From Acidobacteria bacterium UBA2990 (lineage in GTDB: Bacteria; Acidobacteriota; Vicinamibacteria; Vicinamibacterales; UBA8438), in assembly GCA_002347025.1 (NCBI GenBank), contig DEAE01000023.1, positions 174,254-238,253 of the forward strand: a stretch of DNA of 64,000 nucleotides, in the 5' to 3' direction. The notes beneath the pieces are model-generated. The model did no database searches. It was not told the DNA's origin and saw nothing but the letters and a program-made list of their open reading frames with translations. The number at the start of each line of letters is the position of its first letter. Positions within the stretch are counted from its first letter, which is position 1. The translations under genes and the position numbers were made by a program. Positions 1-64,000 of this stretch are shown piece by piece.

Positions 1-5
1 ATTCT

Positions 6-626
6 ATGTCTAGACACAGTCAAATCAAGATTACTTGGGTAGTGCTAGTAGCGTTGGTGGCGGTTACGGTGGCAGGGATTAGTGCCCAAACTGGAACGCC
101 GGATGGTCCCAAATACCAGAATGGGACGACACTGGTCCGTCCCAATGATTATCGAGAATGGCAGTTTTTGAGCTCAGGGTTAGGGATGACCTACGAGTCT
201 GAAGCGAGAGATTTCGCCGGAGCTGAAACGCGAACTCAACGTTTTCAGAACGTGTTCGTGAATCGCAGTTCTTATAGTTCATTCCTAGAAACAGGGACTT
301 GGCCCGATGGCACCATGTTTATCCTCGAAATTAGGGCGGCAGCTGGTGAGGTGTCGATTAACCGGGCTGGTCGATTTCAGGCAGAGTTGGTTAGCCTTGA
401 GGCTGAAGTAAAGGACTCACGGTTTCCTGACGGGTGGGCTTTTTTTGATTTTGGGAGAGCCGGAGCATTGCGGGATGTAGCGGAACCTCTGACGGGAGAA
501 AGAGTGGCCCGTTGTGTGACCTGTCATACCGACCACACGGCCGTTGAGCGGACATTTGTACAATTTTATCCAACCTTGTTAGAGGTTGCTCGAGACAAGG
601 GAACATTACGTCCAGGGTTTGACTGA
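6..626 (+). CDS. Cytochrome P460 family haem protein (exported)
   Basis: 206-aa ORF with a hydrophobic N-terminal signal (VVLVALVAVTVAGISAQ). Single C-terminal CxxCH haem-c motif (CVTCH) followed by FVQFYP. PNDYREW and DGWAFFDF blocks match the layout I recall for cytochrome P460 / c-prime-beta proteins. Confidence 0.7.
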   Translation: MSRHSQIKITWVVLVALVAVTVAGISAQTGTPDGPKYQNGTTLVRPNDYREWQFLSSGLGMTYESEARDFAGAETRTQRFQNVFVNRSSYSSFLETGTWPDGTMFILEIRAAAGEVSINRAGRFQAELVSLEAEVKDSRFPDGWAFFDFGRAGALRDVAEPLTGERVARCVTCHTDHTAVERTFVQFYPTLLEVARDKGTLRPGFD

Positions 627-681
627 ATTCTGGGGAAACTACTCAGGTCAGGCAAGTGAGGCCTTCCTAGTTCACCGGCTT

Positions 682-1596
682 TTAGACAAGCAAGGTCGGT
701 GTGAACGTGACATCGCCAGCGGCAGTGTCATTGGGACTGAGCACGAGCAATCCAGTATCGGTTCGGCCTTGGCTTGCGAGATTGAAGGCGTCAATGCAGT
801 TGGTGGCGGGTTCTGCGCAAAAAAAATCTTGATTCTCTGGTGTGTAAATGACGAGACAAGAGTAAATCGGGTCAGCTGTAACGTCGAGTTGAGCATGCCA
901 CTCGGGCCATTGAATGCGCAGGCGGCCGCCAAAGCTGATGAAGTTGTTGTCGAGGACTGTCACGTTAGGATTCAGGCCGTGAGCAGTGAAATTTAGGTCA
1001 GGAGGTGGAGCTATCAGAGAACCAGGAACCGCTGCTTGGTTCACCCGCCACATACGCTCAACCTCTGTCCACAGCCTAGCCTGTTTGGTGCGGATAAAGT
1101 AGGGGTGAAGCCCAAATCCGACTGGCATAGGTAATGAACTCTCGTTGGTTACCGCGAATCGTAGTCGGAGGTGGGTGTCGGTCAAAGTAAAGGTCTGCTG
1201 GGCTCGGTAGGGCCATGGCCAAGAACCGGTTGGGTGACTATAGTCTATGACGAGAGTGTCTTCTGACCGGGACACAATATTCCAAGGTTGCCGCCAGGCG
1301 TGGCCATGAATAGCGTGTGGCCCAGAACGAAACTCTTGGGATAGCTCGACCTGCTGCCCTCTGAAAGAAAACGTTCCATTTGTGACCCGGTTTGAAAACG
1401 GCACCATTGGAAAGCTTGACGTTGATCCAGGGTCCCGGTTTTCGACCGCTCCGGGAAGTGCCGGTCTTAACCAATCGAAGGTCGCTCCATCATGGGTTGA
1501 CGAGAAGCGCGTAATAGAGCCACCGGCTGCCGGAGATACCGCGAGTGTAGATCTGGCTGTCCTGAGCTCGATAGGGTCTGAGTGGGCCTGAGGCAT
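682..1596 (-). CDS. Aldose 1-epimerase (galactose mutarotase-like) family protein
   Basis: 304-aa ORF. Blocks FPMVPFSNR, HAIHGHAW and GFGLHPYF resemble aldose-1-epimerase fold signatures. Convergent with the P460 gene, 55 nt apart. Confidence 0.65.
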   Translation of the reverse strand: MPQAHSDPIELRTARSTLAVSPAAGGSITRFSSTHDGATFDWLRPALPGAVENRDPGSTSSFPMVPFSNRVTNGTFSFRGQQVELSQEFRSGPHAIHGHAWRQPWNIVSRSEDTLVIDYSHPTGSWPWPYRAQQTFTLTDTHLRLRFAVTNESSLPMPVGFGLHPYFIRTKQARLWTEVERMWRVNQAAVPGSLIAPPPDLNFTAHGLNPNVTVLDNNFISFGGRLRIQWPEWHAQLDVTADPIYSCLVIYTPENQDFFCAEPATNCIDAFNLASQGRTDTGLLVLSPNDTAAGDVTFTPTLLV

Positions 1597-1809
1597 CCGA
1601 CAAACTCCTAATTGTTGAAGTGATAACTTAGGGTGGGTCTGAATGTGTTCCCTGGTCTGACGAGACGGTGATGATATTCCAGTGCACTCAAACTGTTAGA
1701 CAGTGGTTGGGTTGACCTCTATTTCGAGCCTTCTTCTGACGGCGGAGGGCCCCTGAGAGGGCGTGCTTCCAGTGGCTCAACTCAGGGACCCGATCTTAGA
1801 CACGGTCAC

Positions 1810-2772
1810 TCAATCCATGTGATGAGTTGCAAGAAATGCACGAATGGTGTCATAGATTCGCAGGTTATCTGCTGCGCTGAATCCACCATGTCCTCCACCT
1901 GCAATTGTCATCAGTTCGTTTGGTACGCCCGCTGCCTCCAATGCGGCGTGAAGCCGAACGGCATGGTCGTGGGGCACGATGGAGTCCGCGTCTCCATGGA
2001 TGGTTAAGATGGGGGGCAGGTCTGACCGCACGTAGGTGAGCGGCGAGACGCGCTCGGCTACCACGCCTCGATCGAGGCTGCTTCCCAACCAGGCCTCGGT
2101 AAAGTTGCCTGAGGTCCCAGGTGGACCATGCATCAACCCTACAACATCAGTAATCCCGTACCAGTTGATGATTGCCGCAACTTTCAGTTCTTCGGTAGAG
2201 GTATTGCCAGTGGACCAAGATCGTCGCCGGTCTCCAGGACACTGCCGGTCCAGTCCTGCAGATGCCGTGACCATGCCAGTGGTGAGCGAAAGGTGTCCGC
2301 CAGCCGAATTCCCAGAGACTACGATCCGGTTAACGTCGAAGTTATATTGCTCGGCGTTACGGTAGACCCAGCGGAGAGCGCAGCGGCAATCTTCGACGGC
2401 GGCTGGCGCATGGGCTACGTCGGCCATTCTGTATTCAACATTGACGACAGACCATCCCATTTCAAGATAGGGAAGGATGCTGAGGGCAGAGCTTTCCTTG
2501 CTCCCGTTGGTCCAGCCTCCTCCATGGATGTACACGAGGGTCGGCTTAGTATCATTACCGCCTCGAGCTTGGTAGACGTCAAGCTTTAGGTCGAGGCCAC
2601 CCGCTCTGAGATACGTGATGTTGGGCACTAGGCGGTAACCGGTAGCTACTTGGACAAATCTGGTTGCGCTGTCAGACGTTTGTGCGGCAGTGACTCCTGG
2701 AGTGGCCAGACTCAAAAGGGTAGCCACAGCAACGCCGGTGGTGTAGGTTCGTCTTATTTGCATCGCGTTCAC
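1810..2772 (-). CDS. Alpha/beta-hydrolase esterase/lipase (HGGG type), exported
   Basis: 320-aa ORF (GTG 2772 or ATG 2763). Signal-like N-terminus ending TAAQ. Oxyanion motif IHGGGW, nucleophile elbow GNSAGG (GxSxG), and a C-terminal HGDADSIVP block with a downstream His. Confidence 0.75.
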   Translation of the reverse strand: MNAMQIRRTYTTGVAVATLLSLATPGVTAAQTSDSATRFVQVATGYRLVPNITYLRAGGLDLKLDVYQARGGNDTKPTLVYIHGGGWTNGSKESSALSILPYLEMGWSVVNVEYRMADVAHAPAAVEDCRCALRWVYRNAEQYNFDVNRIVVSGNSAGGHLSLTTGMVTASAGLDRQCPGDRRRSWSTGNTSTEELKVAAIINWYGITDVVGLMHGPPGTSGNFTEAWLGSSLDRGVVAERVSPLTYVRSDLPPILTIHGDADSIVPHDHAVRLHAALEAAGVPNELMTIAGGGHGGFSAADNLRIYDTIRAFLATHHMD

Positions 2773-2823
2773 CTCTGCTCGGGGGTGTGATGCCCCAAGC
2801 TTATCCTGTGTTCTGATGGGTTC

Positions 2824-3321
2824 TTACTGAATTTGGTTGGCAGCCGCGTCGATGCCGGCTTGAGCGCAAATGGCATCGTTGGCTCCTGTGTCTCCGCTGA
2901 CTCCAATCCCTCCTAGATGCTGGCCGGCTGGAGTAAGGATTGGCAATCCCCCCTCAAAAAAATTCAACCCCGGAACAAAAGCAGCAGCTCCTGGTCCGTT
3001 GCCGAAGGCCATTTCACCCCACTGCTGGGTTGATCGAGGACTGGTGGCAGATGTACGGGCCTTAGCCATTGCCACATCACGAGACAAGAGTTGAGCGTCG
3101 TCCATTCGGTGGTAGGCCTTCAGGTTTCCATGGTTGTCCATGATGGCAATATGCATGAGCCAGCCCTCAGCAGCGGCTTTAGAAAGGCATCCATGAACCA
3201 TGGTCATCGCCGCAGAGGAACTGAGGATTGGTCGGGTTTCTATCTGGGCCGAAGCTGAAGTGGATAAGCTTAACGCTAAAGCAAAGAAGCAAATAGTGGC
3301 GAGGTGAGCAGGCAAACGCAT
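2824..3321 (-). CDS. GlcG/HbpS-like (DUF336) haem-binding family protein, exported
   Basis: 165-aa ORF with signal peptide (ALALSLSTSASAQ). The pattern GGLPI...GGIGVSG...NDAICA is typical of the GlcG/DUF336 family. Confidence 0.65.
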   Translation of the reverse strand: MRLPAHLATICFFALALSLSTSASAQIETRPILSSSAAMTMVHGCLSKAAAEGWLMHIAIMDNHGNLKAYHRMDDAQLLSRDVAMAKARTSATSPRSTQQWGEMAFGNGPGAAAFVPGLNFFEGGLPILTPAGQHLGGIGVSGDTGANDAICAQAGIDAAANQIQ

Positions 3322-3488
3322 AAGGTTAGGACCTCCAAAAGATGTGGTTTAGATAAAACAAGGTGTCGAATGGTAGCCTCGACACCACATGAGGTCAGTA
3401 TACTCGGGTCTGGCGGTAGGTACAAACAAACTCAGGCAACGACTGTAAGACCCAAGGAATGCCAGGGTTGGAATGCCCAAAGCTAGAG

Positions 3489-4445
3489 ATGACTCAGTCT
3501 ATGAATGTTGTCTTTCACTACGAGGCCGGGCCGGGCCTTGAAGCCCAATTGACACGTCTTGAAGCTAAGGGCTTGAAGGTATCGGTGTGCCCGGAGGCTG
3601 ACCACACCCGTTTTGGGGAATTGATGGTAGAAGCGGAGGTTCTGTGGCACCTGCTCGAGCCACTCACTGCGAAGATGATAGCAGCCGCTCCAAAACTACG
3701 CTTGATTCAAAAGATTGGCGTCGGAGTGAATACCATTGATCTTGAGGCGGCCAAGCATCGAGGTATCCCAGTGTGTAATATGCCCGGTACGAACAGTCAG
3801 GCTGTAGCTGAGATGACCTTATTGTTAATGTTGGCGACATTGCGGCGCCTTACTCAGCTCGATGGCGCAACGAGGTCAGGAAAGGGTTGGGCCTTACCCG
3901 CGGCCTGGCAGGATCACTACGGAGAGCTGGCAGGTCGAACGGTAGGTTTGATTGGGTATGGTGCTGTGCCATCTCGACTAGCACCGGTGCTGAAGGCTAT
4001 GGGAGCATCTGTGATCTACGCAAGCCGGACGGCGAAGTCCCAAGCGGTAGGGGAGCGCCGGTCATTGGAGGAATTACTGACAGAAAGCGATCTTGTCTCC
4101 CTGCATGTTCCTCTGACTGCAGGTACGGAAAAGCTTATTAACGCCAAGACCCTTGGCATGATGAAGACTGGAGCGATCATCATCAATTCAGCCAGGGGGG
4201 GTCTTATTGATGAGAAGGCTCTGTGCCATGCGCTCACAGTGGGCCGGGTCGGTGCTGCGGGCCTAGATGTTTTTCCTAAGGAACCGGTGCCAGGGAGTAG
4301 TCCTTTGTTTCAGTTTGAAAATGTTGTTTTAGCTCCCCATGTGGCTTGGTTGACGAACGAGACGATGGAGAGGAGTATCGGTCTAGCTGTGGAGAATTGC
4401 CGTCGTCTGGTTTCTGGAGGTCCACTCTTGCACCAAGTGGTTTAG
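3489..4445 (+). CDS. D-isomer-specific 2-hydroxyacid dehydrogenase, NAD-binding
   Basis: ORF track gives 3459..4445. I prefer ATG 3489 (MTQSMNVVF). Contains GxGxxG (GLIGYGAVPS), ARGGLIDE and the catalytic His block PHVAW. Confidence 0.8.
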   Translation: MTQSMNVVFHYEAGPGLEAQLTRLEAKGLKVSVCPEADHTRFGELMVEAEVLWHLLEPLTAKMIAAAPKLRLIQKIGVGVNTIDLEAAKHRGIPVCNMPGTNSQAVAEMTLLLMLATLRRLTQLDGATRSGKGWALPAAWQDHYGELAGRTVGLIGYGAVPSRLAPVLKAMGASVIYASRTAKSQAVGERRSLEELLTESDLVSLHVPLTAGTEKLINAKTLGMMKTGAIIINSARGGLIDEKALCHALTVGRVGAAGLDVFPKEPVPGSSPLFQFENVVLAPHVAWLTNETMERSIGLAVENCRRLVSGGPLLHQVV

Positions 4446-4493
4446 GAGCAGGAACTCTGAAATGGCGCGGCGAACCTGCTAAGGAGACAACTG

Positions 4494-5981
4494 TTGTCTG
4501 CAACTAACGTGATAGCGCAACAATTGGGTAACGGTGACTTACTACGTGATAAGTGTTTCATCGGTGGAAAATGGCGACCTTCTCGTAGCGGCAAGATGTT
4601 TCGTGTGGATAATCCGGCGACTGGGGATCAGGTAGGAGAGGTCCCGGACTGTGGTCCAGAAGATGTTCAGGAAGCGATTGAAGTAGCGGGCCGGGCCTTT
4701 CGCGAGTGGCGGGAGCGACCGGCCACAGATCGTGCGGAAGTGCTGCGTACCTGGGCTCGCCTGATGCATGAATGCCAGGGCGATCTTGCCAGATTGATGA
4801 CCCTAGAACAGGGAAAGCCTCTTCAGGAAGCGATGGGAGAGGTGAGCTATGCAGCTCAATTTATCGAGTGGTTCGCCGAGGAAGGTAAACGAGCCTATGG
4901 TGACGTCATTCCAGCGCCGGTGCGTGGTCAACACATCGTTGTGTTGCGGCAGCCGATCGGTGTTACGGCAGCGATCACGCCCTGGAATTTCCCAGCTGCA
5001 ATGATCACGAGGAAGGCGGGTGCAGCGATCGCCTGTGGTTGTCCGATGATTGTTAAGCCAGCTGAGGCGACACCGCTTACGGCCCTAGCCCTTGCCCGAC
5101 TTGGGGAACTCGCCGGACTGCCGGAAGGGGTACTTAGTGTCGTGACGGCACTGAAGCCGGAGCCTATTGGGCGGGCACTTACCGATAGTCCAGTTGTCCG
5201 AGCTCTAAGCTTTACCGGATCCACGGAGGTTGGGCGAAAGTTGATGGCTCAATGTGCCACACACCTGGCAAAAGTATCCTTAGAGCTTGGTGGAAACGCT
5301 CCCTTTATTGTCTTCGAGGATGCGGACCTTGATGCGGCAGTGACTGGTGCGATGGCATCGAAATTTCGAAACACGGGACAGACTTGTGTTTGTGTTAACC
5401 GTTTCTTGGTGCAGGAGAAGGTCCATGATGCCTTTGTCGAACAGTTGCGCGAAGCCATGGCGGTGTTGACAGTGGGGAACGGGTTGGACGAAGGAGTGCA
5501 GCAGGCGGCCCTTATAGATCGTAACGCGCTTATGAAGGTGCAAGCACATGTGTCGGATGCATTGGCCGGTGGAGCGACCGTGGAACTTGGCGGTAAGGTG
5601 CACGAACTCGGTGGGACCTATTTCCAGCCAACGTTACTTACGGGAGTGAAGCCCAGCATGCAGTGTGTCAGGGAAGAAACTTTTGGTCCAGTGTCGGCGG
5701 TTATGAAGTTTGCTACTGAGGCTGAGGCGATACGTATTGCGAACGATAGCGAATACGGACTGGCCGCCTATTTCTATAGTCGTGATCTTCATAGGGTGTG
5801 GCGCGTGGCCGAACAACTCGAGACTGGAATTGTCGGAGTGAACGAGGGCATCATCTCGACTCCTGTGGCTCCCTTTGGTGGGGTTAAGGCTTCCGGAATC
5901 GGGCGAGAAGGTTCGCGGTATGGTCTTGATGAGTATCTGGAGCTCAAATACTTGTGCATGGGAGGGGCTCAAGGTGGTTAG
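4494..5981 (+). CDS. gabD: NAD(P)+-dependent succinate-semialdehyde dehydrogenase / aldehyde dehydrogenase
   Basis: 495-aa ORF. TTG start at 4494 with AGGAG at 4482-4486. ALDH blocks ITPWNFP, ELGGNAP (catalytic Glu) and GQTCVCVNR (catalytic Cys). The N-terminal FIGGKW...NPATG is typical of GabD-type enzymes. Confidence 0.8.
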   Translation: MSATNVIAQQLGNGDLLRDKCFIGGKWRPSRSGKMFRVDNPATGDQVGEVPDCGPEDVQEAIEVAGRAFREWRERPATDRAEVLRTWARLMHECQGDLARLMTLEQGKPLQEAMGEVSYAAQFIEWFAEEGKRAYGDVIPAPVRGQHIVVLRQPIGVTAAITPWNFPAAMITRKAGAAIACGCPMIVKPAEATPLTALALARLGELAGLPEGVLSVVTALKPEPIGRALTDSPVVRALSFTGSTEVGRKLMAQCATHLAKVSLELGGNAPFIVFEDADLDAAVTGAMASKFRNTGQTCVCVNRFLVQEKVHDAFVEQLREAMAVLTVGNGLDEGVQQAALIDRNALMKVQAHVSDALAGGATVELGGKVHELGGTYFQPTLLTGVKPSMQCVREETFGPVSAVMKFATEAEAIRIANDSEYGLAAYFYSRDLHRVWRVAEQLETGIVGVNEGIISTPVAPFGGVKASGIGREGSRYGLDEYLELKYLCMGGAQGG

Positions 5982-6060
5982 GAGGCTATAGCGTGTTTCA
6001 ACTAGGTGGGGTGGCAGGCTTGGCCAGTGAGTGGGTATTGACGTCAGGTAGAACCAAAAG

Positions 6061-6351
6061 ATGATCGGTGCTGGTGAAATAGTAATTGTCGCGCTCATAG
6101 TTGTCCTGATTGTTATGGCAGGGCGTCGGGGTAATCGACCTACAGGGGAACCAGTTATCGTGGTGGGTTCTCCAAAAAAAGGTCTGCCCCAATCGGTGGT
6201 GACCGGTGGTGGCGCTGTATTGGCCGCGTTGGGTGTGGCCATTACCGCTGAGTTACAGGAATGGCCACCATACATGGGAGCGTTAGCGGCTGGGGTTGCA
6301 GCGGGGCTCGTTGCAACTTGGTTGGCTAGTCGTAATTCTGAGGGTCGCTAA
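6061..6351 (+). CDS. Hypothetical small membrane protein
   Basis: 96-aa ORF in the 380-nt gap between gabD and the RNA methyltransferase. Three hydrophobic stretches (IVIVALIVVLIVMA, GAVLAALGVAITA, LAAGVAAGLVATWLA). No family recognised and the RBS is weak. Confidence 0.35.
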   Translation: MIGAGEIVIVALIVVLIVMAGRRGNRPTGEPVIVVGSPKKGLPQSVVTGGGAVLAALGVAITAELQEWPPYMGALAAGVAAGLVATWLASRNSEGR

Positions 6352-6361
6352 GGGTTGTCGT

Positions 6362-7183
6362 TTAGCCAGATTTTGATGTGGCTTGTGACACGCTGTACAG
6401 GGCAATCCCTACCGTTGTGGCCACATTTAGGGAGTCGATGTCTGGAGCGATCGGGATGTGGACGAGTCGATTGACAAGGTCCGCTGCGGCGTCGCTGAGG
6501 CCGGTACCTTCAGTGCCGAGTATGAGGGCTATCCGGGGGGGAAGGGCCTTAATTAAGGCGCCGAGGCGCTGAGATCCGGAATCAGGTGTTAGGGCTACAG
6601 TAGTGAAGCCGAGTTCTTGGAGTCTTATTAGGCCGCCAGGCCAATCGTGTATCAGTGCATAGGGAATGCGGAGGGTCGCCCCGAGGGAGGTTCTAATCGC
6701 TTTGCGGTAAAGCGGATCCGAGCAGTGTGGGCTAAGCAAGATACATTCGGCCCCAAAGGCTGCTGCGTTCCGAAAAATGCTACCTATGTTGTCTGGATTC
6801 GCGACTTGCTCAAGGACTACCACAAGGCCAGCTGAACGAAGCAGACCAAGCTCCCTGTCGGTTGTCTCATGGGGTCGCTGACCAAGAGCAAGGCAGCCTC
6901 GATGGACATGGAAACCCAGTAGGTTTTGTAGGAGTTGTGGTGAGGCGATATAGATGGGGAACTCATCTAGGCGGTCCTGCAGAAGGTCAGAGAGGCTGTC
7001 GAAGGCCGCTCGGGTCGCTAGAACTGACCGCGTTTGGAGGGTCTGGTGGGTTAGTAGGGTTCTCACCACCAGTCGGCTTTCCGCAACGAATATCCCACGC
7101 TGACGGAGCAAAACTGGGTCCGGAACAGTGTGATAGTCGCCCAATCGTGGGTCCTGAGGATCGTTGACGGGGATAACTGGCAT
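6362..7183 (-). CDS. SpoU/TrmH family RNA 2'-O-methyltransferase
   Basis: ORF track gives 6362..7249. ATG 7183 (MPVIPVND) removes the overlap with the divergent aminotransferase. SpoU blocks NPDNIGSIFRNAAAFG, LILGTEGTGLS and IPI..DIDSLNVA. Confidence 0.8.
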   Translation of the reverse strand: MPVIPVNDPQDPRLGDYHTVPDPVLLRQRGIFVAESRLVVRTLLTHQTLQTRSVLATRAAFDSLSDLLQDRLDEFPIYIASPQLLQNLLGFHVHRGCLALGQRPHETTDRELGLLRSAGLVVVLEQVANPDNIGSIFRNAAAFGAECILLSPHCSDPLYRKAIRTSLGATLRIPYALIHDWPGGLIRLQELGFTTVALTPDSGSQRLGALIKALPPRIALILGTEGTGLSDAAADLVNRLVHIPIAPDIDSLNVATTVGIALYSVSQATSKSG

Positions 7184-7225
7184 TGTGAAACTTGTTATTG
7201 TTTCAGACTGGATAGGATACCTCTG

Positions 7226-8392
7226 ATGGCTGTCTCCTGGTCGACACATTTAGACACGGTTAAGCCGTTTTTGGCGATGGAGGTGATGGAACGTGGCATG
7301 GCGATGTCTCGTGCTGGGGCAGAGGTTGTGCAACTGGGGGTCGGCGAACCTGGGTTTCCACCTCCGCCGGAGGTCGTCCGTGCCGTTACGTCTGCCCTAG
7401 AACAAGGCCACACCCACTATACAGACAGTAGGGGGCTTTATGAGCTGCGTGAGGCGATTTCGAAGGATTGTCTGCATCGCAGAGGAGTTCATGTTAGCCC
7501 AGACCAGATTGTTGTTACCAACGGGTCGTCTCCAGCGCTGTTCTTGGCGATCAATTTGTTGGTGGACCCAGGTGACGAGATTATCATCCTGACACCCCAT
7601 TATCCCTGCTACCCAAATCTTGTTGCGGTCTGTGGAGGAGTCCCGGTCTTTGTGCCGACTTCCCCTGGCGACGGATATCTGGCCGATGTGGCAGGGGTAA
7701 AACGGGCGGTTACGAACCGAACAAAAGGGATTTTAATTGCTTCGCCAGCAAATCCTACCGGGGCTGTGCAGCCACCTGAAGTAATGGAGGCCCTGGTCCA
7801 GCTCGGCGTTCCGGTGCTGGCTGATGAAGTCTATGATGGCCTACTTTATGATCAAGCCGTGAATACCTCTCCATTGGCTTTTTCAGAGGAATGTTTTGTT
7901 TTCGATGGGTTTTCGAAACGGTATGCCATGACCGGTTTTCGACTGGGGTATGTCATCGCCCCGAGTACCGCCATTCGGCGATTAGTCTCCCTCCAACAGA
8001 ATTTGTTTATCTCGGCTGGTCACTTTGTTCAAACAGCGGCATTGGCTGCTCTGGTGCATGGTAGGGCTCATCTGGAGATGATGGTTGGTGAGTACGCCCA
8101 GCGGAGGGCGCGGCTGGTTGCAGGGGTTCGGAACCTGGGGCTCTCAGTACCGGTCAAGCCGTTAGGAGCTTTCTATGTACTGGCCGACGCGAGGCATTTG
8201 GGTCAAGACTCTCTGGCGTTGGCGTTCGAGATCCTCGAGCGGGCCCATGTTGCACTAGGGCCAGGTCGAGACTTTGGGGAAATTGCTGAAGGCTTCTTGA
8301 GGTTTTCTTTTGCTGCACCGGTAGATGCTATAGACCGCGCAATGGAGCAGTTACATAAGGCATGGCCATCGATCAGCCGAATGTCTAAATAG
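7226..8392 (+). CDS. Class I/II (fold-type I) PLP-dependent aminotransferase
   Basis: ORF track gives 7130..8392. I prefer ATG 7226 (MAVSW). Blocks NGSSPAL, ASPANPTG, PLP-lysine block FSKRYAMTGFRLGY, and C-terminal LRFSFA. Confidence 0.8.
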   Translation: MAVSWSTHLDTVKPFLAMEVMERGMAMSRAGAEVVQLGVGEPGFPPPPEVVRAVTSALEQGHTHYTDSRGLYELREAISKDCLHRRGVHVSPDQIVVTNGSSPALFLAINLLVDPGDEIIILTPHYPCYPNLVAVCGGVPVFVPTSPGDGYLADVAGVKRAVTNRTKGILIASPANPTGAVQPPEVMEALVQLGVPVLADEVYDGLLYDQAVNTSPLAFSEECFVFDGFSKRYAMTGFRLGYVIAPSTAIRRLVSLQQNLFISAGHFVQTAALAALVHGRAHLEMMVGEYAQRRARLVAGVRNLGLSVPVKPLGAFYVLADARHLGQDSLALAFEILERAHVALGPGRDFGEIAEGFLRFSFAAPVDAIDRAMEQLHKAWPSISRMSK

Positions 8393-8414
8393 GTGGTGAT
8401 CACCTTGGGAGGGC

Positions 8415-9074
8415 ATGGACATGGTGCAGACATTGAATTTAGGGCGTCGAATCGAACTGCACTCGATGGACGCACATTGTCAAGGTGTGTCGTTAGCACT
8501 GTATAGGTGGGAGGTGGAAGGCCGACCGAGGTTTCTGGTCCACACTTATAGCTCGGTGCAAGGGGCCAGGGAGCGTGTCGAGTTTATCCAGGAAGCCCTC
8601 CAGGTCACTCTTGGAATGCAAACCACCGATGCTCCGGCAGAGGCAGAAAGGATGAGCCCGCAAAGTTGGCTTCAATTTCCCTGTCGTTCGGATCATCTGA
8701 GGGCTTTGAAGCGCTCTTTTCTCGATGTGTGCAAGTTGGAGACGGGTGCCCCCTTGGTGGCTAAGCCTTTAACCGTATTTGATAAGAAGGCTGACGGTGA
8801 GATAGAAGCATTGAGCCGTGGCTCCGGTCTCTATGAGATCCGAACTGTAGGCGGGGTTGTGTCAAGGAGGACAACAGTAATCGCTCAGGGTTTTGCGAAG
8901 CTCTGTGAGATGAAGATCATTGAGGATGATCACCAAGTGGTTTTTCCCTGTAAGACGTCCCACGACGCGATGGTTGGGATGTTGATGTTTCGGGCACAGA
9001 ATGTTCGAGGAACGGTGAAAGAAGAGGAGATGTCGGCAACCCGTGGCGTCCTGTCTGCCCCGAGCCAGCAGTGA
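8415..9074 (+). CDS. Hypothetical protein, internally duplicated, FPCxxxH motif x2 (unrecognised family)
   Basis: 219-aa ORF (ATG 8415 or 8421; GGGAGGG at 8406-8412). It starts 22 nt after the aminotransferase stop and ends 10 nt before the next gene. The two halves align by eye: LYRWEVEG...QFPCRSDH versus LYEIRTVGG...VFPCKTSH. Confidence 0.6.
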   Translation: MDMVQTLNLGRRIELHSMDAHCQGVSLALYRWEVEGRPRFLVHTYSSVQGARERVEFIQEALQVTLGMQTTDAPAEAERMSPQSWLQFPCRSDHLRALKRSFLDVCKLETGAPLVAKPLTVFDKKADGEIEALSRGSGLYEIRTVGGVVSRRTTVIAQGFAKLCEMKIIEDDHQVVFPCKTSHDAMVGMLMFRAQNVRGTVKEEEMSATRGVLSAPSQQ

Positions 9075-9084
9075 CGGGTGCTCT

Positions 9085-10146
9085 ATGGGAGTCCAGGAAA
9101 CTATGGAAAAGTCAATGACTAGCCGTGAGCGCGTTTTGGCTGCGCTAAGCCGTGAGCCTGTTGATCGAACGCCCTGTTGTAATCCGACCTCCTTGGCTAC
9201 TGTCGAGTTGATGGACCTTGTGGATGCGAGGTTTCCCGATGCGAATCGTAAAGGGGAGCAAATGGCCCGCCTTGCTGCGACAGGTTATACGGAACTGGGT
9301 TTCGACTCTGTCATGCCGGTGTTTTCGATTATCCAGGAGTCATCGGCGCTGGGTTGCCTGATGCAATGGGAGGGTAAGGACAACTGGCCGACGGTCAAGA
9401 TGAGCCAGCCGATTTGGAGGGAGCCAGACGATATCAGTATTCCCTCGAATTTTTTGACCCACCCAGATACCCAATGTGTCCTGGAGGCGATCAGGATACT
9501 GAAGAAGGAATTTGGAGAAGAGGTGGCGGTCATCGGTAAAACGATGGGACCGTGGTCGCTGGGATACCACTGCTTCGGGGTTGAGCGTTTCCTGCTGATG
9601 TCCCATGACGATCCCGGTAAGACGATGGTCTGCCTCGACAAGATGAAAGAATCGACAATTCTATTCGGTCAGGCTCAGATTGAAGCGGGGGCAGATGCTT
9701 TGACGCTACCAGATCATGCGACAGGAGATTTGGTGAGTGGTGAGTACTATGAGCGGTTTCTGCGGGAAATGCACACCGAATTTGCCGCAATGCTTGCGGT
9801 TCCGCTCATTCTCCATATTTGTGGCAGAACCGTAGATCGAATGGATGGAATTGCAAGGACAGGAATGGCGGCGTTTCATTTCGACTCTAAGAACCGGCCC
9901 CAAGAGTCGATGGAAGTGGTGGATTCGAGAATTGCTCTCGTGGGGAACATCAATAATCCAGAAACTCTGTTTGCTCGGAGTCCTGAAGAAGTCCGTGTTG
10001 AGGTGCGAGAAAACCTGGACGCAGGTGTCCAGCTGATTGCCCCGGAATGTGCGATTCCTTTGCAGACCTCTATCGAGAATTTGAAGGCGATTCCTGAGTC
10101 AGTCCGTGAATGGCATCGAGAGAAAGCAGTTTCTGTCGGATCATGA
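9085..10146 (+). CDS. URO-D superfamily corrinoid methyltransferase (MtaA/MtbA/CmuA-like)
   Basis: ORF track gives 9043..10146. The start is probably among ATG 9085, 9103 and 9115. MtaA-like N-terminus (SRERVLAALSREPVDRTP). It lacks the HemE MRQAGR block. Zinc-ligand pattern HxC (ILHICG) plus a downstream Cys (APECAIP). Confidence 0.75.
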   Translation: MGVQETMEKSMTSRERVLAALSREPVDRTPCCNPTSLATVELMDLVDARFPDANRKGEQMARLAATGYTELGFDSVMPVFSIIQESSALGCLMQWEGKDNWPTVKMSQPIWREPDDISIPSNFLTHPDTQCVLEAIRILKKEFGEEVAVIGKTMGPWSLGYHCFGVERFLLMSHDDPGKTMVCLDKMKESTILFGQAQIEAGADALTLPDHATGDLVSGEYYERFLREMHTEFAAMLAVPLILHICGRTVDRMDGIARTGMAAFHFDSKNRPQESMEVVDSRIALVGNINNPETLFARSPEEVRVEVRENLDAGVQLIAPECAIPLQTSIENLKAIPESVREWHREKAVSVGS

Positions 10147-11021
10147 GTAAGTTCCTCGATCGTGTTAAAGGCGGAGAACTCTTGGTTTCGGATGGAGCCA
10201 CAGGTACCTATCTGCAAGAACATGGGCTGCCTCCAGGGGGGTGTCCTGAGGAGTTTAATTGGAGCCACCCGAATGTTGTTCAAGGGATGGCCGCCGAGTA
10301 TTTTGCGGCCGGGTCTGATTTAGTGCTCACCAATTCATTTGGTGGAAGCCGCTATCGACTAAAAGAATACGGCTTAGGCGACAGGGTGGTTGAGTTGAAC
10401 CGGCTGGCTGCAGACCATGCTCGAACTGTGGCGCCCGTTGAGGGCTTTGTGCTTGGTTCGATTGGTCCGACCGGCGTTTTGCTGGAGCCAAATGGACCAG
10501 CTACCGAAGAGGAGATGTTTAGTGCATTTTGTGAACAGGTGAAGGGATTGAGCGAGGGAGGAGTGGATGGATTTTGCATCGAAACGATGTTTGATCTGGC
10601 CGAGATGAATCTTGCTATTAGGGCGGTCAAAGACCGGACTTCTCTGCCAGTTGTAGCGACTATGGTCTTCGATAAGGGTCCTAAAGGTTACTTCACGATG
10701 ATGGGGCTTCGGCCGGGTCGGGTGGCTGAGGAACTAGCCGGGGTAGGTGCAGATGTTATTGGTTCAAACTGCGGCTTAGCGATTGGACACATGGTAGAGA
10801 TTGTGACCGCGATGCGAGCGGCGAGCGTGCTGCCGATTCTCACCCATGTGAACGCTGGTATTCCAGAGATCAAAAAAACGGCTATTGTGTACCCAGATAG
10901 TCCTGAATTCATGGCTGAAGAGATGGTGAATATCATTGAAGCAGGTGCCAACATTGTCGGTGGTTGCTGTGGAACCTCGCCTGAATATATTCGGGCGTTT
11001 GCAAGGCGTTACAAATCCTGA
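10143..11021 (+). CDS. Homocysteine S-methyltransferase domain protein (MetH Hcy-module / BHMT / MmuM-like)
   Basis: ORF track gives 10110..11021. ATG 10143 overlaps the upstream stop (ATGA 10143-10146). Blocks LVSDGATGT and LTNSFGG. Zinc cysteines GSNCG and GGCCGTSPEYI. Confidence 0.8.
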   Translation: MSKFLDRVKGGELLVSDGATGTYLQEHGLPPGGCPEEFNWSHPNVVQGMAAEYFAAGSDLVLTNSFGGSRYRLKEYGLGDRVVELNRLAADHARTVAPVEGFVLGSIGPTGVLLEPNGPATEEEMFSAFCEQVKGLSEGGVDGFCIETMFDLAEMNLAIRAVKDRTSLPVVATMVFDKGPKGYFTMMGLRPGRVAEELAGVGADVIGSNCGLAIGHMVEIVTAMRAASVLPILTHVNAGIPEIKKTAIVYPDSPEFMAEEMVNIIEAGANIVGGCCGTSPEYIRAFARRYKS

Positions 11022-11035
11022 GGATTCGGTGCCCT

Positions 11036-11797
11036 ATGGCAGAGTTAGTTGACCTTCAGAATAAGTTCCTCCGGGATGAGCTCGGGGAATACGTTGAAGA
11101 AGAGGCCGAGCGCCAGAGGATGGTCGATCTCTATGCGGAGACAAAGCTTTCAATGCAGAACATTGCCGCAGCGATTATCGACGGTCGCCATCATGATGTG
11201 GATCGCCTCACCCGCGAGGCGATCGACGATGACGTCCAAGCTCTTGAGGTGATGGATGACGGTCTGATCGCAGGTATGGCCCTAGTGGGAATAAAATTCA
11301 GGGACAATTTCATCTTTGTGCCAGAAGTGCTTGCATGTGCGCGGGCGATGAAGGCGGGAATGGCGCACATCGAGCCCATTTTGTCTGCGTCTGGGATTGA
11401 TCCCATTGGCAAGGTCATTATGGGTACGGTGAAGGGGGACCTTCACGATATTGGTAAGAACTTGTGCATCATGATGTTACGAGGAGCCGGCTTTAAAGTT
11501 GTCGACCTGGGTGTCGACACCTCTCCAGATGACTTTCTCGAAGCTGTTGAAGAGCACGGCGCGAATCTTGTGGGTATGTCGGCATTGCTCACAACCACTA
11601 TGCCTAATATGGGGCGAACTATCGAGGCCTTCATTGACGCAGACCTCAGAGATGATGTGAAGGTTATGGTGGGAGGAGCTCCGGTTACCCCTGAGTTCGC
11701 TGACGATATGGGGGCCGACGCCTACGGCGCCGATGCGGTGGAGTGTGTAGAAATAGCTAAACGACTGACTGAGGAGAGTGCCTCGGCACACCAGTGA
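11036..11797 (+). CDS. Corrinoid (cobalamin-binding) methyl-carrier protein
   Basis: 253-aa ORF. A helical cap region is followed by a Rossmann domain with DxHxxG (GDLHDIGKN), SALLTTT and MVGGAP blocks, as in MtaC/MtbC and the MetH B12 domain. Confidence 0.85.
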   Translation: MAELVDLQNKFLRDELGEYVEEEAERQRMVDLYAETKLSMQNIAAAIIDGRHHDVDRLTREAIDDDVQALEVMDDGLIAGMALVGIKFRDNFIFVPEVLACARAMKAGMAHIEPILSASGIDPIGKVIMGTVKGDLHDIGKNLCIMMLRGAGFKVVDLGVDTSPDDFLEAVEEHGANLVGMSALLTTTMPNMGRTIEAFIDADLRDDVKVMVGGAPVTPEFADDMGADAYGADAVECVEIAKRLTEESASAHQ

Positions 11798-13737
11798 GTG
11801 ACAGAAAAGCTAGCGGTGATCGTAATTTCATAGACCGGGCAGGCTACGAGAAGAGTCTCCGCCGACTCGGTGACATATTCCAGGGGATTACGAGACACGC
11901 CAAAAAACAGGCCCTACAACGCTGCCCTTATAAAGATAGACACGACTGCTGCACAGCGCAATTTGCTTGCGCTTATAAGCGCGTGGCATCTGTAGTATCA
12001 GACCTTCCGAATTGTGTTAGCGATGACCAACTCGATTATCGGACGGCGTGGGAGACTGATGTGGGTGATGTTCAAGCGATGAAAGGCAAGTTCCTCTCAT
12101 CATCGGGTCAACCTGGCAATGTGGAGTTCAATGGTCGATTGTGTGCTTTGAGAGTTGGGAAGACGATTTTCGATCACGCAGACGAGTTGAGGGTCAAAGT
12201 GCCGACCTCCTGCGGACGTGTGGGTACCTGTCACGAATGTGTTGTCCAGATTAGAAAAGGGGACGAGGCATTGAGGGCTAGGTCTGATGCTGAAGCATTC
12301 CTTCAGGGTGATTATCGTCTGGCCTGTCAAGCTGTGGTTGAGCAGGAAAATCAGGAGATAGCCTTTGATCTGTTGCGTCGTGAACCTAAGATTCTGCTCT
12401 CTCAAGAGTCACGGGCCGTAGATGTGGACCCAATGGTGCACCGGCAAGGTGACAAGGTTTATTACGGTAGCGAGGAGCTTGACCGCTATCGCGGCCACCT
12501 GTACGGCGTCGCTCTGGATCTCGGTACCACAACCGTGGTGCTTGAATTGGTGAACCTGGAGACCGGTCAATCAGTTCACGTCGAATCGTTCGAGAACCCC
12601 CAGCGGTTCGGTGGTAGTGACATTATGACCCGCATAAGTTACGACGGTGGTGAGCACAAAGGGGAACTGCACACGGCCATCGTTAATACGTTCAACACGG
12701 TTGTAAGGGAGTTCTGCGCGAAGCTGGGAGTGAGCCGTCACGAGATCTACGAGATTCTCGTGGTAGGGAATACGACTATGCGCGATCTTTTTTTCGGACT
12801 GGATGTTCAGTCGATTGGTCAAAAGCCATACAGGTCAAATGTGGAGGAGGAACACCTCCGTGGTGTCAGAAAGTCCACGGGTCTTCGAGAGTCAGCCAGA
12901 CAACTGAAATTAATGGCAAACAGGAATGCTGTTGTCTGTGGAGTGCCTCTCATAGGAAGCCACGTGGGTGGGGATATCGTAGCGGACCTCGTAGCAATTG
13001 ATATGGTGAGCCGACGAGAACCCGTCATGCTTGTCGATGTGGGTACGAACACCGAGGTGGTGCTTGGCTATGCTGGCCGTCTTATGGCGGCCTCGTGTCC
13101 AGCAGGTCCAGCGTTTGAGGGTGGTTTGGTACGTTTTGGAATGCCAGGTTGTGAAGGTGCTGTCGAATCAGTCCGATACAGGGATGGCAAGTTTTGCTGC
13201 GAGACTATAGGTGAAGGTGAACCCGAAGGGATCTGTGGGTCGGGTTTCATTGATCTCCTTGCTGAACTACGCCGTGCGAATTTAATGACGCCAAAAGGGG
13301 TGTTCCCGGATAAAGCAGTGGAAGTTCAAGTGGTTCAGGAACGCGGAATCACTTTGTCACGACAAGACGTCAGTGAACTGGCTCAGGCGAAGGCCGCTAG
13401 TTTCTGTGGTCAGGCGATTTTGATGCGCCAGTTCGGTGTGAGCCCGGACGAAATCAGCCAGATGTTTCTGTCTGGAGGGTTCGTAAATTATGTTGAGGTC
13501 GCCTCCGCTGTTGACATTGGCTTCCTGGCACCGGTAAACGAGGATCGCGTGATCAAAGTTGGTAATGCGGCCGCTCAGGGGGCCCGTGAAATGTTGCTTT
13601 CAAGAAAAAAACGTTCCGAGATAGCTGAACTGATCTCGAGGGTAGAGCATGTGGAACTCGAAACTACCGAGGATTTTTTTGAGATGTTTGTGGAAGGCTG
13701 TCAATTTAAACCGATGAACTGCCAGTCTTTGTGGTGA
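11794..13737 (+). CDS. Reductive activase of corrinoid proteins (RACo/RamA-like: [2Fe-2S] ferredoxin + ASKHA/DUF4445 ATPase)
   Basis: 647-aa ORF. GTG 11794 overlaps the upstream stop (GTGA). Ferredoxin module SCGRVGTCHEC...LACQ. ASKHA-type blocks ALDLGTTTV, VDVGTNTE and GICGSG. About 95 extra Cys-rich N-terminal residues. An alternative start is ATG 12079. Confidence 0.75.
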   Translation: MSDRKASGDRNFIDRAGYEKSLRRLGDIFQGITRHAKKQALQRCPYKDRHDCCTAQFACAYKRVASVVSDLPNCVSDDQLDYRTAWETDVGDVQAMKGKFLSSSGQPGNVEFNGRLCALRVGKTIFDHADELRVKVPTSCGRVGTCHECVVQIRKGDEALRARSDAEAFLQGDYRLACQAVVEQENQEIAFDLLRREPKILLSQESRAVDVDPMVHRQGDKVYYGSEELDRYRGHLYGVALDLGTTTVVLELVNLETGQSVHVESFENPQRFGGSDIMTRISYDGGEHKGELHTAIVNTFNTVVREFCAKLGVSRHEIYEILVVGNTTMRDLFFGLDVQSIGQKPYRSNVEEEHLRGVRKSTGLRESARQLKLMANRNAVVCGVPLIGSHVGGDIVADLVAIDMVSRREPVMLVDVGTNTEVVLGYAGRLMAASCPAGPAFEGGLVRFGMPGCEGAVESVRYRDGKFCCETIGEGEPEGICGSGFIDLLAELRRANLMTPKGVFPDKAVEVQVVQERGITLSRQDVSELAQAKAASFCGQAILMRQFGVSPDEISQMFLSGGFVNYVEVASAVDIGFLAPVNEDRVIKVGNAAAQGAREMLLSRKKRSEIAELISRVEHVELETTEDFFEMFVEGCQFKPMNCQSLW

Positions 13738-13760
13738 CCCCAACGGTAGTCGCCAGTCTT

Positions 13761-14546
13761 CTAGCCCTGGAAATGTGGCTGACGCTTTTCCAGAAAGGCG
13801 GCAATGCCTTCCTGGCCGTCAGAGTCGGCCGCTATCTCGGCAATGGCGGATGCTTCGAGTGCCATCTGACTTTCAAGGGTTTCGTGTGAACTCGCGAGAA
13901 GCAGCCGTTTTGTAGCGGCATAAGCGTTGGTCGGTCCAGCCCCGAGCTTTGCCGCAAGGTTTAGTGATTCGGTAATGAGGTCGTCGTCATGGATTACACG
14001 GTTCACCAGACCTAACTGGTGCGCTTCTTCGGCAGTCAATACAGGATTAAGGAGCATCATCTCGAGTGCTTTGCGCCTCCCCAGTAGTCTGGGAAGAAAG
14101 TAAGTCGAACTTCCATCTGGCACCAAACCGGCTTTGGTGTAGGCCAGGGTGAATTTAGCCGACTTGGCGGCTAACACTAGGTCGCAAGCGCAGGCGAGAG
14201 AAAATCCGGCTCCGGCTGCTGCTCCCTGTACCGATGCAATCACAGGTGCACGCATGTGGGCGAGGTGTGAAATCGCCGCGTGGAGGGTGGCCGTCAATTC
14301 TTTCAATACAGCTGGCAGGGTTTCTCCGGCCTTCGCGAAGTGGCCGAGGTCGCCACCAGCGCTGAATAGCCGGCCTTCCGCATCGAGTAGAACGGCTCTC
14401 ACGCTGCTATCGACGTCGCAGGTGATGATGGTCTTAAGTAGCTCTTGAGCCATGGTGAGGTTAATGGCGTTAGCATCGTCTGGACGGCTGAGGGTAATCC
14501 GAGCAACGCCGTCATTGAGCCGAAACTTGAGAGTATTGAGGTTCAT
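13761..14546 (-). CDS. Enoyl-CoA hydratase/isomerase (crotonase) family protein
   Basis: ORF track gives 13761..14678. ATG 14546 (MNLNTLKF) is preferred because the upstream gene ends at 14594. Blocks FSAGGDL, GAAAGAGFSLACACD and EGIAAFLEKR. Confidence 0.85.
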   Translation of the reverse strand: MNLNTLKFRLNDGVARITLSRPDDANAINLTMAQELLKTIITCDVDSSVRAVLLDAEGRLFSAGGDLGHFAKAGETLPAVLKELTATLHAAISHLAHMRAPVIASVQGAAAGAGFSLACACDLVLAAKSAKFTLAYTKAGLVPDGSSTYFLPRLLGRRKALEMMLLNPVLTAEEAHQLGLVNRVIHDDDLITESLNLAAKLGAGPTNAYAATKRLLLASSHETLESQMALEASAIAEIAADSDGQEGIAAFLEKRQPHFQG

Positions 14547-14593
14547 AGCCGATCCTAGCAGGGATGTGAGAAGTTCGTTGCCAGACCCAGGCG

Positions 14594-15952
14594 TTACTGT
14601 TGGGCAATTCGGTAGAGCGTGGAAACAGTGCGGACAATCAGGCTCCCGTGTGCGATAGCTGGAGTTGCGAGGGTCCACTCGTTTAGAGAGTTCGTGCCGA
14701 GAAGCTCGAATTCTGGACCGGCTTTAACAACATACGTATCGCCATCTTCACTGATGTTAAAGATCTTGCCATTGTAGGCCCATGGTGATGCAGTGAATAG
14801 CGAACCTCCTGGGGATACGCGAACTCGAGAGTAGACCTCTTCACCGCTATGAGCGTCATGGCAGATCAAAATACCCCTATCCAACCAGGTGTAGTGGTAG
14901 TTCCCGTAGACCAAGGCTGAGGGGTTGTAAGAACCAAGTTGTGGATGAGACCAGACGACGAAGTCGTTGCTGGTGGTTCCTGGCGATAAGGTGATGTCTC
15001 CACCCGCACCAGGGCGGATGGCGTAAACGGGCCGATTCGAGTCGGCAGTGTAACCGGAATTTATATAGAGCAGACCATGTTGCGCGAATGGGGTCGCCAC
15101 ATGGATGGACGACATGCCATCAAGCCCCCATAGGGACCGACCGTTAAGGTCGTAGGCTCTAACTCCCCCTCTCCCAGTCGTGACCACTTCAGTGCGAAGC
15201 TCATTTTGCCAAATGAATGGTGTAGACCAGTTTGAAGCCTCGTCCCGTTCCACTCGCCAGAGTTCCCTTCCGGTTTTGGTATCGTGGGCAGCTAAGAAGG
15301 ATTGTTCAAGGTTGTCATTAACAAGAAATAACTGGTTTTCGTAGATGGCCGGGGAGGACGCTGTGCCCCAGTCTTCTCGCATGGGATAGAGCTCGACGGG
15401 TTGCTCCCAGAGCTGAGAGCCTTCGAAATTAAAGGCGTAGAGACCCGCGTAGCCGAGGTAGACGTAGACGTTTTCACCATCGGTTACCGGGGTTTCAGAT
15501 GCGTAACTGTTTTTTTCGTGTTTTGAACCAGGCATGGCAGTGTGCAGGGTGCGTTGCCAGCGAATTTGTCCTGTGGAAAAGTCGATATCGTAGAGAACCC
15601 AACGAAGGGGCGACGACGGGGTCTCGAGGTTGGACCCTGTCATGGGGCCGTCAAACGACCTCGATTGATACTGATCCAGAGGCTTGAGTGGTGTTTCGAC
15701 TCCACTTGTATTGATTGCTGATGTAACGAAGATGTGGTCGCCTGAGACGATTGGGGAGCTCCAGGAACGACCAGGTATATTGAGTTGCCACACTATGTTA
15801 TCTGTTGGTCCCCAGCGATCGGGTAGGGTGGAGTGGTCTGCGGCAGTGCCGCCCTCTAGACCGCGGAATTGAGGCCACTCGGTTTGGGCATGGAGACTGT
15901 CAATCGTTGCCCATATGACGACGACCGAAAGCACGACTCGATGAAATTGCAT
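14594..15952 (-). CDS. PQQ-like/BamB-like beta-propeller repeat protein, exported
   Basis: ORF track gives 14594..15982. ATG 15952 is preceded by AGGAG. Signal peptide, then the WPQFRG start typical of this repeat family, then repeated propeller blades. It lacks the quinoprotein-dehydrogenase VHHxxWDYD block. Confidence 0.65.
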   Translation of the reverse strand: MQFHRVVLSVVVIWATIDSLHAQTEWPQFRGLEGGTAADHSTLPDRWGPTDNIVWQLNIPGRSWSSPIVSGDHIFVTSAINTSGVETPLKPLDQYQSRSFDGPMTGSNLETPSSPLRWVLYDIDFSTGQIRWQRTLHTAMPGSKHEKNSYASETPVTDGENVYVYLGYAGLYAFNFEGSQLWEQPVELYPMREDWGTASSPAIYENQLFLVNDNLEQSFLAAHDTKTGRELWRVERDEASNWSTPFIWQNELRTEVVTTGRGGVRAYDLNGRSLWGLDGMSSIHVATPFAQHGLLYINSGYTADSNRPVYAIRPGAGGDITLSPGTTSNDFVVWSHPQLGSYNPSALVYGNYHYTWLDRGILICHDAHSGEEVYSRVRVSPGGSLFTASPWAYNGKIFNISEDGDTYVVKAGPEFELLGTNSLNEWTLATPAIAHGSLIVRTVSTLYRIAQQ

Positions 15953-16019
15953 CAATTTCTCCTGGTTGATGGCCGCTTCCATCAGGATATATTACGCTGT
16001 CGAAGGAGTGTGAGAAGAG

Positions 16020-16790
16020 ATGACCCATTGGATTAGATTTGAACAGGATGGACAAACTGGATTTGGGGTTCTGACTAACCAGACGATTGCAGTCTACACG
16101 GGAGATATGTTTGGTGCCTCGACGCCCACCGGAGACACCCTTGACCTCGGAGGTGTGACCCTGTTGCCTCCAACAGTCGCCAGCAAGATGGTGGCGTTGT
16201 GGAACAATTCCCGCGCGATGGCGGCCAAGATGGATCAAGTGGAGCCGTCGGAACCCCTGTATTTCATCAAGGCGAATGGTTCATACCTTGGTTCAGGAGG
16301 GGTGATCCGAAAGCCCCACAATTACGACGGCAAAGTGGTGTTTGAGGGCGAGCTCGGTATCGTAATTGGTAAGCAGTGTCGGGCCGTTAGTGAGTCTGAG
16401 AGCGGTACGTACATTTTTGGCTACACGTGTGTCAATGACGTCACGGCTGTTGGTATCCTCGGGAAAGATCCATCATTCAAGCAATGGACCCGGGCAAAAA
16501 GCTTCGATACTTTTGGTGTTGTCGGCCCGGTCGTAGTCACAGGCCTCGACCCGACGAACTTGGTTGTCCGGACGGTCCTAAACGGACAGGAACGTCAGAA
16601 CTATCCAACTAGCGATTTGTTTTTCCAACCGGCAACGATCGTGAGTCTAATCTCCCAGGATATGACTTTGTTTCCAGGCGATGTTATCTGCTGTGGTACA
16701 TCAGTAGGTGTTGGATCAATGAAACCAGGTAGCAGCGTCGAAATCATCATAGACAATATCGGAACGCTGCGTAACCAATATCAAGACTAG
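16020..16790 (+). CDS. Fumarylacetoacetate hydrolase (FAH) family protein
   Basis: 256-aa ORF. Blocks YFIKA, FEGELGIVIG, CVNDVTA and LFPGDVI of the FAH / 2-keto-4-pentenoate hydratase fold. Confidence 0.85.
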   Translation: MTHWIRFEQDGQTGFGVLTNQTIAVYTGDMFGASTPTGDTLDLGGVTLLPPTVASKMVALWNNSRAMAAKMDQVEPSEPLYFIKANGSYLGSGGVIRKPHNYDGKVVFEGELGIVIGKQCRAVSESESGTYIFGYTCVNDVTAVGILGKDPSFKQWTRAKSFDTFGVVGPVVVTGLDPTNLVVRTVLNGQERQNYPTSDLFFQPATIVSLISQDMTLFPGDVICCGTSVGVGSMKPGSSVEIIIDNIGTLRNQYQD

Positions 16791-18029
16791 GTGGAGTCCA
16801 GCATGAAGCCCATTCGGGAAATATCGATTGGTAGAAAGATACTGCGGTTTGCTTGTTTCTTAATGATGGCGGTACTGCTAGACGGACACCGAGAGAGCCC
16901 AGTGAAAGCCATGTCTGCACAGGCAGTCGATGAGGTCCCTCAGTTCGAATACGACCCAAGTTGGCCGGCTCGACCGTTGCCGAACAATTGGATATTGGGT
17001 GAGGTCGGGGGTATTAGTGTGGACGCCCAAGGGCATATTTGGGCTATTCATCGCCCATGGACTGTTACAGGTCGAGAGCTGGGTGCTGTTGAAGGGGGGG
17101 CAGCCTGTTGTCGACCGGCTCCCTCAATTATTGAGTTTGATCAAGCCGGAGATGTAGTGCAGGCGTGGCCTGAATTGCAGCAGTTTGAGGCGGCCCCAGG
17201 AACCCCAGCGGGACAGGGTAATCGAGTGGGCCCAAATGGGGCGATGCTGTGGGAGTCTCAGCCTGGGGTTTATGGAGAATGGGGTCGGAGGGAACATACC
17301 GTGTATGTCGACCATACCGATCACGTGTGGGTGAGCAATGATGAGTCACAGGTGTTGTATAAATTCACCCGCGCGGGAAGGCATGTTTTAACCATTGGAG
17401 AGCGAGGGGTTACTGGTGGTAGTAATGACCCTGAGCATCTAGGTCGTCCGGCTGGATTGGTGCTAGACCCAGAAACGAACGAGCTGTTTGTTGCCGACGG
17501 ATATACCAACAAACGAGTGATCGTGTTTGACGCAAACACCGGTGAGTATCGGAGGCATTGGGGAGCCTACGGAAACCGGCCAAGGGATGCTGATTTGGGT
17601 CGTTACGATCCGAACGCAACCCCGTCGAGTCAGTTTAGGGGGCCGGTTCATGGGATTGCGCTATCTCACGATGGCTTCCTGTATGTGACAGATCGTTCGG
17701 CTAATAGAGTGCAGGTGTTTCTTCGGGATGGGGCATTCGTGCAGGAAGGTTTTATCGCGACTGGAACCAGAGATTTGGGTACCGCTTATGGGGTGGCCTT
17801 ATCGCACGATGTTGAACAGCGTTGGGTTTACATTAATGACGGCTCCAACAACACAATTTGGATTCTCCGACGTGACACTCTTGAGACGGTCGGGCAGTTT
17901 GGTTCTTATGGTCGGCAAGGGGGACAGTTGCTATCAGCCCATAGTATGGCGGTTGACCAGCTGGGAAACATTTATGTGGGCGAAACCCGTGGGCGACGAG
18001 TACAACGCTTCCGGCTCGTCAATCCTTGA
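16791..18029 (+). CDS. NHL-repeat six-bladed propeller protein (peptidyl-alpha-hydroxyglycine lyase-like), exported
   Basis: 412-aa ORF. GTG 16791 abuts the FAH stop (TAG GTG); the alternative is ATG 16803. Hydrophobic signal or anchor (ILRFACFLMMAVLL). NHL blades LFVADGYTNKRVIVFD, LYVTDRSANRVQVF and IYVGETRGRRVQRF. Confidence 0.7.
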   Translation: MESSMKPIREISIGRKILRFACFLMMAVLLDGHRESPVKAMSAQAVDEVPQFEYDPSWPARPLPNNWILGEVGGISVDAQGHIWAIHRPWTVTGRELGAVEGGAACCRPAPSIIEFDQAGDVVQAWPELQQFEAAPGTPAGQGNRVGPNGAMLWESQPGVYGEWGRREHTVYVDHTDHVWVSNDESQVLYKFTRAGRHVLTIGERGVTGGSNDPEHLGRPAGLVLDPETNELFVADGYTNKRVIVFDANTGEYRRHWGAYGNRPRDADLGRYDPNATPSSQFRGPVHGIALSHDGFLYVTDRSANRVQVFLRDGAFVQEGFIATGTRDLGTAYGVALSHDVEQRWVYINDGSNNTIWILRRDTLETVGQFGSYGRQGGQLLSAHSMAVDQLGNIYVGETRGRRVQRFRLVNP

Positions 18030-18127
18030 TCAACCGTGTGGCGATATCTCGTTCGACCACGAGTGATCATTGAGGCTGAGGGGTTTTATGAAGCTTGCCC
18101 TAGTGCTTTTCGATGATCGGAGTGTTC

Positions 18128-19849
18128 TCAAGGAAGGCCTTGATCGAGAGGCGTATCGAACAGCAATATCTGGGCCTGTTCGATAAGGTTGCGAAGGCCG
18201 ATCCGGTTCAGGGCTGACACTGCAACGCCATTGTGCCTTCTGGCCAGGGCCGTGCCAATGCCTGGTGGGAGTCGGTCTATCTGATTGAAGACAAGAAGTT
18301 CTGGAATGTCTGCCAGACCGATACCCGAAAGAACACGGCGCACTATTTCCATGCGGCGCTCGATGTCCTGTTCGGTTGCATCAACCACGTGGAGCAACAG
18401 GTCCGCGTCTTGGAGCTCTTCCAGGGTCGCGTGAAATGCTGCAACTAGGTCTTCTGGAAGATCCCGAATGAAGCCGACGGTATCGGTTATCACTACCTCC
18501 CGATCGCGTGGGACCCGGAGGCGCCTGGATGTGGGATCGAGGGTCGCAAAAAGGCGATCAGCTACTAGCACATCTGTGCGCGTCAGACTGCGCAACAAGG
18601 TGCTTTTTCCGGCGTTTGTGTAGCCGACGATAGACAGAGTGGGAACGTTGCGCCTGCGCCTCTGTTTCCGCCTCGATTCCCGCTGGAGGCGTAATTGTGC
18701 CAACTCCCGCTCTAATCGGTTGATACGGTCGCGGACTCTCCGGCGGTCAACTTCGAGCTTGCTTTCCCCGGGACCACGTCCTCCGATTCCCCCTGCAAGC
18801 CTAGAGAGGGATAGGTCGCCCCGCTGCGCCAGTCGGGGTAGTCGGTAACGCAGCTGAGCTAGTTCGACTTGTAACTTCCCATCGCGAGTAGTGGCGCGCT
18901 GGGCGAAGATGTCGAGAATTAACTGGGTTCGGTCGATTACTCGAAGTTCCAAGCGCTCCGCGAGATTTCGTGCCTGGACAGGCGTGAGGTTTTGATCGAA
19001 GATGACTAGGTCGACATTGCTTTGGAATGCGTCGATGACCAGGTCGCGGAGGCGTCCAGAGCCTATCAGATAGCGTGGGTCTATGTGGGTTCGACGCTGA
19101 CTCAATACATCCACGACGTCTACGTCTGCCGATTGGGCTAGTTCCCTGAGCTCCTGCAATTGGGCGTCGGTTTCGGCCTTGCTGCGCCCTGCGGTTACGG
19201 ATACGAGAATGGCCCCTTCGCCAGAGGTCACTTTGCTCCCGTGGACGTGTCTAGCAAACAGGTCTTCTCGGTCTTGGATCCATTGGCGAAAGTCGAAGTC
19301 TATTTGTGAAGGCGGCTTGGAGGGTAGCCGCTCAATGGGGTTCTCTCCTTTTGCTGCCGGTCGAAGTGCTGCTATATGAGCGACACTTGGTAGTCCGTTA
19401 TCGTCGGTTGTAAGGGCGACCATAGCGTCCAGTCGTAGAATGGCGAGGTCAGTGAGGTCGTCTCGACTAAGAGGCTCTATCCCGACGTGGCTATGTATAC
19501 AGCGGAATCCACGCAGGCGCCCATGGCCAGCGCGGATGCGTCCCCAGTCAGGCATTTCCAGACTTCTGGCGTCCCCGACCATGACGTGAGTGACCATCCC
19601 TCGGCGGTCCACCAGTACGCCCAATTGTCGACCGGTTTCATGGGTCCACCCACATATTTCGCGGGCTAGCTCTTGGGTAACTAATCGTTCAGGAGGCAAA
19701 CGGCGACGGCTGAGTCGGTCTAAGCGCCTTAGGTAGCTCGTCTTTAGGCCTTGGGTATTACCGAAAATGCCGATGGAATCCTCCAGAGAGCGATTGGGCG
19801 TCGAAGCCCGTGACCAGCGTGGTAGTTCTAGTGCTGTCAGTGGGGCCAT
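18128..19849 (-). CDS. hflX: GTPase HflX (long N-terminal form)
   Basis: 573-aa ORF. G1 motif GYTNAGKSTL, G3 motif DTVGF, G4-like NQID. The preceding HflX-type glycine-rich and coiled region (GGIGGRGPGESKLE) is diagnostic. Confidence 0.85.
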   Translation of the reverse strand: MAPLTALELPRWSRASTPNRSLEDSIGIFGNTQGLKTSYLRRLDRLSRRRLPPERLVTQELAREICGWTHETGRQLGVLVDRRGMVTHVMVGDARSLEMPDWGRIRAGHGRLRGFRCIHSHVGIEPLSRDDLTDLAILRLDAMVALTTDDNGLPSVAHIAALRPAAKGENPIERLPSKPPSQIDFDFRQWIQDREDLFARHVHGSKVTSGEGAILVSVTAGRSKAETDAQLQELRELAQSADVDVVDVLSQRRTHIDPRYLIGSGRLRDLVIDAFQSNVDLVIFDQNLTPVQARNLAERLELRVIDRTQLILDIFAQRATTRDGKLQVELAQLRYRLPRLAQRGDLSLSRLAGGIGGRGPGESKLEVDRRRVRDRINRLERELAQLRLQRESRRKQRRRRNVPTLSIVGYTNAGKSTLLRSLTRTDVLVADRLFATLDPTSRRLRVPRDREVVITDTVGFIRDLPEDLVAAFHATLEELQDADLLLHVVDATEQDIERRMEIVRRVLSGIGLADIPELLVFNQIDRLPPGIGTALARRHNGVAVSALNRIGLRNLIEQAQILLFDTPLDQGLP

Positions 19850-20024
19850 TATAAGCTTGGCACCCTGTCGAAGATCTTATTGGCCTCTTGATGACTCACG
19901 TATTTCCTGGACGTCAGACATTCAAGACCGGTTCCGTATGATGGCCTGCCAAGCAGTTCTGGCAAGAACCTAAAAGACCCGGCGTGCTATTCTGACGGTG
20001 GATTCGATCCAAAAGGGGCGGAAG

Positions 20025-21038
20025 ATGAATAAATCCGACTTTGGCCTGGCGCGGGTGGCGCTGGCGGGATTGGTGCTGGTTGGCTGGCTTCCGAGTCTGG
20101 TACTAGCCCAAGGTGATGGGTATTCCCCACCGCGGAACCTTTATGGGCAACCCGACCTGCAGGGTATATGGGGCAGTAACAGTATTACTCCACTTGAGCG
20201 GCCCGATGTGTTGGTCGACCAAACTACGCTGATTTCCGAGGAATTAGCCCGCGTAGAGGCCACTGCTGAGGCACTATTTGCGTTGGATGCCGGAGATGCA
20301 GCGTTTGGCGATCAGTTTTTTAATGTAGCAATCTCAGATGCTGACAGTTTTACCTCTAGTGACGGTGGAACTGGCAATTACAATCAATTTTGGTTGGTGG
20401 AACGGGACTTTAACAACCGGACGTCCTTGATTGTGGATCCAGTAAATGGACGACTGTCAGCTACTACTCTTGCAGCCAAAGCTGCCCATACATTGGCACG
20501 TAGAGGACGGGGGCAACCTGCAGCATGGACAGAGGATCGTGGGCTGAGCGAAAGGTGTATCACGTTCGGTTTACCCAACTTGCTCGCCGGCTATAACAGT
20601 TACTACCAAATATTTCAGACTCCTGCCTATGTTGTTATTGAACAGGAGCTGATTCACACCACACGGATCATTCCGTTGGATGGTCGGCCGCATGTTAGCG
20701 AAGAGATTCGTCAATGGCATGGCGATTCGCGTGGCCGGTGGGAGGGTGACACGCTAGTGGTAGTAACAAAACAATTTTCTCCTCAAAGTAATTTTCGCGG
20801 CGCTCGAGAGCACCTGGTCTTGGTCGAGCGGTTTACTCGTGTTGCTGATGACGAGATGCATTACGAGTTTACCGTGAGCGATAGCACGACTTGGGAGCAG
20901 ACCTGGACGGCTGTAGTGCCGTGGAAAAGAACTACAGATCCAATGTTCGAGTACGCCTGTCATGAAGGAAATATAGGTATGGAAGGGATTCTGGCTGGAG
21001 CCCGTTCGGAGGAAGTTTCGTCTAGTGAACGTCGCTAG
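20025..21038 (+). CDS. Exported protein of unrecognised family, paralogue 1 of 4 (EYACHEGN family)
   Basis: ORF track gives 19998..21038. I prefer ATG 20025 (MNKSDF). Signal peptide ends LVLAQG. Shares PDLQGIW, TPLERP, YNQFW, RTSLIVDP, ERC, WEGDTLVV, VERFTRV and FEYACHEGN blocks with 21054-22109, 27102-28100 and 36040-37020. Confidence 0.7.
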   Translation: MNKSDFGLARVALAGLVLVGWLPSLVLAQGDGYSPPRNLYGQPDLQGIWGSNSITPLERPDVLVDQTTLISEELARVEATAEALFALDAGDAAFGDQFFNVAISDADSFTSSDGGTGNYNQFWLVERDFNNRTSLIVDPVNGRLSATTLAAKAAHTLARRGRGQPAAWTEDRGLSERCITFGLPNLLAGYNSYYQIFQTPAYVVIEQELIHTTRIIPLDGRPHVSEEIRQWHGDSRGRWEGDTLVVVTKQFSPQSNFRGAREHLVLVERFTRVADDEMHYEFTVSDSTTWEQTWTAVVPWKRTTDPMFEYACHEGNIGMEGILAGARSEEVSSSERR

Positions 21039-21080
21039 ACAACCTTCTGAGAATTGGATGAGAGTGGTCAGTCTTTGTCG

Positions 21081-22109
21081 ATGTTTGATTGTGAGGTGCC
21101 TGTGAGAAATCGAGTCTTCTGGCGAGTGTTGCCGGTTGTGGTGGCAATGGGCGGATGCTTTGCGGTTAGCCCTCAGGGTGCAGCCGGACAGCCAAGGGGT
21201 GAGACTGGTGGCTGGGAGGCGCCCTTCACGGGATGGGGTGTGCCGGATTTACAAGGCATTTGGACCAATGCCACCCTGACACCAATAGAACGACCTGACG
21301 GACTGGGTGATAAAGCCGTGCTATCTAACGAAGAGGCAGCGGAGTTTGAGGTCCGCTCGGCCGAGGGTCGGGCTGCATCTGATCGGTTCGTCCTCGGTAA
21401 TGTTGGTGCCTACAACCAATTTTGGATGGATAGTGGGAAAAGTGTTACGGGTGACCGACGTACGTCATTGATCACGGATCCGCCGGATGGACGAATTCCG
21501 TGGACTCCCGATGGCCGTCGTCGACTCGAGAGCGACATGGCCAGATATGGTGTCGGACCATTTGAAACTTACGAGGATGCCGACACCGGAGAACGCTGTC
21601 TCACCGATGGGCTGCCGTTGGTGCCACTGCAGGGCTACAACATGAATTACCACATCCTCCAGTCCCCAGGATGGGTTGTGATCTTGAACGAAATGTTTCA
21701 CGAATACCGCGCAATACCGGTGGATGGACGAGCACACTTGCGTGAGGGTGTAGCTCAACTATTGGGTGATGCTCGGGGTTGGTGGGATGGGGACACGTTG
21801 GTGGTGGAGACGACGAATTTTTCTGACACTCGTCACTTCCTCTGGCGAGCTACGTGGCGTGGATCTAGACCCTCGCTCCACCTGATTGAACGATTTACAC
21901 GGGTCAGTGACGATACGATCGATTATGAGTTTACGATGACAGACCCAACGATGTTTACACGACCCTGGACGGCACGATTGCCAATGACTACCGACCAGGG
22001 GGCCCGTGGTGTGACCTCTGGTCCGATGTTCGAGTATGCCTGCCACGAAGGTAACTATGGCCTATTGAACATCATGAGAGGAGCCCGGATCGAAGAACTG
22101 GGACGCTAA
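21081..22109 (+). CDS. Exported protein of unrecognised family, paralogue 2 of 4
   Basis: ORF track gives 21054..22109 (TTG). ATG 21081 or GTG 21102 would give a cleaner signal peptide (RVLPVVVAMGGCFAV). It has the same conserved blocks as paralogue 1. It begins 15-60 nt after paralogue 1. Confidence 0.7.
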   Translation: MFDCEVPVRNRVFWRVLPVVVAMGGCFAVSPQGAAGQPRGETGGWEAPFTGWGVPDLQGIWTNATLTPIERPDGLGDKAVLSNEEAAEFEVRSAEGRAASDRFVLGNVGAYNQFWMDSGKSVTGDRRTSLITDPPDGRIPWTPDGRRRLESDMARYGVGPFETYEDADTGERCLTDGLPLVPLQGYNMNYHILQSPGWVVILNEMFHEYRAIPVDGRAHLREGVAQLLGDARGWWDGDTLVVETTNFSDTRHFLWRATWRGSRPSLHLIERFTRVSDDTIDYEFTMTDPTMFTRPWTARLPMTTDQGARGVTSGPMFEYACHEGNYGLLNIMRGARIEELGR

Positions 22110-22193
22110 AGGTAAAACGGTTTTAGGGCTGCGATGTGCGGTTTAGCGGGAGATGGTCAGATATCTACCAGCGCCATTGAATGAGGAAGGGAT

Positions 22194-23228
22194 GTGATGA
22201 CACAGGGGTCTAGATCTTATATGTACCTGTCGTTTCAGGATGATAATGTCGTTTCGATCTTTTCCGTTGATCCGAGAACGGGACAACTGGAGCGGCAGCA
22301 GGATGTAGCCCTTGAGGGTGGGCCCGCGCCGATGGCGATTAGTCCTGATCAGCGGGTGCTGCATGTAGGCAAGCGAGGAAGCCAAGAAATGTCTGGTTAT
22401 CGGATAGACCCGACAACGGGAGGGCTTGAGCATATCCGGACAATTCCCTTGCAAGGTGAGCCGGTCTACGTCGCAATGGACCGCACCGGTCGGTTCGTTC
22501 TGTCGGCCTACTACTATCAAAGTACCGCTGCGGTCCACCGTGTGGGTCCGGATGGGGTTGCTGTCTTCCCGCCGGTAGAGTGGAGATATACGTCTCATGG
22601 CGCCCACGCTATTCAGACAGACCGGTCGAACCGATTCGCGTTTGTGCCCCATATCGCCAATAGAGGACCGAATGCGATCTTCCAATTTCGGTTTGATGAG
22701 ACCAGCGGACGCCTAACTCCGAATAAGCCGGAACGGTATTCGCCGACTGCTTATCTGGGCCCTCGTGCCCTGGTTTTTCACCCGAACCTTGACATCGTCT
22801 ATTTCTCTGATGAGCAGGGTGGCAGCGTCAGTGGGTATTCCGTTGATAGTCGTAACGGGATATTGACGCCGTTCCAAACGATTTCTACCCTTCCAGAGAA
22901 CTACGCCGAACCCAACACTTGTTCACAGATAGCGATGCATCCATCTGGTCGATTCCTGTACGCACCCAATCGCGGTCACAATAGTGTGGCCAGTTTTGCT
23001 GTCGACCCTGTAAACGGTCGGCTCACAGCGACAGGTAGGGTTGCCACGGAGCCCGTGCCAAGAGCTTTCAATCTAGACCCAGCTGGTGGCTTCTTGTATT
23101 CCACCGGGTTGGACTCCGGTTTGATCGCTTCTTATCGAATTGATCAGGAGACCGGCGAACTAACTCCTCTCGAGACCTACCAAGGGGGCAACAGGCCGAT
23201 GTGGGTCTTATTCGCAAGTTTTGCCTGA
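22194..23228 (+). CDS. 7-bladed beta-propeller lactonase family protein (Pgl/YbhE-like)
   Basis: 344-aa ORF. Recurrent blade signature (VSIFSVDPRTGQL, MSGYRIDPTTGGL, VSGYSVDSRNGIL, VASFAVDPVNGRL, IASYRIDQETGEL) is typical of the lactonase propeller family. Confidence 0.7.
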   Translation: MMTQGSRSYMYLSFQDDNVVSIFSVDPRTGQLERQQDVALEGGPAPMAISPDQRVLHVGKRGSQEMSGYRIDPTTGGLEHIRTIPLQGEPVYVAMDRTGRFVLSAYYYQSTAAVHRVGPDGVAVFPPVEWRYTSHGAHAIQTDRSNRFAFVPHIANRGPNAIFQFRFDETSGRLTPNKPERYSPTAYLGPRALVFHPNLDIVYFSDEQGGSVSGYSVDSRNGILTPFQTISTLPENYAEPNTCSQIAMHPSGRFLYAPNRGHNSVASFAVDPVNGRLTATGRVATEPVPRAFNLDPAGGFLYSTGLDSGLIASYRIDQETGELTPLETYQGGNRPMWVLFASFA

Positions 23229-23317
23229 ATTCCCTGATTACAAAGATTGGTAGAGGCTGACCGCGTTCAGTTGAAGTGACTCGAGCTGGACCTCAGATTC
23301 ATCTGCGAGACCTAATC

Positions 23318-24958
23318 ATGCACGGTTTGATGATGGAGTATCCGTTAACGATCGACCGGATAATCGACCATGCAAACCGTCTATTTACGCACAAACAAAT
23401 TCGAACCAGGCAAGTCGATGGAAGGGTGCACGAGTATACATATGGGGATCTTTATCGTCGTAGCCGTCGTTTGGCGAGTGCTTTGGTGAAACGAGGGATC
23501 AAGACGGGTGATCGGGTGGCGACGTTTGCATGGAATCATTACCAACACTTGGAGATGTACTTCGGAATTCCCGGGGCTGGAGCTGTTTGCCATACGTTGA
23601 ATGTGCGGCTGTCACCAAGACAACTGGCTTACATCGCATCTCATGCCGAGGACAGGATCGTGTTTGTGGACGCCACGGTGCTGCCTCTGTTCGAACCGAT
23701 AGCCAGGCAGCTCGAATGTGTAGAACAGTTTGTAGTGGTTAATGCCCAGAATGAAGGAGAAACAAGTTTACCCAACGTGGTGCACTACGAAGACTTCTTG
23801 ACTGAAGGTGACGAAGAGTGCGAGTGGCGCTCGACTGACGAGCAGATGGCGATGGGGTTGTGTTATACGAGTGGCACTACTGGAGACCCCAAGGGGGCAC
23901 TGTATAGCCATCGATCGATGTACTTGCACACACTAGGTGCGAATCAAGCGATGGCATTGGGGCTGACCGAAAACGATGTGGTCATGCCGGTCGTGCCGCA
24001 GTTTCATGCGATGGCCTGGGGTTTACCGTATGCCTGTCCTTTAGCCGGGGCTGATGTTGTGATGCCAGGGCCAGATCTACGACCGAGCATATTGGCTGAT
24101 TTGATCGAGTCTTATCAGATTACGGTAGCAGCGGGAGTGCCTAGCATTTGGAACGGGCTCTATCATGAGCTCAAGGAGAATCGTCGAGATCTTTCAAGTC
24201 TTCGAGCGCTAGTCGTTGGCGGTTCAGCGATGCCGCGGGCTCTCATAGAGGCTTACGAGCAAGACTTGGGTGTGAACGTGGTACATGCTTGGGGTATGAC
24301 GGAACTCTCGCCATTAGGTACAGTTTCCAGGCTTCATCGCCAGCATCTCATGCTGGGCAAGGCCGAGCGGTGGGATGTGAAGGCACGTCAAGGGGTGCCG
24401 TTAGGAGGAGTCGAACTACGAATTGTCGGTGATGCGGGAACTCCGCTGCCCTGGGATGGCAAGACGATGGGAGAACTTCAGGCCAGGGGGCCATGGGTGA
24501 TCAAAAGCTATTTCAAGCATGAGCCTACTCCGGAGCATTTTACTTCAGACGGTTGGTTCAGGACAGGTGATGTGGCTACGATGACATCGGATGGGTTTCT
24601 AACCATTACAGACCGGACGAAAGACTTGGTGAAGAGTGGAGGCGAATGGATTTCGACCGTCGCACTTGAAGGCGAGCTGATGGCCCACGACCACGTATTG
24701 GAGGCCGCCGTGATTGCTGTGCCGGACGAGAAGTGGTCAGAGCGCCCCTTGGCGGTGGTGGTTCCAATCCAAGCTGGCGAGGTGACGGAGGGAGAGTTGC
24801 GAGATTACTTGCTGAAACGGTTTGCGAAGTTTGAAGTGCCAGAGAAATTCATCTTTGTCGAAGAACTCCCAAAGACGAGTGTGGGGAAGTTTGATAAGAA
24901 GTTGCTCCGAGTCCGGTATGCTGAGAAGAAATTGCAATCAGGAGAAATCCACCCGTGA
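23318..24958 (+). CDS. AMP-dependent acyl-CoA synthetase/ligase (fatty-acid-CoA ligase-like)
   Basis: ORF track gives 23276..24958. ATG 23318 is likely. AMP-binding motif [16 protein letters not shown]...ITDRTKD, and C-terminal [10 protein letters not shown]. Confidence 0.85.
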
Positions 24959-25728
24959 AGATGTCTAAGTTGTTGATCGGCATGGCGGTCGTTGTCGGGG
25001 CAGTGTCGGCATTTCCGGTGTTGGCTCAGGAACCACTGCCGGCCGGCGGTTTATATGCTGGCTCCCCCTACTTGGGGGACCTTCGAAACTCGTTGGTCTA
25101 CGGGGACATCTGGGAAAGGCCAGAGCTTTCGAAAAGGGACCGGAGCCTCATCACAATTGGAGTGCTTCAGGCGTTAACAAGAGAAGAACTGGCCATTCAT
25201 ATTCCCCGAGGGCTTGATAACGGCCTAACACCTGCAGAGATTTCAGAAATCATCCTTCATGTCACGTTTTACGCCGGTTGGCCAACAGGGGTACAGGCTT
25301 CGCTGACCGCGGCTGAAGCTTTCCAGGAGCTGGGTGTTTCGATTGGCCCGCTGAGGAGGGCCCCCGCCGAATCAGCCCGAGTCCTTATTGTGCCTGACCA
25401 AACTGGTAATCGCGCTTATGCGGCGGTCCCGAAGTTGGGTGAACTGCGCAATAGTGTTCTGTTTGGGGATGTTTGGGAGCGACCGCAGCTGTTGAAACGA
25501 GACCGTAGTTTGCTTACGATGGCGGTTCTTCAGGCACTATATGCAACAAACGAATTGCGGATTCATATTGGTAGAGCACTCGACGAGTATGGTGTGACGG
25601 CCCAAGAGGTGTCTGAAACAATACTGCATGTGACGTTCTACGCAGGTTGGGCTGCTGCGATTAATGCTGGTCGACTCGCGGCTGATGCGTTTGAGGAACG
25701 TGGAGTAGATTTCAGCCGCCTACAGTGA
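24955..25728 (+). CDS. Tandem carboxymuconolactone decarboxylase (CMD/AhpD-like) domain protein, exported
   Basis: 257-aa ORF. GTG 24955 overlaps the upstream stop (GTGA). Signal peptide ([11 protein letters not shown]). Two homologous halves: [26 protein letters not shown]...[11 protein letters not shown] and [26 protein letters not shown]...[11 protein letters not shown]. Confidence 0.75.
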
Positions 25729-25870
25729 GCGCAGGAAATGGTCGATTCCGTCTTTGATTGGTGCAGGGCGACCTTGACCTGCTGCTACTTCGAGGAACCT
25801 GAGGACACAGGTCTGAGGAACTCTGCCGATGTGTTGAGTAATGTGAGCTCCGCGGCGTCACGCGAAAGCT

Positions 25871-26989
25871 ATGGAGAATGCAATCATGTGCTCTCAGATA
25901 AATAGAGAATTATTCAGGTTTGTCGGTAATCTGGTGGTGTTGGTGAACTTCGCATCTGTTGCAGTTGTCGGACAATCATCGACCACGAATCCTTATCGAG
26001 CTACGTTTGGATGGGAAAAACTTCAGGAAGGTCGGGTCTTGGGGACGGTCAGCGGAGTCTTTCCAGACCCAGACGGAGCGCATCTCTGGGTCTTAGATCG
26101 CTGTGGTGCGAACCAGTGTGCCGGTTCAGATCTAGATCCCATTATGAAATTCGACCTCGCTGGGAATGTGGTAGAGAGCTTTGGGGCAGGACTATTCGCA
26201 TTTCCCCACGGGTTTTTTCTAGACCATGAGGGCTTCCTCTGGGTCACTGAAGGGGGTTCTCATGGGGACGCTAGGGCGACACTAGGTGAGAGCATGGGGA
26301 TTGGACATCAAGTCGTGAAATTAAACCAGCGGGGTGAGGTTGTGATGCGACTTGGTGAAGCGGGAGTATGGGGAGATGACGAGGCCCATTTTAATGGTCC
26401 TTCGGGTGTGGTGGTTGGCCGAGATGGAGATATTTGGGTCTCTGACGGACATCGCGGCGGTAACAACCGAATTCTGAAATTTTCGAGCGACGGTAGGTTT
26501 TTACTGGCGATCGGAGGCGGAGTCGGAAGTGAGAGCAAAGAGGCGACAGGCTTCAGTGATCCGCATGATATTAAGATGGATTCTCAGGGCCGAGTGTATG
26601 TTGCCGACCGCGGTAACAGTCGGATCCAGGTATTCAACGGGACCGGAGACTTGCTCTATATCTGGACCCATTACGGAAAGCCGAGTGGTCTGTTTATAGA
26701 TCGCAATGACATTCTTTATGCGGGTGATGGCTTGTCCGGTATGGTGCGAAGTGGTCCACCAGATAACTGGCGTAGCAATCTGGGTTGGGAGAAGGGCATT
26801 CGGATTGGCGATTTAAAGACGGAACAAGCATGGGTGACCCATTTTATTCCCCAGCACGATATAGATGTAGGGGCTGGAATTGAGTTTCTCGGTGTGGACT
26901 TTGCGGGCAATATTTACGCTGGCGAAGTCAGTCGACGGCGGTTGGTCCGGTATGTGCCATTTAGGCCTTCTGAATTGGGAGCTCGCTGA
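25871..26989 (+). CDS. NHL-repeat propeller protein, exported (paralogue of 38571-39731)
   Basis: 372-aa ORF. Hydrophobic N-terminus. DRCGANQCAGSDLDPIMKFDLAGNVV block is shared with 38571-39731. NHL blades VYVADRGNSRIQVF and IWVSDGHRGGNNRILKF. Confidence 0.7.
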   Translation: MENAIMCSQINRELFRFVGNLVVLVNFASVAVVGQSSTTNPYRATFGWEKLQEGRVLGTVSGVFPDPDGAHLWVLDRCGANQCAGSDLDPIMKFDLAGNVVESFGAGLFAFPHGFFLDHEGFLWVTEGGSHGDARATLGESMGIGHQVVKLNQRGEVVMRLGEAGVWGDDEAHFNGPSGVVVGRDGDIWVSDGHRGGNNRILKFSSDGRFLLAIGGGVGSESKEATGFSDPHDIKMDSQGRVYVADRGNSRIQVFNGTGDLLYIWTHYGKPSGLFIDRNDILYAGDGLSGMVRSGPPDNWRSNLGWEKGIRIGDLKTEQAWVTHFIPQHDIDVGAGIEFLGVDFAGNIYAGEVSRRRLVRYVPFRPSELGAR

Positions 26990-27101
26990 ATCTGTGCACT
27001 GGCTAGCCAGTTGAGTATGGCTTTTGAATGGCACCTAGGTGGCATAGGCTGGCTAGGGAGCTGGTTGGGTTGTTAACTACCCTTGAAGCTGGGAGGGAAC
27101 G

Positions 27102-28100
27102 ATGAAAAGGAGAATTGGTGTTCTGGTCGGACTGATAGTGGCTGGTATTGCCTTACCGACTGTTGTGGCCGCCCAACCAGGAGATGGAGAGGCGTGGGTG
27201 ATGCCTCGGACCTTCTGGGGGGAACCGGACCTTCAAGGTCTTTGGACATCGGCCACCCTGACTCCTCTTGAACGACCTGAACAACAGGCAGATGTCGATT
27301 CGTTGACGAATGAAGAAGCCGCGGCCCTTGAACAACGCTCTGCAGCGAACCGTGCTGCGAATGATGGTAAATCAGCACCGGGGAGTGTGGGTGGATATAA
27401 CCAGGTCTGGCTAGATGCGGGCACCCAAATTACCGGGAGCCGGCGAACTTCTTTGATTGTCGAGCCACCCGAAGGGGTGATCCCATGGGTGGCTGGGGCC
27501 GAAGCGGTAAGCGATCGAGAGCGGGCTCGCTATGGTGTTGGGCCATTTGAGTCATACACGGACCCAGACACGGGTGAACGATGCATCACCGACGGTCTCC
27601 CCAATATGGTCCCCCTACAGCCCTACAACATGAATATGCAGATTTTACAGACCCCTGAGCAGGTGGTGATGCTACACGAGATGTATCACGAGCTTCGGGT
27701 GATTCCGTTGGATGGCCGACCGCTAACCGGAATAGCGCAGTGGACGGGGGAAGCGCGAGGGCATTGGGATGGAGACACGTTGGTGGTTGAGACAAACAAC
27801 TTTGTTGACAAGCCAAATGCCTACTGGAGTGCGCCGTGGCGGAAAGCTCGGTCTACTTTACGTCTTGTGGAGCGATTCACCCGTGTTGGCCCTCAGTCGA
27901 TTGATTACACGTTCACACTTGAGGACCCAGTCGTGTTCACACAGCCTTGGACAGCTTCGGCGCCGATGACAACAGACCAGGCTTCGAGGGGTGTTACCTC
28001 AGGGCAGATTTGGGAATATGCCTGCCATGAAGGTAACCACGCGATGATCAACGTTCTGAGCGGAGCCCGGACTGCAGAGATCAGGGCCGGCGGTGAGTGA
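27102..28100 (+). CDS. Exported protein of unrecognised family, paralogue 3 of 4
   Basis: 332-aa ORF. GGGAGGG RBS. Signal peptide (GIALPTVVAAQP). Blocks PDLQGLW, TPLERP, YNQVW, RTSLIVEP, ERCITDGLP, WDGDTLVVET, VERFTRV and WEYACHEGN. Confidence 0.75.
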   Translation: MKRRIGVLVGLIVAGIALPTVVAAQPGDGEAWVMPRTFWGEPDLQGLWTSATLTPLERPEQQADVDSLTNEEAAALEQRSAANRAANDGKSAPGSVGGYNQVWLDAGTQITGSRRTSLIVEPPEGVIPWVAGAEAVSDRERARYGVGPFESYTDPDTGERCITDGLPNMVPLQPYNMNMQILQTPEQVVMLHEMYHELRVIPLDGRPLTGIAQWTGEARGHWDGDTLVVETNNFVDKPNAYWSAPWRKARSTLRLVERFTRVGPQSIDYTFTLEDPVVFTQPWTASAPMTTDQASRGVTSGQIWEYACHEGNHAMINVLSGARTAEIRAGGE

Positions 28101-28109
28101 TCACTGATG

Positions 28110-29834
28110 TCATTGGACTGGCAGGGCAAAACTGAGGATCAAGTCGCCGCCTCGGCGCCCACGATCACCTCCACCTGAAGCCACCGTCACAAATTCCTGT
28201 CCGTCGACCATGTAGACTGCTGGAGACGCGAAAATCCCAGCGCCGGTGTTGTAGCGCCAGAGTTCTTCACCTGTTCTGGCGTCAAAGGCAAAGAAATAGC
28301 CCGCAGTATTGCTGCCGGTGCCAACAAATACAACACCACCTTTGGTTACGACAGCGCCTGCCTGCCCATAGCCTTCAAAAATCTGTCGCCACACGAGTTC
28401 CCCCGTGGTGGGGTCGTAGGCTGAAAAATAGCCCTTTGGTCCGCGTCCCGAATTAAACGGTTGATCAATTGCGTTGACGTAGAGGAGGCCGGTGTCTGGA
28501 CTGTGAGCAATGGGCCCGTAGCTGGCGCCGCCACCATAGCCTGGCGAAAAGATGACGTCTCTTGTGTTGACCGGGAGCGGTGTGAACTGTGGTAACAGCC
28601 GTTTGCCTGCAGCGTGGTCGGCGGGGATATCGGTGGGGAAGACCGGGGACACCGGCTCCATGCGGTCGCCGTTGGCCTTATGGGGGATCGGCTGGGTAGG
28701 GAAGGGTATCTCACCTTCGCGGTCCGTTGTTGTTGGGACAGGTGTTTCGATAATGGGGTGGACAGGCTCACCGGTCTGTCGATCAAGGATGTAGAGCCAG
28801 CTGTTCTTGTTGGCTTGTGCCAATGCTTTGATTGCTTTCCCGTCTACCTCCATGTCAAACAGGATCGGTTGCTGGCCATTGTCGTAATCCCACACATCAT
28901 GGTGTACCTGCTGGTAATACCATTCCATCTGCCCTGTTTCGAGGGAGAGCGCTACGATGGAATCTGTGAAGAGGTTCGACCCTGCCCGTTTGGTACTATC
29001 CCCGAAAGGGTTCCCGACAGCGGCGTAGAGCAGGCCTAGATCAGGGTCAATCGAAGGAGTTTCCCAGATTCCACCTCCGTTTCGGCCGCCTCCCACCCAA
29101 GTTGGTCCTGCGATATCCCATCCTTGGTCGTTCTCGTCTTGGGGAATCGTGTTGAAGTGCCACAGTACCTGACCGGTAAGGGCGTCAATGGCAAGGACAT
29201 GGCCACCTGGAATCATGCTTTCGCTACGGGTGGAGCCTACGTAAAGAACTCCATCGTGAATCTGGGGGGCACTTGTGAACCAATATCCCATTGAGATTGC
29301 GGTCTCGACCTCGGGATAGCGGAGTCTGAGGACATCAAGAATGGGACTTGCTTGGCCATCCACGCCAAATCCCTCAATTGGTTCACCAGTTTTGGCGTCT
29401 AAGGCGAACATAAAAGATCCAGCTGCACTGTAAACAATGCCGTCGGCGTAGGTTACCCCACGATGTCGGAAGATATACCCCTCGCGCCTGGCCCCGCCGA
29501 GCAGGTCGGTGACGTCATACAGCCAGAGCAGGTGACCATTAGCCGCATCAACGGCATAGACGCTTCCCCGTGAATCAGTAACATACATGACCCCATCGAC
29601 AATCACTGGGGTTGTTTGGTTGCTCACGCCGTCTATCACGCCGTGCTGGAATAGCCAGCGGGGTGTCAGACGATGAGCGTTTTCCGGAGTAATCTGGTCG
29701 GTCTCAGCGAAGCGGCTACCGGCTAGATCAAAATTATGCAGTCGCCAGTCAACGTCTTGTGCTGCGGCATTGGAGACTACGGCGAGGGAGAGTATGAGGC
29801 TGTACCTGTAAGCGAAGTCCCACTTGAAACTCAT
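28110..29834 (-). CDS. PQQ-dependent dehydrogenase (quinoprotein, soluble periplasmic type)
   Basis: ORF track gives 28110..29870. ATG 29834 (MSFKWDF) is preceded by GGAGGA at a 9-nt spacing. Signal peptide ends AAAQD. The quinoprotein N-terminal pattern (W..H..D..GSRF) and VHHDVWDYD block are present. There is no C-terminal cytochrome c domain. Confidence 0.75.
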   Translation of the reverse strand: MSFKWDFAYRYSLILSLAVVSNAAAQDVDWRLHNFDLAGSRFAETDQITPENAHRLTPRWLFQHGVIDGVSNQTTPVIVDGVMYVTDSRGSVYAVDAANGHLLWLYDVTDLLGGARREGYIFRHRGVTYADGIVYSAAGSFMFALDAKTGEPIEGFGVDGQASPILDVLRLRYPEVETAISMGYWFTSAPQIHDGVLYVGSTRSESMIPGGHVLAIDALTGQVLWHFNTIPQDENDQGWDIAGPTWVGGGRNGGGIWETPSIDPDLGLLYAAVGNPFGDSTKRAGSNLFTDSIVALSLETGQMEWYYQQVHHDVWDYDNGQQPILFDMEVDGKAIKALAQANKNSWLYILDRQTGEPVHPIIETPVPTTTDREGEIPFPTQPIPHKANGDRMEPVSPVFPTDIPADHAAGKRLLPQFTPLPVNTRDVIFSPGYGGGASYGPIAHSPDTGLLYVNAIDQPFNSGRGPKGYFSAYDPTTGELVWRQIFEGYGQAGAVVTKGGVVFVGTGSNTAGYFFAFDARTGEELWRYNTGAGIFASPAVYMVDGQEFVTVASGGGDRGRRGGDLILSFALPVQ

Positions 29835-30106
29835 TGACTGTTTCCTCCGACGGAGAACGTTTTTGAACACCGTGCCAGTCTATCCAGAGGTGTGGTTGTT
29901 CGCAAATTGAAAAACAACGACGGGTCTCTGAGATCGGTTCTTCGAGAACCTGGTGACAACGATTGTCCAAAGATTGTAATAGTGAGTCTCTCTCACGCCA
30001 AGAGATTACCGATGTGACGGGGGGGGATGTTGGCGAAATAGGTGTTTAATGCCCTAAAATGGCCTCGATCTAAAGAATTAGTCTTTGGGCGTGGTGAGGA
30101 TACCTT

Positions 30107-31642
30107 ATGCAGATTCGAAATCAACGTAGCTTGAGGATAGCCGGACTCGTCACTGTGTTGGGGATCTCCCTTCCGGGGCTGCCAGAGGCTGGGCAGGGAG
30201 CGGGATCGACGCTTGAGACTTCGACCAGGCAATCTGTGAGAAAGGTATCTGGTGAACTCGTTGAGGCGGTCAAAAGTCAAAGCTACGACAGGCTGCGAGT
30301 GTTGCTCGAAGAGACTGTCGATGTCGACGATGTTCAAGGCGATGGAACAACGGCCTTACATTGGGCGGTTCATCGCAACGACCTGCAGGCCCTCGATCTA
30401 CTCCTTGAAGCTGGTGCAGATGTGAATGCAGCGAACACCCTTGGTGCTACACCGATCTGGCTAGCCTCCATCAATGGCGATCGGTCGGTAGTGTCTCGTT
30501 TGCTCAAAGGTGGTGCTAATCCGAACACCTCACTTTTGATGGGTGAAACCCCGTTAATGTCGGCGGCCAGGTCGGGGGGCATCGATACGGTCAATTTGTT
30601 GCTGAGGTGGGGTGCGGACGTCGACTTAGCTGAATATGAACGGGGGCAAACGGCTTTGATGTGGGCGGCTGCCCAGGGACATGTGGATGTGGTACTCGCA
30701 TTGGTGGCTGGCGGAGCGGATCTCCATGCTCGAACCCGAGTGTGGTATCAACTGGAAAATACAGCAGGGAATACCAACCCCATTGGGAACTTTAGGATGG
30801 CTCATGGTGGGTCCACCGCCCTCCTGTTTGCTGCGCGGAATGGTGATGTTGCGACGGCCCGTAGTCTGATTGAAGCAGGTGCAAACGTTGATGATGTTTC
30901 CGCTTCCGGTACTAGTGCGCTAGTGATTTCTGCACACAGCGGCCACGAGTCTCTCGCTCTTTACCTAGTTAACCAAGGGGCGGATCTCAATGCGAACCTT
31001 GCTGGATATACAGCGTTACATGCTGCGGTTCTGAGGGGGCAGTCCCCGCTGGTTCGCGCCTTGCTTGCAAACGGGGCAGATATCGAAGCGGTTGTCCAAA
31101 AAGGCACACCAGGCCGGCGATTTAGTGCAGATTTCAGCATTCGACATCAGGCTGTAGGCGCTAATGCTTTTTGGTTGGCTGCGAAATATGGAGAATTGGG
31201 AATCTTAGAAATGTTGTTGCAGGGTGGAGCAGATCCGTTTGTGAGGCCTGTAAGTGGGGTGTCATCCTTGCAAGCGGCGATGGGTCGTTCGGCGATTCCC
31301 CAAGAGAACCGGCGGAATCGAGTTGGAGTGCCTCGGCCAGATAGAGGCCTTCATGAAGATTTAGTGCTTCGACTGGCAGAGGTCGTGCTGGATTTGGGTG
31401 TCGATGTCAATGCGGTTGACCAGCGGGGGGACACGGCCCTCCACGATGCTGTTCGTAATGGGTGGGAGTCGGTCGTGAAGCTTTTAGCTGTTCGTGGTGC
31501 TGATTTGGGTGCACGGAATGAGCGCGATCAAACAGCTTTGGCTTTAGCAGAAACACTGCAGCCGGTGCCTGGCACCAACGGGCTTCGCACTACACGGCCG
31601 AAGATTGCTGAAATCCTACGTGGCTTCGGTGCCGAAAACTAA
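30107..31642 (+). CDS. Ankyrin-repeat protein, exported
   Basis: 511-aa ORF. GGTGAGGA RBS. Hydrophobic signal-like N-terminus. Many ANK repeats (GTTALHWAV..LLLEAGADVNA, GETPLMSAAR..LLLRWGADVD, GDTALHDAVR..LLAVRGADL). Collinear with 54291-55787. Confidence 0.8.
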   Translation: MQIRNQRSLRIAGLVTVLGISLPGLPEAGQGAGSTLETSTRQSVRKVSGELVEAVKSQSYDRLRVLLEETVDVDDVQGDGTTALHWAVHRNDLQALDLLLEAGADVNAANTLGATPIWLASINGDRSVVSRLLKGGANPNTSLLMGETPLMSAARSGGIDTVNLLLRWGADVDLAEYERGQTALMWAAAQGHVDVVLALVAGGADLHARTRVWYQLENTAGNTNPIGNFRMAHGGSTALLFAARNGDVATARSLIEAGANVDDVSASGTSALVISAHSGHESLALYLVNQGADLNANLAGYTALHAAVLRGQSPLVRALLANGADIEAVVQKGTPGRRFSADFSIRHQAVGANAFWLAAKYGELGILEMLLQGGADPFVRPVSGVSSLQAAMGRSAIPQENRRNRVGVPRPDRGLHEDLVLRLAEVVLDLGVDVNAVDQRGDTALHDAVRNGWESVVKLLAVRGADLGARNERDQTALALAETLQPVPGTNGLRTTRPKIAEILRGFGAEN

Positions 31643-32045
31643 ATTTTTTTTCAGATGACGCTGGTGCTGTCCTTCCGACTTCCCGATAACCGCGGTATTT
31701 CCGGACAATCTGTAGTTTAGTTCGGTCCCTGGAATTGGTTCGAGCCTGACCAGAATGGTTCGCCTAATCTCGCGAGGCGGTTCATGAGTGGGAGAGTCGG
31801 TCTATAGGTTCGCCTCTTCATCGCCCCTAAGGCTCTGGAGGTGGGAACTCGTAAGCCGAGCAGGGAAGGCGGACCTTTCTGAGGCTGCGGCCTTTATCGA
31901 AGCTGGTGTTGTCAAACGCATTTATTGGTCGACAGACGGGTGTGGCCATCACTATCATTTTTTAGAGAGTCAGGACTGGTTCGCTAGGGTGTGCAATCGC
32001 TGAGTGACCCCGGCACTACGCCTGTTCCGGCGCCTATAATCGGCC

Positions 32046-33698
32046 TTGGAGGTAATGCATATGACAAGCATGCTGTTAGACCGTCGGAGATTCTTGGCCG
32101 GGACGGCTGGAGCGATGGGCGGGTCGATATTCGGGCGGTTACCTCTTGGTGCAATGATGGAACAAGGTGCACCACCGGCACCAGTAGACTGGGACCCGGG
32201 TTCGGTAAGACATTTACTGCCGAGTGCTAGTGACTCTCGCATCTTGGTGAAGGTGTCGTTTGACCACCCTCTTTCTGCAGCTCCGAGTCTACGACTTGAT
32301 ACGAACGAAGTGGTCGGACGCATGAGTGATACAAGGGGTGAGTATTGGCAGTTTGATGCAAGGGGGTTAGATCCTGGGCGGCGTTATGAACTGTCTCTTC
32401 ACAGCGCTGAGGGTGGGGCCCTGTGCGATCCATGGCCCCTTGCAACCTTTCCAGCTCCGAGTGCGGCACCAGATCACTTCCGGGTGCTGTTTTTTAGCTG
32501 TGCGGGTGGGCCCGGTGGGTCCTATTCAGGAATAGGGAACCGTCAAGGATTCCTTCCAACAGCGATTCGCAATCGTTTACTTCGGAGAGCTTTGTCGTTC
32601 GAACCTGATGCTGCGGTTGCCAATGGGGATCATATTTATTGGGATTTGCACACATGGTTGGGTGAGAACGTTGGACATCTTAGCGCTAGTGGTCGCCGTT
32701 CAAATTTTGATTTCTCTGGTTCGGTGTTCGGTTCAAGTAATGAGGTCGCTATGAAAGCTGCGGCCGGCCCCCAGATCGTTCCGGTGTACGGCAGTGATTT
32801 CCGGTCTACACCCGTGTTCTTTCTGCAGGATGACCATGACCATTGGGAGAATGACGCAGTCACGGATGAGATAGCTAGTTTTCCTGTGGCATGGTTCCAG
32901 TTGCAACTTGCCCGTGCCACCCAACAGCTCTACTACCCGGAATTTCTACCAGATGCTCAGCGTCCCATCGGACTGCCGTGGTCGGCAGTGGATGACCGTA
33001 GAGTGTCTGAAAGCTTCGGGACGATTCGGTTCGGACGGTTAGCCGAGATTTTGTTGTACGACGTTCGGCGGACGATGAGTTTGGGCGGGCCGAATGCAGT
33101 ATTCGTCGATTCCCAGGTCGAACGATGGCTTCTTGAGCGGACGCGGGCACCGGAATTAGCTCATGTGGTGCATGCCCCGTCGAATCCGTTTGGTTGGAGC
33201 GCCGGGAAATGGGGAGAGTGGTACCCAGATATCCTCGATAGAGACAGCGGCAGTCTCACAACGGCGGTGGAGAAGCCCTACTGGCAGCAGGGTTGGTTAA
33301 GCCAGCACGACCGATTGGTGCAGGCAATCGGGTCACAACAAAACCGGGTGCCACTCGTGATTAGTGGTGATTTACACGCCATCGGTGTGGGGCGTATGCA
33401 TAGGGCCGGAGTGGTGGATTTGAATACAAGGCCAATCACCACGGTGCTCAGCGGACCCATTGGAACATCGGTGCGAGGGTTCCCGTCGGTTGTGCGAGGA
33501 ATCGGGGCTACACCGCCTGAGCATCTTGATGTTGAGGAGTCGGTTGCACCGATTGAAGAACACGGATTTACTTTGGTTGACTTTCACCCAGAGAGTATTG
33601 GCCTACGCCAGTTCAAGTGGGATGTGAAGTCACAACCTGTTGAGGCGATCGACCAGTTAGAGGCCTTCTACACCACCCAATTGCCACGTCCGTCTTAA
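32046..33698 (+). CDS. Tat-exported PhoD-like metallophosphatase (tentative)
   Basis: 550-aa ORF; the start is possibly ATG 32061. Twin-arginine signal (DRRRFLAGTAGA). Metallophosphoesterase-like blocks NGDHIYWD, FLQDDHDHWEND and ISGDLHAIGVG resemble PhoD-family motifs. The call is by motif only. Confidence 0.5.
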   Translation: MEVMHMTSMLLDRRRFLAGTAGAMGGSIFGRLPLGAMMEQGAPPAPVDWDPGSVRHLLPSASDSRILVKVSFDHPLSAAPSLRLDTNEVVGRMSDTRGEYWQFDARGLDPGRRYELSLHSAEGGALCDPWPLATFPAPSAAPDHFRVLFFSCAGGPGGSYSGIGNRQGFLPTAIRNRLLRRALSFEPDAAVANGDHIYWDLHTWLGENVGHLSASGRRSNFDFSGSVFGSSNEVAMKAAAGPQIVPVYGSDFRSTPVFFLQDDHDHWENDAVTDEIASFPVAWFQLQLARATQQLYYPEFLPDAQRPIGLPWSAVDDRRVSESFGTIRFGRLAEILLYDVRRTMSLGGPNAVFVDSQVERWLLERTRAPELAHVVHAPSNPFGWSAGKWGEWYPDILDRDSGSLTTAVEKPYWQQGWLSQHDRLVQAIGSQQNRVPLVISGDLHAIGVGRMHRAGVVDLNTRPITTVLSGPIGTSVRGFPSVVRGIGATPPEHLDVEESVAPIEEHGFTLVDFHPESIGLRQFKWDVKSQPVEAIDQLEAFYTTQLPRPS

Positions 33699-33787
33699 AT
33701 TGCAACTGGTGGTTCAAGAGGGTTCGATAATTAACCAACGAATCCACTTCTAATGGTGTGGGACTTCGAATTATAAAGGAGGAGCCG

Positions 33788-34789
33788 ATGAGTCAAAATC
33801 GTCGCGAATTTCTTGCGAGCGCCAGTGCTGTAGGAGTGGCTGCAGCAACGGCTCATGCTGCCAGGCTGCGGGGAACTGCGGCTCAGCTAGGAAACTTTGG
33901 TGATATACGAATGGTTCGGACCGATGTTCTGGAGATCGGCTATGAACAGCACGGCAGCGCATCTGGGTTTCCGATTATCTTGCTACATGGATTTCCCTAT
34001 GATGTGCGGTCATGGGATGGGGTAATTCCCCCATTGGCCGCTCGTGATTACCGTGTCGTTGTGCCTTACCTGCGGGGTTACGGTCCGACCCGATTTTTGG
34101 ACACGAATACACCACGTACGGCGGAACAAGCTGCTATCGCCCAGGATGTGATTGATCTTGCCGACGCCCTCGGTCTAGACCAATTTGCCCTAGCTGGATT
34201 TGACTGGGGTAATCGGGCGGCCTGTATTACCTCTATTCTTCATCCCGAGAGGGTTCGGGCGCAGGTAGCGATTGGGGGGTACTCGGTCCAAAATACGGTT
34301 ACTCCCGGGCGACCAGCAGGCGCCGCTAGCGAGGCGCGCCTTTGGTACCAGTGGTATTTCAATACTGAACGAGGCCAAAGGGGCTTAACTACGAATCGGC
34401 ATGACATTGTTCGTTATCTGTGGGAAACGTGGTCCCCTTCTTGGGATTACACGGATGAAGCCTATGGAAAGTCATCTCCGTCATTCGATAATCCGGATTT
34501 TGTCGATGTTGTGATTCATTCCTATCGGCATCGGCACGTAAATGTACCCGGTGAAGAACGATTTCTTGCGATGGAACGGCGACTGGCTCAACGCCCTCCG
34601 ATCGATGTCCCCGCTGTTGTGCTCCGAGGATTAGAGAGTGGCTTCGGCCGGCCGTCGACTGACCCTTCAGGGGATGAAGATCGTTTCAGGCGCCTTGTGG
34701 CACGCCGCCTCGTTGAAGGTGCTGGGCATGATTTGCCGGTGCAGCGACCTGAGACCGTGTCAAATGCACTTTTGGAATTGTTAGGTTAG
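33788..34789 (+). CDS. Tat-exported alpha/beta hydrolase, epoxide-hydrolase-like
   Basis: ORF track gives 33758..34789. ATG 33788 is preceded by AGGAGG. Twin-arginine signal (NRREFLASASA). HGxP oxyanion motif (LLHGFPYD). Asp nucleophile elbow GFDWGN. C-terminal GAGHD. Confidence 0.7.
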   Translation: MSQNRREFLASASAVGVAAATAHAARLRGTAAQLGNFGDIRMVRTDVLEIGYEQHGSASGFPIILLHGFPYDVRSWDGVIPPLAARDYRVVVPYLRGYGPTRFLDTNTPRTAEQAAIAQDVIDLADALGLDQFALAGFDWGNRAACITSILHPERVRAQVAIGGYSVQNTVTPGRPAGAASEARLWYQWYFNTERGQRGLTTNRHDIVRYLWETWSPSWDYTDEAYGKSSPSFDNPDFVDVVIHSYRHRHVNVPGEERFLAMERRLAQRPPIDVPAVVLRGLESGFGRPSTDPSGDEDRFRRLVARRLVEGAGHDLPVQRPETVSNALLELLG

Positions 34790-34809
34790 GGCGAAGGCTA
34801 GGCGTTGGG

Positions 34810-35898
34810 ATGAAGTTAACTTTGAGGAATATTCGTGCTCGACCCGTGCTGTTACCGTTGGAGCGACCGATAGTCGCCAGAATCGCAACCATTAAGGACT
34901 GGCCGTTGATTCTGATTGATCTTGAGACGGAGGAGGGCATCACCGGTCGTAGCTATTTGGAGCCGTACATTCCAAGGACTGTGGAGTATCTGGTGCGTGC
35001 CCTTCATGACTTGGGAGCTTTGTTAAAGGGAACCCAAGTTGCTCCGACTGAGCTGTTTGATTTAGCTCGGAAGTCCCTTCATTTTGTAGGTTACGAGGGT
35101 CTGTCGGCGATTGCGGTCTCAGGGCTGGATATGGCCGCGTGGGATGCCTTGGCGAAGGTGGCCGACCAGCCGCTCTGTGAATTGTTAGGTGGCTCGGTTG
35201 GTGCAGTAAGGGCCTATAACAGTAACGGTCTGTGGTTGCAGGACCCTCCTGTTGTAGCTGATGAGGCGGCTGTGCTTATTGAGGAGGGCCAATTTTCCGG
35301 GCTTAAGCTGCGTCTTGGTCGAGACCGATCGGCAGAAGATCTAGAGACGGTCAGGGCTGTCCGTGACACCGTGGGTGATCACATTCACCTAATGGTGGAT
35401 TTCAATCAAGGCCTTGATTTTGCTGAGGCTCATGAGCGACTTCCTGCTCTTGATGATTTGGGTTTGACCTGGATTGAGGAGCCCCTGGTATACGAAGATC
35501 TTGAGGGCCACAAGAAGCTGGCCGTTGAACTGCGGACCCCGATTCAAATTGGTGAAAATTTCTACGGACCTCAAGCCCTTCACAGAGCTATTGCCGTTGG
35601 TGCTTGCGATTACGTTATGCCTGATTTTATGCGCATCGGTGGAATAACAGGCTGGCAGCGGGCTGCAGCTTTTGCTGGAGTGTTCGGGGTGCCGGTGTCA
35701 ACACATTTGTATCCAGAGGTTGCGGCGCATGTTATGAGGGTTACCGAGACTGCTCACTGGCTGGAATGGCAAAATTGGGCCGATCCAATTTTGCAAAAGC
35801 CCTACGAAATTTCCGGGGGTGAGCTGCACATCCCAGACGTGGCAGGCGTCGGCTTAGACTGGGATGAGGATGCTGTCGATCAGCATCTAATGAGGTGA
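34810..35898 (+). CDS. Mandelate racemase / muconate lactonizing enzyme family (enolase superfamily)
   Basis: 362-aa ORF starting 20 nt after the previous gene. Metal-ligand blocks MVDFNQG, WIEEP and IGENF, plus the N-terminal capping-domain pattern. Confidence 0.8.
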   Translation: MKLTLRNIRARPVLLPLERPIVARIATIKDWPLILIDLETEEGITGRSYLEPYIPRTVEYLVRALHDLGALLKGTQVAPTELFDLARKSLHFVGYEGLSAIAVSGLDMAAWDALAKVADQPLCELLGGSVGAVRAYNSNGLWLQDPPVVADEAAVLIEEGQFSGLKLRLGRDRSAEDLETVRAVRDTVGDHIHLMVDFNQGLDFAEAHERLPALDDLGLTWIEEPLVYEDLEGHKKLAVELRTPIQIGENFYGPQALHRAIAVGACDYVMPDFMRIGGITGWQRAAAFAGVFGVPVSTHLYPEVAAHVMRVTETAHWLEWQNWADPILQKPYEISGGELHIPDVAGVGLDWDEDAVDQHLMR

Positions 35899-36039
35899 CT
35901 TATTAAAAACGATTTCGTCCAGAGCTTGCGTTTGTTGTCAACGAGGTCTACTGTATCTGCTGTGGCAGGACTGAGAAGTCGGCTCGATGTCACTCGGTGT
36001 GGTTGTCCGAGGGCTAGATGTTTCCACTGGGGAGGATAA

Positions 36040-37020
36040 ATGTACAAAAAGTGTCTCATTGTGTGTTTTATGCTAGCGCTAGCTGTATCGGTGCAGGCGC
36101 AGTCCACCGATCGCACCATGCCGATGCGAACGCCAGACGGGCAGCCTGATGTTTCTGGAATTTTTACTTTCCGTACCATCACTCCATTCCAACGGCCCAG
36201 CCAGTTTGCCGAACTGGAAACTTTAGATCCCGAGACTGCTGCAGCATTTGAAGCTTCAGAACGTACTCGACAGAACCGCGATCTTTTCGATCCCGAAAAG
36301 GGTTCTGGTGGCTACGCCCCTCGGTCGGAGGGTGGGGTGTTGTCTTATAACGAATTTTGGTACGAACGAGGTATAGAGCTCACTTCCGACAAACGGACCT
36401 CTTTGATCGTCGATCCTCAGGATGGTCGCTTGCCCGCGCGAACCGAGGAGGCTCAAATGGCGGCTCAAGAGAGAGCGGCCTATCGTCGAGAGCATATGTA
36501 TGACTCCTATGAAAATAGGAGCTCTGGAGATCGCTGCTTGATGGGCTTCAATGCGGGCCCTCCAATGCGGTCCAGTTCATACAATAACAACGTCATGATT
36601 TTTCAGTCGCCGGGTTATGTGACGATTCTTAATGAGATGGTGCACAACGCTAGGGTAATTCCGATTGGGGACAGCTCGGAGCTTCCATTCCCACAGTACA
36701 GCGGTGTGTCGAGAGCCCATTGGGAAGATGAAACGCTTGTTATTGAAACCAGTCAATTCCGAGGAGGAAGTAGTGGTCTGACCTCGACCAGTATGCATCT
36801 AGTCGAACGACTTACGCGCATAGATCCGGACACGGTCGCTTATGAGTACACCGTGACAGACCCTACGGTCTATACCGCGCCTTACACCGTGATGATGCCA
36901 TTTCGCCGAACCGACGGGCCGCTGTTTGAGTATGCTTGTCACGAGGGCAATATTGGCTTACATGGCATTTTGGCCGGTGCACGTAATCTAGAAAATATGG
37001 GCAGAGAATTGCGCCCATGA
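36040..37020 (+). CDS. Exported protein of unrecognised family, paralogue 4 of 4
   Basis: 326-aa ORF. GGGGAGGA RBS. Signal peptide (LALAVSVQAQS). Blocks PDVSGIF, TPFQRP, YNEFW, RTSLIVDP, DRC, WEDETLVIET, VERLTRI and FEYACHEGN. Confidence 0.75.
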   Translation: MYKKCLIVCFMLALAVSVQAQSTDRTMPMRTPDGQPDVSGIFTFRTITPFQRPSQFAELETLDPETAAAFEASERTRQNRDLFDPEKGSGGYAPRSEGGVLSYNEFWYERGIELTSDKRTSLIVDPQDGRLPARTEEAQMAAQERAAYRREHMYDSYENRSSGDRCLMGFNAGPPMRSSSYNNNVMIFQSPGYVTILNEMVHNARVIPIGDSSELPFPQYSGVSRAHWEDETLVIETSQFRGGSSGLTSTSMHLVERLTRIDPDTVAYEYTVTDPTVYTAPYTVMMPFRRTDGPLFEYACHEGNIGLHGILAGARNLENMGRELRP

Positions 37021-37135
37021 AAACTGACTAATGGCTGCCTTCGGGTGGTCACAGCAAAAGGAGCTCCGGCCCCATGCTCGTCGGTGGGGCGGGAGCTTCT
37101 TTTGGTTTTAGGGCGGCAACCACACGAAGGTTTAC

Positions 37136-38389
37136 TCAACTTCTGAGGTTGCGGGCACCACGGATGGCTCTGTCAATATGTTCCTCCGTGTTGTAGAGAT
37201 GGGGACAGAGGCGGAGGCCACCAGTGGCGGCACCGGCAATACCGTGGATGCTATATAGACCATCTACCAGCTTTCGACGGTTCTCTGCTGGAACTTCTGC
37301 GATGCAGACCCCTCCACAGAGGTCTGTGTTCATGGGTGTGACAAGGGTATAGCCGGCCGCTGTCAAGCCTTCTTTCAGACGGGTTGAGAGGGTTGTGATT
37401 CTGGCTTCGATTACTTTGTGGCCTATCTGGCGATGGAAATCATCGGCTGTACCAATGGCAGCTAGCGCCCCATCATCACGCTGTCCCATCGATTCAAATT
37501 TTCTGGCGCCGTGTGGTCCTGGTTCAACTTGGTTACCCCAACTTGGCGCCACGATGCTTGGCCACAGTCGGTCTATCTGTTCAGCGTCCACGTATAGTAA
37601 ACCGACTTCCTTAGGCCCGAGGAACCATTTGTGTGCACTGGCAGTGAAGGAGTCACAGCCAAGCGCCTTGAGGTTGAGGTCGAGGGCCCCCCAAGTTTGT
37701 GCCCCGTCCACATGGACATGAATGTCATGCCGATGCGCAATCCGGCAAATCTCCGATACCGGTAGGCGAACACCGGTAACATTAGACACATGGGTTAGGG
37801 CGATAACCCTTGTTCGCCCGCTGATAGCGCGTTGGAATCTGTCAACTAATTCTCCGGGATCCTTTGGTCGAGGTGGCGTGGAAACGCGGGTAACGTGGAA
37901 TCCAGAGCGAGCGGCTCGAACCTCCCAGGCAACGTTGTTCGTCGGATGATTCTCCTCCCAGAGAATGACTTCGTCGTCGACGGTTAGAGGGAGGCCACTA
38001 TTCACGATGTTGTTTGCTTCGCTGGTATTGCGAACTAGGGCTAACTCATCGGCTGATACTCCCAAGCTGTCGGCGACTTTGCCTCGGCTTTGTTCGAGCA
38101 GTGCCCCGAATTTTTGTCGATTTTGGGAAGAGCAGTCGCGATCTATGTTTTGGGTCCAAGTGGCGACTTCTTCGGCGAGGCTCCGAGGAGAAGGACAGAG
38201 GTTGGCGGCGTTCATAGGAACCCGTTCTTCACGAAAGGAGAACTGATCTCGAATTGAATTCCAGTAGGTTTGGCCGCTAGCTTGAGGTGGACTACCTTGG
38301 ATCGCTATAGGTCTTCTAGAGTGGGACACGAGAGCGGATGTGGCGATGAGCCTGCCGAGGAATCTCCGACGGGACTGGTGACTCTCCAT
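37136..38389 (-). CDS. Tat-exported class V PLP-dependent aminotransferase / cysteine-desulfurase-like enzyme
   Basis: 417-aa ORF. Twin-arginine signal (SRRRFLGRLIATSALV). PLP-lysine block SAHKWFLGPKEVG. HVDGAQ block. Confidence 0.7.
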   Translation of the reverse strand: MESHQSRRRFLGRLIATSALVSHSRRPIAIQGSPPQASGQTYWNSIRDQFSFREERVPMNAANLCPSPRSLAEEVATWTQNIDRDCSSQNRQKFGALLEQSRGKVADSLGVSADELALVRNTSEANNIVNSGLPLTVDDEVILWEENHPTNNVAWEVRAARSGFHVTRVSTPPRPKDPGELVDRFQRAISGRTRVIALTHVSNVTGVRLPVSEICRIAHRHDIHVHVDGAQTWGALDLNLKALGCDSFTASAHKWFLGPKEVGLLYVDAEQIDRLWPSIVAPSWGNQVEPGPHGARKFESMGQRDDGALAAIGTADDFHRQIGHKVIEARITTLSTRLKEGLTAAGYTLVTPMNTDLCGGVCIAEVPAENRRKLVDGLYSIHGIAGAATGGLRLCPHLYNTEEHIDRAIRGARNLRS

Positions 38390-38570
38390 GCGCTACCTCC
38401 GAAGTTGCAGTATTTCTTGACTGTAACCTGATCATACGTCGCTACCCGCGACTCTAATTATTTAGTGAAATCCGACACTTCCAAGACCCTGGCTCCAAGC
38501 TCTGATGATATCCGTAGCATCAGGATGGCTCTTGGCCCGGAACTGTCGAATTTCACCTGAATGTCTCACC

Positions 38571-39731
38571 TTAGGGAAGCAGACGCGGTACAAACTTGGT
38601 TAACCCCTGTATCGGTCCGACCTCGCCGGCGATGATGTTTCCGTTAGCATCGGCAGTTACACCCTCGCCCATTGAGCCGTACCCTCCCATGCCGGATGGG
38701 CGGTCTGAGACGTGTTCTCGGATGAAGTAATGAACCTCTCCCGTTTGTGCACTGCCTATTCTGAGCCCCTTTCGCCAGCCGCCAGGGTTGTAGTTCTCAT
38801 CGGACTCTGAATCAATGGCGTAGAGCGTGTCGTTGTCGTCTATGAAGAGACCACTGATGCGGCTGAATTGGTACCAGGTGTCTAAGTGTGCTCCTTCTTG
38901 GTCGAAGATCTGAATGCGGCGATTACCGCGGTCGGCCACAAAAAGGCGTCCCTGAGTGTCCATGGCTAACGAGTGGGGAGCCCGAAATTGTCCGTCTGTG
39001 TATCCCCAGGAACCCCAGCTTCCTAGGAAGGTTCCATCGGGGGCAAACTTGGAGATACGGCTCAGTGCTTCTGGACCGGGTTCATCCAGAAACTGAGCTC
39101 CATGTCCTTCGGCGACGAAAATATCCCCGTTCGGGGCGATCAGGACATCGTTCGGTTGAGTTAGGTGGTTCGGTGGATCTCCAGATTCTCCAGGGGTGCC
39201 GATGGTGAGAAGCACCTCGCCCTCCTGGCTCAACTTAATGACCGTGTGTCCCCTGCCTGATTGAGTGGGAGATGGTCCCACTGCCGCCACAGTTGCAGCA
39301 TCAGCTATCCAGACGTTTCCACTTCGATCAACGTCTATCCCGTGTGGCCACATAAAGAGCTCAGCGCCAATTGCTTGGACGACGTTGCCGTCGGGATCGA
39401 GTTTGACGATTGGTGCTACGTCTGATTCGGCGCATGAGTTGGTGCCGCACCGGTCGGCCGCCCAGACGTGGACACCGTCGACGTCGATGTTGACCGCACT
39501 AACTGAGCCCCAATTTCTCCCATCCGGGAGGATGCCCCAGTCTCGTTGGGTCTGATAGGGGTTGGGGAGGTGGTTCACGGGCTCAACATTGGCATGTTCA
39601 GGTGGACCAGATTGCCCCCCCCTTTGTGCGTTTGTCTCTTCCACCCAAATGAAGATTTGAGCCGAAACTAGCACTGTTGCCAATAGGAGCTGTAACGTAA
39701 ACTTGTGGGAACGCTTGAATCTGTTCGTCAT
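38571..39731 (-). CDS. NHL-repeat propeller protein, exported (paralogue of 25871-26989)
   Basis: 386-aa ORF with a signal peptide. DRCGTNSCAESDVAPIVKLDPDGNVV block is shared with 25871-26989. NHL blade LFVADRGNRRIQIFD. Confidence 0.7.
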   Translation of the reverse strand: MTNRFKRSHKFTLQLLLATVLVSAQIFIWVEETNAQRGGQSGPPEHANVEPVNHLPNPYQTQRDWGILPDGRNWGSVSAVNIDVDGVHVWAADRCGTNSCAESDVAPIVKLDPDGNVVQAIGAELFMWPHGIDVDRSGNVWIADAATVAAVGPSPTQSGRGHTVIKLSQEGEVLLTIGTPGESGDPPNHLTQPNDVLIAPNGDIFVAEGHGAQFLDEPGPEALSRISKFAPDGTFLGSWGSWGYTDGQFRAPHSLAMDTQGRLFVADRGNRRIQIFDQEGAHLDTWYQFSRISGLFIDDNDTLYAIDSESDENYNPGGWRKGLRIGSAQTGEVHYFIREHVSDRPSGMGGYGSMGEGVTADANGNIIAGEVGPIQGLTKFVPRLLP

Positions 39732-39931
39732 TGATTACCTCAGGCAGCTAGCTATGTTGTGCACAATATGGCATCGAGCCTGTCACATGACAGGATGGAC
39801 ACGATTGCCTCTGTAGGCAAAATTGTCAAGATGTCTTCCTAGAGTCTGCTTGTTCTGGGGCAAGAGTTGGTGCCCTTGTCTTAAGGATTAATGCCTGAGT
39901 CCGGGCAGATAGAGTTTTTGATGCGGAGTTA

Positions 39932-41944
39932 GTGAATCGCCTACGAAGCCACGCCTTGGGAGGTTTGTTAGTGATAACTGTTAGCCGATCATGTGTGGTT
40001 CTTGGGCTGACCGTCAGTGTTGGGTGTGGAGGGGAAATCAACTCCAATGGCAAGAGTGAACCTGCTGAGAGGCTAATTTCTCAGTTTAGGCACCTAAACA
40101 GTGAAGAGGAAGATTTTGAATATGTTGAATTTTCTCCTGATGGCGGTCGTTTGGCGTTTGTCTCTGACCGAGATGGTGCTCTTAAACTTTGGGTGATGCC
40201 GACAGAAGGTGGTGAGGCCATGGCCCTTACAAGGGGGCAACAATTCTTGGTGTCTCCAGTGTGGTCCCCCGATTCAAGTCAGATAGCCTATGTTTCTGAG
40301 GAAAGCGGCAGTACGAATGTCTGGACCGTGTCCGCTGATGGAAATAGTGATCCTGTATCCGTTACCTCGAATGTTGGTCGAGTCCGGTCTCCCCGATGGT
40401 CACCAGATGGTTCGCGGCTGCTCTATACGACTAGTAGCGAAGGCCGCGGCGACCTGTGGGTAGTTCCGGTGGGCGGCAATGGTGCGTCAGCCCTCACGGA
40501 CAAGGGTAACGTAGTTGACTGGGCACGTTGGTCTCCGGTGGGGGACGAAGTCGTTTTTGTGGCAGTCAATGACGGACGTCGCAGTATCTGGGTGGTTTCC
40601 TCAACTGGTGGTAATGCGAGGCAGTTGGTGGACGAACTAGGACAGCATGATCAACCGGCGTGGTCTCCCAATGGACAGTTGATTGCATTTGTCTCGACTC
40701 GAAATGGAGACCCTGACATTTGGGTGGTTCCCACATCTGGAGAAGGGGCGGAGGCGTTTACAGCTGGTCCAGGCAACGATTTTCAGCCCTCGTGGTCCCC
40801 TGATGGCAGATGGTTGGCCTACCGTTCGATACATGAAGACCAGACCGATGTGTGGGTGGTATCCGCTTCTGGTGGTTCAGCGTGGAAGTTGACTGACGAT
40901 CTTGCCGTCGAGCGCGGACTTCGCTGGTATCCGGACAGTTCTGGCTTGGTGTTCACATCGAGTAAGAGTCACACGAGAGTGTGGGAAGTCAGTGTTGAAC
41001 AAGGCGTATCTTTCGCTTTGACACCGGAGAATGTTGCGGCATTTGACCCGAAGGTGTCTAGCAAAGGGGAGATTGCTTTCCTCGCTGGCGACGGCGGTCG
41101 CCGTGATGTCTACTTGGTTGGTTTGGATGTAGGCGAACCCGTTCGCCTCACGAAAGGTCCAGGTAGTTCAGCGGATTTACAGTGGTCCCCCGACGGGCAA
41201 CTGATCGCCTTTGAGAGTAGTCGAGTCGGAAGTAGCGATGTGTGGATTGTGCCACCGGATGGTCGCGCTGCGAGGGCTGTTACTACCAGCCCAGCTAGGG
41301 ACATCAGTCCACGCTGGTCCCCCGATGGAACTATGTTGGCCTTTTCGTCGACTAGGGCGAACGGTGTTTTGGAGACTTGGTTGACGTCCATCGAGGATCG
41401 GGGTCCTGTCCAGTTAACAATGCAAGGAATCTCTTTAAACCCGCGTTGGCATCCGGACGGGACGGAGATTCTCTTCAGGGCAGTGGCTTCTGAGGACGGT
41501 CAAGAACACATTTGGCGCTTATCTTTGCCAGATGGTACGCCTGAACAATTGACGGAGACAGGTTATAACGCAGGAGCGGATTACGGACCAGAGGGCCGCT
41601 CCATTGTTTACCAGCGCCACGAAGGTTCGGGCTTCGACCTGTATGTTCAAGAGATTGAATCGGGTTTGACGAGGCAACTTACTAACGGAGAGGATGACGA
41701 TATTTTGCCACGCTGGTCGCCGGATGGAAGACACATTGCTTTTTTGTCAGGTTTGTCAAGGAACCGTCAGCTGTTCGTTGTTTCAGCTTTGGGGGGAGAA
41801 CCCACCGCATTAACCAGTTCAGTCGGAAGGGTCAATAGTTTCGATTGGTCTGGCGGTGGTTCCTCGCTAGTCTACAGTTGGACGGCCGGAGCCACCGCCA
41901 GCTGGGAGGTGGGTTTTCATGTTGAGAAGCTGGCGCCTAGATAA
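39932..41944 (+). CDS. PD40/TolB-like WD40-type beta-propeller repeat protein, exported
   Basis: 670-aa ORF (GTG start). Hydrophobic N-terminus ending VSVGCGG. It contains many repeats of the (W/F)SPDG..(I/L)A(F/Y).S.R.G..D(L/I/V)WV pattern along the whole length. Confidence 0.75.
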   Translation: MNRLRSHALGGLLVITVSRSCVVLGLTVSVGCGGEINSNGKSEPAERLISQFRHLNSEEEDFEYVEFSPDGGRLAFVSDRDGALKLWVMPTEGGEAMALTRGQQFLVSPVWSPDSSQIAYVSEESGSTNVWTVSADGNSDPVSVTSNVGRVRSPRWSPDGSRLLYTTSSEGRGDLWVVPVGGNGASALTDKGNVVDWARWSPVGDEVVFVAVNDGRRSIWVVSSTGGNARQLVDELGQHDQPAWSPNGQLIAFVSTRNGDPDIWVVPTSGEGAEAFTAGPGNDFQPSWSPDGRWLAYRSIHEDQTDVWVVSASGGSAWKLTDDLAVERGLRWYPDSSGLVFTSSKSHTRVWEVSVEQGVSFALTPENVAAFDPKVSSKGEIAFLAGDGGRRDVYLVGLDVGEPVRLTKGPGSSADLQWSPDGQLIAFESSRVGSSDVWIVPPDGRAARAVTTSPARDISPRWSPDGTMLAFSSTRANGVLETWLTSIEDRGPVQLTMQGISLNPRWHPDGTEILFRAVASEDGQEHIWRLSLPDGTPEQLTETGYNAGADYGPEGRSIVYQRHEGSGFDLYVQEIESGLTRQLTNGEDDDILPRWSPDGRHIAFLSGLSRNRQLFVVSALGGEPTALTSSVGRVNSFDWSGGGSSLVYSWTAGATASWEVGFHVEKLAPR

Positions 41945-41966
41945 GGTTCTACTGACCCCTTATTCT

Positions 41967-43322
41967 TTATCTTAATCTTACGGATTGACTCGTTAAGGTT
42001 GTTCCTCTGGGAGTGATGTCATAGCGACTGACAATTTCTGAGTAGAAGGTTTCAGCGATTTGTCGGTAACCTGCGGATGTGGGGTGAAGCCCATCAGGCC
42101 CAATCATGCCAGGAACCTGATTGAGTGCCGCATGCAGGTCAACGATTCCACCATTACCTAGCGTTGGTGCCATGTTGCGGATCCTCGCATTGAGGGCTGC
42201 AATGGCAGCCTGAATTCCGGGACTTCCACTTTCTCTGCCGTCACTGACGGGTGTCAGGGTAGCGAGTAGTACCTCTATTCCACGGCTTTCTGCGTCAAGG
42301 ACCATACCCCTGAGATAGTCGGCGTAGGTTCCAACGTCAAGAGGATTTGGGTCATCGGGGGACTGGATCACCAGGCCGAGATTGAGGTCATTGACACCCT
42401 CAAGGAGCAAGAGGACATCAGGTTCAAAGGCGTCCAGTGCTAGCTTGAGTCTCGAAATACCCTCGGCGACCCGTTCCCCTGGAACTCCTTGGTTTGTCAC
42501 TATGATTGACTGGATGGGATAGCCCTGTCTCAGTAAGCCGAGGAGTTGGGTTGGGTAGGAGTTATGGGGTTGAACCGCCTGCTGGACGTTGGGAAGACGC
42601 TGTCGGCTATCGCTCCGGAGTAACGTTGCAAGATCCGGTAGGGTGTCGCTGTCTGACAGTGATGGGTCGCTGACGTAACCCGCGGTAATACTGTCGCCGA
42701 AGGCCAGAAATTTCGTTTCGCTCAAGATTGGGTCTGGGGCTTCGATTGTGACGAAAAATTCACATGAGTCGGCCTCAGGAGGTTGGTCGGCAATGGTTGG
42801 AACAGCAGACCAGTCGGCTGTGCATGTCACCGTTGACTGCCCAACTGGAAAAGTCGTTCCTGACGCGGGGCTGCAGGAAATGATCTCAGGCGGCGTGTTG
42901 GGCAGGCTTGGCAGCTCCCAACTTACTTCAAGTGGTAATCCATCTACGGATTGGCTGGTTTGAGGTCCTGGGCAGGAAAGTTGTGGAGGATCGACCGTTA
43001 TTGAGAAAGAACACTTGGTTGCGAATTCCGTCTGATCAGCCATACAGGTAATTAGTGTGGTGCCGATGCCGAATTCGGTTCCAGAGGTGGGTAGGCAGGA
43101 GCTCTTGTCCACATTGAGCCCTCCAAGAGAGGGGTAGCTAAAGCTAACTAACTGGGGAAAGCCATCTGGCGAAGATTGGATGATCGCAGAGGGGCAGTTG
43201 AGGGCTGATGTTGTGGCCGTGGCTATCGAGGGGGTGGGTGCTGCCGGTGAATCGCTCCCACCGCAACCGCTCGCAAAAAGTACTAGGAAAAAAGAAAAAC
43301 GAAGAAGGTAATTATGCATCAC
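41967..43322 (-). CDS. SGNH/GDSL hydrolase with two N-terminal HYR-like Ig domains, lipoprotein-like signal
   Basis: 451-aa ORF. Signal ends FASGCGG. There are two HYR-like repeats (SSCLPTSGTEFGIGTTLITCMA and ISCSPASGTTFPVGQSTVTCTA). SGNH blocks FGDSITAGY, EGVNDL and DGLHPT. Confidence 0.75.
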   Translation of the reverse strand: MMHNYLLRFSFFLVLFASGCGGSDSPAAPTPSIATATTSALNCPSAIIQSSPDGFPQLVSFSYPSLGGLNVDKSSCLPTSGTEFGIGTTLITCMADQTEFATKCSFSITVDPPQLSCPGPQTSQSVDGLPLEVSWELPSLPNTPPEIISCSPASGTTFPVGQSTVTCTADWSAVPTIADQPPEADSCEFFVTIEAPDPILSETKFLAFGDSITAGYVSDPSLSDSDTLPDLATLLRSDSRQRLPNVQQAVQPHNSYPTQLLGLLRQGYPIQSIIVTNQGVPGERVAEGISRLKLALDAFEPDVLLLLEGVNDLNLGLVIQSPDDPNPLDVGTYADYLRGMVLDAESRGIEVLLATLTPVSDGRESGSPGIQAAIAALNARIRNMAPTLGNGGIVDLHAALNQVPGMIGPDGLHPTSAGYRQIAETFYSEIVSRYDITPRGTTLTSQSVRLR

Positions 43323-43562
43323 TTTGGCAGAAGATCCAGGAATTTGGGCGAGCCCTTTTTACAGAATACACGTTCGCTTTGAGTAGGGGAAATTTAGTTC
43401 CAAGTCTCGTGTCGAAGCATGTTGAAAATTTTTCTCATAGCCTGGTTAGCCATCAGATGGGTTTTTGGCAGGTATACTCTTGTGTTTGTTATGTCCTTAA
43501 TTGAGTGACCGGCCACCCTAGGGTCTGGTGAGTCGAGTGTTACTGCAGAGGAGAAGAGCTTT

Positions 43563-44393
43563 ATGAGCGAAAGTTTGACCGGTGCTGAATTCAAGGCCGC
43601 ATTACGGAATAACAGTCCAAAAATTGGGTTGTTCATTAATTCCCATAGTCCCACGGTTGTCGAGCAACTAGCCCACAGCGGATATGACTGGTTGTTGGTG
43701 GATGCACAGCATGGACCGATGGGCTACGAGACACTATCGACCATGATCGGAGGTATCGCTGCTGGAGGGGCAAAATCGCTAGTTCGGGTGACCGGTTATG
43801 GTGACCGTGCTGGGATTCAGCAATCATTGGACGTGGGAGCTGATGGTGTCCTGGTTCCTTACATCAACACAGCAGATGAGGCCCGCCAGGCTGTTAGTTG
43901 CACTCGTTATCCCACAGCGGGTACACGCTCTGTGTATTTTCCTCAGCGGAGCATGAATAAGGCTGGGTTGCTTGGCTATGCTGGTGCCGCCAATGACAAC
44001 ACTATCTGTGCCTTGCAGGTTGAGACGGCTAGTTGCATAGAGAACATTGAGGAAATCGCTGCTGTTCCCGGCGTAGATTTGCTCTTTCTTGGCCAGAATG
44101 ACCTGTGCATGTCCATGGGGCTATACGAGAAATATCAATTTCCGGATATGTACACATCGCCGGAATTGAAGGAAGCGACTGACGCTCTGAAAGCGGCAGC
44201 AAGAAAAAACAATGTCATCTTGGGACTGTTCCTGTTTGGGACAGACCGCGTGGCGGAGTTCAGGGAGCAGGGTTTTAGTTTGATCAGTATAGGTAACGAC
44301 CTACACCATGTATTGACACAGGCTGGAGCGCACGTCGGTGCGCTAGAAGGCATCATGCCTGACTGGAAGCGTCGCCCGACCGCGTTATTCTAG
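43563..44393 (+). CDS. HpcH/HpaI family 2-keto-3-deoxy-acid aldolase
   Basis: 276-aa ORF. The N-terminal pattern FKAALRNN.PKIGLF....SP..VE.LAHSGYDWLLVDAQHGP and later QVET..C..N..EIAAVPGVD are typical of HpcH/HpaI aldolases. Confidence 0.8.
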   Translation: MSESLTGAEFKAALRNNSPKIGLFINSHSPTVVEQLAHSGYDWLLVDAQHGPMGYETLSTMIGGIAAGGAKSLVRVTGYGDRAGIQQSLDVGADGVLVPYINTADEARQAVSCTRYPTAGTRSVYFPQRSMNKAGLLGYAGAANDNTICALQVETASCIENIEEIAAVPGVDLLFLGQNDLCMSMGLYEKYQFPDMYTSPELKEATDALKAAARKNNVILGLFLFGTDRVAEFREQGFSLISIGNDLHHVLTQAGAHVGALEGIMPDWKRRPTALF

Positions 44394-44398
44394 TTCTA

Positions 44399-44445
44399 GG
44401 GGGCGGCGGCAGTGGAAGTGACAATTGAGCTGCCGTCGGCCCCCC
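44399..44445 (+). terminator. GC-rich stem-loop just after the aldolase stop (possible terminator, no U-tract)
   Basis: GGGGGCGGCGGCAG (44399-44412) pairs with CTGCCGTCGGCCCCC (44430-44445), giving about 14 bp with one bulge and one G-U pair and a 17-nt loop. The following sequence is not T-rich. Confidence 0.3.
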
Positions 44446-44736
44446 TTGCCTTGTCGGATGAGTCAGGTAGAGATTCTCATCGAAGCGGTCGCCGCCTGTA
44501 GTTGACCTCTAATGGCGAGGGCCGGTAGCGGGAGTTCTTGATGCCGACGACACCGTTTGTTCAATCGGTGATGTGACCGCCGGCACATTCAGGACGACTA
44601 GTCCTTCGTGGCCCTGTCCGTACCAACGGTTCCTGAAGACCCGAACTAGGAATTTGTCGTAGTCGAAAGCCGAGAGGGGTTGAATCTCTGGCTCGAAGAC
44701 CAGCTGTTTCGCTATCTGCCGGAGGGCTGTTGACGA

Positions 44737-46779
44737 ATGCAATTGGAAAGACAGATGTTCGCACTGGTGATACTGGGAGTGTTGCTGTTCACTACTCCTG
44801 TTTCGTCACAGCGGGGAGCCACGTCTGGTGAGTGGCGTTCGTATGCCGGTGATCTCTACGGAACGAAATATTCTCCCCTTGGCCAGATATCAGACGAGAA
44901 CTTCTCCGAGATCGAGATCGCTTGGGAGTGGCAGAGTGCAGACACTCTCCTTCCTTACGAAGGAGAGGGGGGAATAGTTGAGGTCGAGGCCGAGACTCTG
45001 TTTGACATTCTAGAAGCTGAACGTCCAGACCGCTGGGTGACCAGACCGAGCATTGGTCGATTGTCAGCAACTCCCGTGATGGCTAATGGGGTGTTATATC
45101 TGGTTACTCCCCTTTATCAGGCCGCGGCGGTCGACGCAGGAACTGGAGAGACCTTGTGGGTCTATAACCCTAGGGTTTATGAAAAGGGAAGTCCACCCCT
45201 CCCTGCCCCCTGGAACCATCGGGGTGTTGCCTACTGGGAGAACGGTGAAGAGGCTCGGGTAATATGGGGCACCGGCGACGGATTTTTGACAGTGGTCGAT
45301 GCGAAAACCGGTCTTCCGGACAAAGAGTTTGGTCGGGATGGTCGTGTCAGTTTAGAGGAAGGATTGCCAAGAGCCCGCGAGAACCCTAGTCGGTTACCAC
45401 CCCCGTCTCGTTCTCCCCCCTTGGTGGTTGGGAATAGGGTGATAGTGGGTTCATCGGTTCACGATTATCTGTATCGTCGAGAGAATGCGCCCGGTTATGT
45501 CCGTGCTTATGACATGCGAACCGGACGGCATTTGTGGGACTTTCATGGAGTTCCTCAGAGCGCTGATGAATTCGGTTCAGACACCTGGCTTGAGGAATCG
45601 TGGAGATATTCAGGTAACACCAATGTTTGGGGAAACCTAACAGCCGATCCTGAGTTAGGTTATGTATATCTAGCGACGAGTACACCTACATCCGATTACT
45701 ACGGTGGGCATCGGCTTGGTCAGAATCTTTTTGCTGAAAGCGTGGTGTGTGTCGATCTTTCCACGGGGCAGCGCGTATGGCACTTTCAGCAGGTACATCA
45801 TGGTATCTGGGATTATGACAATCCGACGGGACCAAATTTGGTAAATATCATTGTTGATGGGCGTGAGGTGAAGGCCGTTGCCCAAGTGACAAAGCAAGGC
45901 TTTATTTATGCCTTTGATCGAATGACCGGTGAACCTATCTGGCCCATCGAAGAACGGCAAGTGGCGACTGACACCGATTTGGTGGGAGAGGTGTTATCTG
46001 AAACTCAGCCATTTCCTACGAGGCCGGCCCCGTTCGAATACCAGGGTGCTTCACTTGATGATCTGATTGATTTTACTCCAGCGGTTCGTCGTATGGCTGT
46101 CGAGGCGATGAATGGATTTCGACTGGGTGCTCTTTATACTCCGTTGTCTCTTCGGGGTACGGTTGTCCGACCAGGTTTTGGAGGAGGGGCAAGTTGGGGT
46201 GGGGCAGCCGTGGATCCATCTACGGGGATCTTGTACGTGCCGTCACGAAATACCCATTCGGTTGCAAGGTTCCGTCTACCAAAGCCTGGGGACCAGGCTA
46301 ACCTGAATTATCTTCTTAGCCGCCGTGGGGCGGAATTCCTTGAAGGGGGAAACCCTCGGCGTCAGCCTCAGATGCCTGAGGGATTACCTTTATGGAAACC
46401 GCCGTATTCCCGAATGACAGCTGTCGATATGAATACGGGTGACCATGTCTGGATGAAACCGACAGGGGATGGGGATCGAATACGTAACCATCCCCGGCTT
46501 CGGCATCTCGACCTACCTCCATTGGGTGGGGATGCGGGTCGGAATGGTCCCGTTGTGACTGAGACGTTGGTCATCTATTCATTAAGCGCTGGTGGCTCGA
46601 ATGGGGGGCCTAGGTTAGTCGCCTATGACAAGGCTACTGGGCAGTTAAGAGGTTCGGTGGATTTACCAGCTGGTGCTATTGGAAGCCCGATGACCTATAT
46701 GCTTGAGGGGCGCCAATATTTAGGCGTGACGGTGGGTGGTGATAGCCCTTCACTCATAGCGCTGAGGCTACCGTTGTGA
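44737..46779 (+). CDS. PQQ-dependent dehydrogenase (glucose/quinate-type quinoprotein, soluble exported form)
   Basis: 680-aa ORF with a signal peptide (LLFTTPVSSQ). The N-terminal GEWRSYAGDLYGTKYSPL pattern and the VHHGIWDYDNP block are present. There is no N-terminal multi-TM anchor. Confidence 0.75.
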   Translation: MQLERQMFALVILGVLLFTTPVSSQRGATSGEWRSYAGDLYGTKYSPLGQISDENFSEIEIAWEWQSADTLLPYEGEGGIVEVEAETLFDILEAERPDRWVTRPSIGRLSATPVMANGVLYLVTPLYQAAAVDAGTGETLWVYNPRVYEKGSPPLPAPWNHRGVAYWENGEEARVIWGTGDGFLTVVDAKTGLPDKEFGRDGRVSLEEGLPRARENPSRLPPPSRSPPLVVGNRVIVGSSVHDYLYRRENAPGYVRAYDMRTGRHLWDFHGVPQSADEFGSDTWLEESWRYSGNTNVWGNLTADPELGYVYLATSTPTSDYYGGHRLGQNLFAESVVCVDLSTGQRVWHFQQVHHGIWDYDNPTGPNLVNIIVDGREVKAVAQVTKQGFIYAFDRMTGEPIWPIEERQVATDTDLVGEVLSETQPFPTRPAPFEYQGASLDDLIDFTPAVRRMAVEAMNGFRLGALYTPLSLRGTVVRPGFGGGASWGGAAVDPSTGILYVPSRNTHSVARFRLPKPGDQANLNYLLSRRGAEFLEGGNPRRQPQMPEGLPLWKPPYSRMTAVDMNTGDHVWMKPTGDGDRIRNHPRLRHLDLPPLGGDAGRNGPVVTETLVIYSLSAGGSNGGPRLVAYDKATGQLRGSVDLPAGAIGSPMTYMLEGRQYLGVTVGGDSPSLIALRLPL

Positions 46780-47055
46780 TGGAGCCCTTATCGGAGCAAC
46801 TGAGGTTCTTATTTGGCTGCTCTGAATGATTGTAGAAAAGAGGCTAGGCCATGAAGGACTTGATGGAGAGGGTCTGGCTGCAAGGAAGGCTAAAAAAAGG
46901 CGGAGGTGAAAGGTCTCCCTCAGTGTTGGGGGCTTGGGCAGCTGCAGCTTTCTGTCCGTCAGAGATATTTTCTCTTAACAGAAGGTAGAAAAACGAATAT
47001 GGCACTGGCAACTGGGGCCTATGCTAGGGCCGAAGATGTGGAGGTGGAATAGATT

Positions 47056-47565
47056 ATGCCGAGCGAAGATAACGAACTGATAGCAGTGTTTCAGACGGTT
47101 AAAGGAGATATAAGAGTAAAGCTTTTTCCTGGAGAGGCGCCGCTGACGGTGGCAAACTTTGTTAATCTGGCCAAGCGACGCTATTACGATGGGTTGAAGT
47201 TTCATCGGGTTATTGCGAATTTCATGATTCAAGGAGGCGACCCAACTGGTAGCGGCATGGGTGGGCCAGGTTATCAATTTGCAGATGAGTTTAGCCCTTT
47301 GCGAAGACACGATTCAGCGGGTGTCTTATCAATGGCGAATGCAGGACCTGGGACAAATGGCAGTCAGTTTTTCATCACTCATGGTCCTACTCCCCACCTA
47401 GATGATAAGCACTCCGTCTTTGGGAAGGTTCTGTCTGGGCAGGATGTGGTCGATGCGGTTGCCCAGGATGATGTCATGACGACCGTGTCGATCGAGGGTG
47501 ACCCATCTGGTCTGCTGTCGACCCACCAGGAGCAGGTCGATGAGTGGAACCGGACTTTAGCCTAA
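47056..47565 (+). CDS. ppiB: Peptidyl-prolyl cis-trans isomerase, cyclophilin type
   Basis: 169-aa ORF. Blocks [15 protein letters not shown] and [16 protein letters not shown] are cyclophilin signatures. Confidence 0.9.
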
Positions 47566-47773
47566 CCGTTGGACTGTGTCCTGAAGCTATGCCAGTGTTC
47601 GACGGTTGGTCTAGTTCAAATGGAGCCTTGCTAGGACTAGTTGGTGCAGTAGTTCGGCTCACTGTCGCACATCATGGGTGTGCAAGCGAAAAACGTCAAG
47701 GGTGAGTTGTTAATCGAATTTTGGATCCTGCACCAGATCTCATGCCGAAGGGTGTACCTGGAATAGAGAGAAA

Positions 47774-48877
47774 ATGTGTTCGATTGGAGAAGGGAGACCC
47801 ATCGTGCGACGGCTTGTCGTGAAGGTCGGAACAAGCGTCGTGGCTCGTGCTGATGGTGGGTTTGGTTCAGATCGCGTTGCTCACTTAGTGGAGGAGATTT
47901 CCGAAATTAGAGGACGTGGTATCGAAGTGTTGTTAGTTAGCTCAGGTGCAGTGGGTATTGGGCGTGAGCGACTTGGCTTGCCAAGGGTTCCAACGAGTGT
48001 AGTGGATAGGCAAGCCTGTGCTGCAGCAGGGCAGGGGGCTTTGGTGGCCTTTTACGATAGCCTCTGTCAAAAATTTGGTCTGTCGGCTGCTCAGGTTCTA
48101 CTAACGGAAGACGATTTCAAGGATCGCAGGAGGTACCTCAACCTCGCTGCCACGTTACAACGTTTGCTGGAGTTACGTAGTCTCCCGATCATTAATGAAA
48201 ACGACACTGTATCTACGGATGAGATCATGCTGCATGGAGCAGCGGTGTTCGGCGACAACGATCGTCTTTCTGCGTTGGTCGCAACTAATTTAGGAGCGGA
48301 TCTTTTGGTTATGCTGTCTGACGTGGATGGTGTGTATGATGCACCTCCAGGAACGACCGGGGCAAAGCGGATCCAGGTCTATTCAGGTGATGTTGTGAAC
48401 TTTGGCGATATCTCGCGTGGGGGCAGAGGAGGTATGGAGGCCAAGATCGGTGCTGCCCAAGTTGCGGCAAATTCAGGTGTTCAGGTGGTGATAGCCAGTG
48501 GCTTGAAGGCGAATCCACTCACTGCCATTCTTGATGGTCAACCAACGGGAACAGTATTTCCCGCTAGCAAGGCCCTAAACAAGAGGCGGCATTGGCTAGC
48601 TTATGCAACGGTTCCAGCTGGAGCGCTTGTTGTCAACGATGGAGCCCGATCGGCACTTGTGTTGAGGAAGGCAAGTCTCCTTCCAAAGGGAATCACGGCT
48701 GTGCGAGGGACTTTTGTGGCCGGATCGGTGGTATCTGTGCTTGATGTTCGGGAGGTTGAAATCGCAAGAGGGGTCTGTCGTGAGGATAGCAAGGTGATTC
48801 CGGCGCTTATGGATAAACCTGGTCGAGCTAAGGCGTTGGTTCATCGAGACCAAATAGCGATTTTGACTGAGGAATGA
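47774..48877 (+). CDS. proB: Glutamate 5-kinase (with PUA domain)
   Basis: 367-aa ORF. Blocks VVKVGTSVV, LVSSGAVGIG and FGDNDRLSA, plus a C-terminal PUA-like region. It is directly coupled to proA. Confidence 0.9.
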   Translation: MCSIGEGRPIVRRLVVKVGTSVVARADGGFGSDRVAHLVEEISEIRGRGIEVLLVSSGAVGIGRERLGLPRVPTSVVDRQACAAAGQGALVAFYDSLCQKFGLSAAQVLLTEDDFKDRRRYLNLAATLQRLLELRSLPIINENDTVSTDEIMLHGAAVFGDNDRLSALVATNLGADLLVMLSDVDGVYDAPPGTTGAKRIQVYSGDVVNFGDISRGGRGGMEAKIGAAQVAANSGVQVVIASGLKANPLTAILDGQPTGTVFPASKALNKRRHWLAYATVPAGALVVNDGARSALVLRKASLLPKGITAVRGTFVAGSVVSVLDVREVEIARGVCREDSKVIPALMDKPGRAKALVHRDQIAILTEE

Positions 48878-50181
48878 CGGGCAACTATATGGATTGTAAG
48901 ATTCAAGCCCGTCTTGCCAGGGCAGGGGCCAGAAAATTGCAGGCCCTGTCCAGTGAGAGACGTTCGGCTCTCTTGCATCGGGTCGCTGAAGATATTCGGA
49001 AAGAGCGCCCTCGGATCTTAGATATTAATGCCGAAGACGTAGCTGCTGGAAAGGCGGCGGTAGCGGCAGGAAGATTAAGCGAGGCACTTGCTGCCAGATT
49101 GGCCTTGAATGTTCGAAAAATAGAAGCATTAGTTGATGGGATTCATGCGATCGCCGATATGGCAGAACCAATCGGGAGGCTGCTCAAGCGGACCGAGTTA
49201 GCCAGAGGCCTCGAATTACGTCAGGTTACGGCACCAATTGGGGTTCTTTTGGTTATCTTTGAAGCTAGGCCAGACGCCTTGCCTCAGGTGGCGGCCTTGG
49301 CGTTGCGAAGTGGTAATGGATTACTACTCAAGGGAGGAACTGAAGCTATTCGTTCCAACCGGCTGCTTCATAAAATTATTACCGATTCTATCGGTTCACT
49401 AGTGCCGGCCGGAACGATAGGCTTGGTTGAGACACGGGAAGAGATAGCGGAACTGTTGGAAATGGATGAGTTGGTCGACCTGGTTATTCCTCGTGGCTCT
49501 TCTGAGTTGGTTCGACACATCCAGGCTAATACCAAGATCCCGGTGCTGGGTCATGCTGAGGGTGTCTGTCACGTCTATTTGGACGATGCGGCCGATCTTG
49601 ACAAAGCGGTGGACGTTATCTTGGACGCGAAAACGGATTATCCAGCAGCTTGCAATGCTATGGAGACCCTATTGTTGCACCAGGCTACAGTTGAAGACGG
49701 ACGAGCCCAACATATCGTGGAGTCACTGCAGCAGGCTGGTGTGCAGTTGTATGGTGACCCTGTAGCGCATCGAACACTTTCTCTTCCAGTTGCTGAGTGC
49801 CTAAACCGGGAACACAGTGACCTCATAGCAACGGTAGCAGTTGTTGAAGACACGCATGCAGCCATTGATCACATTCATACCCATGGGAGTGGCCATACCG
49901 AGGTTATTTTGACCGAGGACTCAGAAGCTGCAGAATTGTTTCTTAATTCGGTTGATAGTGCTTGTGTGTTTCATAATGCCAGTACCCGCTTCGCGGACGG
50001 CTTTCGGTTTGGTCTTGGTGCTGAAGTTGGTATTTCAACCTCTCCCATACACGCCAGGGGCCCCGTAGGGGTAGAAGGCTTATTGACGACACGCTGGCAG
50101 TTGAGAGGCTGCGGTGACGTGGTTTCGGACTTTTCTTCCGGTGACAGAGAGTTTACGCATCGGGTTCTTCCTACTGGCTAG
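48874..50181 (+). CDS. proA: Gamma-glutamyl phosphate reductase
   Basis: 435-aa ORF. The start overlaps the proB stop (ATGA 48874-48877). Blocks LLLKGGTEA, HGSGHTE and NASTRFADGFRFGLGAEVGIST. Confidence 0.9.
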   Translation: MTGNYMDCKIQARLARAGARKLQALSSERRSALLHRVAEDIRKERPRILDINAEDVAAGKAAVAAGRLSEALAARLALNVRKIEALVDGIHAIADMAEPIGRLLKRTELARGLELRQVTAPIGVLLVIFEARPDALPQVAALALRSGNGLLLKGGTEAIRSNRLLHKIITDSIGSLVPAGTIGLVETREEIAELLEMDELVDLVIPRGSSELVRHIQANTKIPVLGHAEGVCHVYLDDAADLDKAVDVILDAKTDYPAACNAMETLLLHQATVEDGRAQHIVESLQQAGVQLYGDPVAHRTLSLPVAECLNREHSDLIATVAVVEDTHAAIDHIHTHGSGHTEVILTEDSEAAELFLNSVDSACVFHNASTRFADGFRFGLGAEVGISTSPIHARGPVGVEGLLTTRWQLRGCGDVVSDFSSGDREFTHRVLPTG

Positions 50182-50198
50182 TGGAGTTGTGGGGGGAC

Positions 50199-51647
50199 TC
50201 ATGTGATATCAATGGGGCCCGTAGCCAACATGGCTGGCGTCTCTTCGAGTCGATCAGCTGTAGCGATTGTCTCGACGTGGTGGGTCTGAGGAAACAAATC
50301 GATGGGCTGCACCCTGGTTAACTTATATCCCAAAGGTTCGAGTTCTCTGAGGTCGCTAGCAAGTGTCACCGGATTGCAGGACACATACACAATGCGCTGT
50401 GGTGCTGCCCTGGCAAGGCGGCGCATGACTTTCCCGCCAGCTCCACTTCGAGGTGGGTCAAGCACTACGATGTCAGGTCTGCCGTGCTGTTCGAGTATGG
50501 GAGGGAGGGCGTGACGGGCATCTCCCGTGTAGAAGAGAGCATTCTTCACTCGATTCAGTTCGGCATTCTCTCGTGCTGCGATCGTTGATGCCTCAATAAT
50601 GTCAATGCCTATAACCGTCTCGGCATATTCGGCCAAGCCGAGGGCAAAAAATCCGATACCGCAGAAGACATCTAAAACTAGGTTCGATATGGGACTGCTC
50701 GTTCGTTTTATTCGGACCTCCCTGGCCACTATTTCAAGCATGCGCTCGGCCTGCATCGAGTTGGTTTGAAAGAAGGTTTCGAGCCCAATATTGAAACGGA
50801 GTCCACCTACTTGTTCAATGATTGCTTTCCGACCTGCCAGCAATTTGGTCGAGCTCACTTGTGAGCCTCGCTGGTTGCTTGCTCGCGCTCCATGAAGTAC
50901 CGCAACAATAGACTCATCCAGTTGTGTGATTTTAGACGCTAGAGCATTGGCCTCAGGAAATGATCCGGATGAGGTGATGAAGGCGACCATGGTTTCTTTG
51001 CCAGCTTGCCCATGGCGGATCATGAGCTCGTGGAGAAGGCCACCCCCCGAATCAGGATTCCAGGTTGAAATTTGGTGGTTTTCTGTAAATGCCCGAACTG
51101 TAGTGACTATCCGCATCGCCAGGTTAGACTCTAGTCTGCAATCTGTGATTGGGATTACAGAGCGCCAGTTTCCAGGAAGGTGCAGACCGAGTCCCCCTAG
51201 CGCGTTGAAAGTGAACTCCATTTTGTTGCGGTAGAACCAGGTGGGGTCTGCCGGTACTATAGGGTCGATGTTGAGATCGCCGAAGCCCTTTAAGTCTTTC
51301 AGGCTGCTTTTGACTATTTCGGCTTTGGCATGGAGTTGAGCGGTGTAGCTCAGTTGTTGCCAAGAGCACCCTCCGCAGCCTTCGGTCCAATGGATGCAAG
51401 GGGGCTCGATTCGGTCTGGTCCGGCGGTGATGACCTGGAGAGGCTCTGCAAAAATTTTGTTTCGACTAATCTTTCCCACCCTAACGCGGAGGTGGTCTCC
51501 TGGGGCACAACGGGACACAAGCAACGTCTTGCCCAGGTCGTCCTGAGAGAGGGGTCTACCGGTGCCTCGTCCGTCGTGTGTAAGATCCTGAATAGCAACC
51601 TCGTATTCGTCGCCTACGCGAAGCCGGTGTTGTGAGTCGGTTGTCAT
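50199..51647 (-). CDS. RumA/RlmD/TrmA family RNA (uracil-5-)-methyltransferase with TRAM domain and Fe-S cysteines
   Basis: ORF track gives 50199..51692. ATG 51647 (MTTDSQ) is likely. Cys cluster CIHWTEGCGGCSWQ, SAM motif LDVFCGIGFF, VLDPPRSG, and catalytic-Cys block YVSCNP. Confidence 0.8.
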   Translation of the reverse strand: MTTDSQHRLRVGDEYEVAIQDLTHDGRGTGRPLSQDDLGKTLLVSRCAPGDHLRVRVGKISRNKIFAEPLQVITAGPDRIEPPCIHWTEGCGGCSWQQLSYTAQLHAKAEIVKSSLKDLKGFGDLNIDPIVPADPTWFYRNKMEFTFNALGGLGLHLPGNWRSVIPITDCRLESNLAMRIVTTVRAFTENHQISTWNPDSGGGLLHELMIRHGQAGKETMVAFITSSGSFPEANALASKITQLDESIVAVLHGARASNQRGSQVSSTKLLAGRKAIIEQVGGLRFNIGLETFFQTNSMQAERMLEIVAREVRIKRTSSPISNLVLDVFCGIGFFALGLAEYAETVIGIDIIEASTIAARENAELNRVKNALFYTGDARHALPPILEQHGRPDIVVLDPPRSGAGGKVMRRLARAAPQRIVYVSCNPVTLASDLRELEPLGYKLTRVQPIDLFPQTHHVETIATADRLEETPAMLATGPIDIT

Positions 51648-51756
51648 AATGTGTTCACAGCGATCGTATGATTGTTGGGCTGACCAAAACAACGCGATCT
51701 TGCTGGATTAGGTTTAGAGGGTGCCAAGCAAGTCAGCCGGGAGGTCGGCCTGGAGG

Positions 51757-52698
51757 ATGGTCATGAGACGGCGGATTTATGTTTTTGTTTTGTTTGTGGG
51801 CCTTTTATCAGGCCGTTCTCTCAATGCTCAGAGTGAACAAATTGTTCAGATGGACACTTTGAATGTTAGGGATGTTCTGTATCACTTAGCTGGTGGAGGA
51901 GGGAACGGCCTTGCTTTGATCGATGAGATCAATGGTGGGGTGATCTTAATTGATAGTAAGTTGCCCGGTTGGGGTCAAGCAGTCGAGGAGGTCCTCGCTC
52001 AGGTAACTGATCTACCGGTGACGACGATTATTAATAGTCACTATCATCCAGGTCACGCCGGCAGTAATGGAGAGTTTGAAGAGGTCGAACAGATCATTGC
52101 CCACGAGAACACCAGAGAGTCCATGTTGCGGACGGGAAGTTATCGAGAGGGAGCGAGTGGGCTACCTACCTCCACGTTTAGAGACCGTTATACATTGTTG
52201 GATGATCTCGATCGCGTCGAACTTTATCATTTTGGTCGGGCTCACACCGATGGCGACATAGTCGTGGTGTTTCCAGAGAAGGGAGTGGCCTATCTTGGGG
52301 ATTTGTTCCCCGACAAGGCGGTTCCTGCTATTGATTTCGAATACGGCGGTAGTGCGAAAGATTTCCCGGCCACCCTGGCTAAAATTGTGTCCGGAATTGA
52401 TGGCGTGACACGTGTAATTACTGGGCATGGGCCATTCCCCACTACATATGCCGGGCGAGGGCGCCGTGCCCGGGGCGCAGATCGGCCTTGGAGTGGGTTT
52501 ATGACTTGGTCCGACTTGGCAGAATATTCCGACTTCATTCGGGAGCTTGTCGCAGAGGCTGAGGAGGCATTCGGGACTGGTCAGACTGTTGGAGAGACAG
52601 TTGCAGGTTTGACGATTGGTGACCGCTATGTCGACTACGACTTAGCCGCTGCAGAAGCAATGGTCACGGTGTTATTCAGAGAATTGGCGTCCCAATGA
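51757..52698 (+). CDS. Metallo-beta-lactamase fold hydrolase, exported
   Basis: ORF track gives 51721..52698. ATG 51757 or 51763 follows GGAGG. Signal peptide (VFVLFVGLLSGRSLNAQ). The motif-2 region reads SHYHPGH (HxHxGH instead of HxHxDH). Later blocks are HTDGD and TGHG. Confidence 0.65.
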   Translation: MVMRRRIYVFVLFVGLLSGRSLNAQSEQIVQMDTLNVRDVLYHLAGGGGNGLALIDEINGGVILIDSKLPGWGQAVEEVLAQVTDLPVTTIINSHYHPGHAGSNGEFEEVEQIIAHENTRESMLRTGSYREGASGLPTSTFRDRYTLLDDLDRVELYHFGRAHTDGDIVVVFPEKGVAYLGDLFPDKAVPAIDFEYGGSAKDFPATLAKIVSGIDGVTRVITGHGPFPTTYAGRGRRARGADRPWSGFMTWSDLAEYSDFIRELVAEAEEAFGTGQTVGETVAGLTIGDRYVDYDLAAAEAMVTVLFRELASQ

Positions 52699-52730
52699 AC
52701 GAGAATATCTGTAGAGAGGGATAGGCAGCA

Positions 52731-54077
52731 ATGACCAGACAGAATTTGATAGTGGTGTTGCTATGTGTAGCCTGCACCCTTGCGAATGCTGGTGAAGCGG
52801 TTGGAGATGATTGGCCAGAGTTTCGCGGGGAAGGGAGGCGTGGGGTCTGGCGAGAGACCGGAGTTCTTGAAAGCTTTCCAGAAGAAGGCTTAAAGGTGCG
52901 TTGGCGCACTTCGATTAAGGCTGGGTACGCGGGGCCCGCTGTGGTGGATGGCCGGGTGTTCGTCACAGATTTTGAAGCCACCAGTGGAATGCGCGGGACT
53001 GAACGGGCTTTAGCCTTAGATGCGAAGAGTGGTGCTGTGCTGTGGACTAGGGCCTGGGAGGCGGACTATGCCGGCATCCAATGGGAGATCGGCCCAGGAG
53101 CGACTCCAACGGTCGATGCGGACCGTGTCTATGTATTGGGACGTACTGGAACCTTGTCGGCTTTAGCCGTTGACACGGGGGATGTGCTTTGGCGGAAGAA
53201 TTATGGAGAGGACTATGGCGTAGACAGAACAACGTGGGGATTTGACTGGGGTTTTTCGAGTGCGCCCCTAGTAGACGGCGACCGACTTATTTGTTTGGTT
53301 GGAGGAACGCCTGATGCCAGAGTAGTAGCCTTCGACAAGTTCACAGGAGAGGAGGTTTGGCGGGCCTTGCCTAGTGAGGCTGATCTGGGGGTCGCTCAAC
53401 CCATCATCATTGAGTCGGGTGGTGCACGTCAGCTCATCATCTGGAATCCCGAAGAGATCGCTTCGTTGAACCCGGTTACGGGCGAAGTCTATTGGCAGCA
53501 ACCGTATGTGGTGGGTGGAGCCATGACGGTTGCCGTACCTGTACAGGTGGGGAATCAGCTCTTTTTTACAACCTTTTATGATGGTCCGATGATGCTGGCC
53601 CTAAATCAGGACCGACCCGGAGCGAGTATCGCCTGGAGGGGGAATAGTAATAGTGAAATTCGCACCGAAGGGCTTCATGCTGTGTTAGCCACGCCAATCA
53701 TTGATGGGGGCTATATTTATGGAATTTGCAGTTATGGCCAGCTTCGCTGCCTCGATGCCGAAACCGGGGAGCGCATCTGGGAAACGCAGGATGCCACTGT
53801 TGAGCGGCGTCGATGGGTGTCTGGCTTTATGGTTCGTCATGGCAACCGAGTATTCATTAACAACGATCGGGGTGAGTTGCTTATCGCTAAGCTTAGCCCA
53901 GCAGGCTATGAGGAAATCAGTCGAACCCAGTTAATTGCCCCCACCTCGTCTCCGGGAAATCGGAGAGAGCTGAGGAACGTGAATTGGGTGCACCCAGCTT
54001 ATGCAAACAAGCATATTTACACCAGAAACGATGAAGAGATCGTGAGCTATTCGATGGATGTTGATGATTACAATTGA
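52731..54077 (+). CDS. PQQ-like/BamB-like beta-propeller repeat protein, exported (paralogue type of 14594-15952)
   Basis: 448-aa ORF with a signal peptide (VACTLANAGEA). WPEFRG start, then repeated blades (VDGRVFVTD, DADRVYVLG, VDGDRLICL, IDGGYIYGI). Confidence 0.65.
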   Translation: MTRQNLIVVLLCVACTLANAGEAVGDDWPEFRGEGRRGVWRETGVLESFPEEGLKVRWRTSIKAGYAGPAVVDGRVFVTDFEATSGMRGTERALALDAKSGAVLWTRAWEADYAGIQWEIGPGATPTVDADRVYVLGRTGTLSALAVDTGDVLWRKNYGEDYGVDRTTWGFDWGFSSAPLVDGDRLICLVGGTPDARVVAFDKFTGEEVWRALPSEADLGVAQPIIIESGGARQLIIWNPEEIASLNPVTGEVYWQQPYVVGGAMTVAVPVQVGNQLFFTTFYDGPMMLALNQDRPGASIAWRGNSNSEIRTEGLHAVLATPIIDGGYIYGICSYGQLRCLDAETGERIWETQDATVERRRWVSGFMVRHGNRVFINNDRGELLIAKLSPAGYEEISRTQLIAPTSSPGNRRELRNVNWVHPAYANKHIYTRNDEEIVSYSMDVDDYN

Positions 54078-54290
54078 AGAGCAGGAGTGCTTGAACAATG
54101 GGAGACTTGAAAAGAGCTCGTTGAGACAATGAGAGGATATCTGAGCATCGGCTGCAGCTTAGAAAGGTGGAGCGTTGAATGATTGGTCGAGTGGCGTTAA
54201 GCTGGCTTTAGGGCTCAGTGAGTTCCATTGAGACGGAGTGGAATTCATTCGGTGCGTAGCTAAAGAAAGCCGAGTCGACTATTTCGAGAG

Positions 54291-55787
54291 GTGACTATGG
54301 GTCTCCAAATCGGGCGTGTCTGCGTTTACGGTTTACTACTGCTATTTGCCCCTAATGGTGCTGGGGCTCAAGAACCAGACTACAGGCTATTTGACGCTAT
54401 CAAGGGAGAGGAGTTTTCGACAGTTAGTGTCTTGGTGTCGGATGGAATTGATGTCGAGATGACCCAGCCTGATGGAGCCACTGCATTGCACTGGGCTAGC
54501 TATCAGGACTCAGAAACCGTAGCTGTTCTCCTGCTCAGCGCCGGAGCCTTTGTTGATGCAGAGAATGACTATGGCGTTACTCCACTGGCATTAGCCTGCG
54601 ATAACGGTTCGTCAACGATGGTGAAGCTTTTGCTGGCCGCTGGGGCAGATCCACGGATTGGCCGCCAGGGTGGTGAGACGCCATTGATGTCATGTGCGCG
54701 AACTGGCAACAAGGATGCAGTGAGTGCCTTGTTGCGTCACGGTGCCGATCCAAATACGGTCGAATCGTGGAGGGGACAGTCAGCGTTAATGTGGTCTGTG
54801 GCTGAGGGACATACAGGGGTTACGGAGGCTCTTATCAAGGGTGGGGCGGATGTCCACATCCGCTCGAAGTCAGGTTTCTCAGCCATTTTGATTGGGTCTC
54901 GTAATGATGTACCCGAGATTATTAGTCTCTTGGTCAGTGCCGGGGCCGATGTGAATGATCAGGCTCTGGATGGAACAACGGCCTTACTGGTAGCTTCGGT
55001 GCGCGGGCATGTGTCCCTTGCCATAGACTTATTGGAGTTGGGCGCCGACCCGAACTCAGGTGCCTCTGGCTACACCCCGTTGCATTGGGTCTCTGGCTCT
55101 TGGCACACCGAATTGACCGGTCCTCGTGGAATCGAGAGGGATCGAGAAGAGGAGTGGCGATCCCTTAATGGTTTACAAGATAGAAAATTGGAGCTGACGA
55201 GGGCATTGTTGGCTTATGGTGCCGATCCCAAGGTGCGGCTCACTCGCACTCCGCCACAATTTGGTTTTGCCAGTCAACGATTTCGGGTCAGCCTTGTCGG
55301 AGCCACTCCATTGTTCCTGGCGGCCATGGATGGGAATGTTGCGGTCATGGAGGCTTTGGTGGCAGCAGGCGCTGATCCACTTCTCGGAACCGATGAAGGT
55401 AGCACGCCACTAATGGTCGCAGCTGGCCTGGGTCAAGTGCCGGCTGAGAGTCGAGTTGACCCGAGCGATAGTGTCGATGCTGTGAAATTCCTCCTAGGCT
55501 TGGGTGGGAATGTGCATCGGACTAATGAGACTGGGCGTACTGCCTTACATGGAGCTGCTCATATTCGTTCCGATGAGATTGTTCGTTTGCTCGTCGATTG
55601 GGGTGCTGAGGTAGATGTTGGTGACGAGCGTGGAATAACCCCACTTATGATTGCAGAAGGTGGTGGTCATATTCTGCTTCCTGGTTTGGGGGGCGGTAGC
55701 ACGGCGGAACTGCTTTTGGAGTTGGGTAGCAGAGAAGTAGATCGAGAGAGTTTTGTTGAAAAATACAGTCAGGGAGCGATTCGCTAA
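54291..55787 (+). CDS. Ankyrin-repeat protein, exported (paralogue of 30107-31642)
   Basis: 498-aa ORF (GTG 54291 or ATG 54297). Signal peptide (LLLFAPNGAGAQE). ANK repeats are collinear with 30107-31642 (DGATALHWAS..., GETPLMSCAR..., GQSALMWSVAEGH...). The stop overlaps the next start (TAATG at 55785-55789). Confidence 0.8.
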   Translation: MTMGLQIGRVCVYGLLLLFAPNGAGAQEPDYRLFDAIKGEEFSTVSVLVSDGIDVEMTQPDGATALHWASYQDSETVAVLLLSAGAFVDAENDYGVTPLALACDNGSSTMVKLLLAAGADPRIGRQGGETPLMSCARTGNKDAVSALLRHGADPNTVESWRGQSALMWSVAEGHTGVTEALIKGGADVHIRSKSGFSAILIGSRNDVPEIISLLVSAGADVNDQALDGTTALLVASVRGHVSLAIDLLELGADPNSGASGYTPLHWVSGSWHTELTGPRGIERDREEEWRSLNGLQDRKLELTRALLAYGADPKVRLTRTPPQFGFASQRFRVSLVGATPLFLAAMDGNVAVMEALVAAGADPLLGTDEGSTPLMVAAGLGQVPAESRVDPSDSVDAVKFLLGLGGNVHRTNETGRTALHGAAHIRSDEIVRLLVDWGAEVDVGDERGITPLMIAEGGGHILLPGLGGGSTAELLLELGSREVDRESFVEKYSQGAIR

Positions 55788-58198
55788 TGCTCTGCGGTTT
55801 TAGGGTGCCGTTGTTAGCCAGAGGTTGGGTTTCGTTAGCGTTGTTCTTGACGCTAGGGTCTTCTGTCCAGGAGGCAAGTGCCGGCAATGAAAATCAGCGC
55901 CCGTCCGGCAGGGCACCCGAGATCTACATCGAACTGCTCGATCGTTACTGTGTGGCATGCCACAACGATCGTCTTCGGACCGGTGAAATTTCGTTTGACG
56001 GAATTTCACTAGAATTCGGAGGCGATGGTTCCGAGGTATGGGAGAAGGTTTTGCGGAAGCTAGGCACTCGGGAGATGCCTCCGCCTGGTCGACCAAGACC
56101 AACAGAGGATATTTATCGGGAGTTTGCTGGTTGGTTGGAGAAGGAGCTTGATGCGGCCGCAATGGTTCATCCTAATCCTGGCCGGTCGACCCTTCACCGC
56201 TTGAATCGTCTAGAGTACGCCAATTCGATTCGAGACCTACTTGGGCTCGAAATTGATGCCGAGGCGTTGCTGCCAGCGGACGATTTGGCCTACGGTTTTG
56301 ATAACAATGCTGACATCCTTACGGTATCGCCGGGTTTGTTTGAACGCTACATGTCAGCGGCCAGAAAAATCAGCCGTCTAGCCATCGGAGACCCCACGAT
56401 TGAAGCGGATGCTGTCCGTTATTCAATGCCTCCCTTGCAGGGTCAAGACGAGCGCATGAGCGAGGAGCTACCCTTCGGTTCCCGAGGAGGGACGGCGATT
56501 CGCCATCACTTTCCCCTCGATGGCGAATATATTATCAGGATCGCCCTTAAGGCGAATCGAGGACGCACTGAAGCACAGGAGGTGGATGTGCGTGTCGATG
56601 GGGTTCGGGTGGCGTTAGTCCGGGTGGGTCAGTGGCCTGGCTCACTAGAGCGAGAGTCAGCTTCGGGTAGTGAACCGGTGGTATTGCGGACGCCTGTAAC
56701 CGCTGGCACACATGTAGTGAGTGTGTCATTTGCCAAACGGACTGCTGTTCCTGAAGGAATGGCTCCGGCTCATCTGCCTATTTGGACCTTTTCAACGGGT
56801 AGGGGGTTCGTCGAGCGTATGGCTCTGGAGAACGTCCAGATAGAAGGTCCGTTCGCCCCTGATAGGACTGTAGGTAGACAGTGGGGGCAATCCGAGTCTG
56901 TCAGTCGACGGAAGGTGTTTATTTGTAGACCGACGACTGCGGGAGACGAGGCAGGTTGTGCGGACAAGATCTTGAGAGCTCTGGCGCGTCGAGCGTTTCG
57001 TCGAGCTCTCGACGAGGTCGATTTCCAAGTGCTTCGAAGTTTCTATGAATCAGGTAGCCGCGATGGAGGCTTTCAGGGTGGAATCCAGCGTGCCCTGGAA
57101 ATGATCCTAGTTGACCCTGAGTTTCTCTTCCGTGTGGAGCAGGACCCTGTCGAAATTGCACCGGCAACGGCCTATCGGATAAGCGATGTCGAATTGGCGT
57201 CTAGATTGTCGTTCTTTTTATGGGGAAGTATTCCAGATGAAGAGCTCCTTGAGGTTGCGATAGCCGGTAAACTTGGAGACCAGCAGGTCTTGGAGCAACA
57301 GGTTCGACGAATGCTGGCCGATGACCGCTCGAGCGTGCTTGTGTCGAGCTTTGCGGCCCAGTGGTTGCATTTACGGCGCATGAAATCGGTAACGCCAGAT
57401 GTAAACGCATTTCCAGCGTTTGATGATGGGCTGCGCAATTCACTAGTGCGTGAGACCGAACTGTTCTTACAGAGCCAGGTGGGTGGGGACCGTAGTGTAG
57501 TCGACTTACTGACGGCAGATTACACCTTCGTTAATGAACGCTTAGCTAGGCACTATGGCATCGATGGTGTGTATGGGAGCAGGTTTAGACGGGTGGTGTG
57601 GGAAGATGAACGTCGGAAGGGGCTTTTGGGTCTAGGCAGCATCCTGACGGTGACCTCATTGGCCACTCGAACCTCTCCGGTCGTGAGAGGAAAATGGATT
57701 CTTGAAAATGTGTTGGGCAGTCCTCCACCGCCCCCGCCGCCGGATGTCCCTGAGTTACCAGAACAGGCTGAGACTGGCTCTGCGAGATCAGTGCGGGAAC
57801 GATTAGAAGAGCATAGGGAAAACCCAATTTGCGCTAGTTGCCATTCTCGGATGGATCCGCTTGGTTTTGCTCTTGAAAACTTTGACGCGGTCGGAAAGTG
57901 GCGTGATAGGGATGCTGCCAATACGGCAATCGACGTGTCTGGTCTTCTACCAGACGGCACATCGTTTAATGGAATATCCGGGCTTCGGGAAGTTCTCTTG
58001 GGCCGACGTTTGGAATTCGTAGCGACAGTAACAGAGAAGCTTTTAATTTACGCCCTTGGTCGTGGGGTTGAATTCTACGATCGTCCTGCAATACGGACAA
58101 TTGTACGCGAAGCTGCAGGGGACGATTATCGATGGTCGTCGATCATCCTAGGTGTGGTAAACAGTCAACCGTTTCAGATGAGGAGATCGGAATCATGA
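55787..58198 (+). CDS. DUF1592/DUF1588/DUF1585-type protein with N-terminal cytochrome c (PSCyt-like) motif
   Basis: 803-aa ORF with a signal peptide. N-terminal CxxCH (YCVACHNDR). The C-terminal conserved block CASCHSRMDPLGFALENFDAVGKWR is typical of the planctomycete DUF1588/DUF1585 architecture. Confidence 0.75.
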   Translation: MLCGFRVPLLARGWVSLALFLTLGSSVQEASAGNENQRPSGRAPEIYIELLDRYCVACHNDRLRTGEISFDGISLEFGGDGSEVWEKVLRKLGTREMPPPGRPRPTEDIYREFAGWLEKELDAAAMVHPNPGRSTLHRLNRLEYANSIRDLLGLEIDAEALLPADDLAYGFDNNADILTVSPGLFERYMSAARKISRLAIGDPTIEADAVRYSMPPLQGQDERMSEELPFGSRGGTAIRHHFPLDGEYIIRIALKANRGRTEAQEVDVRVDGVRVALVRVGQWPGSLERESASGSEPVVLRTPVTAGTHVVSVSFAKRTAVPEGMAPAHLPIWTFSTGRGFVERMALENVQIEGPFAPDRTVGRQWGQSESVSRRKVFICRPTTAGDEAGCADKILRALARRAFRRALDEVDFQVLRSFYESGSRDGGFQGGIQRALEMILVDPEFLFRVEQDPVEIAPATAYRISDVELASRLSFFLWGSIPDEELLEVAIAGKLGDQQVLEQQVRRMLADDRSSVLVSSFAAQWLHLRRMKSVTPDVNAFPAFDDGLRNSLVRETELFLQSQVGGDRSVVDLLTADYTFVNERLARHYGIDGVYGSRFRRVVWEDERRKGLLGLGSILTVTSLATRTSPVVRGKWILENVLGSPPPPPPPDVPELPEQAETGSARSVRERLEEHRENPICASCHSRMDPLGFALENFDAVGKWRDRDAANTAIDVSGLLPDGTSFNGISGLREVLLGRRLEFVATVTEKLLIYALGRGVEFYDRPAIRTIVREAAGDDYRWSSIILGVVNSQPFQMRRSES

Positions 58199-59553
58199 TG
58201 GTCACCAAGAAGGCTTTGCCTAGACGTACTGTACTCCGTGGGCTTGGTACGGCTCTGGCATTGCCGTTACTGGATGGCATGGTTCCGGCTCTAACAGCCA
58301 CCGTGAGAAGTGCTGCGGCATTCAAACCGCGGTTGGGAGTGGTCTATGTCCCCCACGGTGCTGTGATGGACAACTGGACCCCTTCGACTGAAGGCTTAGG
58401 TTTTGAGTTCACCCCAATTCTGCAGCCATTGGAACCATTTCGAGACCGACTCCTTGTTTTGAGTGGTTTGGATCACGCTCCTGGTGCGCAAATGCCTGGC
58501 GATCCTGCTGGTGGACATGGTCGCATCACAGGAGCATTCTTGACTGGTGTACATGCCAAGCCGACCGAAGGTGCGGATTTCGAGGCCGGCCGCTCCTTCG
58601 ATCAAATCGCTGCTGAACGTCTCGGAGAAAAGACAGAGCTAGGGTCCCTTGAATTGGGGATTGGTTTGCCGGATTTCGGCGGGGCCTGTGACGCCGGTTT
58701 TAGTTGTGCGTATATCAGTACCCTATGTTGGAGTAGTCCGACCACCCCGTTGCCGATGGAAAGTAATCCACGGGCTGTTTTTGAACGGCTCTTTGGTGAC
58801 GGCACGGACACCAATCCAGCTGCTCGACTGGAGAGATTTGAAAAGGACCGCAGTGTTCTTGATGCTGTCACAGAGAAAGTGGCTCGGCTCAGGCAGACAT
58901 TAGGCGCTGCAGATCGAGCAAAACTTGGTGACTATCTTGCTGCCGTTCGAGATGTGGAACGCCGGATCGAGAGAGCCGAAGATGGCCTAGATAGAGAGAT
59001 GCCGTTAGTGGAACGGCCTGCGGCTGGCGTGCCGCCCTCGTTTGGGGAATATGTCAAGGTGATGTTTGATCTGCAGGTGCTTGCTTATCAAGCCGATCTT
59101 ACCCGGGTGATTTCATTCTTGATGACACCAGAATTAACAGCCCAGACCTATCCAGAGATTGGCGTGCCAGATGCTCATCACGCGTTGTCGCACCATGAGA
59201 ATAAACCAGATAGCCTTGCAAAATTAACCAAGGTAGGCAGCTTTCATACAGAATTATTCTCATACTATCTTGAGAAACTGAGAGCTACACAGGATGGGGA
59301 TGGGTCACTACTTGACCAGGTGATGATCATTTATGGCAGCGGTATGAGTAACAGCAATCTTCACAATATTCAAAGGTTGCCGATTTTGTTGGCTGGAGGT
59401 GGAGGAGGTCAGATCCATGGTGGTCGGCATGTGCAGTATGCCGACGGCACCCCGCTAACAAACCTTTACATGAGCCTGTTGAATAAACTGGCGATACCTG
59501 TCGAGAGCATTGGCGACAGTACAGGGCAGCTGAGAGAACTCACGGACATTTAG
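58195..59553 (+). CDS. DUF1552 family protein, Tat-exported
   Basis: ORF track gives 58132..59553. ATG 58195 overlaps the upstream stop (ATGA). Twin-arginine signal (LPRRTVLRGLGTALALP). It is the usual partner of DUF1592 proteins. C-terminal NLHNIQRLPILLAGGGGG block. Confidence 0.7.
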   Translation: MMVTKKALPRRTVLRGLGTALALPLLDGMVPALTATVRSAAAFKPRLGVVYVPHGAVMDNWTPSTEGLGFEFTPILQPLEPFRDRLLVLSGLDHAPGAQMPGDPAGGHGRITGAFLTGVHAKPTEGADFEAGRSFDQIAAERLGEKTELGSLELGIGLPDFGGACDAGFSCAYISTLCWSSPTTPLPMESNPRAVFERLFGDGTDTNPAARLERFEKDRSVLDAVTEKVARLRQTLGAADRAKLGDYLAAVRDVERRIERAEDGLDREMPLVERPAAGVPPSFGEYVKVMFDLQVLAYQADLTRVISFLMTPELTAQTYPEIGVPDAHHALSHHENKPDSLAKLTKVGSFHTELFSYYLEKLRATQDGDGSLLDQVMIIYGSGMSNSNLHNIQRLPILLAGGGGGQIHGGRHVQYADGTPLTNLYMSLLNKLAIPVESIGDSTGQLRELTDI

Positions 59554-59690
59554 AGGAGTCGAGGATCACGGCCGTTGCCTGACAGGGTCTTGGTTCCAGT
59601 TTGGTTCTATTATCCCTGGCAGTCCAGGTGGCCTGAATTACAGAATGGATTGTGGGGAGTGACAGGGCGGTCCGTTGACTAGCGGGAAAG

Positions 59691-60581
59691 GTGTCTCGGA
59701 TGTGGCGGGTTGAATATTGCGTGCCGACGGTCATTATTGTTCTACTGGCTAGCGGAAGCAGCCTAGCAGGGCAACCGAAGCCTGAGGATTCCACGAAAAC
59801 CAATTTAACAGCCGAGGTTATTGTTGAGAGAGCTCTCGAACGAATGGCAGCTCAAGAGGACTCTGGTATCGAGCTGGAGTTCAGCTCTGTGGGTCGTTCG
59901 CGAAACGACTCTATCGACGGCGATGGCAGAGTTACGAAAACAGAGACTGCCGGTTATCTTCGGTATCCAATCGAAGGCTATTTGTATGACGAGGTCACAG
60001 AGAAGGATGGATTGCCTCTCGACGAGAGTGGACTTCGTGAAGAACTGAAACGTAAAGAGAAATTTGCCAGAGAAGCTCGGGCACATGCTGCCCGTGGCGA
60101 AGAGTTTATTTTCAATGAGATGGCGATTGCATTCGACCGAGAATTGATGGTTCGGTACAACACTAGGTTGTCTGGCAATGAGGTGGTGCGGGGCTATTCC
60201 TGTTGGGTAATTGACTTTGAGCCTAAGGATGGTAGGCTGCCTGACAACCGTCGGATGGACAAAGCCTTGAATCGGTCCACAGGAACTCTCTGGATCTCCA
60301 AGAAAGATTTTGGCGTCGTCCGTGTAGCCTTTGAAATGCAAGAACCATTTCGTTATCTGTGGGGACTGGCCGCTTCACTCAGGCATGCCGAGGGTCGACT
60401 TGATTTCAAGAAAATATCGCCAGGTTTTTGGGCGCCATCGGAATTTAATCTCAGGCTTGATTTGCGAGTCTTTTTTAAGGGGATTCGTCGACACATTCAG
60501 CAAACCTGGAACGATTACGAACTCCTTCCCGTAAGTGCCAATCCTAAGTCGACACACTCAGACGCAAAGACCAATCAGTAG
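59691..60581 (+). CDS. Hypothetical exported protein, possibly LolA-like (outer-membrane lipoprotein-sorting fold)
   Basis: 296-aa ORF with a signal peptide (IIVLLASGSSLAGQ). The N-terminal LTAEVIVERALERM and the overall beta-rich C-terminal half resemble LolA-like proteins I have seen. The assignment is weak. Confidence 0.35.
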   Translation: MSRMWRVEYCVPTVIIVLLASGSSLAGQPKPEDSTKTNLTAEVIVERALERMAAQEDSGIELEFSSVGRSRNDSIDGDGRVTKTETAGYLRYPIEGYLYDEVTEKDGLPLDESGLREELKRKEKFAREARAHAARGEEFIFNEMAIAFDRELMVRYNTRLSGNEVVRGYSCWVIDFEPKDGRLPDNRRMDKALNRSTGTLWISKKDFGVVRVAFEMQEPFRYLWGLAASLRHAEGRLDFKKISPGFWAPSEFNLRLDLRVFFKGIRRHIQQTWNDYELLPVSANPKSTHSDAKTNQ

Positions 60582-61029
60582 CAACCTGTAAGGCTGCAAA
60601 TAAGGAGTAAACCGGTGATGGTTCTCCATACCAGGCTTGGGTGACGTAGGGGAAGGTCTGCTGAGTTGGGAGGCTCGCTCATTGTGGGTCAACAAGGTCA
60701 GCCAGGTTTCTCCATCTTTCAAGAGATCAGGCTTGCGGCAAAGTGCTGATAGAAGGTAGCCGTTACCTCCTTGGACTCAGGGGGAGCCTGAAGCTAGAGT
60801 GTTAACTTTGGAGACGAGGGCCCTCCGTGGCACCGGAATAGAACAGATGAAACTACAAAAATGTAGAACATGTATCAAGAAGGACACAAGGTAGTGACTA
60901 TTTCCTCGGAATTGGTAGGGAGTTGATCTGGCCTGCTGGGATTGACGCAACTTGAAAACGGCATAAACCTTTGTGAATTTGAGTTCGCGAAGGGTTTTCT
61001 GTGTTAACAGCCAATGAATTGGGTGATCT

Positions 61030-61045
61030 TGGCACGGATTGTGCA
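61030..61045 (+). promoter_or_regulatory. Candidate sigma-54 (RpoN) -24/-12 promoter upstream of porin-urtAB
   Basis: TGGCACGGATTGTGCA gives a GG-N10-GC spacing. It has one mismatch to the TGGCAC-N5-TTGCA consensus. It lies about 110 nt upstream of the porin-like ORF start. Confidence 0.45.
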
Positions 61046-61154
61046 TGGTTAACTATCAGTTTGTGTTGGGTATGCGTGTTAGCCATGGCCTTGATTGTTG
61101 AGAATTGGTGACAATGAGGCGAATCATGCCATGCCGTTTCGGAAAGGATAGCCT

Positions 61155-62378
61155 GTGTTAATTCATGGATTGCGGAAATGCGTTGTGACTACTGGGGCTC
61201 GGTGGGCTTTTAGTGGCATAGTGGCGATGGGATTTGGGGTTCCACTTGGAGTCTCCACGGTTGATGCCCAGAGTGATCCTGTGCCTGTTACGATTGGGGC
61301 TGGTATGCAGACCAGTTTCATGAATCATAAGCCCGCTGAGGGTGACGCGGTGCAGAACTTTAGGCTTAATAGCCTTCGGTTTTACCTGAATGGTCAAGCG
61401 GCGGACAAGATTAACTTTATGGTCAATACCGACATTAACTATGGCGGTACTTTGTTCGTGTGTCCTGAAGACGGCACTTGTGGCGCCGGATTTGGCAACC
61501 AGGGCAACGAGGTGCAAATTCTTGACGCAGTGGCCCAGATCGGTATCTCTGACAAGTTTAATATCTGGTTCGGTCGCCACTTGCCTCCAAGTGACCGTGC
61601 GAATCTCCACGGTCCCTACTATTCCCATCACTGGGCCGTCTTCAGCGACAGTATTCAGGACGGCTACCCGTTTATCTTTCAAGGACGCCAGAACGGGGCC
61701 ACCTATTGGGGCCAATTCGGGAAGGTGAAGCTATCTGGTGGAGCATATGATGGTTCTTCGACGGGTATTGGCAACAGTAGCACTAACTTGATGACAGCTG
61801 GACGTATTCAAGTAGACTTCTGGGACCCAGAGGCCGGTTACTATCTCAACGGGACCTACTACGGCCAGCGTAATCTTTTGGCCATTGGTCTCGCTGCACA
61901 AACCCAGGCTGGAGATGTGCAGCCACAAGTCATTGGTAATGATGGAACATTGATCGAATCGATAACTACTAAGACAGCTTCTAGCTTTGATTTTCTACTT
62001 GAGCGCATGACGGGTGGCGGCAGCGCGGTGTCTCTAGAAGCCGAATTGGTTCGCTACGATGGGTTAGGTGGCTACCCGACTATTCCAGGCTCAGCCTATC
62101 AGACGTTAACAGGCGGCTTTCTACTTGCTGCATACCTGTTCCCTGAGATGTCGGCTCAGGGTCAGTTCGAGATTCTCGCGAAGTATGGCTTGGCGAAGTT
62201 TAGTCAGGACAGGACTGCTTCGTTCCCAAACTTTCAACAGAAGACGACCGAAGTCAACTTGAACTACATCCTTAACGAGTTTAATGCTCGGTTGATGATA
62301 TTCTTCAAGAAAACCGACTATACGCGGGTTCGTATGGACGACACGCAGGTTGGTGTTGGCCTTCAAATTCAAATGTAA
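61155..62378 (+). CDS. Putative outer-membrane beta-barrel porin (possibly urea/short-chain-amide porin)
   Basis: 407-aa ORF (GTG 61155; later TTG/GTG starts are possible). Signal peptide ends STVDAQS. The sequence is rich in G/Y/N/F with alternating hydrophobic patterns typical of barrel strands. It lies directly upstream of urtA. The family was not recognised with certainty. Confidence 0.4.
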   Translation: MLIHGLRKCVVTTGARWAFSGIVAMGFGVPLGVSTVDAQSDPVPVTIGAGMQTSFMNHKPAEGDAVQNFRLNSLRFYLNGQAADKINFMVNTDINYGGTLFVCPEDGTCGAGFGNQGNEVQILDAVAQIGISDKFNIWFGRHLPPSDRANLHGPYYSHHWAVFSDSIQDGYPFIFQGRQNGATYWGQFGKVKLSGGAYDGSSTGIGNSSTNLMTAGRIQVDFWDPEAGYYLNGTYYGQRNLLAIGLAAQTQAGDVQPQVIGNDGTLIESITTKTASSFDFLLERMTGGGSAVSLEAELVRYDGLGGYPTIPGSAYQTLTGGFLLAAYLFPEMSAQGQFEILAKYGLAKFSQDRTASFPNFQQKTTEVNLNYILNEFNARLMIFFKKTDYTRVRMDDTQVGVGLQIQM

Positions 62379-62412
62379 CCAATCGTGCCCTTTATATAGA
62401 CAGGAGAAAATT

Positions 62413-63711
62413 GTGAAGCTTAAGAATGCATGTTTTACCATCTGTCTCAGCGTGTTGCTTGGCGCCTGCGGCGGTTCCGAAGAGGCAGAGTCAGATGCCT
62501 CCATGGATCCGATTAAAGTCGGTGTTTTGCATTCACTTTCTGGCTCCATGGCGATCAGCGAGACCACGTTGAAGGACACAGTGGAGATGTTGGTTGCCGA
62601 TCAAAACGCAAATGGCGGGTTGCTGGGCCGTCAACTGGAAGCGGTTGTGGTTGATCCGGCATCGGACTGGCCGTTGTTTGCAGAGCGGGCTCGTGAATTG
62701 TTGGAGTCCGAACAGGTAGACGTGGTGTTCGGATGTTGGACATCAGTGTCTCGGAAGTCGGTGCTTCCGGTGTTCGAGGAATTGAATGGGCTGCTGTTTT
62801 ACCCGGTCCAGTACGAAGGGGAAGAGTCGTCGAGAAATGTTATCTATACCGGAGCGGCTCCTAATCAACAGGCGATTCCGGCGGTTGACTACTTAATGAA
62901 TGAAGTTGGAATTGAACGGTGGGTGCTGGAAGGTACGGATTATGTGTATCCACGTACGACAAACCGTATTCTTGAGGCTTATCTTAAGCAGCAGGGCGTT
63001 GCAGATGAGGATATTTCGATCAATTACACACCATTTAGCCATTCCGACTGGCAGACCAGAGTCTCCGAGATTAGGGATTTCGGTTCAGAGGGCAAGCCAA
63101 CGGCGGTGGTGTCGACTATCAATGGTGATGCCAACGTCCCCTTCTACCTTGAGCTTGCTAATCAGGAAGTATCAGCTGAAGACATTCCTGTCGTAGCATT
63201 CTCGGTCGGCGAGGAAGAATTGTCTGGTCTAGATACTGAACCACTTGTTGGACACCTCGCGGCCTGGAATTATTTTCAGAGCATTGAATCCCCTGTGAAT
63301 AGTCAATTCATTTCAAGTTGGCAGCAGCGCATGGGTGCAGACCGGACGACCAACGATCCCATGGAGGCCCACTATATTGGTTTCAATCTATGGACACAGG
63401 CGGTGCAAGCAGCCGGAACAACTGATGTTGATGCTGTCCTAGAGGCCCTGCCTGGTCTTGAAACCCCGAACCTAACTGGCGGAACTGCCACTCTGCTTAA
63501 TAACCATCATCTGACCAAGCCAGTGTTTATTGGTGAGGTTCGAGCTGATGGTCAGTTCGATGTAGTGTGGCAGACAGATGGAACTGTGCCAGGGGATGCT
63601 TGGACTGACTATCTGCCTGGTAGTGAGGACACAGAGGCTGACTGGGTTGAGCTGAATTGTGGAAACTACAACACCCAGACCGGTGTTTGTTCCGGAACAA
63701 ACTTTGAATAG
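62413..63711 (+). CDS. urtA: Urea ABC transporter substrate-binding lipoprotein UrtA
   Basis: ORF track gives 62350..63711. GTG 62413 is preceded by AGGAG (62403-62407). Lipobox-like LLGACGG. Blocks IKVGVLHSLSGSMAISE, VVFGCWTS.SRK and FYPVQYEG are characteristic of UrtA. Confidence 0.85.
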   Translation: MKLKNACFTICLSVLLGACGGSEEAESDASMDPIKVGVLHSLSGSMAISETTLKDTVEMLVADQNANGGLLGRQLEAVVVDPASDWPLFAERARELLESEQVDVVFGCWTSVSRKSVLPVFEELNGLLFYPVQYEGEESSRNVIYTGAAPNQQAIPAVDYLMNEVGIERWVLEGTDYVYPRTTNRILEAYLKQQGVADEDISINYTPFSHSDWQTRVSEIRDFGSEGKPTAVVSTINGDANVPFYLELANQEVSAEDIPVVAFSVGEEELSGLDTEPLVGHLAAWNYFQSIESPVNSQFISSWQQRMGADRTTNDPMEAHYIGFNLWTQAVQAAGTTDVDAVLEALPGLETPNLTGGTATLLNNHHLTKPVFIGEVRADGQFDVVWQTDGTVPGDAWTDYLPGSEDTEADWVELNCGNYNTQTGVCSGTNFE

Positions 63712-63740
63712 TGCCGAACATCTACACAGAGTCTGATCAA

Positions 63741-64000
63741 GTGAAAGTATCAATATACGGCGGGTGGTGGCCGAGTCGGCTGCTCCTCGCCGTCTTGTGT
63801 GTCGGGTTGACTGTGCCCGTGTGGGCTCAAATGGATGATGATGAGTTCCGCACTGCAGTAAACAGTCTGGGTGATGGGAATTTCCGAGAAAAGCAAGAGG
63901 TAGCGGGACGCTTGCTCGATAGTGGTCATCCAGGGGTTCGAGCAATTCTGACAGCTTTAATGGACGGGCGCGTCTTTATACGCGATGAGGATTCAACAGG
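63741..64000 (+). CDS. urtB: Partial CDS (5' end), probably the long-form urea ABC transporter permease UrtB N-terminal periplasmic extension
   Basis: The frame is open from GTG 63741 to the window end (86 codons) and is not in the ORF track because it is truncated. Signal or TM stretch (LLLAVLCVGLTVPVWAQ). The position right after urtA supports the call. The function is inferred from synteny only. Confidence 0.4.
   Translation, partial: MKVSIYGGWWPSRLLLAVLCVGLTVPVWAQMDDDEFRTAVNSLGDGNFREKQEVAGRLLDSGHPGVRAILTALMDGRVFIRDEDST

Follow-up and report, generated by a model that had tools for sequence, protein, structure and literature searches.

A conserved five-gene cluster proposed to relay methyl groups through a corrinoid protein, with a URO-D-fold zinc methyltransferase and its constant upstream partner

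In the window (the whole 64-kb stretch of DNA that was analyzed), the functional unit appears to consist of five genes, g2 to g6, rather than the six originally predicted; judging from the encoded proteins and their conservation, we see an even chance that it operates as a methyl relay built on a corrinoid protein. All six open reading frames (ORFs) are co-directional on the + strand and occupy positions 7226 to 13737, as first described:

7226 to 8392, + strand: g1, class I/II aminotransferase (Pfam Aminotran_1_2, E 1.3e-57)
8415 to 9074, + strand: g2, conserved protein without assigned function, 217 to 219 aa, always 5' of the URO-D gene
9085 to 10146, + strand: g3, MtaA/CmuA-family (URO-D fold) zinc methyltransferase (PF01208, E 1.2e-63)
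10143 to 11021, + strand: g4, stand-alone homocysteine-binding S-methyltransferase with a Zn(Cys)3 site (PF02574, E 3e-60)
11036 to 11797, + strand: g5, corrinoid (B12) carrier with cap and Rossmann domains (PF02607, E 3.6e-19; PF02310, E 4.7e-29)
11794 to 13737, + strand: g6, RACo/RamA-type reductive activase (Fer2, Raco_middle, RACo_C_ter)
11830 to 12057, + strand: Cys-rich module of ~80 aa at the N terminus of the activase (no Pfam match; homologous to an ORF of related locus L085)

Reading of the sequence reproduced the small gaps and the two start/stop overlaps of the original prediction. The g1 stop codon (TAG, 8390 to 8392) is followed by a 22-nt gap with GGGAGGG and the g2 ATG at 8415, the g2 stop at 9074 by a 10-nt gap and the g3 ATG at 9085, and the g4 stop at 11021 by a 14-nt gap and the g5 ATG at 11036; g3 and g4 share an ATGA (10143 to 10146), and g5 and g6 share a GTGA (11794 to 11797). 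Alternative gene calls place the g2 start at 8421 (217 aa) and shorten the 5' end of the URO-D gene by six codons (347 aa). The predicted domains (URO-D, S-methyl_trans, B12-binding plus cap, and Fer2/RACo) were recovered by Pfam searches, and the zinc sites and cofactor motif by alignment to the structures 4AY7 and 1Q7M and by location of the DxHxxG sequence. Domain identities, metal and cofactor motifs, synteny, and gene architectures are all matters of direct observation.

A PDB sequence search matches g3 to the MtaA of Methanosarcina mazei (4AY7, E 7e-51). Its H244-x-C246 and C322 fall on the HxC...C residues of that protein, which we take to be the zinc ligands of the published MtaA structure, just where the ligands had been placed. 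H244, C246, and C322 do not vary in an alignment of 10 sequences drawn from different phyla, and the protein as a whole is 75 to 80% identical across about eight phyla. In NCBIfam, g3 scores above the cut-offs of PRK06252 (260 bits; cut-off, 244) and TIGR01463 (245.6; cut-off, 235.4) and below the equivalog cut-offs of MtaA (238 of 400) and MtbA (197 of 600). We propose that g3 is the enzyme that would load methyl groups onto g5.

The whole of g4 can be aligned with the homocysteine module of Thermotoga maritima MetH (1Q7M, E 2.5e-42), and the protein resembles MetH more than it does BHMT (1LT7, E 1e-17). Its C210, C275, and C276, invariant in alignment A3, sit on C207, C272, and C273 of 1Q7M, presumably the zinc ligands of that module, and its proposed role is to move the methyl group from the corrinoid to homocysteine. 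The carrier g5 has its DxHxxG at residue 135 (base-off/His-on form), and in NCBIfam it scores best against MtgC and MtbC-type corrinoid proteins, above the MetH B12 domain; its orthologs show 70 to 88% identity. In g6, a [2Fe-2S] ferredoxin domain (Fer2, E 3.7e-7), a middle domain (Raco_middle, E 2.4e-44), and an ASKHA domain (RACo_C_ter, E 1.8e-64) are recognized, with an AcsV-like NCBIfam match of 286 bits. The Cys-rich module fused to its N terminus (C-x7-CC-x5-C-x14-C) is found in all 40 activase-bearing loci, in some as a fusion and in others as an independent ORF immediately 5' of the activase gene; g6 residues 13 to 88 are 41% identical to the separate 79-aa ORF of L085.

No gene accompanies the URO-D gene more constantly than g2, which lies directly upstream of it in all 80 genome loci; these represent about eight phyla (Planctomycetota, Poribacteria, Latescibacterota, Gemmatimonadota, Acidobacteriota, Verrucomicrobiota, Lentisphaeria, and one Rhodospirillaceae metagenome-assembled genome). 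Across loci, g2 occurs with the URO-D gene and not with the activase, and it is regarded as an obligate upstream partner of the former. The original prediction listed g2 as unrecognized; it indeed has no known relatives, but its constancy beside the URO-D gene had been under-weighted. No match was found in Pfam, in NCBIfam, or by PDB sequence search, and a Foldseek comparison of its AF2 model (pLDDT, 90; pTM, 0.84) with the PDB returned nothing at E<=1e-3, with TM scores below 0.25. The predicted internal duplication is real: the two halves are mutually related (hhalign probability, 91%; E 1.1e-6), their predicted secondary structure repeats, and each contains an invariant C-x3-H (C88/H92 and C177/H181). 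The C-terminal tail (...RGVLSAPSQQ) is also conserved. The family is rare, with 252 representatives among 1.8 billion proteins, and the identity of g2 drops to 20% in a distant low-GC lineage.

The synteny of the gene set, traced through 80 loci from genomes and 80 from metagenomes, is far beyond chance, and the unit is conserved in genomes of marine and sponge-associated origin that number in the hundreds. The predicted co-conservation of the URO-D, homocysteine methyltransferase, corrinoid, and RACo genes is borne out: orthologs of g4 (56 to 98% identity) adjoin a URO-D and/or corrinoid gene wherever flank exists, namely, in 75 of the 80 g4-anchored metagenome loci; in the other 5, the sequence stops no more than about 0.7 kb 3' of g4. 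Among the genome loci, g2-UROD is followed by the corrinoid gene in 42, with Cor-RACo linkage in 42, and stands alone in 38, mostly from Poribacteria, at least 31 of which have at least 3.8 kb of downstream flank. The aminotransferase, which had been coupled to the system, is a co-directional neighbor outside it. Recurrence is confined to the two nearest relatives (98% identity in L088; fragments in L089); its ortholog adjoins the cluster in 0 of 80 genome loci, and no NCBIfam equivalog reaches its cut-off on g1.

Units of the window type have the order g2-UROD-HcyMT-Cor-RACo or, in the distant low-GC lineage, where the unit sits among housekeeping genes, HcyMT-g2-UROD-Cor-79aa-RACo. Their flanks vary between loci, and the flanking ORFs of the three loci scanned encode no other methyltransferase, which leaves URO-D as the sole candidate corrinoid loader. 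For nearly all window-type units, the surrounding sequence at hand contains no gene for a pterin-binding methyltransferase or methylene-tetrahydrofolate (THF) reductase (MTHFR). For the 64-kb window, the predicted lack of a pterin module was confirmed by tblastn, a search limited to this stretch of the genome, which found no homolog of four pterin-binding proteins of related loci, the MTHFR, or the folate-binding region of MetH. URO-D had further been suggested to take the slot of the folate module. However, 21 related loci carry a PF00809 pterin-binding methyltransferase gene in the same operon, as do some window-type operons (L111 and L155), and 25 have MTHFR in the same operon directly 3' of the activase gene, 9 of these with no pterin-binding gene within the available flank. 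URO-D thus does not generally replace the folate module; an adjacent pterin-binding gene in orthologous loci had been named beforehand as an observation that would refute the prediction. The folate-type loci read GntR | g2-UROD-Cor-RACo-MTHFR-Pterin_bind, often with a divergent FadR-type GntR regulator and with or without a second, distantly related homocysteine methyltransferase; a further arrangement, MTHFR-Pterin-Cor-RACo-UROD, has no homocysteine methyltransferase. Homocysteine methyltransferases of two subfamilies, 26 to 30% identical, have joined the same core at different positions, which suggests that methionine is a recurrent output.

We infer that methyl groups flow through g3 toward the corrinoid, that g2 takes part in this catalysis, and that the donor is not a folate. 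In this scheme, g3 with g2 would take the methyl group from a donor X-CH3 to Co(I) of g5, g4 would hand it to zinc-activated homocysteine to give methionine, and g6, with its Cys-rich N-terminal module, would re-reduce accidentally formed Co(II) in an ATP-dependent manner. In other phyla, the g2-URO-D-corrinoid-activase core would be unloaded instead, or also, to THF by the pterin-binding methyltransferase, followed by MTHFR. The system would then be akin to bacterial demethylation (MTI-CoP-MTII-activase), with methionine and/or the folate C1 pool as the sink. Weak hints from the gene context favor, over a gaseous donor, an S- or O-methyl compound that bears a carboxylate and is imported. The predicted relay from a non-folate donor to homocysteine is still the most parsimonious reading, and loading by URO-D and g2, with unloading by homocysteine and/or THF, is a proposal whose probability we place at the midpoint. 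We favor it because it alone would keep all four main architectures complete without redundant enzymes.

Several observations weigh against loading by URO-D. The best-characterized MtaA and MtbA unload methyl-corrinoid to a thiol; g2-UROD stands alone in 38 loci; the 9 MTHFR loci fit a folate-linked URO-D; and the 75 to 80% cross-phylum identity and housekeeping neighborhood resemble a core biosynthetic rather than a substrate-specific catabolic enzyme. URO-D, with g2, could instead be a non-orthologous methyltransferase from CH3-THF or another methyl-pterin to the corrinoid, making the unit an ordinary folate- and B12-dependent methionine synthase, a variant of split MetH. This would agree with the widespread, highly conserved pterin-less units of the window type, with their housekeeping neighbors in one lineage, with the MTHFR genes right after the activase, and with the match of the other three parts to published split MetH. 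We nevertheless consider it rather unlikely: in the 21 loci, L111, and L155, where a PF00809 enzyme lies beside URO-D and g2, it would require two enzymes for one step. We also know of no requirement for a Zn(His,Cys,Cys) site in CH3-THF activation, and two papers present URO-D-fold enzymes as MTIs for methanol, halomethanes, or methoxy-aromatics, with pterin-binding enzymes as the THF-dependent MTIIs (PMC9768040, PMC13222342).

The URO-D protein could also be a sink, passing the methyl group from the corrinoid to a zinc-activated small thiol or a g2 cysteine, with CH3-THF as the source via the pterin-binding methyltransferase. Its closest characterized relative and best family models are methylcobamide:CoM methyltransferases, its zinc ligands are intact, g2 has invariant Cys and His residues, and the MTHFR-Pterin-Cor-RACo-UROD loci would make a complete route from CH2-THF to a methyl-thiol. 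Window-type units, however, would then hold two sinks (URO-D and the homocysteine methyltransferase) and no loader, none being present among the ORFs scanned in three such loci; the variable flanks contain no recurrent gene family for a thiol pathway, and biosynthesis genes for coenzyme M or another dedicated thiol cofactor were not seen nearby. This we regard as unlikely. Finally, g2-URO-D and the split-MetH genes could be mere neighbors, or g2 and URO-D could handle or repair the corrinoid and have no part in net methyl transfer. The 38 loci that have g2-UROD and no nearby corrinoid or activase gene would fit this, and the uncharacterized DUF1638 protein that Phaeobacter split MetH also needs (PMC5764234) is a precedent for accessory proteins without a known role. 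Against it stand the conserved gene order, the overlaps and 10- to 22-nt gaps of the window, the 42 loci linking Cor-RACo to g2-UROD, the tracking of URO-D rather than the activase by g2, and the finding that, given enough flank, all g4-anchored loci link the g4-type gene to UROD and/or Cor, even in the lineage with 20% identical g2; we hold this explanation to be very improbable.

We found no literature describing a g2-URO-D-homocysteine methyltransferase-corrinoid-RACo cluster, and the g2-g6 unit appears to be undescribed. The use of RACo in place of the AdoMet domain and the division of MetH into separate polypeptides, both part of the original prediction, are already known from Phaeobacter inhibens and Desulfovibrio (Price et al. 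2018, PMC5764234), and the RamA-like protein (Fer2 plus DUF4445) is required for Phaeobacter split MetH (PMC5764234). Three of the four parts of this published kind of system are present as g4, g5, and g6: a separate PF02574 homocysteine methyltransferase, a separate cap plus B12-binding corrinoid protein (annotated as MtbC-like), and ATP-dependent RACo/RamA-type reactivation replacing the AdoMet domain. The Phaeobacter system, however, has PF00809 and DUF1638 proteins and neither URO-D nor g2, whereas the window has both of the latter and lacks the pterin protein in the cluster and throughout the 64 kb.

The Cmu system of aerobic methylotrophs (CmuA, CmuB, MetF2, FolD, and PurU), whose chloromethane pathway includes MetF2 (PMC4197683), has an MtaA/CmuA-family methyltransferase loading a corrinoid, as is proposed for g3, in hosts that are not strict anaerobes in either system; in the related loci only, the likeness extends to a second methyltransferase acting toward THF and a dedicated MTHFR paralog in the cluster. 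However, CmuA is a methyltransferase-corrinoid fusion, whereas the proteins here are separate, and Cmu lacks the homocysteine methyltransferase, core RACo, and g2 that are all found in the window, for which a halomethane is a candidate substrate. For chloromethane, dichloromethane, and methoxy-aromatics, MTIs of the MtaA/CmuA family or otherwise of the URO-D fold have been established or proposed, and such enzymes are also described for methanol; the MTI-CoP-MTII-activase layout of demethylation matches the related loci with pterin-binding and MTHFR genes (PMC9768040, PMC13222342). The anaerobic systems compared (the mec cassette for dichloromethane, Cdm for chloromethane [2026], O-demethylases, and MtgABC) all combine an MTI specific for its substrate, which in mec and Cdm has the URO-D fold or belongs to the MtaA/CmuA family, with a small corrinoid protein, an MTII that depends on THF, and a RACE-type activase; the MecF MTII is called pterin-binding, and CdmA is 59% identical to MtqA (PMC9768040, PMC13222342). 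Unlike the window, they occur in strict anaerobes, pass methyl groups to THF only, and have no homocysteine methyltransferase or g2-like protein. There is no zinc in CdmB, whereas the HxC...C site of g3 is complete, and neither CdmB nor the O-demethylase MTIs were detected as relatives of g3 in the PDB search. The closest characterized relatives of g3 are the methanogen MtaA and MtbA and the thioether-using MtsA and MtpA, with which it shares the TIM barrel, the zinc ligands, and a cognate small corrinoid protein. However, g3 falls well below the MtaA and MtbA cut-offs, its proposed direction is loading and not unloading, and in its hosts, which are bacteria, there is no sign of coenzyme M metabolism. 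The newest part of the system is g2, and the g2-g6 unit as a whole probably feeds methyl groups from a non-folate donor into methionine and folate.

The six co-directional genes of the original prediction were recovered by ORF calling at their proposed positions, and the tight junctions are exact as read from the sequence: a 22-nt gap with a Shine-Dalgarno-like GGGAGGG run precedes the ATG of g2 at 8415, gaps of 10 and 14 nt precede those of g3 (9085) and g5 (11036), and start and stop codons overlap at 10143-10146 (ATGA) and 11794-11797 (GTGA). The domain calls were all confirmed by Pfam and NCBIfam, and the features are as follows.

g1: aminotransferase; Aminotran_1_2, Pfam E 1.3e-57
g2, 219 aa: unrecognised duplicated-domain protein
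g3, 353 aa: MtaA/CmuA-type methyltransferase; URO-D, Pfam E 1.2e-63
g4: homocysteine (Hcy) methyltransferase; S-methyl_trans, Pfam E 3e-60
g5, 253 aa: corrinoid protein (Cor); Pfam B12-binding_2 and B12-binding (PF02607 and PF02310)
g6: RACo-type activase; Pfam Fer2, Raco_middle and RACo_C_ter
11830-12057: Cys-rich N-terminal module of g6 (residues 13-88), about 80 aa, CPYK...CC...C...C

Two of the start codons are ambiguous. Identical sequences elsewhere have been called with g2 beginning at the second Met, at 8421 (217 aa) rather than 8415, and other gene calls start the URO-D gene six codons later, at 9103 (347 aa) rather than 9085; conservation of the two proteins sets in close to these later starts. 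No plus-strand promoter-like site was found inside the operon, where promoter and terminator matches were no commoner than in shuffled sequence; the sole plus-strand terminator-like match (13379-13396) lies within g6 and does not exceed the shuffle expectation. Neither a cobalamin riboswitch, nor a SAM riboswitch, nor any other Rfam family was detected in the window or in seven related loci, and a permissive Rfam scan of positions 6200-9200 returned nothing.

The window begins with a cytochrome P460 gene (about 6-626) and carries, at 55787-59553, a pair of PSD/PSCyt (DUF1592-type) and HXXSHH (DUF1552) genes typical of Planctomycetes, with several PQQ-propeller, NHL and ankyrin-repeat proteins dispersed over its length. 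GC skew is positive in all 2-kb bins of positions 1-64000 (mostly 0.1-0.2), AT skew is mostly negative, and the large ORFs are mostly on the plus strand. The cumulative skew climbs monotonically, which places the entire window on a single replichore; its strand asymmetry is unusually strong. Among the matches listed, the closest orthologues of the cluster come from metagenome-assembled genomes (MAGs) labelled Planctomycetota, Fuerstiella, and Planctomycetaceae.

NCBIfam scores of g3 exceed the curated family cut-offs (PRK06252, 260.3 bits versus 244; TIGR01463, 245.6 versus 235.4) and place it in the MtaA/CmuA family of the URO-D superfamily. They fall below the equivalog cut-offs (MtaA_Meth, 237.7 bits versus 400; MtbA, 196.9 versus 600), and by this measure of similarity g3 would be neither MtaA nor MtbA proper. 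The zinc site of g3 was correctly assigned to the catalytic positions: H244, C246, and C322, invariant across phyla in the alignment, match the HxC...C residues that serve as Zn ligands in MtaA of M. mazei (4AY7). A search of a plasmid collection with g3, aimed at CmuA (pCMU01), returned URO-D or HemE proteins of 24-26% identity and no CmuA. The three-Cys site predicted in g4 likewise held up: C210, C275, and C276 fall on C207, C272, and C273, the Zn ligands in the Hcy module of T. maritima MetH (1Q7M). As a separate polypeptide, g4 is a PF02574 Hcy-binding methyltransferase carrying a Zn(Cys)3 site; g5 is a stand-alone corrinoid protein with the DxHxxG motif at residue 135, and g6 a Fer2 plus DUF4445/RACo activase. 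The Cys-rich N-terminal module of g6 has no match in Pfam. It is present in all 40 loci that have the activase and, in many lineages, forms a separate small ORF immediately 5' of the Fer2-RACo gene (for example, at 10492-10731 in the related locus L085 and at 11826-12131 in L071).

The remaining protein, g2, has no match in Pfam or NCBIfam, and its most distant homologues are also negative in Pfam. We also considered whether g2 might be linked to DUF1638, which acts as an accessory protein in the split MetH of Phaeobacter; the Pfam scan of g2 was negative. A profile search of PDB sequences came back empty, and a Foldseek comparison of the g2 model with the PDB gave nothing at E<=1e-3 (best E 0.22, TM <0.25). 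At E<=1e-3, a set of 1.8 billion clustered proteins yields 252 representatives of the family. Those of full length have about 210 aa; the remainder are fragments, with a few longer calls, and wherever a source name is given the annotation is "hypothetical." In an alignment of 44 sequences, C88, H92, C177, H181, and several Arg and Gly residues are invariant, and the C-terminus ends in a conserved RGVLSAPSQQ tail. The AlphaFold2 model (pLDDT 90.1, pTM 0.84) consists of a repeated beta3-alpha-beta2-alpha unit, and hhalign relates the two halves to each other (probability 91%, E 1.1e-6). Accordingly built, g2 appears to be a pseudo-symmetric two-domain protein with a putative Cys2His2-type metal site. 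Whatever the methyl donor, this is a compact, well-conserved family without a relative found in Pfam, NCBIfam, or PDB and tied to a B12 methyltransferase; these properties, together with the probable metal site, make it well suited to structural and biochemical study.

To map the distribution of the cluster, the URO-D alignment was scanned against one genome per species, which matched at least 568 genomes, and the six proteins of the window were mapped onto the best 80 of these loci. They cover Planctomycetota, Poribacteria, Latescibacterota, Gemmatimonadota, Acidobacteriota, Verrucomicrobiota, Lentisphaeria, and a Rhodospirillaceae MAG, and the distribution includes dominant sponge symbionts and deep-ocean planctomycetes. 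In all 80, g2 lies upstream of the URO-D gene, usually abutting it; the exceptions are some Poribacteria, with a RuvC gene in between, and two Phycisphaerae, with a cupin-domain gene there. The corrinoid protein is encoded 3' of URO-D in 42 of the 80, and where it is present, the activase usually comes next. In 25 loci, which belong to several phyla, a FadR-type GntR regulator is divergently transcribed 5' of g2. Six loci, all planctomycete, have a window-type g4, located between the URO-D and corrinoid genes, and seven have a second, distantly related Hcy methyltransferase (26-30% identical to g4). Across about eight phyla (loci L005-L084), identity to the window is 75-80% for URO-D, 38-57% for g2, 68-78% for the corrinoid protein where present, and about 57-63% for the activase, a pattern that suggests horizontal spread and very strong constraint on the methyltransferase-carrier pair. 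No Poribacteria chromosome is found among the top 120 corrinoid-protein homologues.

A reciprocal scan anchored on g4 matched at least 430 metagenome contigs. Among the best 80, which were analysed, g4 is flanked by the URO-D and/or the corrinoid gene in 75; the other five contigs end no more than about 0.7 kb downstream of g4. The expected co-conservation of the URO-D protein, Hcy methyltransferase, corrinoid protein, and activase is thereby borne out, and the conserved unit is a quintet that includes g2 rather than a quartet. In a distant marine lineage of low GC content, the genes run HcyMT-g2-UROD-Cor-79aa-RACo-2-hydroxyacid dehydrogenase; its g2 is only 20% identical to that of the window yet retains both C-x3-H motifs. 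The aminotransferase g1, proposed as a component of the system, did not survive the comparison, as it is beside URO-D in none of the 80 genome loci. In L089, whose cluster genes are 79-88% identical to those of the window, the aminotransferase upstream of g2 (5599-6179) consists of three short fragments, 56-67% identical, in different ORFs. These may be remnants of a gene in decay, as would fit g1 being outside the system.

A D-2-hydroxyacid dehydrogenase (PGDH or glyoxylate-reductase-like) is encoded immediately 3' of the activase in the low-GC lineage and again near the cluster in some Poribacteria and in the window (3459-4445); the loci with it include L085 (12369-13367), L155, L161, L162, L165, and L072 (8128-9150). 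With about 12 loci in all, it was rejected as a component of the system and regarded as lineage-specific; it may be tied to a demethylation product or to serine/C1 supply.

The folate side differs between the window and its relatives. In tblastn searches, the pterin proteins of related loci, MTHFR, and the rest of MetH had no homologue within the 64-kb window, so that the absence of a pterin module stands for the window; no PF00809 pterin-binding CH3-THF module occurs in the operon or in the 64 kb. Among the 80 genome loci, MTHFR is found near URO-D in 25 and a PF00809 methyltransferase in 21. Loci with the corrinoid protein and activase but without g4 typically have two genes 3' of the activase, MTHFR followed by the PF00809 protein, and both also occur in some g4-type operons (L111, L135, and L155). 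The MTHFR is a long form of about 530 aa (PF02219 and PF12225/DUF5981, "MTHFR C-terminal"; L013, 13715-15295, and 24 other loci) that scores poorly against standard MetF equivalogs; the PF00809 protein (about 350 aa) is of the methyl-THF:corrinoid methyltransferase type. In three window-type loci (L005, L006, and L165), the flanking ORFs scanned are unrelated genes with no methyltransferase. The suggestion that URO-D replaces the folate module does not hold family-wide, because an adjacent pterin-binding methyltransferase gene, named beforehand as evidence against it, is present in 21 related loci; across the family, URO-D would be a third methyltransferase acting on the same corrinoid carrier. 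In an Acidobacteriota MAG (L080), a full-length 1228-aa MetH (15212-18895, minus strand) adjoins the cluster GntR|g2-UROD-Cor-RACo-Pterin, which means that there the cluster is no replacement for MetH.

From these architectures we infer which enzyme loads the corrinoid and which unloads it. The favoured reading, to which we give an even chance, is that URO-D, with g2, loads the corrinoid from a non-folate donor, since only this leaves every architecture complete and non-redundant and it also reproduces the layout of known bacterial systems, in which MTI loads the corrinoid protein (CoP), MTII unloads it to THF, and an activase is added. The window-type units, g2-UROD-HcyMT-Cor-RACo and its low-GC counterpart, would be complete, and so would the Cor-RACo-MTHFR-Pterin loci, also with the second Hcy methyltransferase added. 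Against it count nine loci with MTHFR but no pterin gene in the available flank, 38 loci with only g2-UROD, and the very high, housekeeping-like sequence conservation. Loading from CH3-THF by URO-D and g2 would serve the window-type units equally well; however, in the Cor-RACo-MTHFR-Pterin loci URO-D would be redundant with the pterin enzyme and there would be no sink, and it would again be redundant where the second Hcy methyltransferase is added. We consider this role unlikely. More doubtful still is that URO-D and g2 unload the corrinoid to a thiol, which would complete the Cor-RACo-MTHFR-Pterin loci with or without the second Hcy methyltransferase but leave the window-type units with two sinks and no loader.

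If non-folate loading is correct, g2 and the MtaA/CmuA-type enzyme may represent an unrecognised two-protein methyl-donor:corrinoid methyltransferase that passes environmental methyl groups from an exogenous donor directly to methionine, independently of folate, and to the folate C1 pool, with g2 contributing a new fold whose Cys2His2-type metal site is needed for the chemistry. We put forward this fuller version tentatively, at somewhat less than an even chance. Its hosts would be aerobic bacteria that are common in the sea and in sponges (Planctomycetota, Poribacteria, Latescibacterota, Gemmatimonadota, Acidobacteriota, and others). The donor would be a methyl compound abundant in the environment; candidates are methylated sulfur compounds (for example, MMPA, DMS, or methanethiol), an S- or O-methylated acid or peptide, and a methyl halide.

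CmuA contains zinc, and we know of no sequence marker for halomethane as the methyl donor. The intact zinc site of g3 does not discriminate between donors and is no guide to halomethane use, because CdmB is active without zinc; some O-demethylases contain it (PMC13222342). The neighbourhood provides weak, lineage-specific hints. In the Phycisphaerae loci L036 (2609-9964) and L040, the genes of an SBP_bac_5 (Opp/Dpp-type) ABC importer, complete with permeases, binding protein, and ATPase, stop a single base short of g2 and may offer a clue to the substrate. FadR-type GntR regulators, such as those upstream of g2, usually sense carboxylates. Because of these regulators and the importer, we lean weakly toward an S- or O-methyl compound that is imported, is not volatile, and probably bears a carboxylate, rather than toward methyl halides or DMS. 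For the cupin-domain gene between g2 and URO-D in the same Phycisphaerae, the possibility of a DMSP-lyase-like enzyme was weighed and discarded; by eye, the N-terminal region of the protein resembles an XRE/HTH-type segment, Pfam reports the cupin only, and the protein is probably a regulator.

Corrinoid-protein methyl relays are textbook chemistry of methanogens and acetogens and, to our knowledge, are barely described in aerobic marine bacteria apart from the cmu pathway and split MetH. Full-text searches on MtaA, corrinoid, homocysteine methyltransferase, and the host phyla found no literature on this cluster. As kinds of system, the relay and the split MetH are already known; the novelty lies in their pairing with an MtaA/CmuA-type enzyme, in the g2 family and the Cys-rich activase module, and in how very widely the unit occurs among aerobic bacteria of the sea and of sponges. 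If URO-D and g2 load from an environmental methyl compound, they would give cells a new way of making methionine without methyl-folate, and a methylated compound of the sea would gain a new biological sink. Methyl-halide degradation without cmu genes in Leisingera (PMC4197683) is an instance of a marine methyl sink without assigned genes. For annotation, the label "MtaA/CmuA family methyltransferase" does not warrant an assignment to methanol or CoM metabolism in these phyla.

Among known systems, genetic work in Phaeobacter and Desulfovibrio established a three-part split MetH that is reactivated by a RamA-like protein (PMC5764234); three of its four parts are matched by the Hcy module, corrinoid protein, and Fer2-DUF4445 activase of the window. 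Its PF00809 CH3-THF module is absent from the window operon and the 64 kb but present in the 21 related loci. The gene content of the MTI-CoP-MTII systems with an activase is matched by two distinct methyltransferases (g3 and g4) beside g5, followed by g6; MTI enzymes of comparable type are MecE of the mec cassette, a member of the MtaA/CmuA family (PMC9768040), and that of Cdm, which has a URO-D fold (PMC13222342). In the Cmu chloromethane pathway, which includes MetF2 (PMC4197683), CmuA is a fused methyltransferase and corrinoid polypeptide, whereas g3 and g5 are separate genes in the window, and related loci with both likewise encode them in distinct ORFs.

Follow-up and report, generated by a model that had tools for sequence, protein, structure and literature searches.

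A small protein family without a name is encoded directly upstream of one conserved MtaA-like methyltransferase gene (65–80% identical) in about 50 loci from at least eight phyla. We give a probability of roughly 0.55 to the reading that its members are obligate, probably non-catalytic accessory subunits of this specific clade of MtaA-like enzymes, with the pair forming a candidate methyl-donor (MT-I) module. The member described here, which we refer to as X219, is the 219-aa product of an open reading frame on the forward strand of a 64,000-nt stretch of DNA (the window; Table 1). In this proposal the MtaA-like TIM-barrel enzyme, rather than X219, would be the methyltransferase of the pair. 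The other genes of the operon belong to a known type of system, split MetH/Mtg. An earlier note on the same DNA had suggested that the protein is an undescribed substrate-activating or accessory subunit of a corrinoid methyltransferase system, and this is still the best reading, now sharpened in that the MtaA-like enzyme is the component to which X219 is tied, rather than the corrinoid protein or the activase.

Gene arrangement in the window

Table 1. Features of the X219 operon and of the X219 protein, with positions in the window.
Feature	Position	Strand	Basis and remarks
Class I/II aminotransferase	7130..8392	+	PF00155, E 2e-57; directly upstream of X219, outside the conserved module
X219 gene	8415..9074	+	Unnamed family of ~210 aa; likely start ATG 8421 (217 aa)
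X219 motif 1, FPCRSDH (residues 88–94; F88, C90, H94)	8676..8696	+	Conservation and predicted structure
X219 motif 2, FPCKTSH (residues 177–183; F177, C179, H183)	8943..8963	+	Aligned to motif 1 by hhalign
X219 C-terminal tail, RGVLSAPSQQ	9042..9071	+	Near-invariant sequence, low-confidence predicted structure; candidate docking peptide
MtaA/CmuA-family Zn methyltransferase, URO-D fold	9103..10146	+	PF01208, E 1e-63; formal ORF start GTG 9043
Homocysteine S-methyltransferase domain protein (MtgE-like / MetH module 3)	10110..11021	+	PF02574, E 3e-60
Corrinoid (B12-binding) protein, MtgC-like	11036..11797	+	PF02310 and PF02607; NF047996, E 6e-58, below the model cut-off
RACo/RamA-type ATP-dependent reductive activase, 2Fe-2S ferredoxin domain	11794..13737	+	PF14574, PF17651, PF00111

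The reading frame is present in the window as first described and translates to 219 aa, with the small correction that its true start is probably the second ATG. This start is likely because the X219 homologues and the database's own gene call for the protein (P0002, 217 aa) also begin there, 7 nt behind a Shine–Dalgarno-like GGGAGGG run. The short intergenic gaps on which the idea of co-translation with both neighbours had been based are likewise borne out, again with small corrections. Between the aminotransferase stop and the X219 start there are 22–28 nt, and downstream of X219 there is probably a 28-nt gap with no overlap, if the MtaA-like gene begins at its own ATG, which is preceded by an AGGAA ribosome site. 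We consider this start probable because the family models match only from residue 24–26 of the longer, formal reading frame. The proposed link to the upstream aminotransferase did not hold up, as it is conserved in no other locus; when all related loci were compared, the only trace of this gene elsewhere was a weak, 23%-identical match approximately 6 kb upstream in one of them (L018). No riboswitch or other RNA element was found at positions 1–20000.

The enzyme encoded downstream of X219 is a member of the MtaA/CmuA family, scoring 245.4 bits against the TIGR01463 model (cut-off 235.4), and falls below the cut-offs of the equivalog models MtaA_Meth and MtbA. Its best match in the PDB is the MtaA protein of M. 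mazei (4AY7, E 1e-50), and its LHICG and APECA segments align to the HxC...C zinc ligands of MtaA, all of which are kept. As these His-x-Cys...Cys ligands are retained, the methyl group of the donor would probably be bound to a thiol or to oxygen. The operon of the window contains a single URO-D family gene, as do those of the related loci. The MtaA-like clade comprises more than 3000 homologues. An in-frame TGA in one MtaA-like orthologue proved to be its stop codon.

The homocysteine methyltransferase encoded next would be the methyl-acceptor module. The genome to which the window belongs also encodes a canonical 1256-aa MetH, and MetE was not found in it. Since the canonical MetH is present, the operon appears to be an additional methyl-harvesting route to methionine and not the sole methionine synthase.

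A family without characterised relatives

X219 matched no family at E ≤ 0.01 in either Pfam-A or NCBIfam, including DUF1638 (PF07796), DUF3786, MtaB and MttB/MtgB (PF06253), and for a distant member of the family (L061) neither Pfam, at E ≤ 0.01, nor NCBIfam, at E ≤ 0.001, gave a match. A profile of the family alignment A1 returned noise when compared with the sequences of the PDB (best E 0.36). Foldseek comparisons with the PDB gave a best E of 0.21 and a TM of at most 0.23 for the whole X219 model, and a best E of 0.28 and a TM of at most 0.41 for a single repeat, and nothing significant was returned from BFVD. Matches to the kinase N-lobe and to GyrA that recurred in the Foldseek results were set aside as coincidences of topology (TM at most 0.41, E at least 0.2). 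When the fold of X219 is called new, this means that no solved relative was detected among the structures compared, those of the PDB and BFVD. The description of X219 as an unrecognised protein thus stands, as it is without a match to any characterised family by Pfam, NCBIfam, PDB profile or Foldseek.

The family is nonetheless a real and well-delimited one in sequence databases: a word-index search returned 360 homologues of approximately 210–220 aa, all of them unnamed or 'hypothetical', and when 1.84 billion representatives were searched exhaustively with a profile, no more than 255 clusters came up at E ≤ 1e-3, made up of full-length proteins of around 210 aa or fragments. No genuine fusion (Rosetta-stone) protein containing X219 was found among these 1.84 billion representatives. 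Two candidate fusions were rejected, the first (P0207) being a frameshift read-through from X219 into the neighbouring MtaA-like sequence and the second (P0173) a mis-called protein, in which the match stops at residue 150 and unrelated sequence lies beyond. No publication on the X219 family was found in the literature searched.

A relationship to DUF1638, which had been put forward as a family worth comparing, is not upheld. An hhalign comparison of A1 with the DUF1638 protein of one locus (L066, a single sequence) gave a probability of 0.04% and an E of 0.86, PF07796 matched nothing in the whole genome of the window, and DUF1638 is present in only one of ten X219-bearing genomes.

Internal duplication and predicted fold

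The internal duplication that the earlier note had seen by eye is real. Single-sequence BLASTP of one half against the other gives a match limited to the 7-residue motif (E 0.013), and profile–profile alignment of the halves by hhalign spans helix 1 through FxCxxxH with a probability of 94.8% and an E of 5e-8, pairing R54 with R152. A looser alignment also pairs D19 with D123 and Y30 with Y140, alongside R54 and R152, with low per-column confidence; the pairing of these residues proposed by eye is therefore recovered, at low confidence. The AlphaFold2 model of X219 (32 sequences; pLDDT 88.3, pTM 0.83) shows the repeated unit directly, with the element order β-β-β-α-β-β-α occurring twice and the last 20 residues disordered, and repeat 1 folded alone has the same elements (pLDDT 92). 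X219 is a pseudo-dimer from an ancient tandem duplication of a β3-α-β2-α unit.

Conserved motifs and the C-terminal tail

Each repeat carries an FxCxxxH motif. In the predicted structure the first lies where helix 2 of repeat 1 begins, in the loop that follows the fifth strand, and the second occupies the equivalent place in repeat 2. The Cys-His-Cys-His set at residues 90, 94, 179 and 183 is kept in 199 of the 212 distinct full-length family members (94%), so that the paired motifs to which the earlier note had drawn attention are conserved well beyond chance and provide the four conserved candidate ligands of a Cys2His2 metal protein. Residue by residue, conservation across the 212 sequences is 98% for C90 and for H94, 96% for C179, 95% for H183 and 95–96% for F88 and F177. 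Three otherwise intact proteins (P0149, P0262 and P0268) are exceptions, and each has lost both motifs together; the remaining exceptions are truncated or frameshifted gene calls, and none of the 212 members is an intact homologue with one motif but without the other.

This joint loss in three intact proteins points to a single joint and dispensable site rather than a catalytic centre, and the three lineages without the Cys and His residues argue against a catalytic role for them. Judged from conservation, the two motifs probably join into one candidate Cys2His2 metal site, which would most probably hold structural zinc. X219 is a putative metal-, cofactor- or substrate-binding protein, as had been suggested from its two-fold pattern.

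Other parts of the protein are more strictly kept. G10, D19, R54, D123 and R152 are invariant across both the main and the distant subfamily, and the invariant polar residues of X219 form the pseudo-symmetric pairs D19/D123, Y30/Y140 and R54/R152. Together with the C-terminal tail, D19/D123 and R54/R152 are candidate contact or ligand surfaces. Within the tail G211, L213, P216, S217 and Q219 are invariant and Q218 is at least 90% conserved (alignment A1), and the AlphaFold2 model has a pLDDT of 53–56 over the last 20 residues. The main subfamily ends in RGVLxAPSQQ, and the distant subfamily keeps the RG followed by another conserved tail, giving RGQMTTxTLGFS. An invariant tail without a confident structure would suit a docking element, a peptide that takes up its fold on a partner protein.

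The same residues allow a different reading, in which X219 acts as a small enzyme in its own right within the pathway, with an active site formed by Cys2His2 and the Asp, Arg and Tyr pairs, and either makes the true donor, for example by freeing a methylated thiol or ether, or processes or detoxifies the demethylated product, for example a reactive thiol. The invariant D19/D123, R54/R152 and Y30/Y140, with the Cys and His residues, do resemble a ligand or active site. However, three lineages are without all four Cys/His residues while the rest of the protein is kept, X219 has no similarity to any enzyme family or fold by Pfam, NCBIfam or Foldseek, and a disordered tail of invariant sequence is seen more typically in docking elements. 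We regard a separate enzyme as unlikely, and the genomic evidence described below bears on it from both sides.

Genomic coupling to the MtaA-like gene

A survey in which one genome per species was scanned returned 54 loci, from the Planctomycetota (Pirellulales, Planctomycetaceae and Phycisphaerae), Poribacteria, Latescibacterota, Spirochaetia, Acidobacteriota, Verrucomicrobiota/Kiritimatiellia and Gaiellales, and including a contig assigned to the Gammaproteobacteria. The carriers are marine, sponge-associated and soil bacteria, many of them from the deep sea or from sponges, and the operons closest to that of the window by layout and identity are those of Planctomycetota. With one exception, all loci with enough downstream sequence have X219 followed by an MtaA-like gene that is 71–80% identical to the one in the window, a single cupin gene being inserted between the two in Phycisphaerae. 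The exception is a Phycisphaerae MAG (L012), in which the MtaA-like orthologue, 73% identical, is on another contig. The distant X219 subfamily, with an identity of 27–30% to the protein of the window, is still found directly upstream of an MtaA-like gene that is 67–69% identical. Among its carriers are members of two families whose genomes, of 5–8 Mb, are closed. Across the locus survey and the distant subfamily the homologues sit in corrinoid methyltransferase gene contexts practically without exception, which agrees with the setting in which the earlier note had placed the protein.

Within the phylum of the window, a sample of 401 genomes was searched, using a threshold of E ≤ 1e-60 for the MtaA-like orthologue. 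X219 and this orthologue occur in exactly the same 15 of the 401 genomes, and are adjacent in 15 of 15. An enzyme catalysing a consecutive step in the pathway would also be expected to co-occur strictly with the MtaA-like gene, and the Phycisphaerae cupin, another small metal-type protein, sits between the two genes, both of which speak for a separate enzyme; against it, adjacency persists even where the rest of the pathway is dispersed. The clearest case is that of the Poribacteria, where X219 and the MtaA-like gene are found together beside unrelated cell-division and bc1-complex genes, with the genes for RACo and the cognate corrinoid protein (70–73% identical) paired at another place in the genome. 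As the X219 and MtaA-like pair is kept where the corrinoid protein and RACo are separate, X219 appears to be tied specifically to the MtaA-like enzyme.

This arrangement also bears on the possibility that X219 is a small redox or Fe-S protein, with a Rieske- or mitoNEET-like 2Cys-2His [2Fe-2S] cluster, which feeds the reductive activation of the corrinoid or protects Co(I). Rieske-type clusters have a ligand set of two Cys and two His, which the residues of X219 match, and RACo needs an electron donor. A small protein, DUF1638, accompanies the RamA-like activases of split MetH (PMC5764234), and X219-bearing genomes are mostly without DUF1638. A redox role is weakened, however, because X219 travels with the MtaA-like gene and not with RACo or the corrinoid protein, from which it is separated in Poribacteria. 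In addition, three lineages are without the candidate ligands, neither the fold of X219 nor its CxxxH spacing matches known Fe-S folds, and there is no relation to DUF1638 (hhalign 0.04%), so that we consider such a role improbable.

Acceptor modules and neighbouring genes

While the X219 and MtaA-like pair stays constant, the acceptor side of the operon varies, which makes the pair most likely the methyl-donor (MT-I) module. In Planctomycetota-type operons a homocysteine methyltransferase gene lies between the MtaA-like gene and that of the corrinoid protein, and in Latescibacterota a distant homocysteine methyltransferase gene comes after RACo. The Spirochaetia and the distant subfamily have a pterin-binding methyltransferase (Pterin_bind, PF00809). 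An MTHFR-like gene follows RACo in one Phycisphaerae locus (L021) and in Moanabacter (L044), and in a second Phycisphaerae locus (L017) Pterin_bind is found behind the MTHFR-like gene. One Latescibacterota locus (L026) has MTHFR, methyl-THF:corrinoid methyltransferase and homocysteine methyltransferase genes in a row.

Among the 137 flanking ORFs that were counted in 30 loci, only folate-side genes recur, and no consistent substrate-specific neighbour gene was found. The remaining neighbours are scattered, and include 2-hydroxyacid dehydrogenases, HpcH/HpaI aldolases, GFO/IDH/MocA oxidoreductases, GntR/FCD regulators and one glycerate kinase. They fit C1 assimilation or hydroxy-acid/sugar-acid catabolism alike, and no substrate is singled out by them.

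As the first gene of the conserved module, X219 could conceivably encode a regulator or sensor of the operon, one that binds a ligand and controls transcription, or that inhibits the MtaA-like enzyme until substrate is present, and a pseudo-dimeric, small-ligand-binding architecture would suit a sensor. Yet neither Pfam nor NCBIfam revealed a DNA-binding, helix-turn-helix or enzyme family signature in X219, or any other signature of nucleic-acid binding, and its pI is neutral (near 7). The gene moreover always has the orientation of the enzyme gene and lies close to it, and several loci carry separate GntR/FCD regulators, all of which makes a regulatory function very improbable.

Comparison with described methyl-transfer systems

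Two bacterial systems share much of the operon. Phaeobacter inhibens has a split cobalamin-dependent methionine synthase with a RamA-like activase (PMC5764234), and in the MtgBCDE system of Ruegeria pomeroyi the substrate-specific methyltransferase MtgB plugs into a shared corrinoid protein (PMC12478193). The window operon has the core of both, namely a stand-alone corrinoid protein (PF02310 and PF02607), PF02574 and a RamA/RACo-type activase (PF14574, PF17651 and Fer2), with PF00809 present in its relatives, and it has in common with MtgBCDE the modular logic of a donor methyltransferase plugging into a shared corrinoid protein. It differs from both in the donor slot, which is taken by the MtaA-like URO-D enzyme and X219 and not by a PF06253 MtgB; no gene for PF06253 (MtgB) or for the PF00809 pterin module (MtgD) is found in the window operon, and X219 is without a counterpart in MtgBCDE or split MetH. 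DUF1638, which co-occurs with the RamA-like activase in split-MetH systems (PMC5764234), resembles X219 in size, both being small proteins, and in its genomic link to a system of corrinoid methyl transfer. The two differ in the company they keep, DUF1638 being found with the activase and X219 with the MtaA-like enzyme, as well as having no sequence relation, and unlike split MetH the window's genome has no DUF1638.

The partner of X219 is homologous to the Methanosarcina methylcobalamin:coenzyme M methyltransferase MtaA, including its zinc ligands. That the MtaA fold can work on the donor side with methyl thioethers is known from the methylthiol enzymes MtsA and MtpA. We know of no requirement for an X219-like partner in MtaA, MtsA or MtpA. 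The bacteria that carry X219, in contrast to the hosts of these enzymes, do not make methane and would not be expected to contain coenzyme M, and X219 itself is unrelated to the enzymes concerned.

The nearest described gene clusters in the literature searched are the type 1 mlp clusters of Kountz and Balskus, which have been proposed for methyl-sulfur or methyl-selenium compounds (PMC10418091). These clusters, known mainly from anaerobic Firmicutes, are defined by two or three different Mlp paralogues and are without folate/homocysteine modules, and the main text of that paper, in which the words 'hypothetical', 'unknown function' and 'DUF' do not occur, mentions no X219-like protein (PMC10418091). 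The window operon falls outside this type, as a type 1 mlp cluster needs Mlp2 and Mlp3, whereas here there is a single MtaA-like gene with X219.

Proposed role of X219 and its partner

In the mechanism that we favour, the MtaA-like enzyme, helped by X219, would take a methyl group from a small donor and transfer it to the Co(I) of the corrinoid protein, the zinc site suggesting a methyl-thioether or methyl-ether as the class of donor. The methyl group would then pass to homocysteine in the window and in Planctomycetota-type operons, and in other phyla to tetrahydrofolate via the pterin-binding methyltransferase and MTHFR, with RACo re-reducing the cofactor once it has become oxidised. A constant pair combined with a varying acceptor is the pattern expected of a donor module, and mirrors MtgB plugging into MtgCDE (PMC12478193) and split MetH (PMC5764234). 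We infer the direction of methyl flow from module swapping only, and the substrate class, metal binding by X219 and a physical X219:MtaA-like complex are likewise putative elements of the scheme.

Several points count against X219 being a subunit. It is much less conserved than its partner, with identities across relatives of 27–57% as against 65–80%, which is unusual for a tightly fitting subunit. There is also one genome, L012, in which X219 is unlinked from the MtaA-like gene, and the loss of Cys/His in three lineages means that the most eye-catching feature of the protein is non-essential. Nor are the archaeal enzymes MtaA and MtbA, or other corrinoid methyltransferases of the URO-D type, known to need an X219-like partner.

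A bolder version of the accessory-subunit reading, which we hold to be doubtful, is that X219 and the MtaA-like enzyme together make up a new cobalamin-dependent demethylase of two subunits, with which sponge symbionts and aerobic or microaerobic bacteria would attack a methylated compound that is abundant in the sea. As its substrate-binding or substrate-activating subunit, X219 would have a previously unseen fold and a Cys2His2 metal centre, and methionine or the folate C1 pool would receive the methyl group directly. Candidate donors in this case would be dimethylsulfide, methanethiol, methylmercaptopropionate or an O-methylated sugar acid.

Significance

Corrinoid methyltransferase systems decide which methylated compounds are usable, among them osmolytes, sulfur volatiles, methoxy groups and methyl halides, and it is the donor component that defines the substrate. 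The candidate donor module described here is kept, at 65–80% identity for the MtaA-like enzyme, across Planctomycetota, Poribacteria, Latescibacterota, Spirochaetia, Acidobacteriota, Verrucomicrobiota and Actinomycetota, and includes a second protein that is named in no database searched and has a predicted fold without a solved match. If X219 is a required subunit, it would represent a new component class in the biochemistry of B12-dependent methyl transfer, and would provide a clean marker gene for metagenomes that is rarer and more specific than URO-D matches. It would also point to an unassigned methyl-harvesting route into methionine and folate in the ocean.

Gene boundaries in the window

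The constant partner of X219, the duplicated 219-aa protein with paired FxCxxxH motifs, is the URO-D-fold zinc methyltransferase gene directly 3′ of it, referred to here as MtaA-like. The formal first codon of this ORF is a GTG at 9043, which would produce a 32 nt overlap with X219. The true start is probably the ATG at 9103, because family models match the ORF from 9043 only from residue 24–26 and the ATG is provided with an AGGAA ribosome site. On the 5′ side of X219, the longest aminotransferase ORF (from 7130) shares 120 nt (7130–7249) with the 5′ end of a divergent SpoU-type RNA methyltransferase gene, and its start probably lies further downstream, since family models match only from residue 35–65. 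Within X219 itself, residues 77–83 (AERMSPQ) form a seven-residue insertion in the loop preceding the first motif, and around 95% of homologues have a gap at these positions.

Coordinates of features in the window and in X219-bearing loci of other genomes
Feature	Location	Strand	Remark
2-hydroxyacid dehydrogenase gene	window 3459-4445		near module
SpoU-type RNA methyltransferase gene	window 6362-7249	-	divergent from aminotransferase
AERMSPQ insertion	window 8643-8663
Cupin-domain gene	L017:2904-3842		between X219 and MtaA-like
Cupin-domain gene	L021:8821-9606		between X219 and MtaA-like
Glycerate kinase gene	L023:1667-2746		Gaiellales MAG; directly 3′ of MtaA-like

Variation among loci

The Phycisphaerae loci L017, L021 and also L019 carry, between X219 and the MtaA-like gene, an inserted gene encoding a cupin-domain protein of 261–312 aa. 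The immediate upstream neighbour in these cupin-bearing loci is an Opp-type ABC transporter. In the Gaiellales locus L023 the gene next to MtaA-like on its 3′ side encodes a glycerate kinase, and 2-hydroxyacid dehydrogenases, HpcH/HpaI aldolases and class-V aminotransferases are repeated neighbours of the module in several phyla; all of these resemble genes of serine-cycle or hydroxy-acid metabolism. In an Acidobacteriaceae MAG (L029:8649-12315) the MtaA-like, corrinoid protein and RACo activase genes are each split into several tblastn pieces, reflecting either assembly indels (the MAG has the look of a long-read assembly) or a decaying operon.

Conservation and proposed role in methionine synthesis

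The MtaA-like protein is unusually conserved, with 77–81% identity among Poribacteria, Pirellulaceae, Fuerstiella and others, and has >3000 homologues at E ≤ 1e-50, which points to tight constraint, to the module having spread horizontally, or to both. The genome that contains the window also encodes a canonical multidomain MetH (1256 aa open frame, Pterin_bind and B12-binding domains) elsewhere, on contig C2 at about 264.9–266.4 kb, and no MetE was found in this genome; the window's operon thus gives it a second path to methionine that depends on cobalamin.

Follow-up and report, generated by a model that had tools for sequence, protein, structure and literature searches.

The four class A genes in the 64,000-nucleotide stretch of DNA analysed here (hereafter, the window), which comes from a marine Acidobacteriota genome, are members of a very large, unannotated superfamily of exported proteins. 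Across genomes, the only strongly linked partner of this superfamily is DUF6152 (PF19649), a small exported protein that is not homologous to it. We tentatively propose, somewhat short of even confidence, that the four copies are periplasmic small-molecule-binding or catalytic barrels stapled by a disulfide, both the disulfide and the binding or catalytic role being what we infer rather than observe. The copies and the neighbouring genes that bear on their function lie as follows:

20025..21038, + strand: copy 1, class A, 337 aa (longest open reading frame from GTG 19998)
21081..22109, + strand: copy 2, class A, 342 aa (longest open reading frame from TTG 21054, 351 aa)
22194..25728, + strand: genes for a 7-bladed lactonase, an AMP-dependent ligase and a double-CMD protein with a signal peptide (Pfam)
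25871..26989, + strand: NHL six-bladed propeller, PAL-like (Pfam NHL, E 9e-21)
27102..28100, + strand: copy 3, class A, 332 aa, the copy used for the structure model
28110..29870, - strand: PQQ-dependent dehydrogenase (Pfam PQQ, E 2e-109), convergent with copy 3, 9 bp apart
34810..35898, + strand: MR/MLE, enolase-superfamily cycloisomerase-like (Pfam MR_MLE_C, E 8e-54), 141 bp upstream of copy 4
36040..37020, + strand: copy 4, class A, 326 aa, the most divergent copy (38-40% identity to the others)

The four open reading frames that a sequence-only reading of this DNA had listed are all present on the + strand, with 42 bp between copies 1 and 2. A GGAGG-like ribosome-binding site precedes the ATG of the copies at 20025, 27102 and 36040, and a weaker one precedes that at 21081. 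The proteins can be aligned over their full lengths, 72 columns being invariant, and pairwise identities are 45% (copies 1 and 2), 46% (1 and 3), 40% (1 and 4), 56% (2 and 3), 40% (2 and 4) and 38% (3 and 4). An HMM built from the four copies, run against the six-frame translation of the whole window, matched the same four with E values of 1e-159 to 1e-165 (2e-159 for copy 1) and found no fifth paralogue. Matches to these four alone, at such E values, exclude chance.

Sec signal peptides had been assigned to all four reading frames, and this assignment holds. Judged from sequence features, each N-terminus is Sec-like, with a basic n-region, a hydrophobic core (maximum 12-residue Kyte-Doolittle score of 2.3-3.1) and a small-residue/Gln end; the signal peptide of copy 1 is MNKSDFGLARVALAGLVLVGWLPSLVLAQ. 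The copies are accordingly predicted to be Sec-exported, periplasmic proteins. The class A blocks GxPDxxGxW, RTSLIxDPxDGxxP, R-C, WxGDTLVV, ERFTR and EYACHEGN, followed by the C-terminal helix, are complete and in this order in 4/4 copies. GxPDxxGxW is found at 20145-20171 in copy 1, and EYACHEGN at 20949-20972, 22032-22055, 28014-28037 and 36928-36951 in copies 1 to 4, respectively. Every block of the ordered series first described is present in its place, with one correction of detail, copy 3 having PDLQGLW and not GIW.

Beyond the window, the family search gave 23,006 clusters at 50% identity with E<=1e-3. The family is carried by bacteria that are abundant in soil and ocean (Vicinamibacterales, Bryobacterales, marine Gammaproteobacteria and Gemmatimonadota), often with several loci in one genome and several copies clustered together. 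The earlier statement that the family could not be placed is borne out. Indeed, the four copies have zero matches at E<=1 in Pfam-A 2025 and NCBIfam 20.0, and 137 diverse members give scattered noise alone (best E 0.004, at most 2 members per family); a Dioxygenase_C identity, proposed by 2/137 members at E 0.083, was dismissed as such noise. Class B and fusion members match curated profiles through their extra domains alone. Sequence searches of the PDB, whether the query was a single sequence or a profile of 4 or 137 sequences, returned no relative, the named relatives are without exception annotated "hypothetical protein", and a literature search found nothing published on the YACHEGN motif.

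The copies stem from old duplications retained under selection, as had been suggested. Copies 1, 3 and 4 have relatives 80-89% identical in other assemblies (up to 81% for copy 1 and up to 89% for copy 4), vs. 38-56% between paralogues; for copy 2, the nearest external relatives are at about 60-63% identity. Compared with the syntenic locus L092, copy 3 has a dN/dS of 0.13 and copy 4 one of 0.05, loci L001-L004 being identical in DNA and thus uninformative, and paralogue pairs being left out since their synonymous sites are saturated at 38-56% amino acid identity. The copies are under purifying selection.

Class A is homologous to a second class, class B (hhalign probability 100%, E 1e-44). 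After the second of two conserved cysteines, class A has His-Glu-Gly-Asn and class B has C-[VI]-E. The cysteines, claimed to be invariant among the four copies, are universal in all members examined, in both classes. In copy 3 numbering, C161 is present in 147/147 and C308 in 145/145 aligned loci members. Exactly two cysteines occur in the mature core of about 95% of members (class A, 108/109 and 112/128; class B, 104/105), the exceptions having mostly four. The spacing between them is 134-148 residues in the mature class A core, and the proteins in which DUF6152 is fused to the barrel also have exactly two, 137-146 residues apart. In the window, the pair is Cys178 and Cys312 in copy 1 (codons 20556-20558 and 20958-20960), Cys173 and Cys321 in copy 2 (21597-21599 and 22041-22043), Cys161 and Cys308 in copy 3 (27582-27584 and 28023-28025) and Cys166 and Cys300 in copy 4 (36535-36537 and 36937-36939). 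Exactly two cysteines in an exported core fit a disulfide, an option already raised, and from the sequences they most likely form one by which the C-terminal segment is fastened to the body.

The histidine next to the second cysteine fared less well. In class B, its position (His309) has V/I/L/N, and the proteins fused to DUF6152 stop a few residues past the second Cys; hence, there is no common Cys2-His site. Of the expectation that Cys, His and Glu be kept in wider homologues, the Cys pair stands and the His does not, so that an essential His-Glu catalytic or metal dyad would be at most a class A feature. Neither a CxxCH haem motif nor a His...Cys-x(n)-His-x(n)-Met copper site was found in the mature class A core sequence, and a single-Cys haem c or cupredoxin identity was rejected on motif grounds.

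An AlphaFold2 model of copy 3, made from a 137-sequence alignment, has a pLDDT of 88.5 and a pTM of 0.85; it replaced a poor first model made from a shallow alignment (pLDDT 67.5). It contains about 10 strands (46-49, 119-121 and eight more within 178-286), then a helix (310-331). In a Foldseek search of the PDB, the top ranks are nearly all calycin-type barrels (FABP, CRBP, CRABP, SAHS), and those of the first model also included nitrophorins. These matches have probabilities of up to 1.0 and target-normalised TM values of 0.4-0.5 over 112-122 columns, and are weak by E value (at least 1.4e-3), query-normalised TM (about 0.2) and rmsd (4-6 A). The PDB search gave no solved relative of the whole fold (no E<=1e-3), and a search of BFVD gave nothing. 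A beta-barrel core of about 110 residues in the model thus weakly resembles calycins (FABP, CRABP, lipocalin). On predicted strand 46-49, G46 (99% conserved) and W48 (86%) form a G-x-W. Copy 3 has conserved arginines (R199, R258, R261). Hydrophobic core positions and the residues E193, R199, E257, R261 and Y269 alternate, in register, along the predicted strands, and these five residues appear to face the barrel interior. Across 150 representatives, conservation reaches 85% or more at about 57 positions, a level above that usual for ligand-binding calycins, which points more to an enzyme or to a fixed protein partner. Finally, family member P0165 carries a Lipocalin_5 domain (PF13924) fused at its C-terminus. 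Comparison of the family profile with this domain gave a probability of 0.5% and an E of 0.13 (hhalign), and no family member matches PF13924 via its own barrel; the fusion suggests related or cooperating small-molecule-binding roles.

The proposed explanation is as follows. The mature protein would be built on a calycin-type antiparallel beta-barrel, whose first strand would carry the G-x-W within G-x-P-D-x-x-G-x-W, just past the signal peptide. Between this strand and the remaining barrel, class A would have an insertion of loops and helices, about 125 residues long, and a long C-terminal helix would begin at H-E-G-N and end the chain. With one Cys (R-C) placed directly before the barrel and the other (E-Y-A-C) directly after it, the putative disulfide would hold the C-terminal segment to the body. 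The predicted buried polar cluster Glu193, Arg199, Glu257, Arg261 and Tyr269 (copy 3) may be the periplasmic binding site of an organic molecule, small and polar or carboxylated, which the barrel possibly also transforms. The many paralogues would serve different substrates or different partner enzymes. In many genomes, the barrel protein would work with DUF6152, the window copies doing without that partner.

The copies might instead be periplasmic enzymes of lactone, aromatic or alicyclic acid catabolism (a hydrolase, lyase or isomerase), with barrel-buried Glu/Arg/His as the active site and paralogues taking related intermediates. We consider this possible, if on the unlikely side. Such enzymes would work beside the lactonase, CMD, MR/MLE, alpha/beta-hydrolase, HpcH aldolase, NHL and PQQ genes, and the window is rich in genes of beta-ketoadipate-like and lactone chemistry. 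The lactonase, ligase and double-CMD genes lie between copy 2 and the NHL gene with gaps of 84 and 47 bp, then a 4-bp overlap, and by this spacing they probably share a transcription unit with copies 1 and 2; promoter and terminator scans stayed at background level. An AMP-binding gene precedes a class A gene in L093-L100 too, and HpcH, NHL and AMP-ligase genes recur beside family genes in unrelated genomes. The synteny of MR/MLE and copy 4 is kept in L001-L004 and L092, and the two may be functionally linked. Among natural proteins in the PDB, the product of the NHL gene best matches the PAL domain of PAM (3fvz, E 6e-16); the gene, co-directional with copy 3, ends 112 bp upstream of it. In P0021, NHL and class A are truly fused in frame, in the same order as in the window, and NHL genes lie within 300 bp of a family gene in 4/8 cases vs. 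1.1 expected (P ~0.016). This link is marginal, and the propeller is a possible functional partner of copy 3. The unusual conservation of charged residues across thousands of sequences would suit an active site, but could equally reflect structural salt bridges. Moreover, the family has no homology to any enzyme family, and its neighbourhoods are heterogeneous between loci, with no neighbour but DUF6152 strongly enriched. The AMP-ligase and MR/MLE are of cytoplasmic type, whereas the family is exported. Much of the adjacency to PQQ genes, marginally enriched as well, may be background, with up to 70 of them per genome in these lineages (PMC11996626). Neighbour clusters 1-3 and 5 were discarded as mostly antisense or alternative-frame shadow ORFs, largely of family and PQQ genes; part of cluster 2 is DUF6152.

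For DUF6152 itself, the distance to a family gene is no more than 300 bp in 22/23 cases vs. 3.5 expected. It is placed directly downstream of the family gene, or fused N-terminally to the barrel, as in L007 and L015. The association spans Acidobacteriota, Alphaproteobacteria and Gammaproteobacteria, it is seen in cultured Novosphingobium and Croceibacterium, and a reciprocal search started from DUF6152 found class A upstream. No publication on DUF6152 and no PDB relative of it were found. Its secondary-structure pattern looks OB-like, a fold differing from that of the family barrel. The invariant residues are H1 and H2 of the mature N-terminus, D8, N26-P27-H28, W44 and E47, a pattern which we take to resemble the N-terminal-His copper sites of CopC, LPMO and PmoB; the His-His is probably a metal site.

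It is thus conceivable, though rather improbable, that the Cys pair of the family (plus His309 in class A) is a metal-binding (e.g., copper) or redox-active site, to which DUF6152 with its His-His, Asp, N-P-His and Glu delivers metal or with which it shares it. The role would be periplasmic metal trafficking, or that of a metal-dependent oxidase passing electrons to c-type cytochromes. The tight linkage to DUF6152, with its occasional fusions and copper-site-like residues, speaks for this, as do a cytochrome c domain (CQLCH) fused to class B member L011, a CxxCH within the N-terminal domain of P0142, and one context with Redoxin, DsbH-like thiol oxidoreductases and a quinohaemoprotein. However, His309 is lost in class B and in the fusions, exactly two Cys in an exported protein are a classic disulfide signature, and neither CxxCH nor C-x(n)-H-x(n)-M, nor any other known motif for haem or copper, occurs in the family. 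In addition, DUF6152 is missing from the surroundings of most class A genes, the four copies here among them, and none was found in the window. We hold it to be doubtful to the same degree that class A, class B and DUF6152 constitute a new periplasmic metalloprotein system in which an organic substrate is oxidised and which is wired to c-type cytochromes. The His-His of DUF6152 would then hold a metal such as copper, and the barrel would bind the organic substrate and oxidise it. If true, few uncharacterised enzyme systems of soil and marine Acidobacteriota and Proteobacteria would be larger, and the four class A copies of the window would be partner-independent or trans-acting variants.

It is very unlikely that the family is an accessory or electron-transfer partner (cofactor, lanthanide/PQQ chaperone or redox partner) of the expanded PQQ dehydrogenases, co-expanding with them in Acidobacteriota and marine Gammaproteobacteria: these enzymes are the most frequent identifiable neighbour (24/80 family loci; directly downstream in L049 and L016, abutting copy 3) and lineages with up to 70 of their genes per genome (PMC11996626) dominate the family distribution, but adjacency is only about 2x the within-locus expectation (9 vs. 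4.5, P 0.025; within-locus permutation), the family has no redox cofactor motif, the PQQ dehydrogenase of L007 already has its own di-haem cytochrome c, and many family loci have no PQQ dehydrogenase. In view of this gene number (PMC11996626) and of the two-fold excess alone, a strong PQQ dehydrogenase link was downgraded to weak or marginal.

The family thus comprises at least 23,000 clusters (50% identity) with no Pfam or NCBIfam entry, solved structure or literature, and once its function is known, annotations would follow for tens of thousands of "hypothetical proteins". The unusual oxidative metabolism in the periplasm of lineages with dozens of PQQ dehydrogenases may in part be explained by it as well. 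Near-invariant motifs, a universal Cys pair, the pairing with DUF6152 and fusions to cytochrome c and NHL make the family a well-defined, experimentally tractable target.

The barrel reading that we prefer brings the family close to the calycin superfamily (lipocalins, FABP/CRBP/CRABP, nitrophorins, avidins), with which it would share a secreted antiparallel barrel of about 110 residues and a G-x-W on the first strand. In many lipocalins, a disulfide tethers the C-terminal segment, which the putative C-terminal tether of the family recalls, and its predicted buried Arg/Tyr recall the carboxylate-binding triad of FABP/CRABP. In contrast to calycins, the family has no sequence or profile similarity to them, is twice as large and far more conserved in sequence, and has an insertion of about 125 residues after strand A and a long C-terminal helix. 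In proteins of the ZinT/YodA type, periplasmic calycin-like barrels are associated with His-rich metal sites at the N-terminus. The family showed no match to these by sequence or in Foldseek, and its His-rich part belongs to a separate protein, which most class A genes lack; conceptually, however, the family barrel and the His-His module of DUF6152 offer a parallel to ZinT/YodA.

The four open reading frames that the sequence-only reading had assigned to one exported family are genuine relatives, and 72 columns of their full-length alignment are invariant. An HMM made from the four copies, run against the six-frame translation of the 64-kb window, retrieves the same four genes (E 1e-159 to 1e-165) and no fifth member. 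The motif blocks listed in that reading are all present, in order, the one departure being PDLQGLW in copy 3. Every N-terminus shows a basic n-region, a hydrophobic core and a small-residue/Gln end, consistent with the proposed Sec signal peptides. GGAGG-like sites are found upstream of the ATG starts at 20025, 27102 and 36040; promoter and terminator scans of the window were uninformative. The source is a marine (Tara Oceans) Acidobacteriota MAG, and several samples hold identical contigs. Downstream of copy 2, on the same strand, are encoded a 7-bladed lactonase, an AMP-dependent ligase, an exported double-CMD protein and a PAL-like NHL propeller, then copy 3. An alpha/beta-hydrolase gene and an MR/MLE cycloisomerase-like gene lie upstream of copy 4.

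Family genes and other features of the window
9043-13737, corrinoid-dependent methyltransferase set: URO-D-like, homocysteine S-methyltransferase-like, B12-binding protein, RACo reductive activator
14594-15982, minus strand, PQQ_2-type propeller
16791-18029, exported six-bladed NHL propeller
20025-21038, plus strand, copy 1
21081-22109, plus strand, copy 2, 42 bp from copy 1
24955-25728, plus strand, protein with two carboxymuconolactone-decarboxylase (CMD) domains and an N-terminal signal peptide; 4 bp overlap with the stop of the AMP-ligase gene upstream
25871-26989, plus strand, exported six-bladed NHL propeller
27102-28100, plus strand, copy 3
28110-29870, minus strand, full PQQ dehydrogenase, convergent with copy 3 and 9 bp from it
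32046-33698, ORF of 550 aa with a Tat-like RRRFLAG signal and a weak PhoD-like match, otherwise unannotated
36040-37020, plus strand, copy 4
38571-39731, minus strand, exported six-bladed NHL propeller
44737-46779, full PQQ dehydrogenase
52731-54077, PQQ_2-type propeller
54291-59553, trio of exported ankyrin-repeat protein, PSD/DUF1592 (PSCyt) protein and DUF1552

An exported CMD protein is unusual. The three NHL paralogues have the peptidyl-alpha-hydroxyglycine lyase (PAL) domain as closest natural PDB relative, and Cu2_monoox_C-like (PHM-like) proteins with a CxxCH motif recur in related loci (L013:11153-12550, L016:2759-4267). The first PQQ dehydrogenase carries a VWDYDNG (Asp-x-Asp) motif of the lanthanide type, and gives a sub-threshold match to the NCBIfam 'acido-empty-quinoprotein group A'. 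Synteny of the 550-aa ORF is kept in loci L001-L004 and L092, and the methyltransferase set suggests methyl-group or demethylation metabolism in this genome.

The duplications are old, as had been proposed: relatives of copies 1, 3 and 4 in other assemblies are 80-89% identical to them, against 38-56% pairwise identity among the four copies. Copy 2 branched off the copy 3 lineage and has diverged from it. The genes are also maintained by selection, with dN/dS values of 0.13 for copy 3 and 0.05 for copy 4 against the syntenic locus L092, inside the range of the neighbouring genes (0.00-0.38). Compared with L092:1048-2049, dS is 0.25 for copy 3 and 0.04-0.09 for all its neighbours, a three- to five-fold difference that hints at local recombination or gene conversion at this paralogue.

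The claim that the family is unrecognised was borne out. The four copies have no match in Pfam-A or NCBIfam even at E<=1, a comparison of 137 diverse members with curated families returned only noise, and profile searches of all PDB sequences gave no match. Members are named 'hypothetical protein' throughout, and no paper containing the family motif was found. Clusters at 50% identity matching the family number 23,006 at E<=1e-3, 11,163 at E<=1e-10 and 2,210 at E<=1e-30, and at least 584 loci carry family genes when one genome per species is scanned. Locus-level analyses used the best-matching 80 of these, which come mostly from Vicinamibacterales and other Acidobacteriota, Bryobacterales and Thermoanaerobaculia, and also from Gamma- and Alphaproteobacteria and Gemmatimonadales; several family loci in one genome are common. 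In view of this distribution, the contigs of L012, L021 and L039, assigned to MAGs of Klebsiella pneumoniae, Bordetella and Bifidobacteriaceae, probably carry a wrong label or sit in the wrong bin. Clustering of paralogues is general: the 80 loci hold 158 family genes, with two or more in 44 loci and a maximum of eight in L007.

Copies 1-4 belong to class A, the EYACHEGN subfamily. Class B is a second, divergent subfamily of ~275 aa with an E-[YF]-C-[VI]-E motif, also vast and unannotated, and homologous to class A (hhalign probability 100%, E 1e-44). Other proteins have DUF6152 (PF19649) fused to the barrel. At L087-L089, class A, class B and a third type stand side by side. Across class A, class B and the fusions, the cysteine pair is invariant wherever the alignment reaches (147/147 and 145/145). 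The invariance claimed for the adjacent His-Glu stands in part. In the 150 best 50%-identity representatives, R160, C161, E193, G216, E257, E305, C308 and E310 (copy 3 numbering) are invariant and H309 is kept in 139/144, but in the wider superfamily His309 gives way to V, I, L, N, W, Y or T. The fusion proteins stop 4-11 residues past the second cysteine, and class B has a short, unrelated tail there. HEGN and the C-terminal helix are thus confined to class A, whereas the cysteine pair, R199, G216, W222-x-G, E257-R258 and D275 make up the universal core. Exactly two cysteines occur in the mature core of class A (108/109 and 112/128), class B (104/105) and all fusion proteins; departing members mostly have four. 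The simplest reading is a disulfide, which would link the stretch in front of the barrel to the C-terminal segment.

Neighbouring ORFs in the 80 loci were clustered, and antisense shadow ORFs were taken out. PQQ dehydrogenases recur in 24 loci, metallo-beta-lactamase-fold hydrolases in 9 and NHL propellers in 8; the other recurrent neighbours are the DUF1592/DUF1552 pair, ankyrin proteins, DUF5916 and Cu2_monoox_C-like proteins. The ankyrin-PSD/DUF1592-DUF1552 trio also adjoins class B genes in unrelated genomes (L087, L088, L059). Adjacency, counted as neighbours within 300 bp of a family gene, was compared with random re-placement of each neighbour inside its own locus, which controls for genome-wide abundance. 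Observed counts were 22/23 for DUF6152 (3.5 expected, P <0.0005), 4/8 for NHL propellers (1.1 expected, P 0.016) and 9/31 for PQQ dehydrogenases (4.5 expected, P 0.025); adjacency of the other neighbours was not significant. The PQQ signal is modest, and is to be read with the up to 70 lanthanide-type PQQ dehydrogenases reported for Tara Acidobacteria MAGs (PMC11996626). Fusions were also found. In P0021, an NHL propeller and a class A domain are joined in frame with no internal signal peptide, in an order that mirrors the NHL-then-copy 3 gene order of the window. In L011, a signal peptide and a cytochrome c domain (CQLCH) precede class B, P0165 has a C-terminal Lipocalin_5 domain, and P0142 an N-terminal CxxCH/terpene-cyclase-like domain.

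A custom HMM found DUF6152 in ~20 of the 80 loci and nowhere in the 64-kb window. Its gene directly follows class A or class B genes, with gaps of ~0-50 bp, and five L007 genes and L015 carry DUF6152 as an N-terminal fusion to the barrel. It adjoins family genes on plasmids of cultured Novosphingobium humi and Croceibacterium atlanticum. Reciprocally, two DUF6152 proteins picked independently of the family each have upstream a class A gene with a full FEYACHEGNYG, and one locus, L095, has the order class A - DUF6152 - class B. The DUF6152 proteins, small and exported, form a very large, unnamed family and are almost always encoded beside, or fused to, a member of the barrel superfamily (L007 from Proteobacteria UBA1148, L095, L101, L085, L086); no experimental work on it was found. 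Invariant in it are His-His at the start of the predicted mature protein, Asp8, Asn-Pro-His28, Trp44 and Glu47. CopC, LPMO and PmoB have N-terminal-His metal sites, and by analogy this pattern looks like such a site.

A model from a shallow alignment was poor (pLDDT 67.5), whereas the AlphaFold model from a 137-sequence alignment is confident (pLDDT 88.5, pTM 0.85). It has a short strand (46-49), a region of mainly helix and loop, eight strands within 178-286 and a C-terminal helix (310-331). Foldseek gave no PDB match at E<=1e-3 and no match in BFVD. The top PDB ranks are nearly all calycin-type barrels (FABP, CRBP, CRABP, tardigrade SAHS, and nitrophorins with the first model), matched over only 112-122 columns with TM-scores of 0.4-0.5 target-normalised and ~0.2 query-normalised. 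The predicted barrel core thus bears a weak resemblance to calycins, but the fold as a whole is without a solved relative. E193, R199, E257, R261 and Y269 are in register with hydrophobic core positions on the predicted strands, which suggests a buried polar cluster. We regard the family as new and very large, probably built on a type of barrel that is already known; no characterised relative was found.

We tentatively favour, at slightly under an even chance, a periplasmic calycin-like barrel, stapled by the disulfide, that would bind and possibly transform a small polar organic molecule. The barrel would have diversified into many paralogues and, in many genomes, would be linked to DUF6152, a putative metal-binding protein. 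A minority possibility, which overlaps the catalytic version of this reading, is that the barrel is a periplasmic enzyme in the catabolism of lactone, aromatic or alicyclic acids. It is unlikely that the cysteines form a metal or redox site that has DUF6152 as its partner. A dedicated accessory of PQQ dehydrogenases is improbable beside their modest adjacency signal. The sequence-only interpretation was essentially right, except that the His-Glu belongs to the subfamily and not to the whole superfamily. Structural and functional studies of the barrel family would be of moderate to high interest.

Profile comparison of the family with a Lipocalin_5 domain was negative. The calycin signature is matched at the sequence level by the conserved G46-x-W48 on the first strand of the family. 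Finally, FABP and CRABP hold carboxylates in an Arg/Arg/Tyr site, of which the predicted polar cluster is reminiscent.
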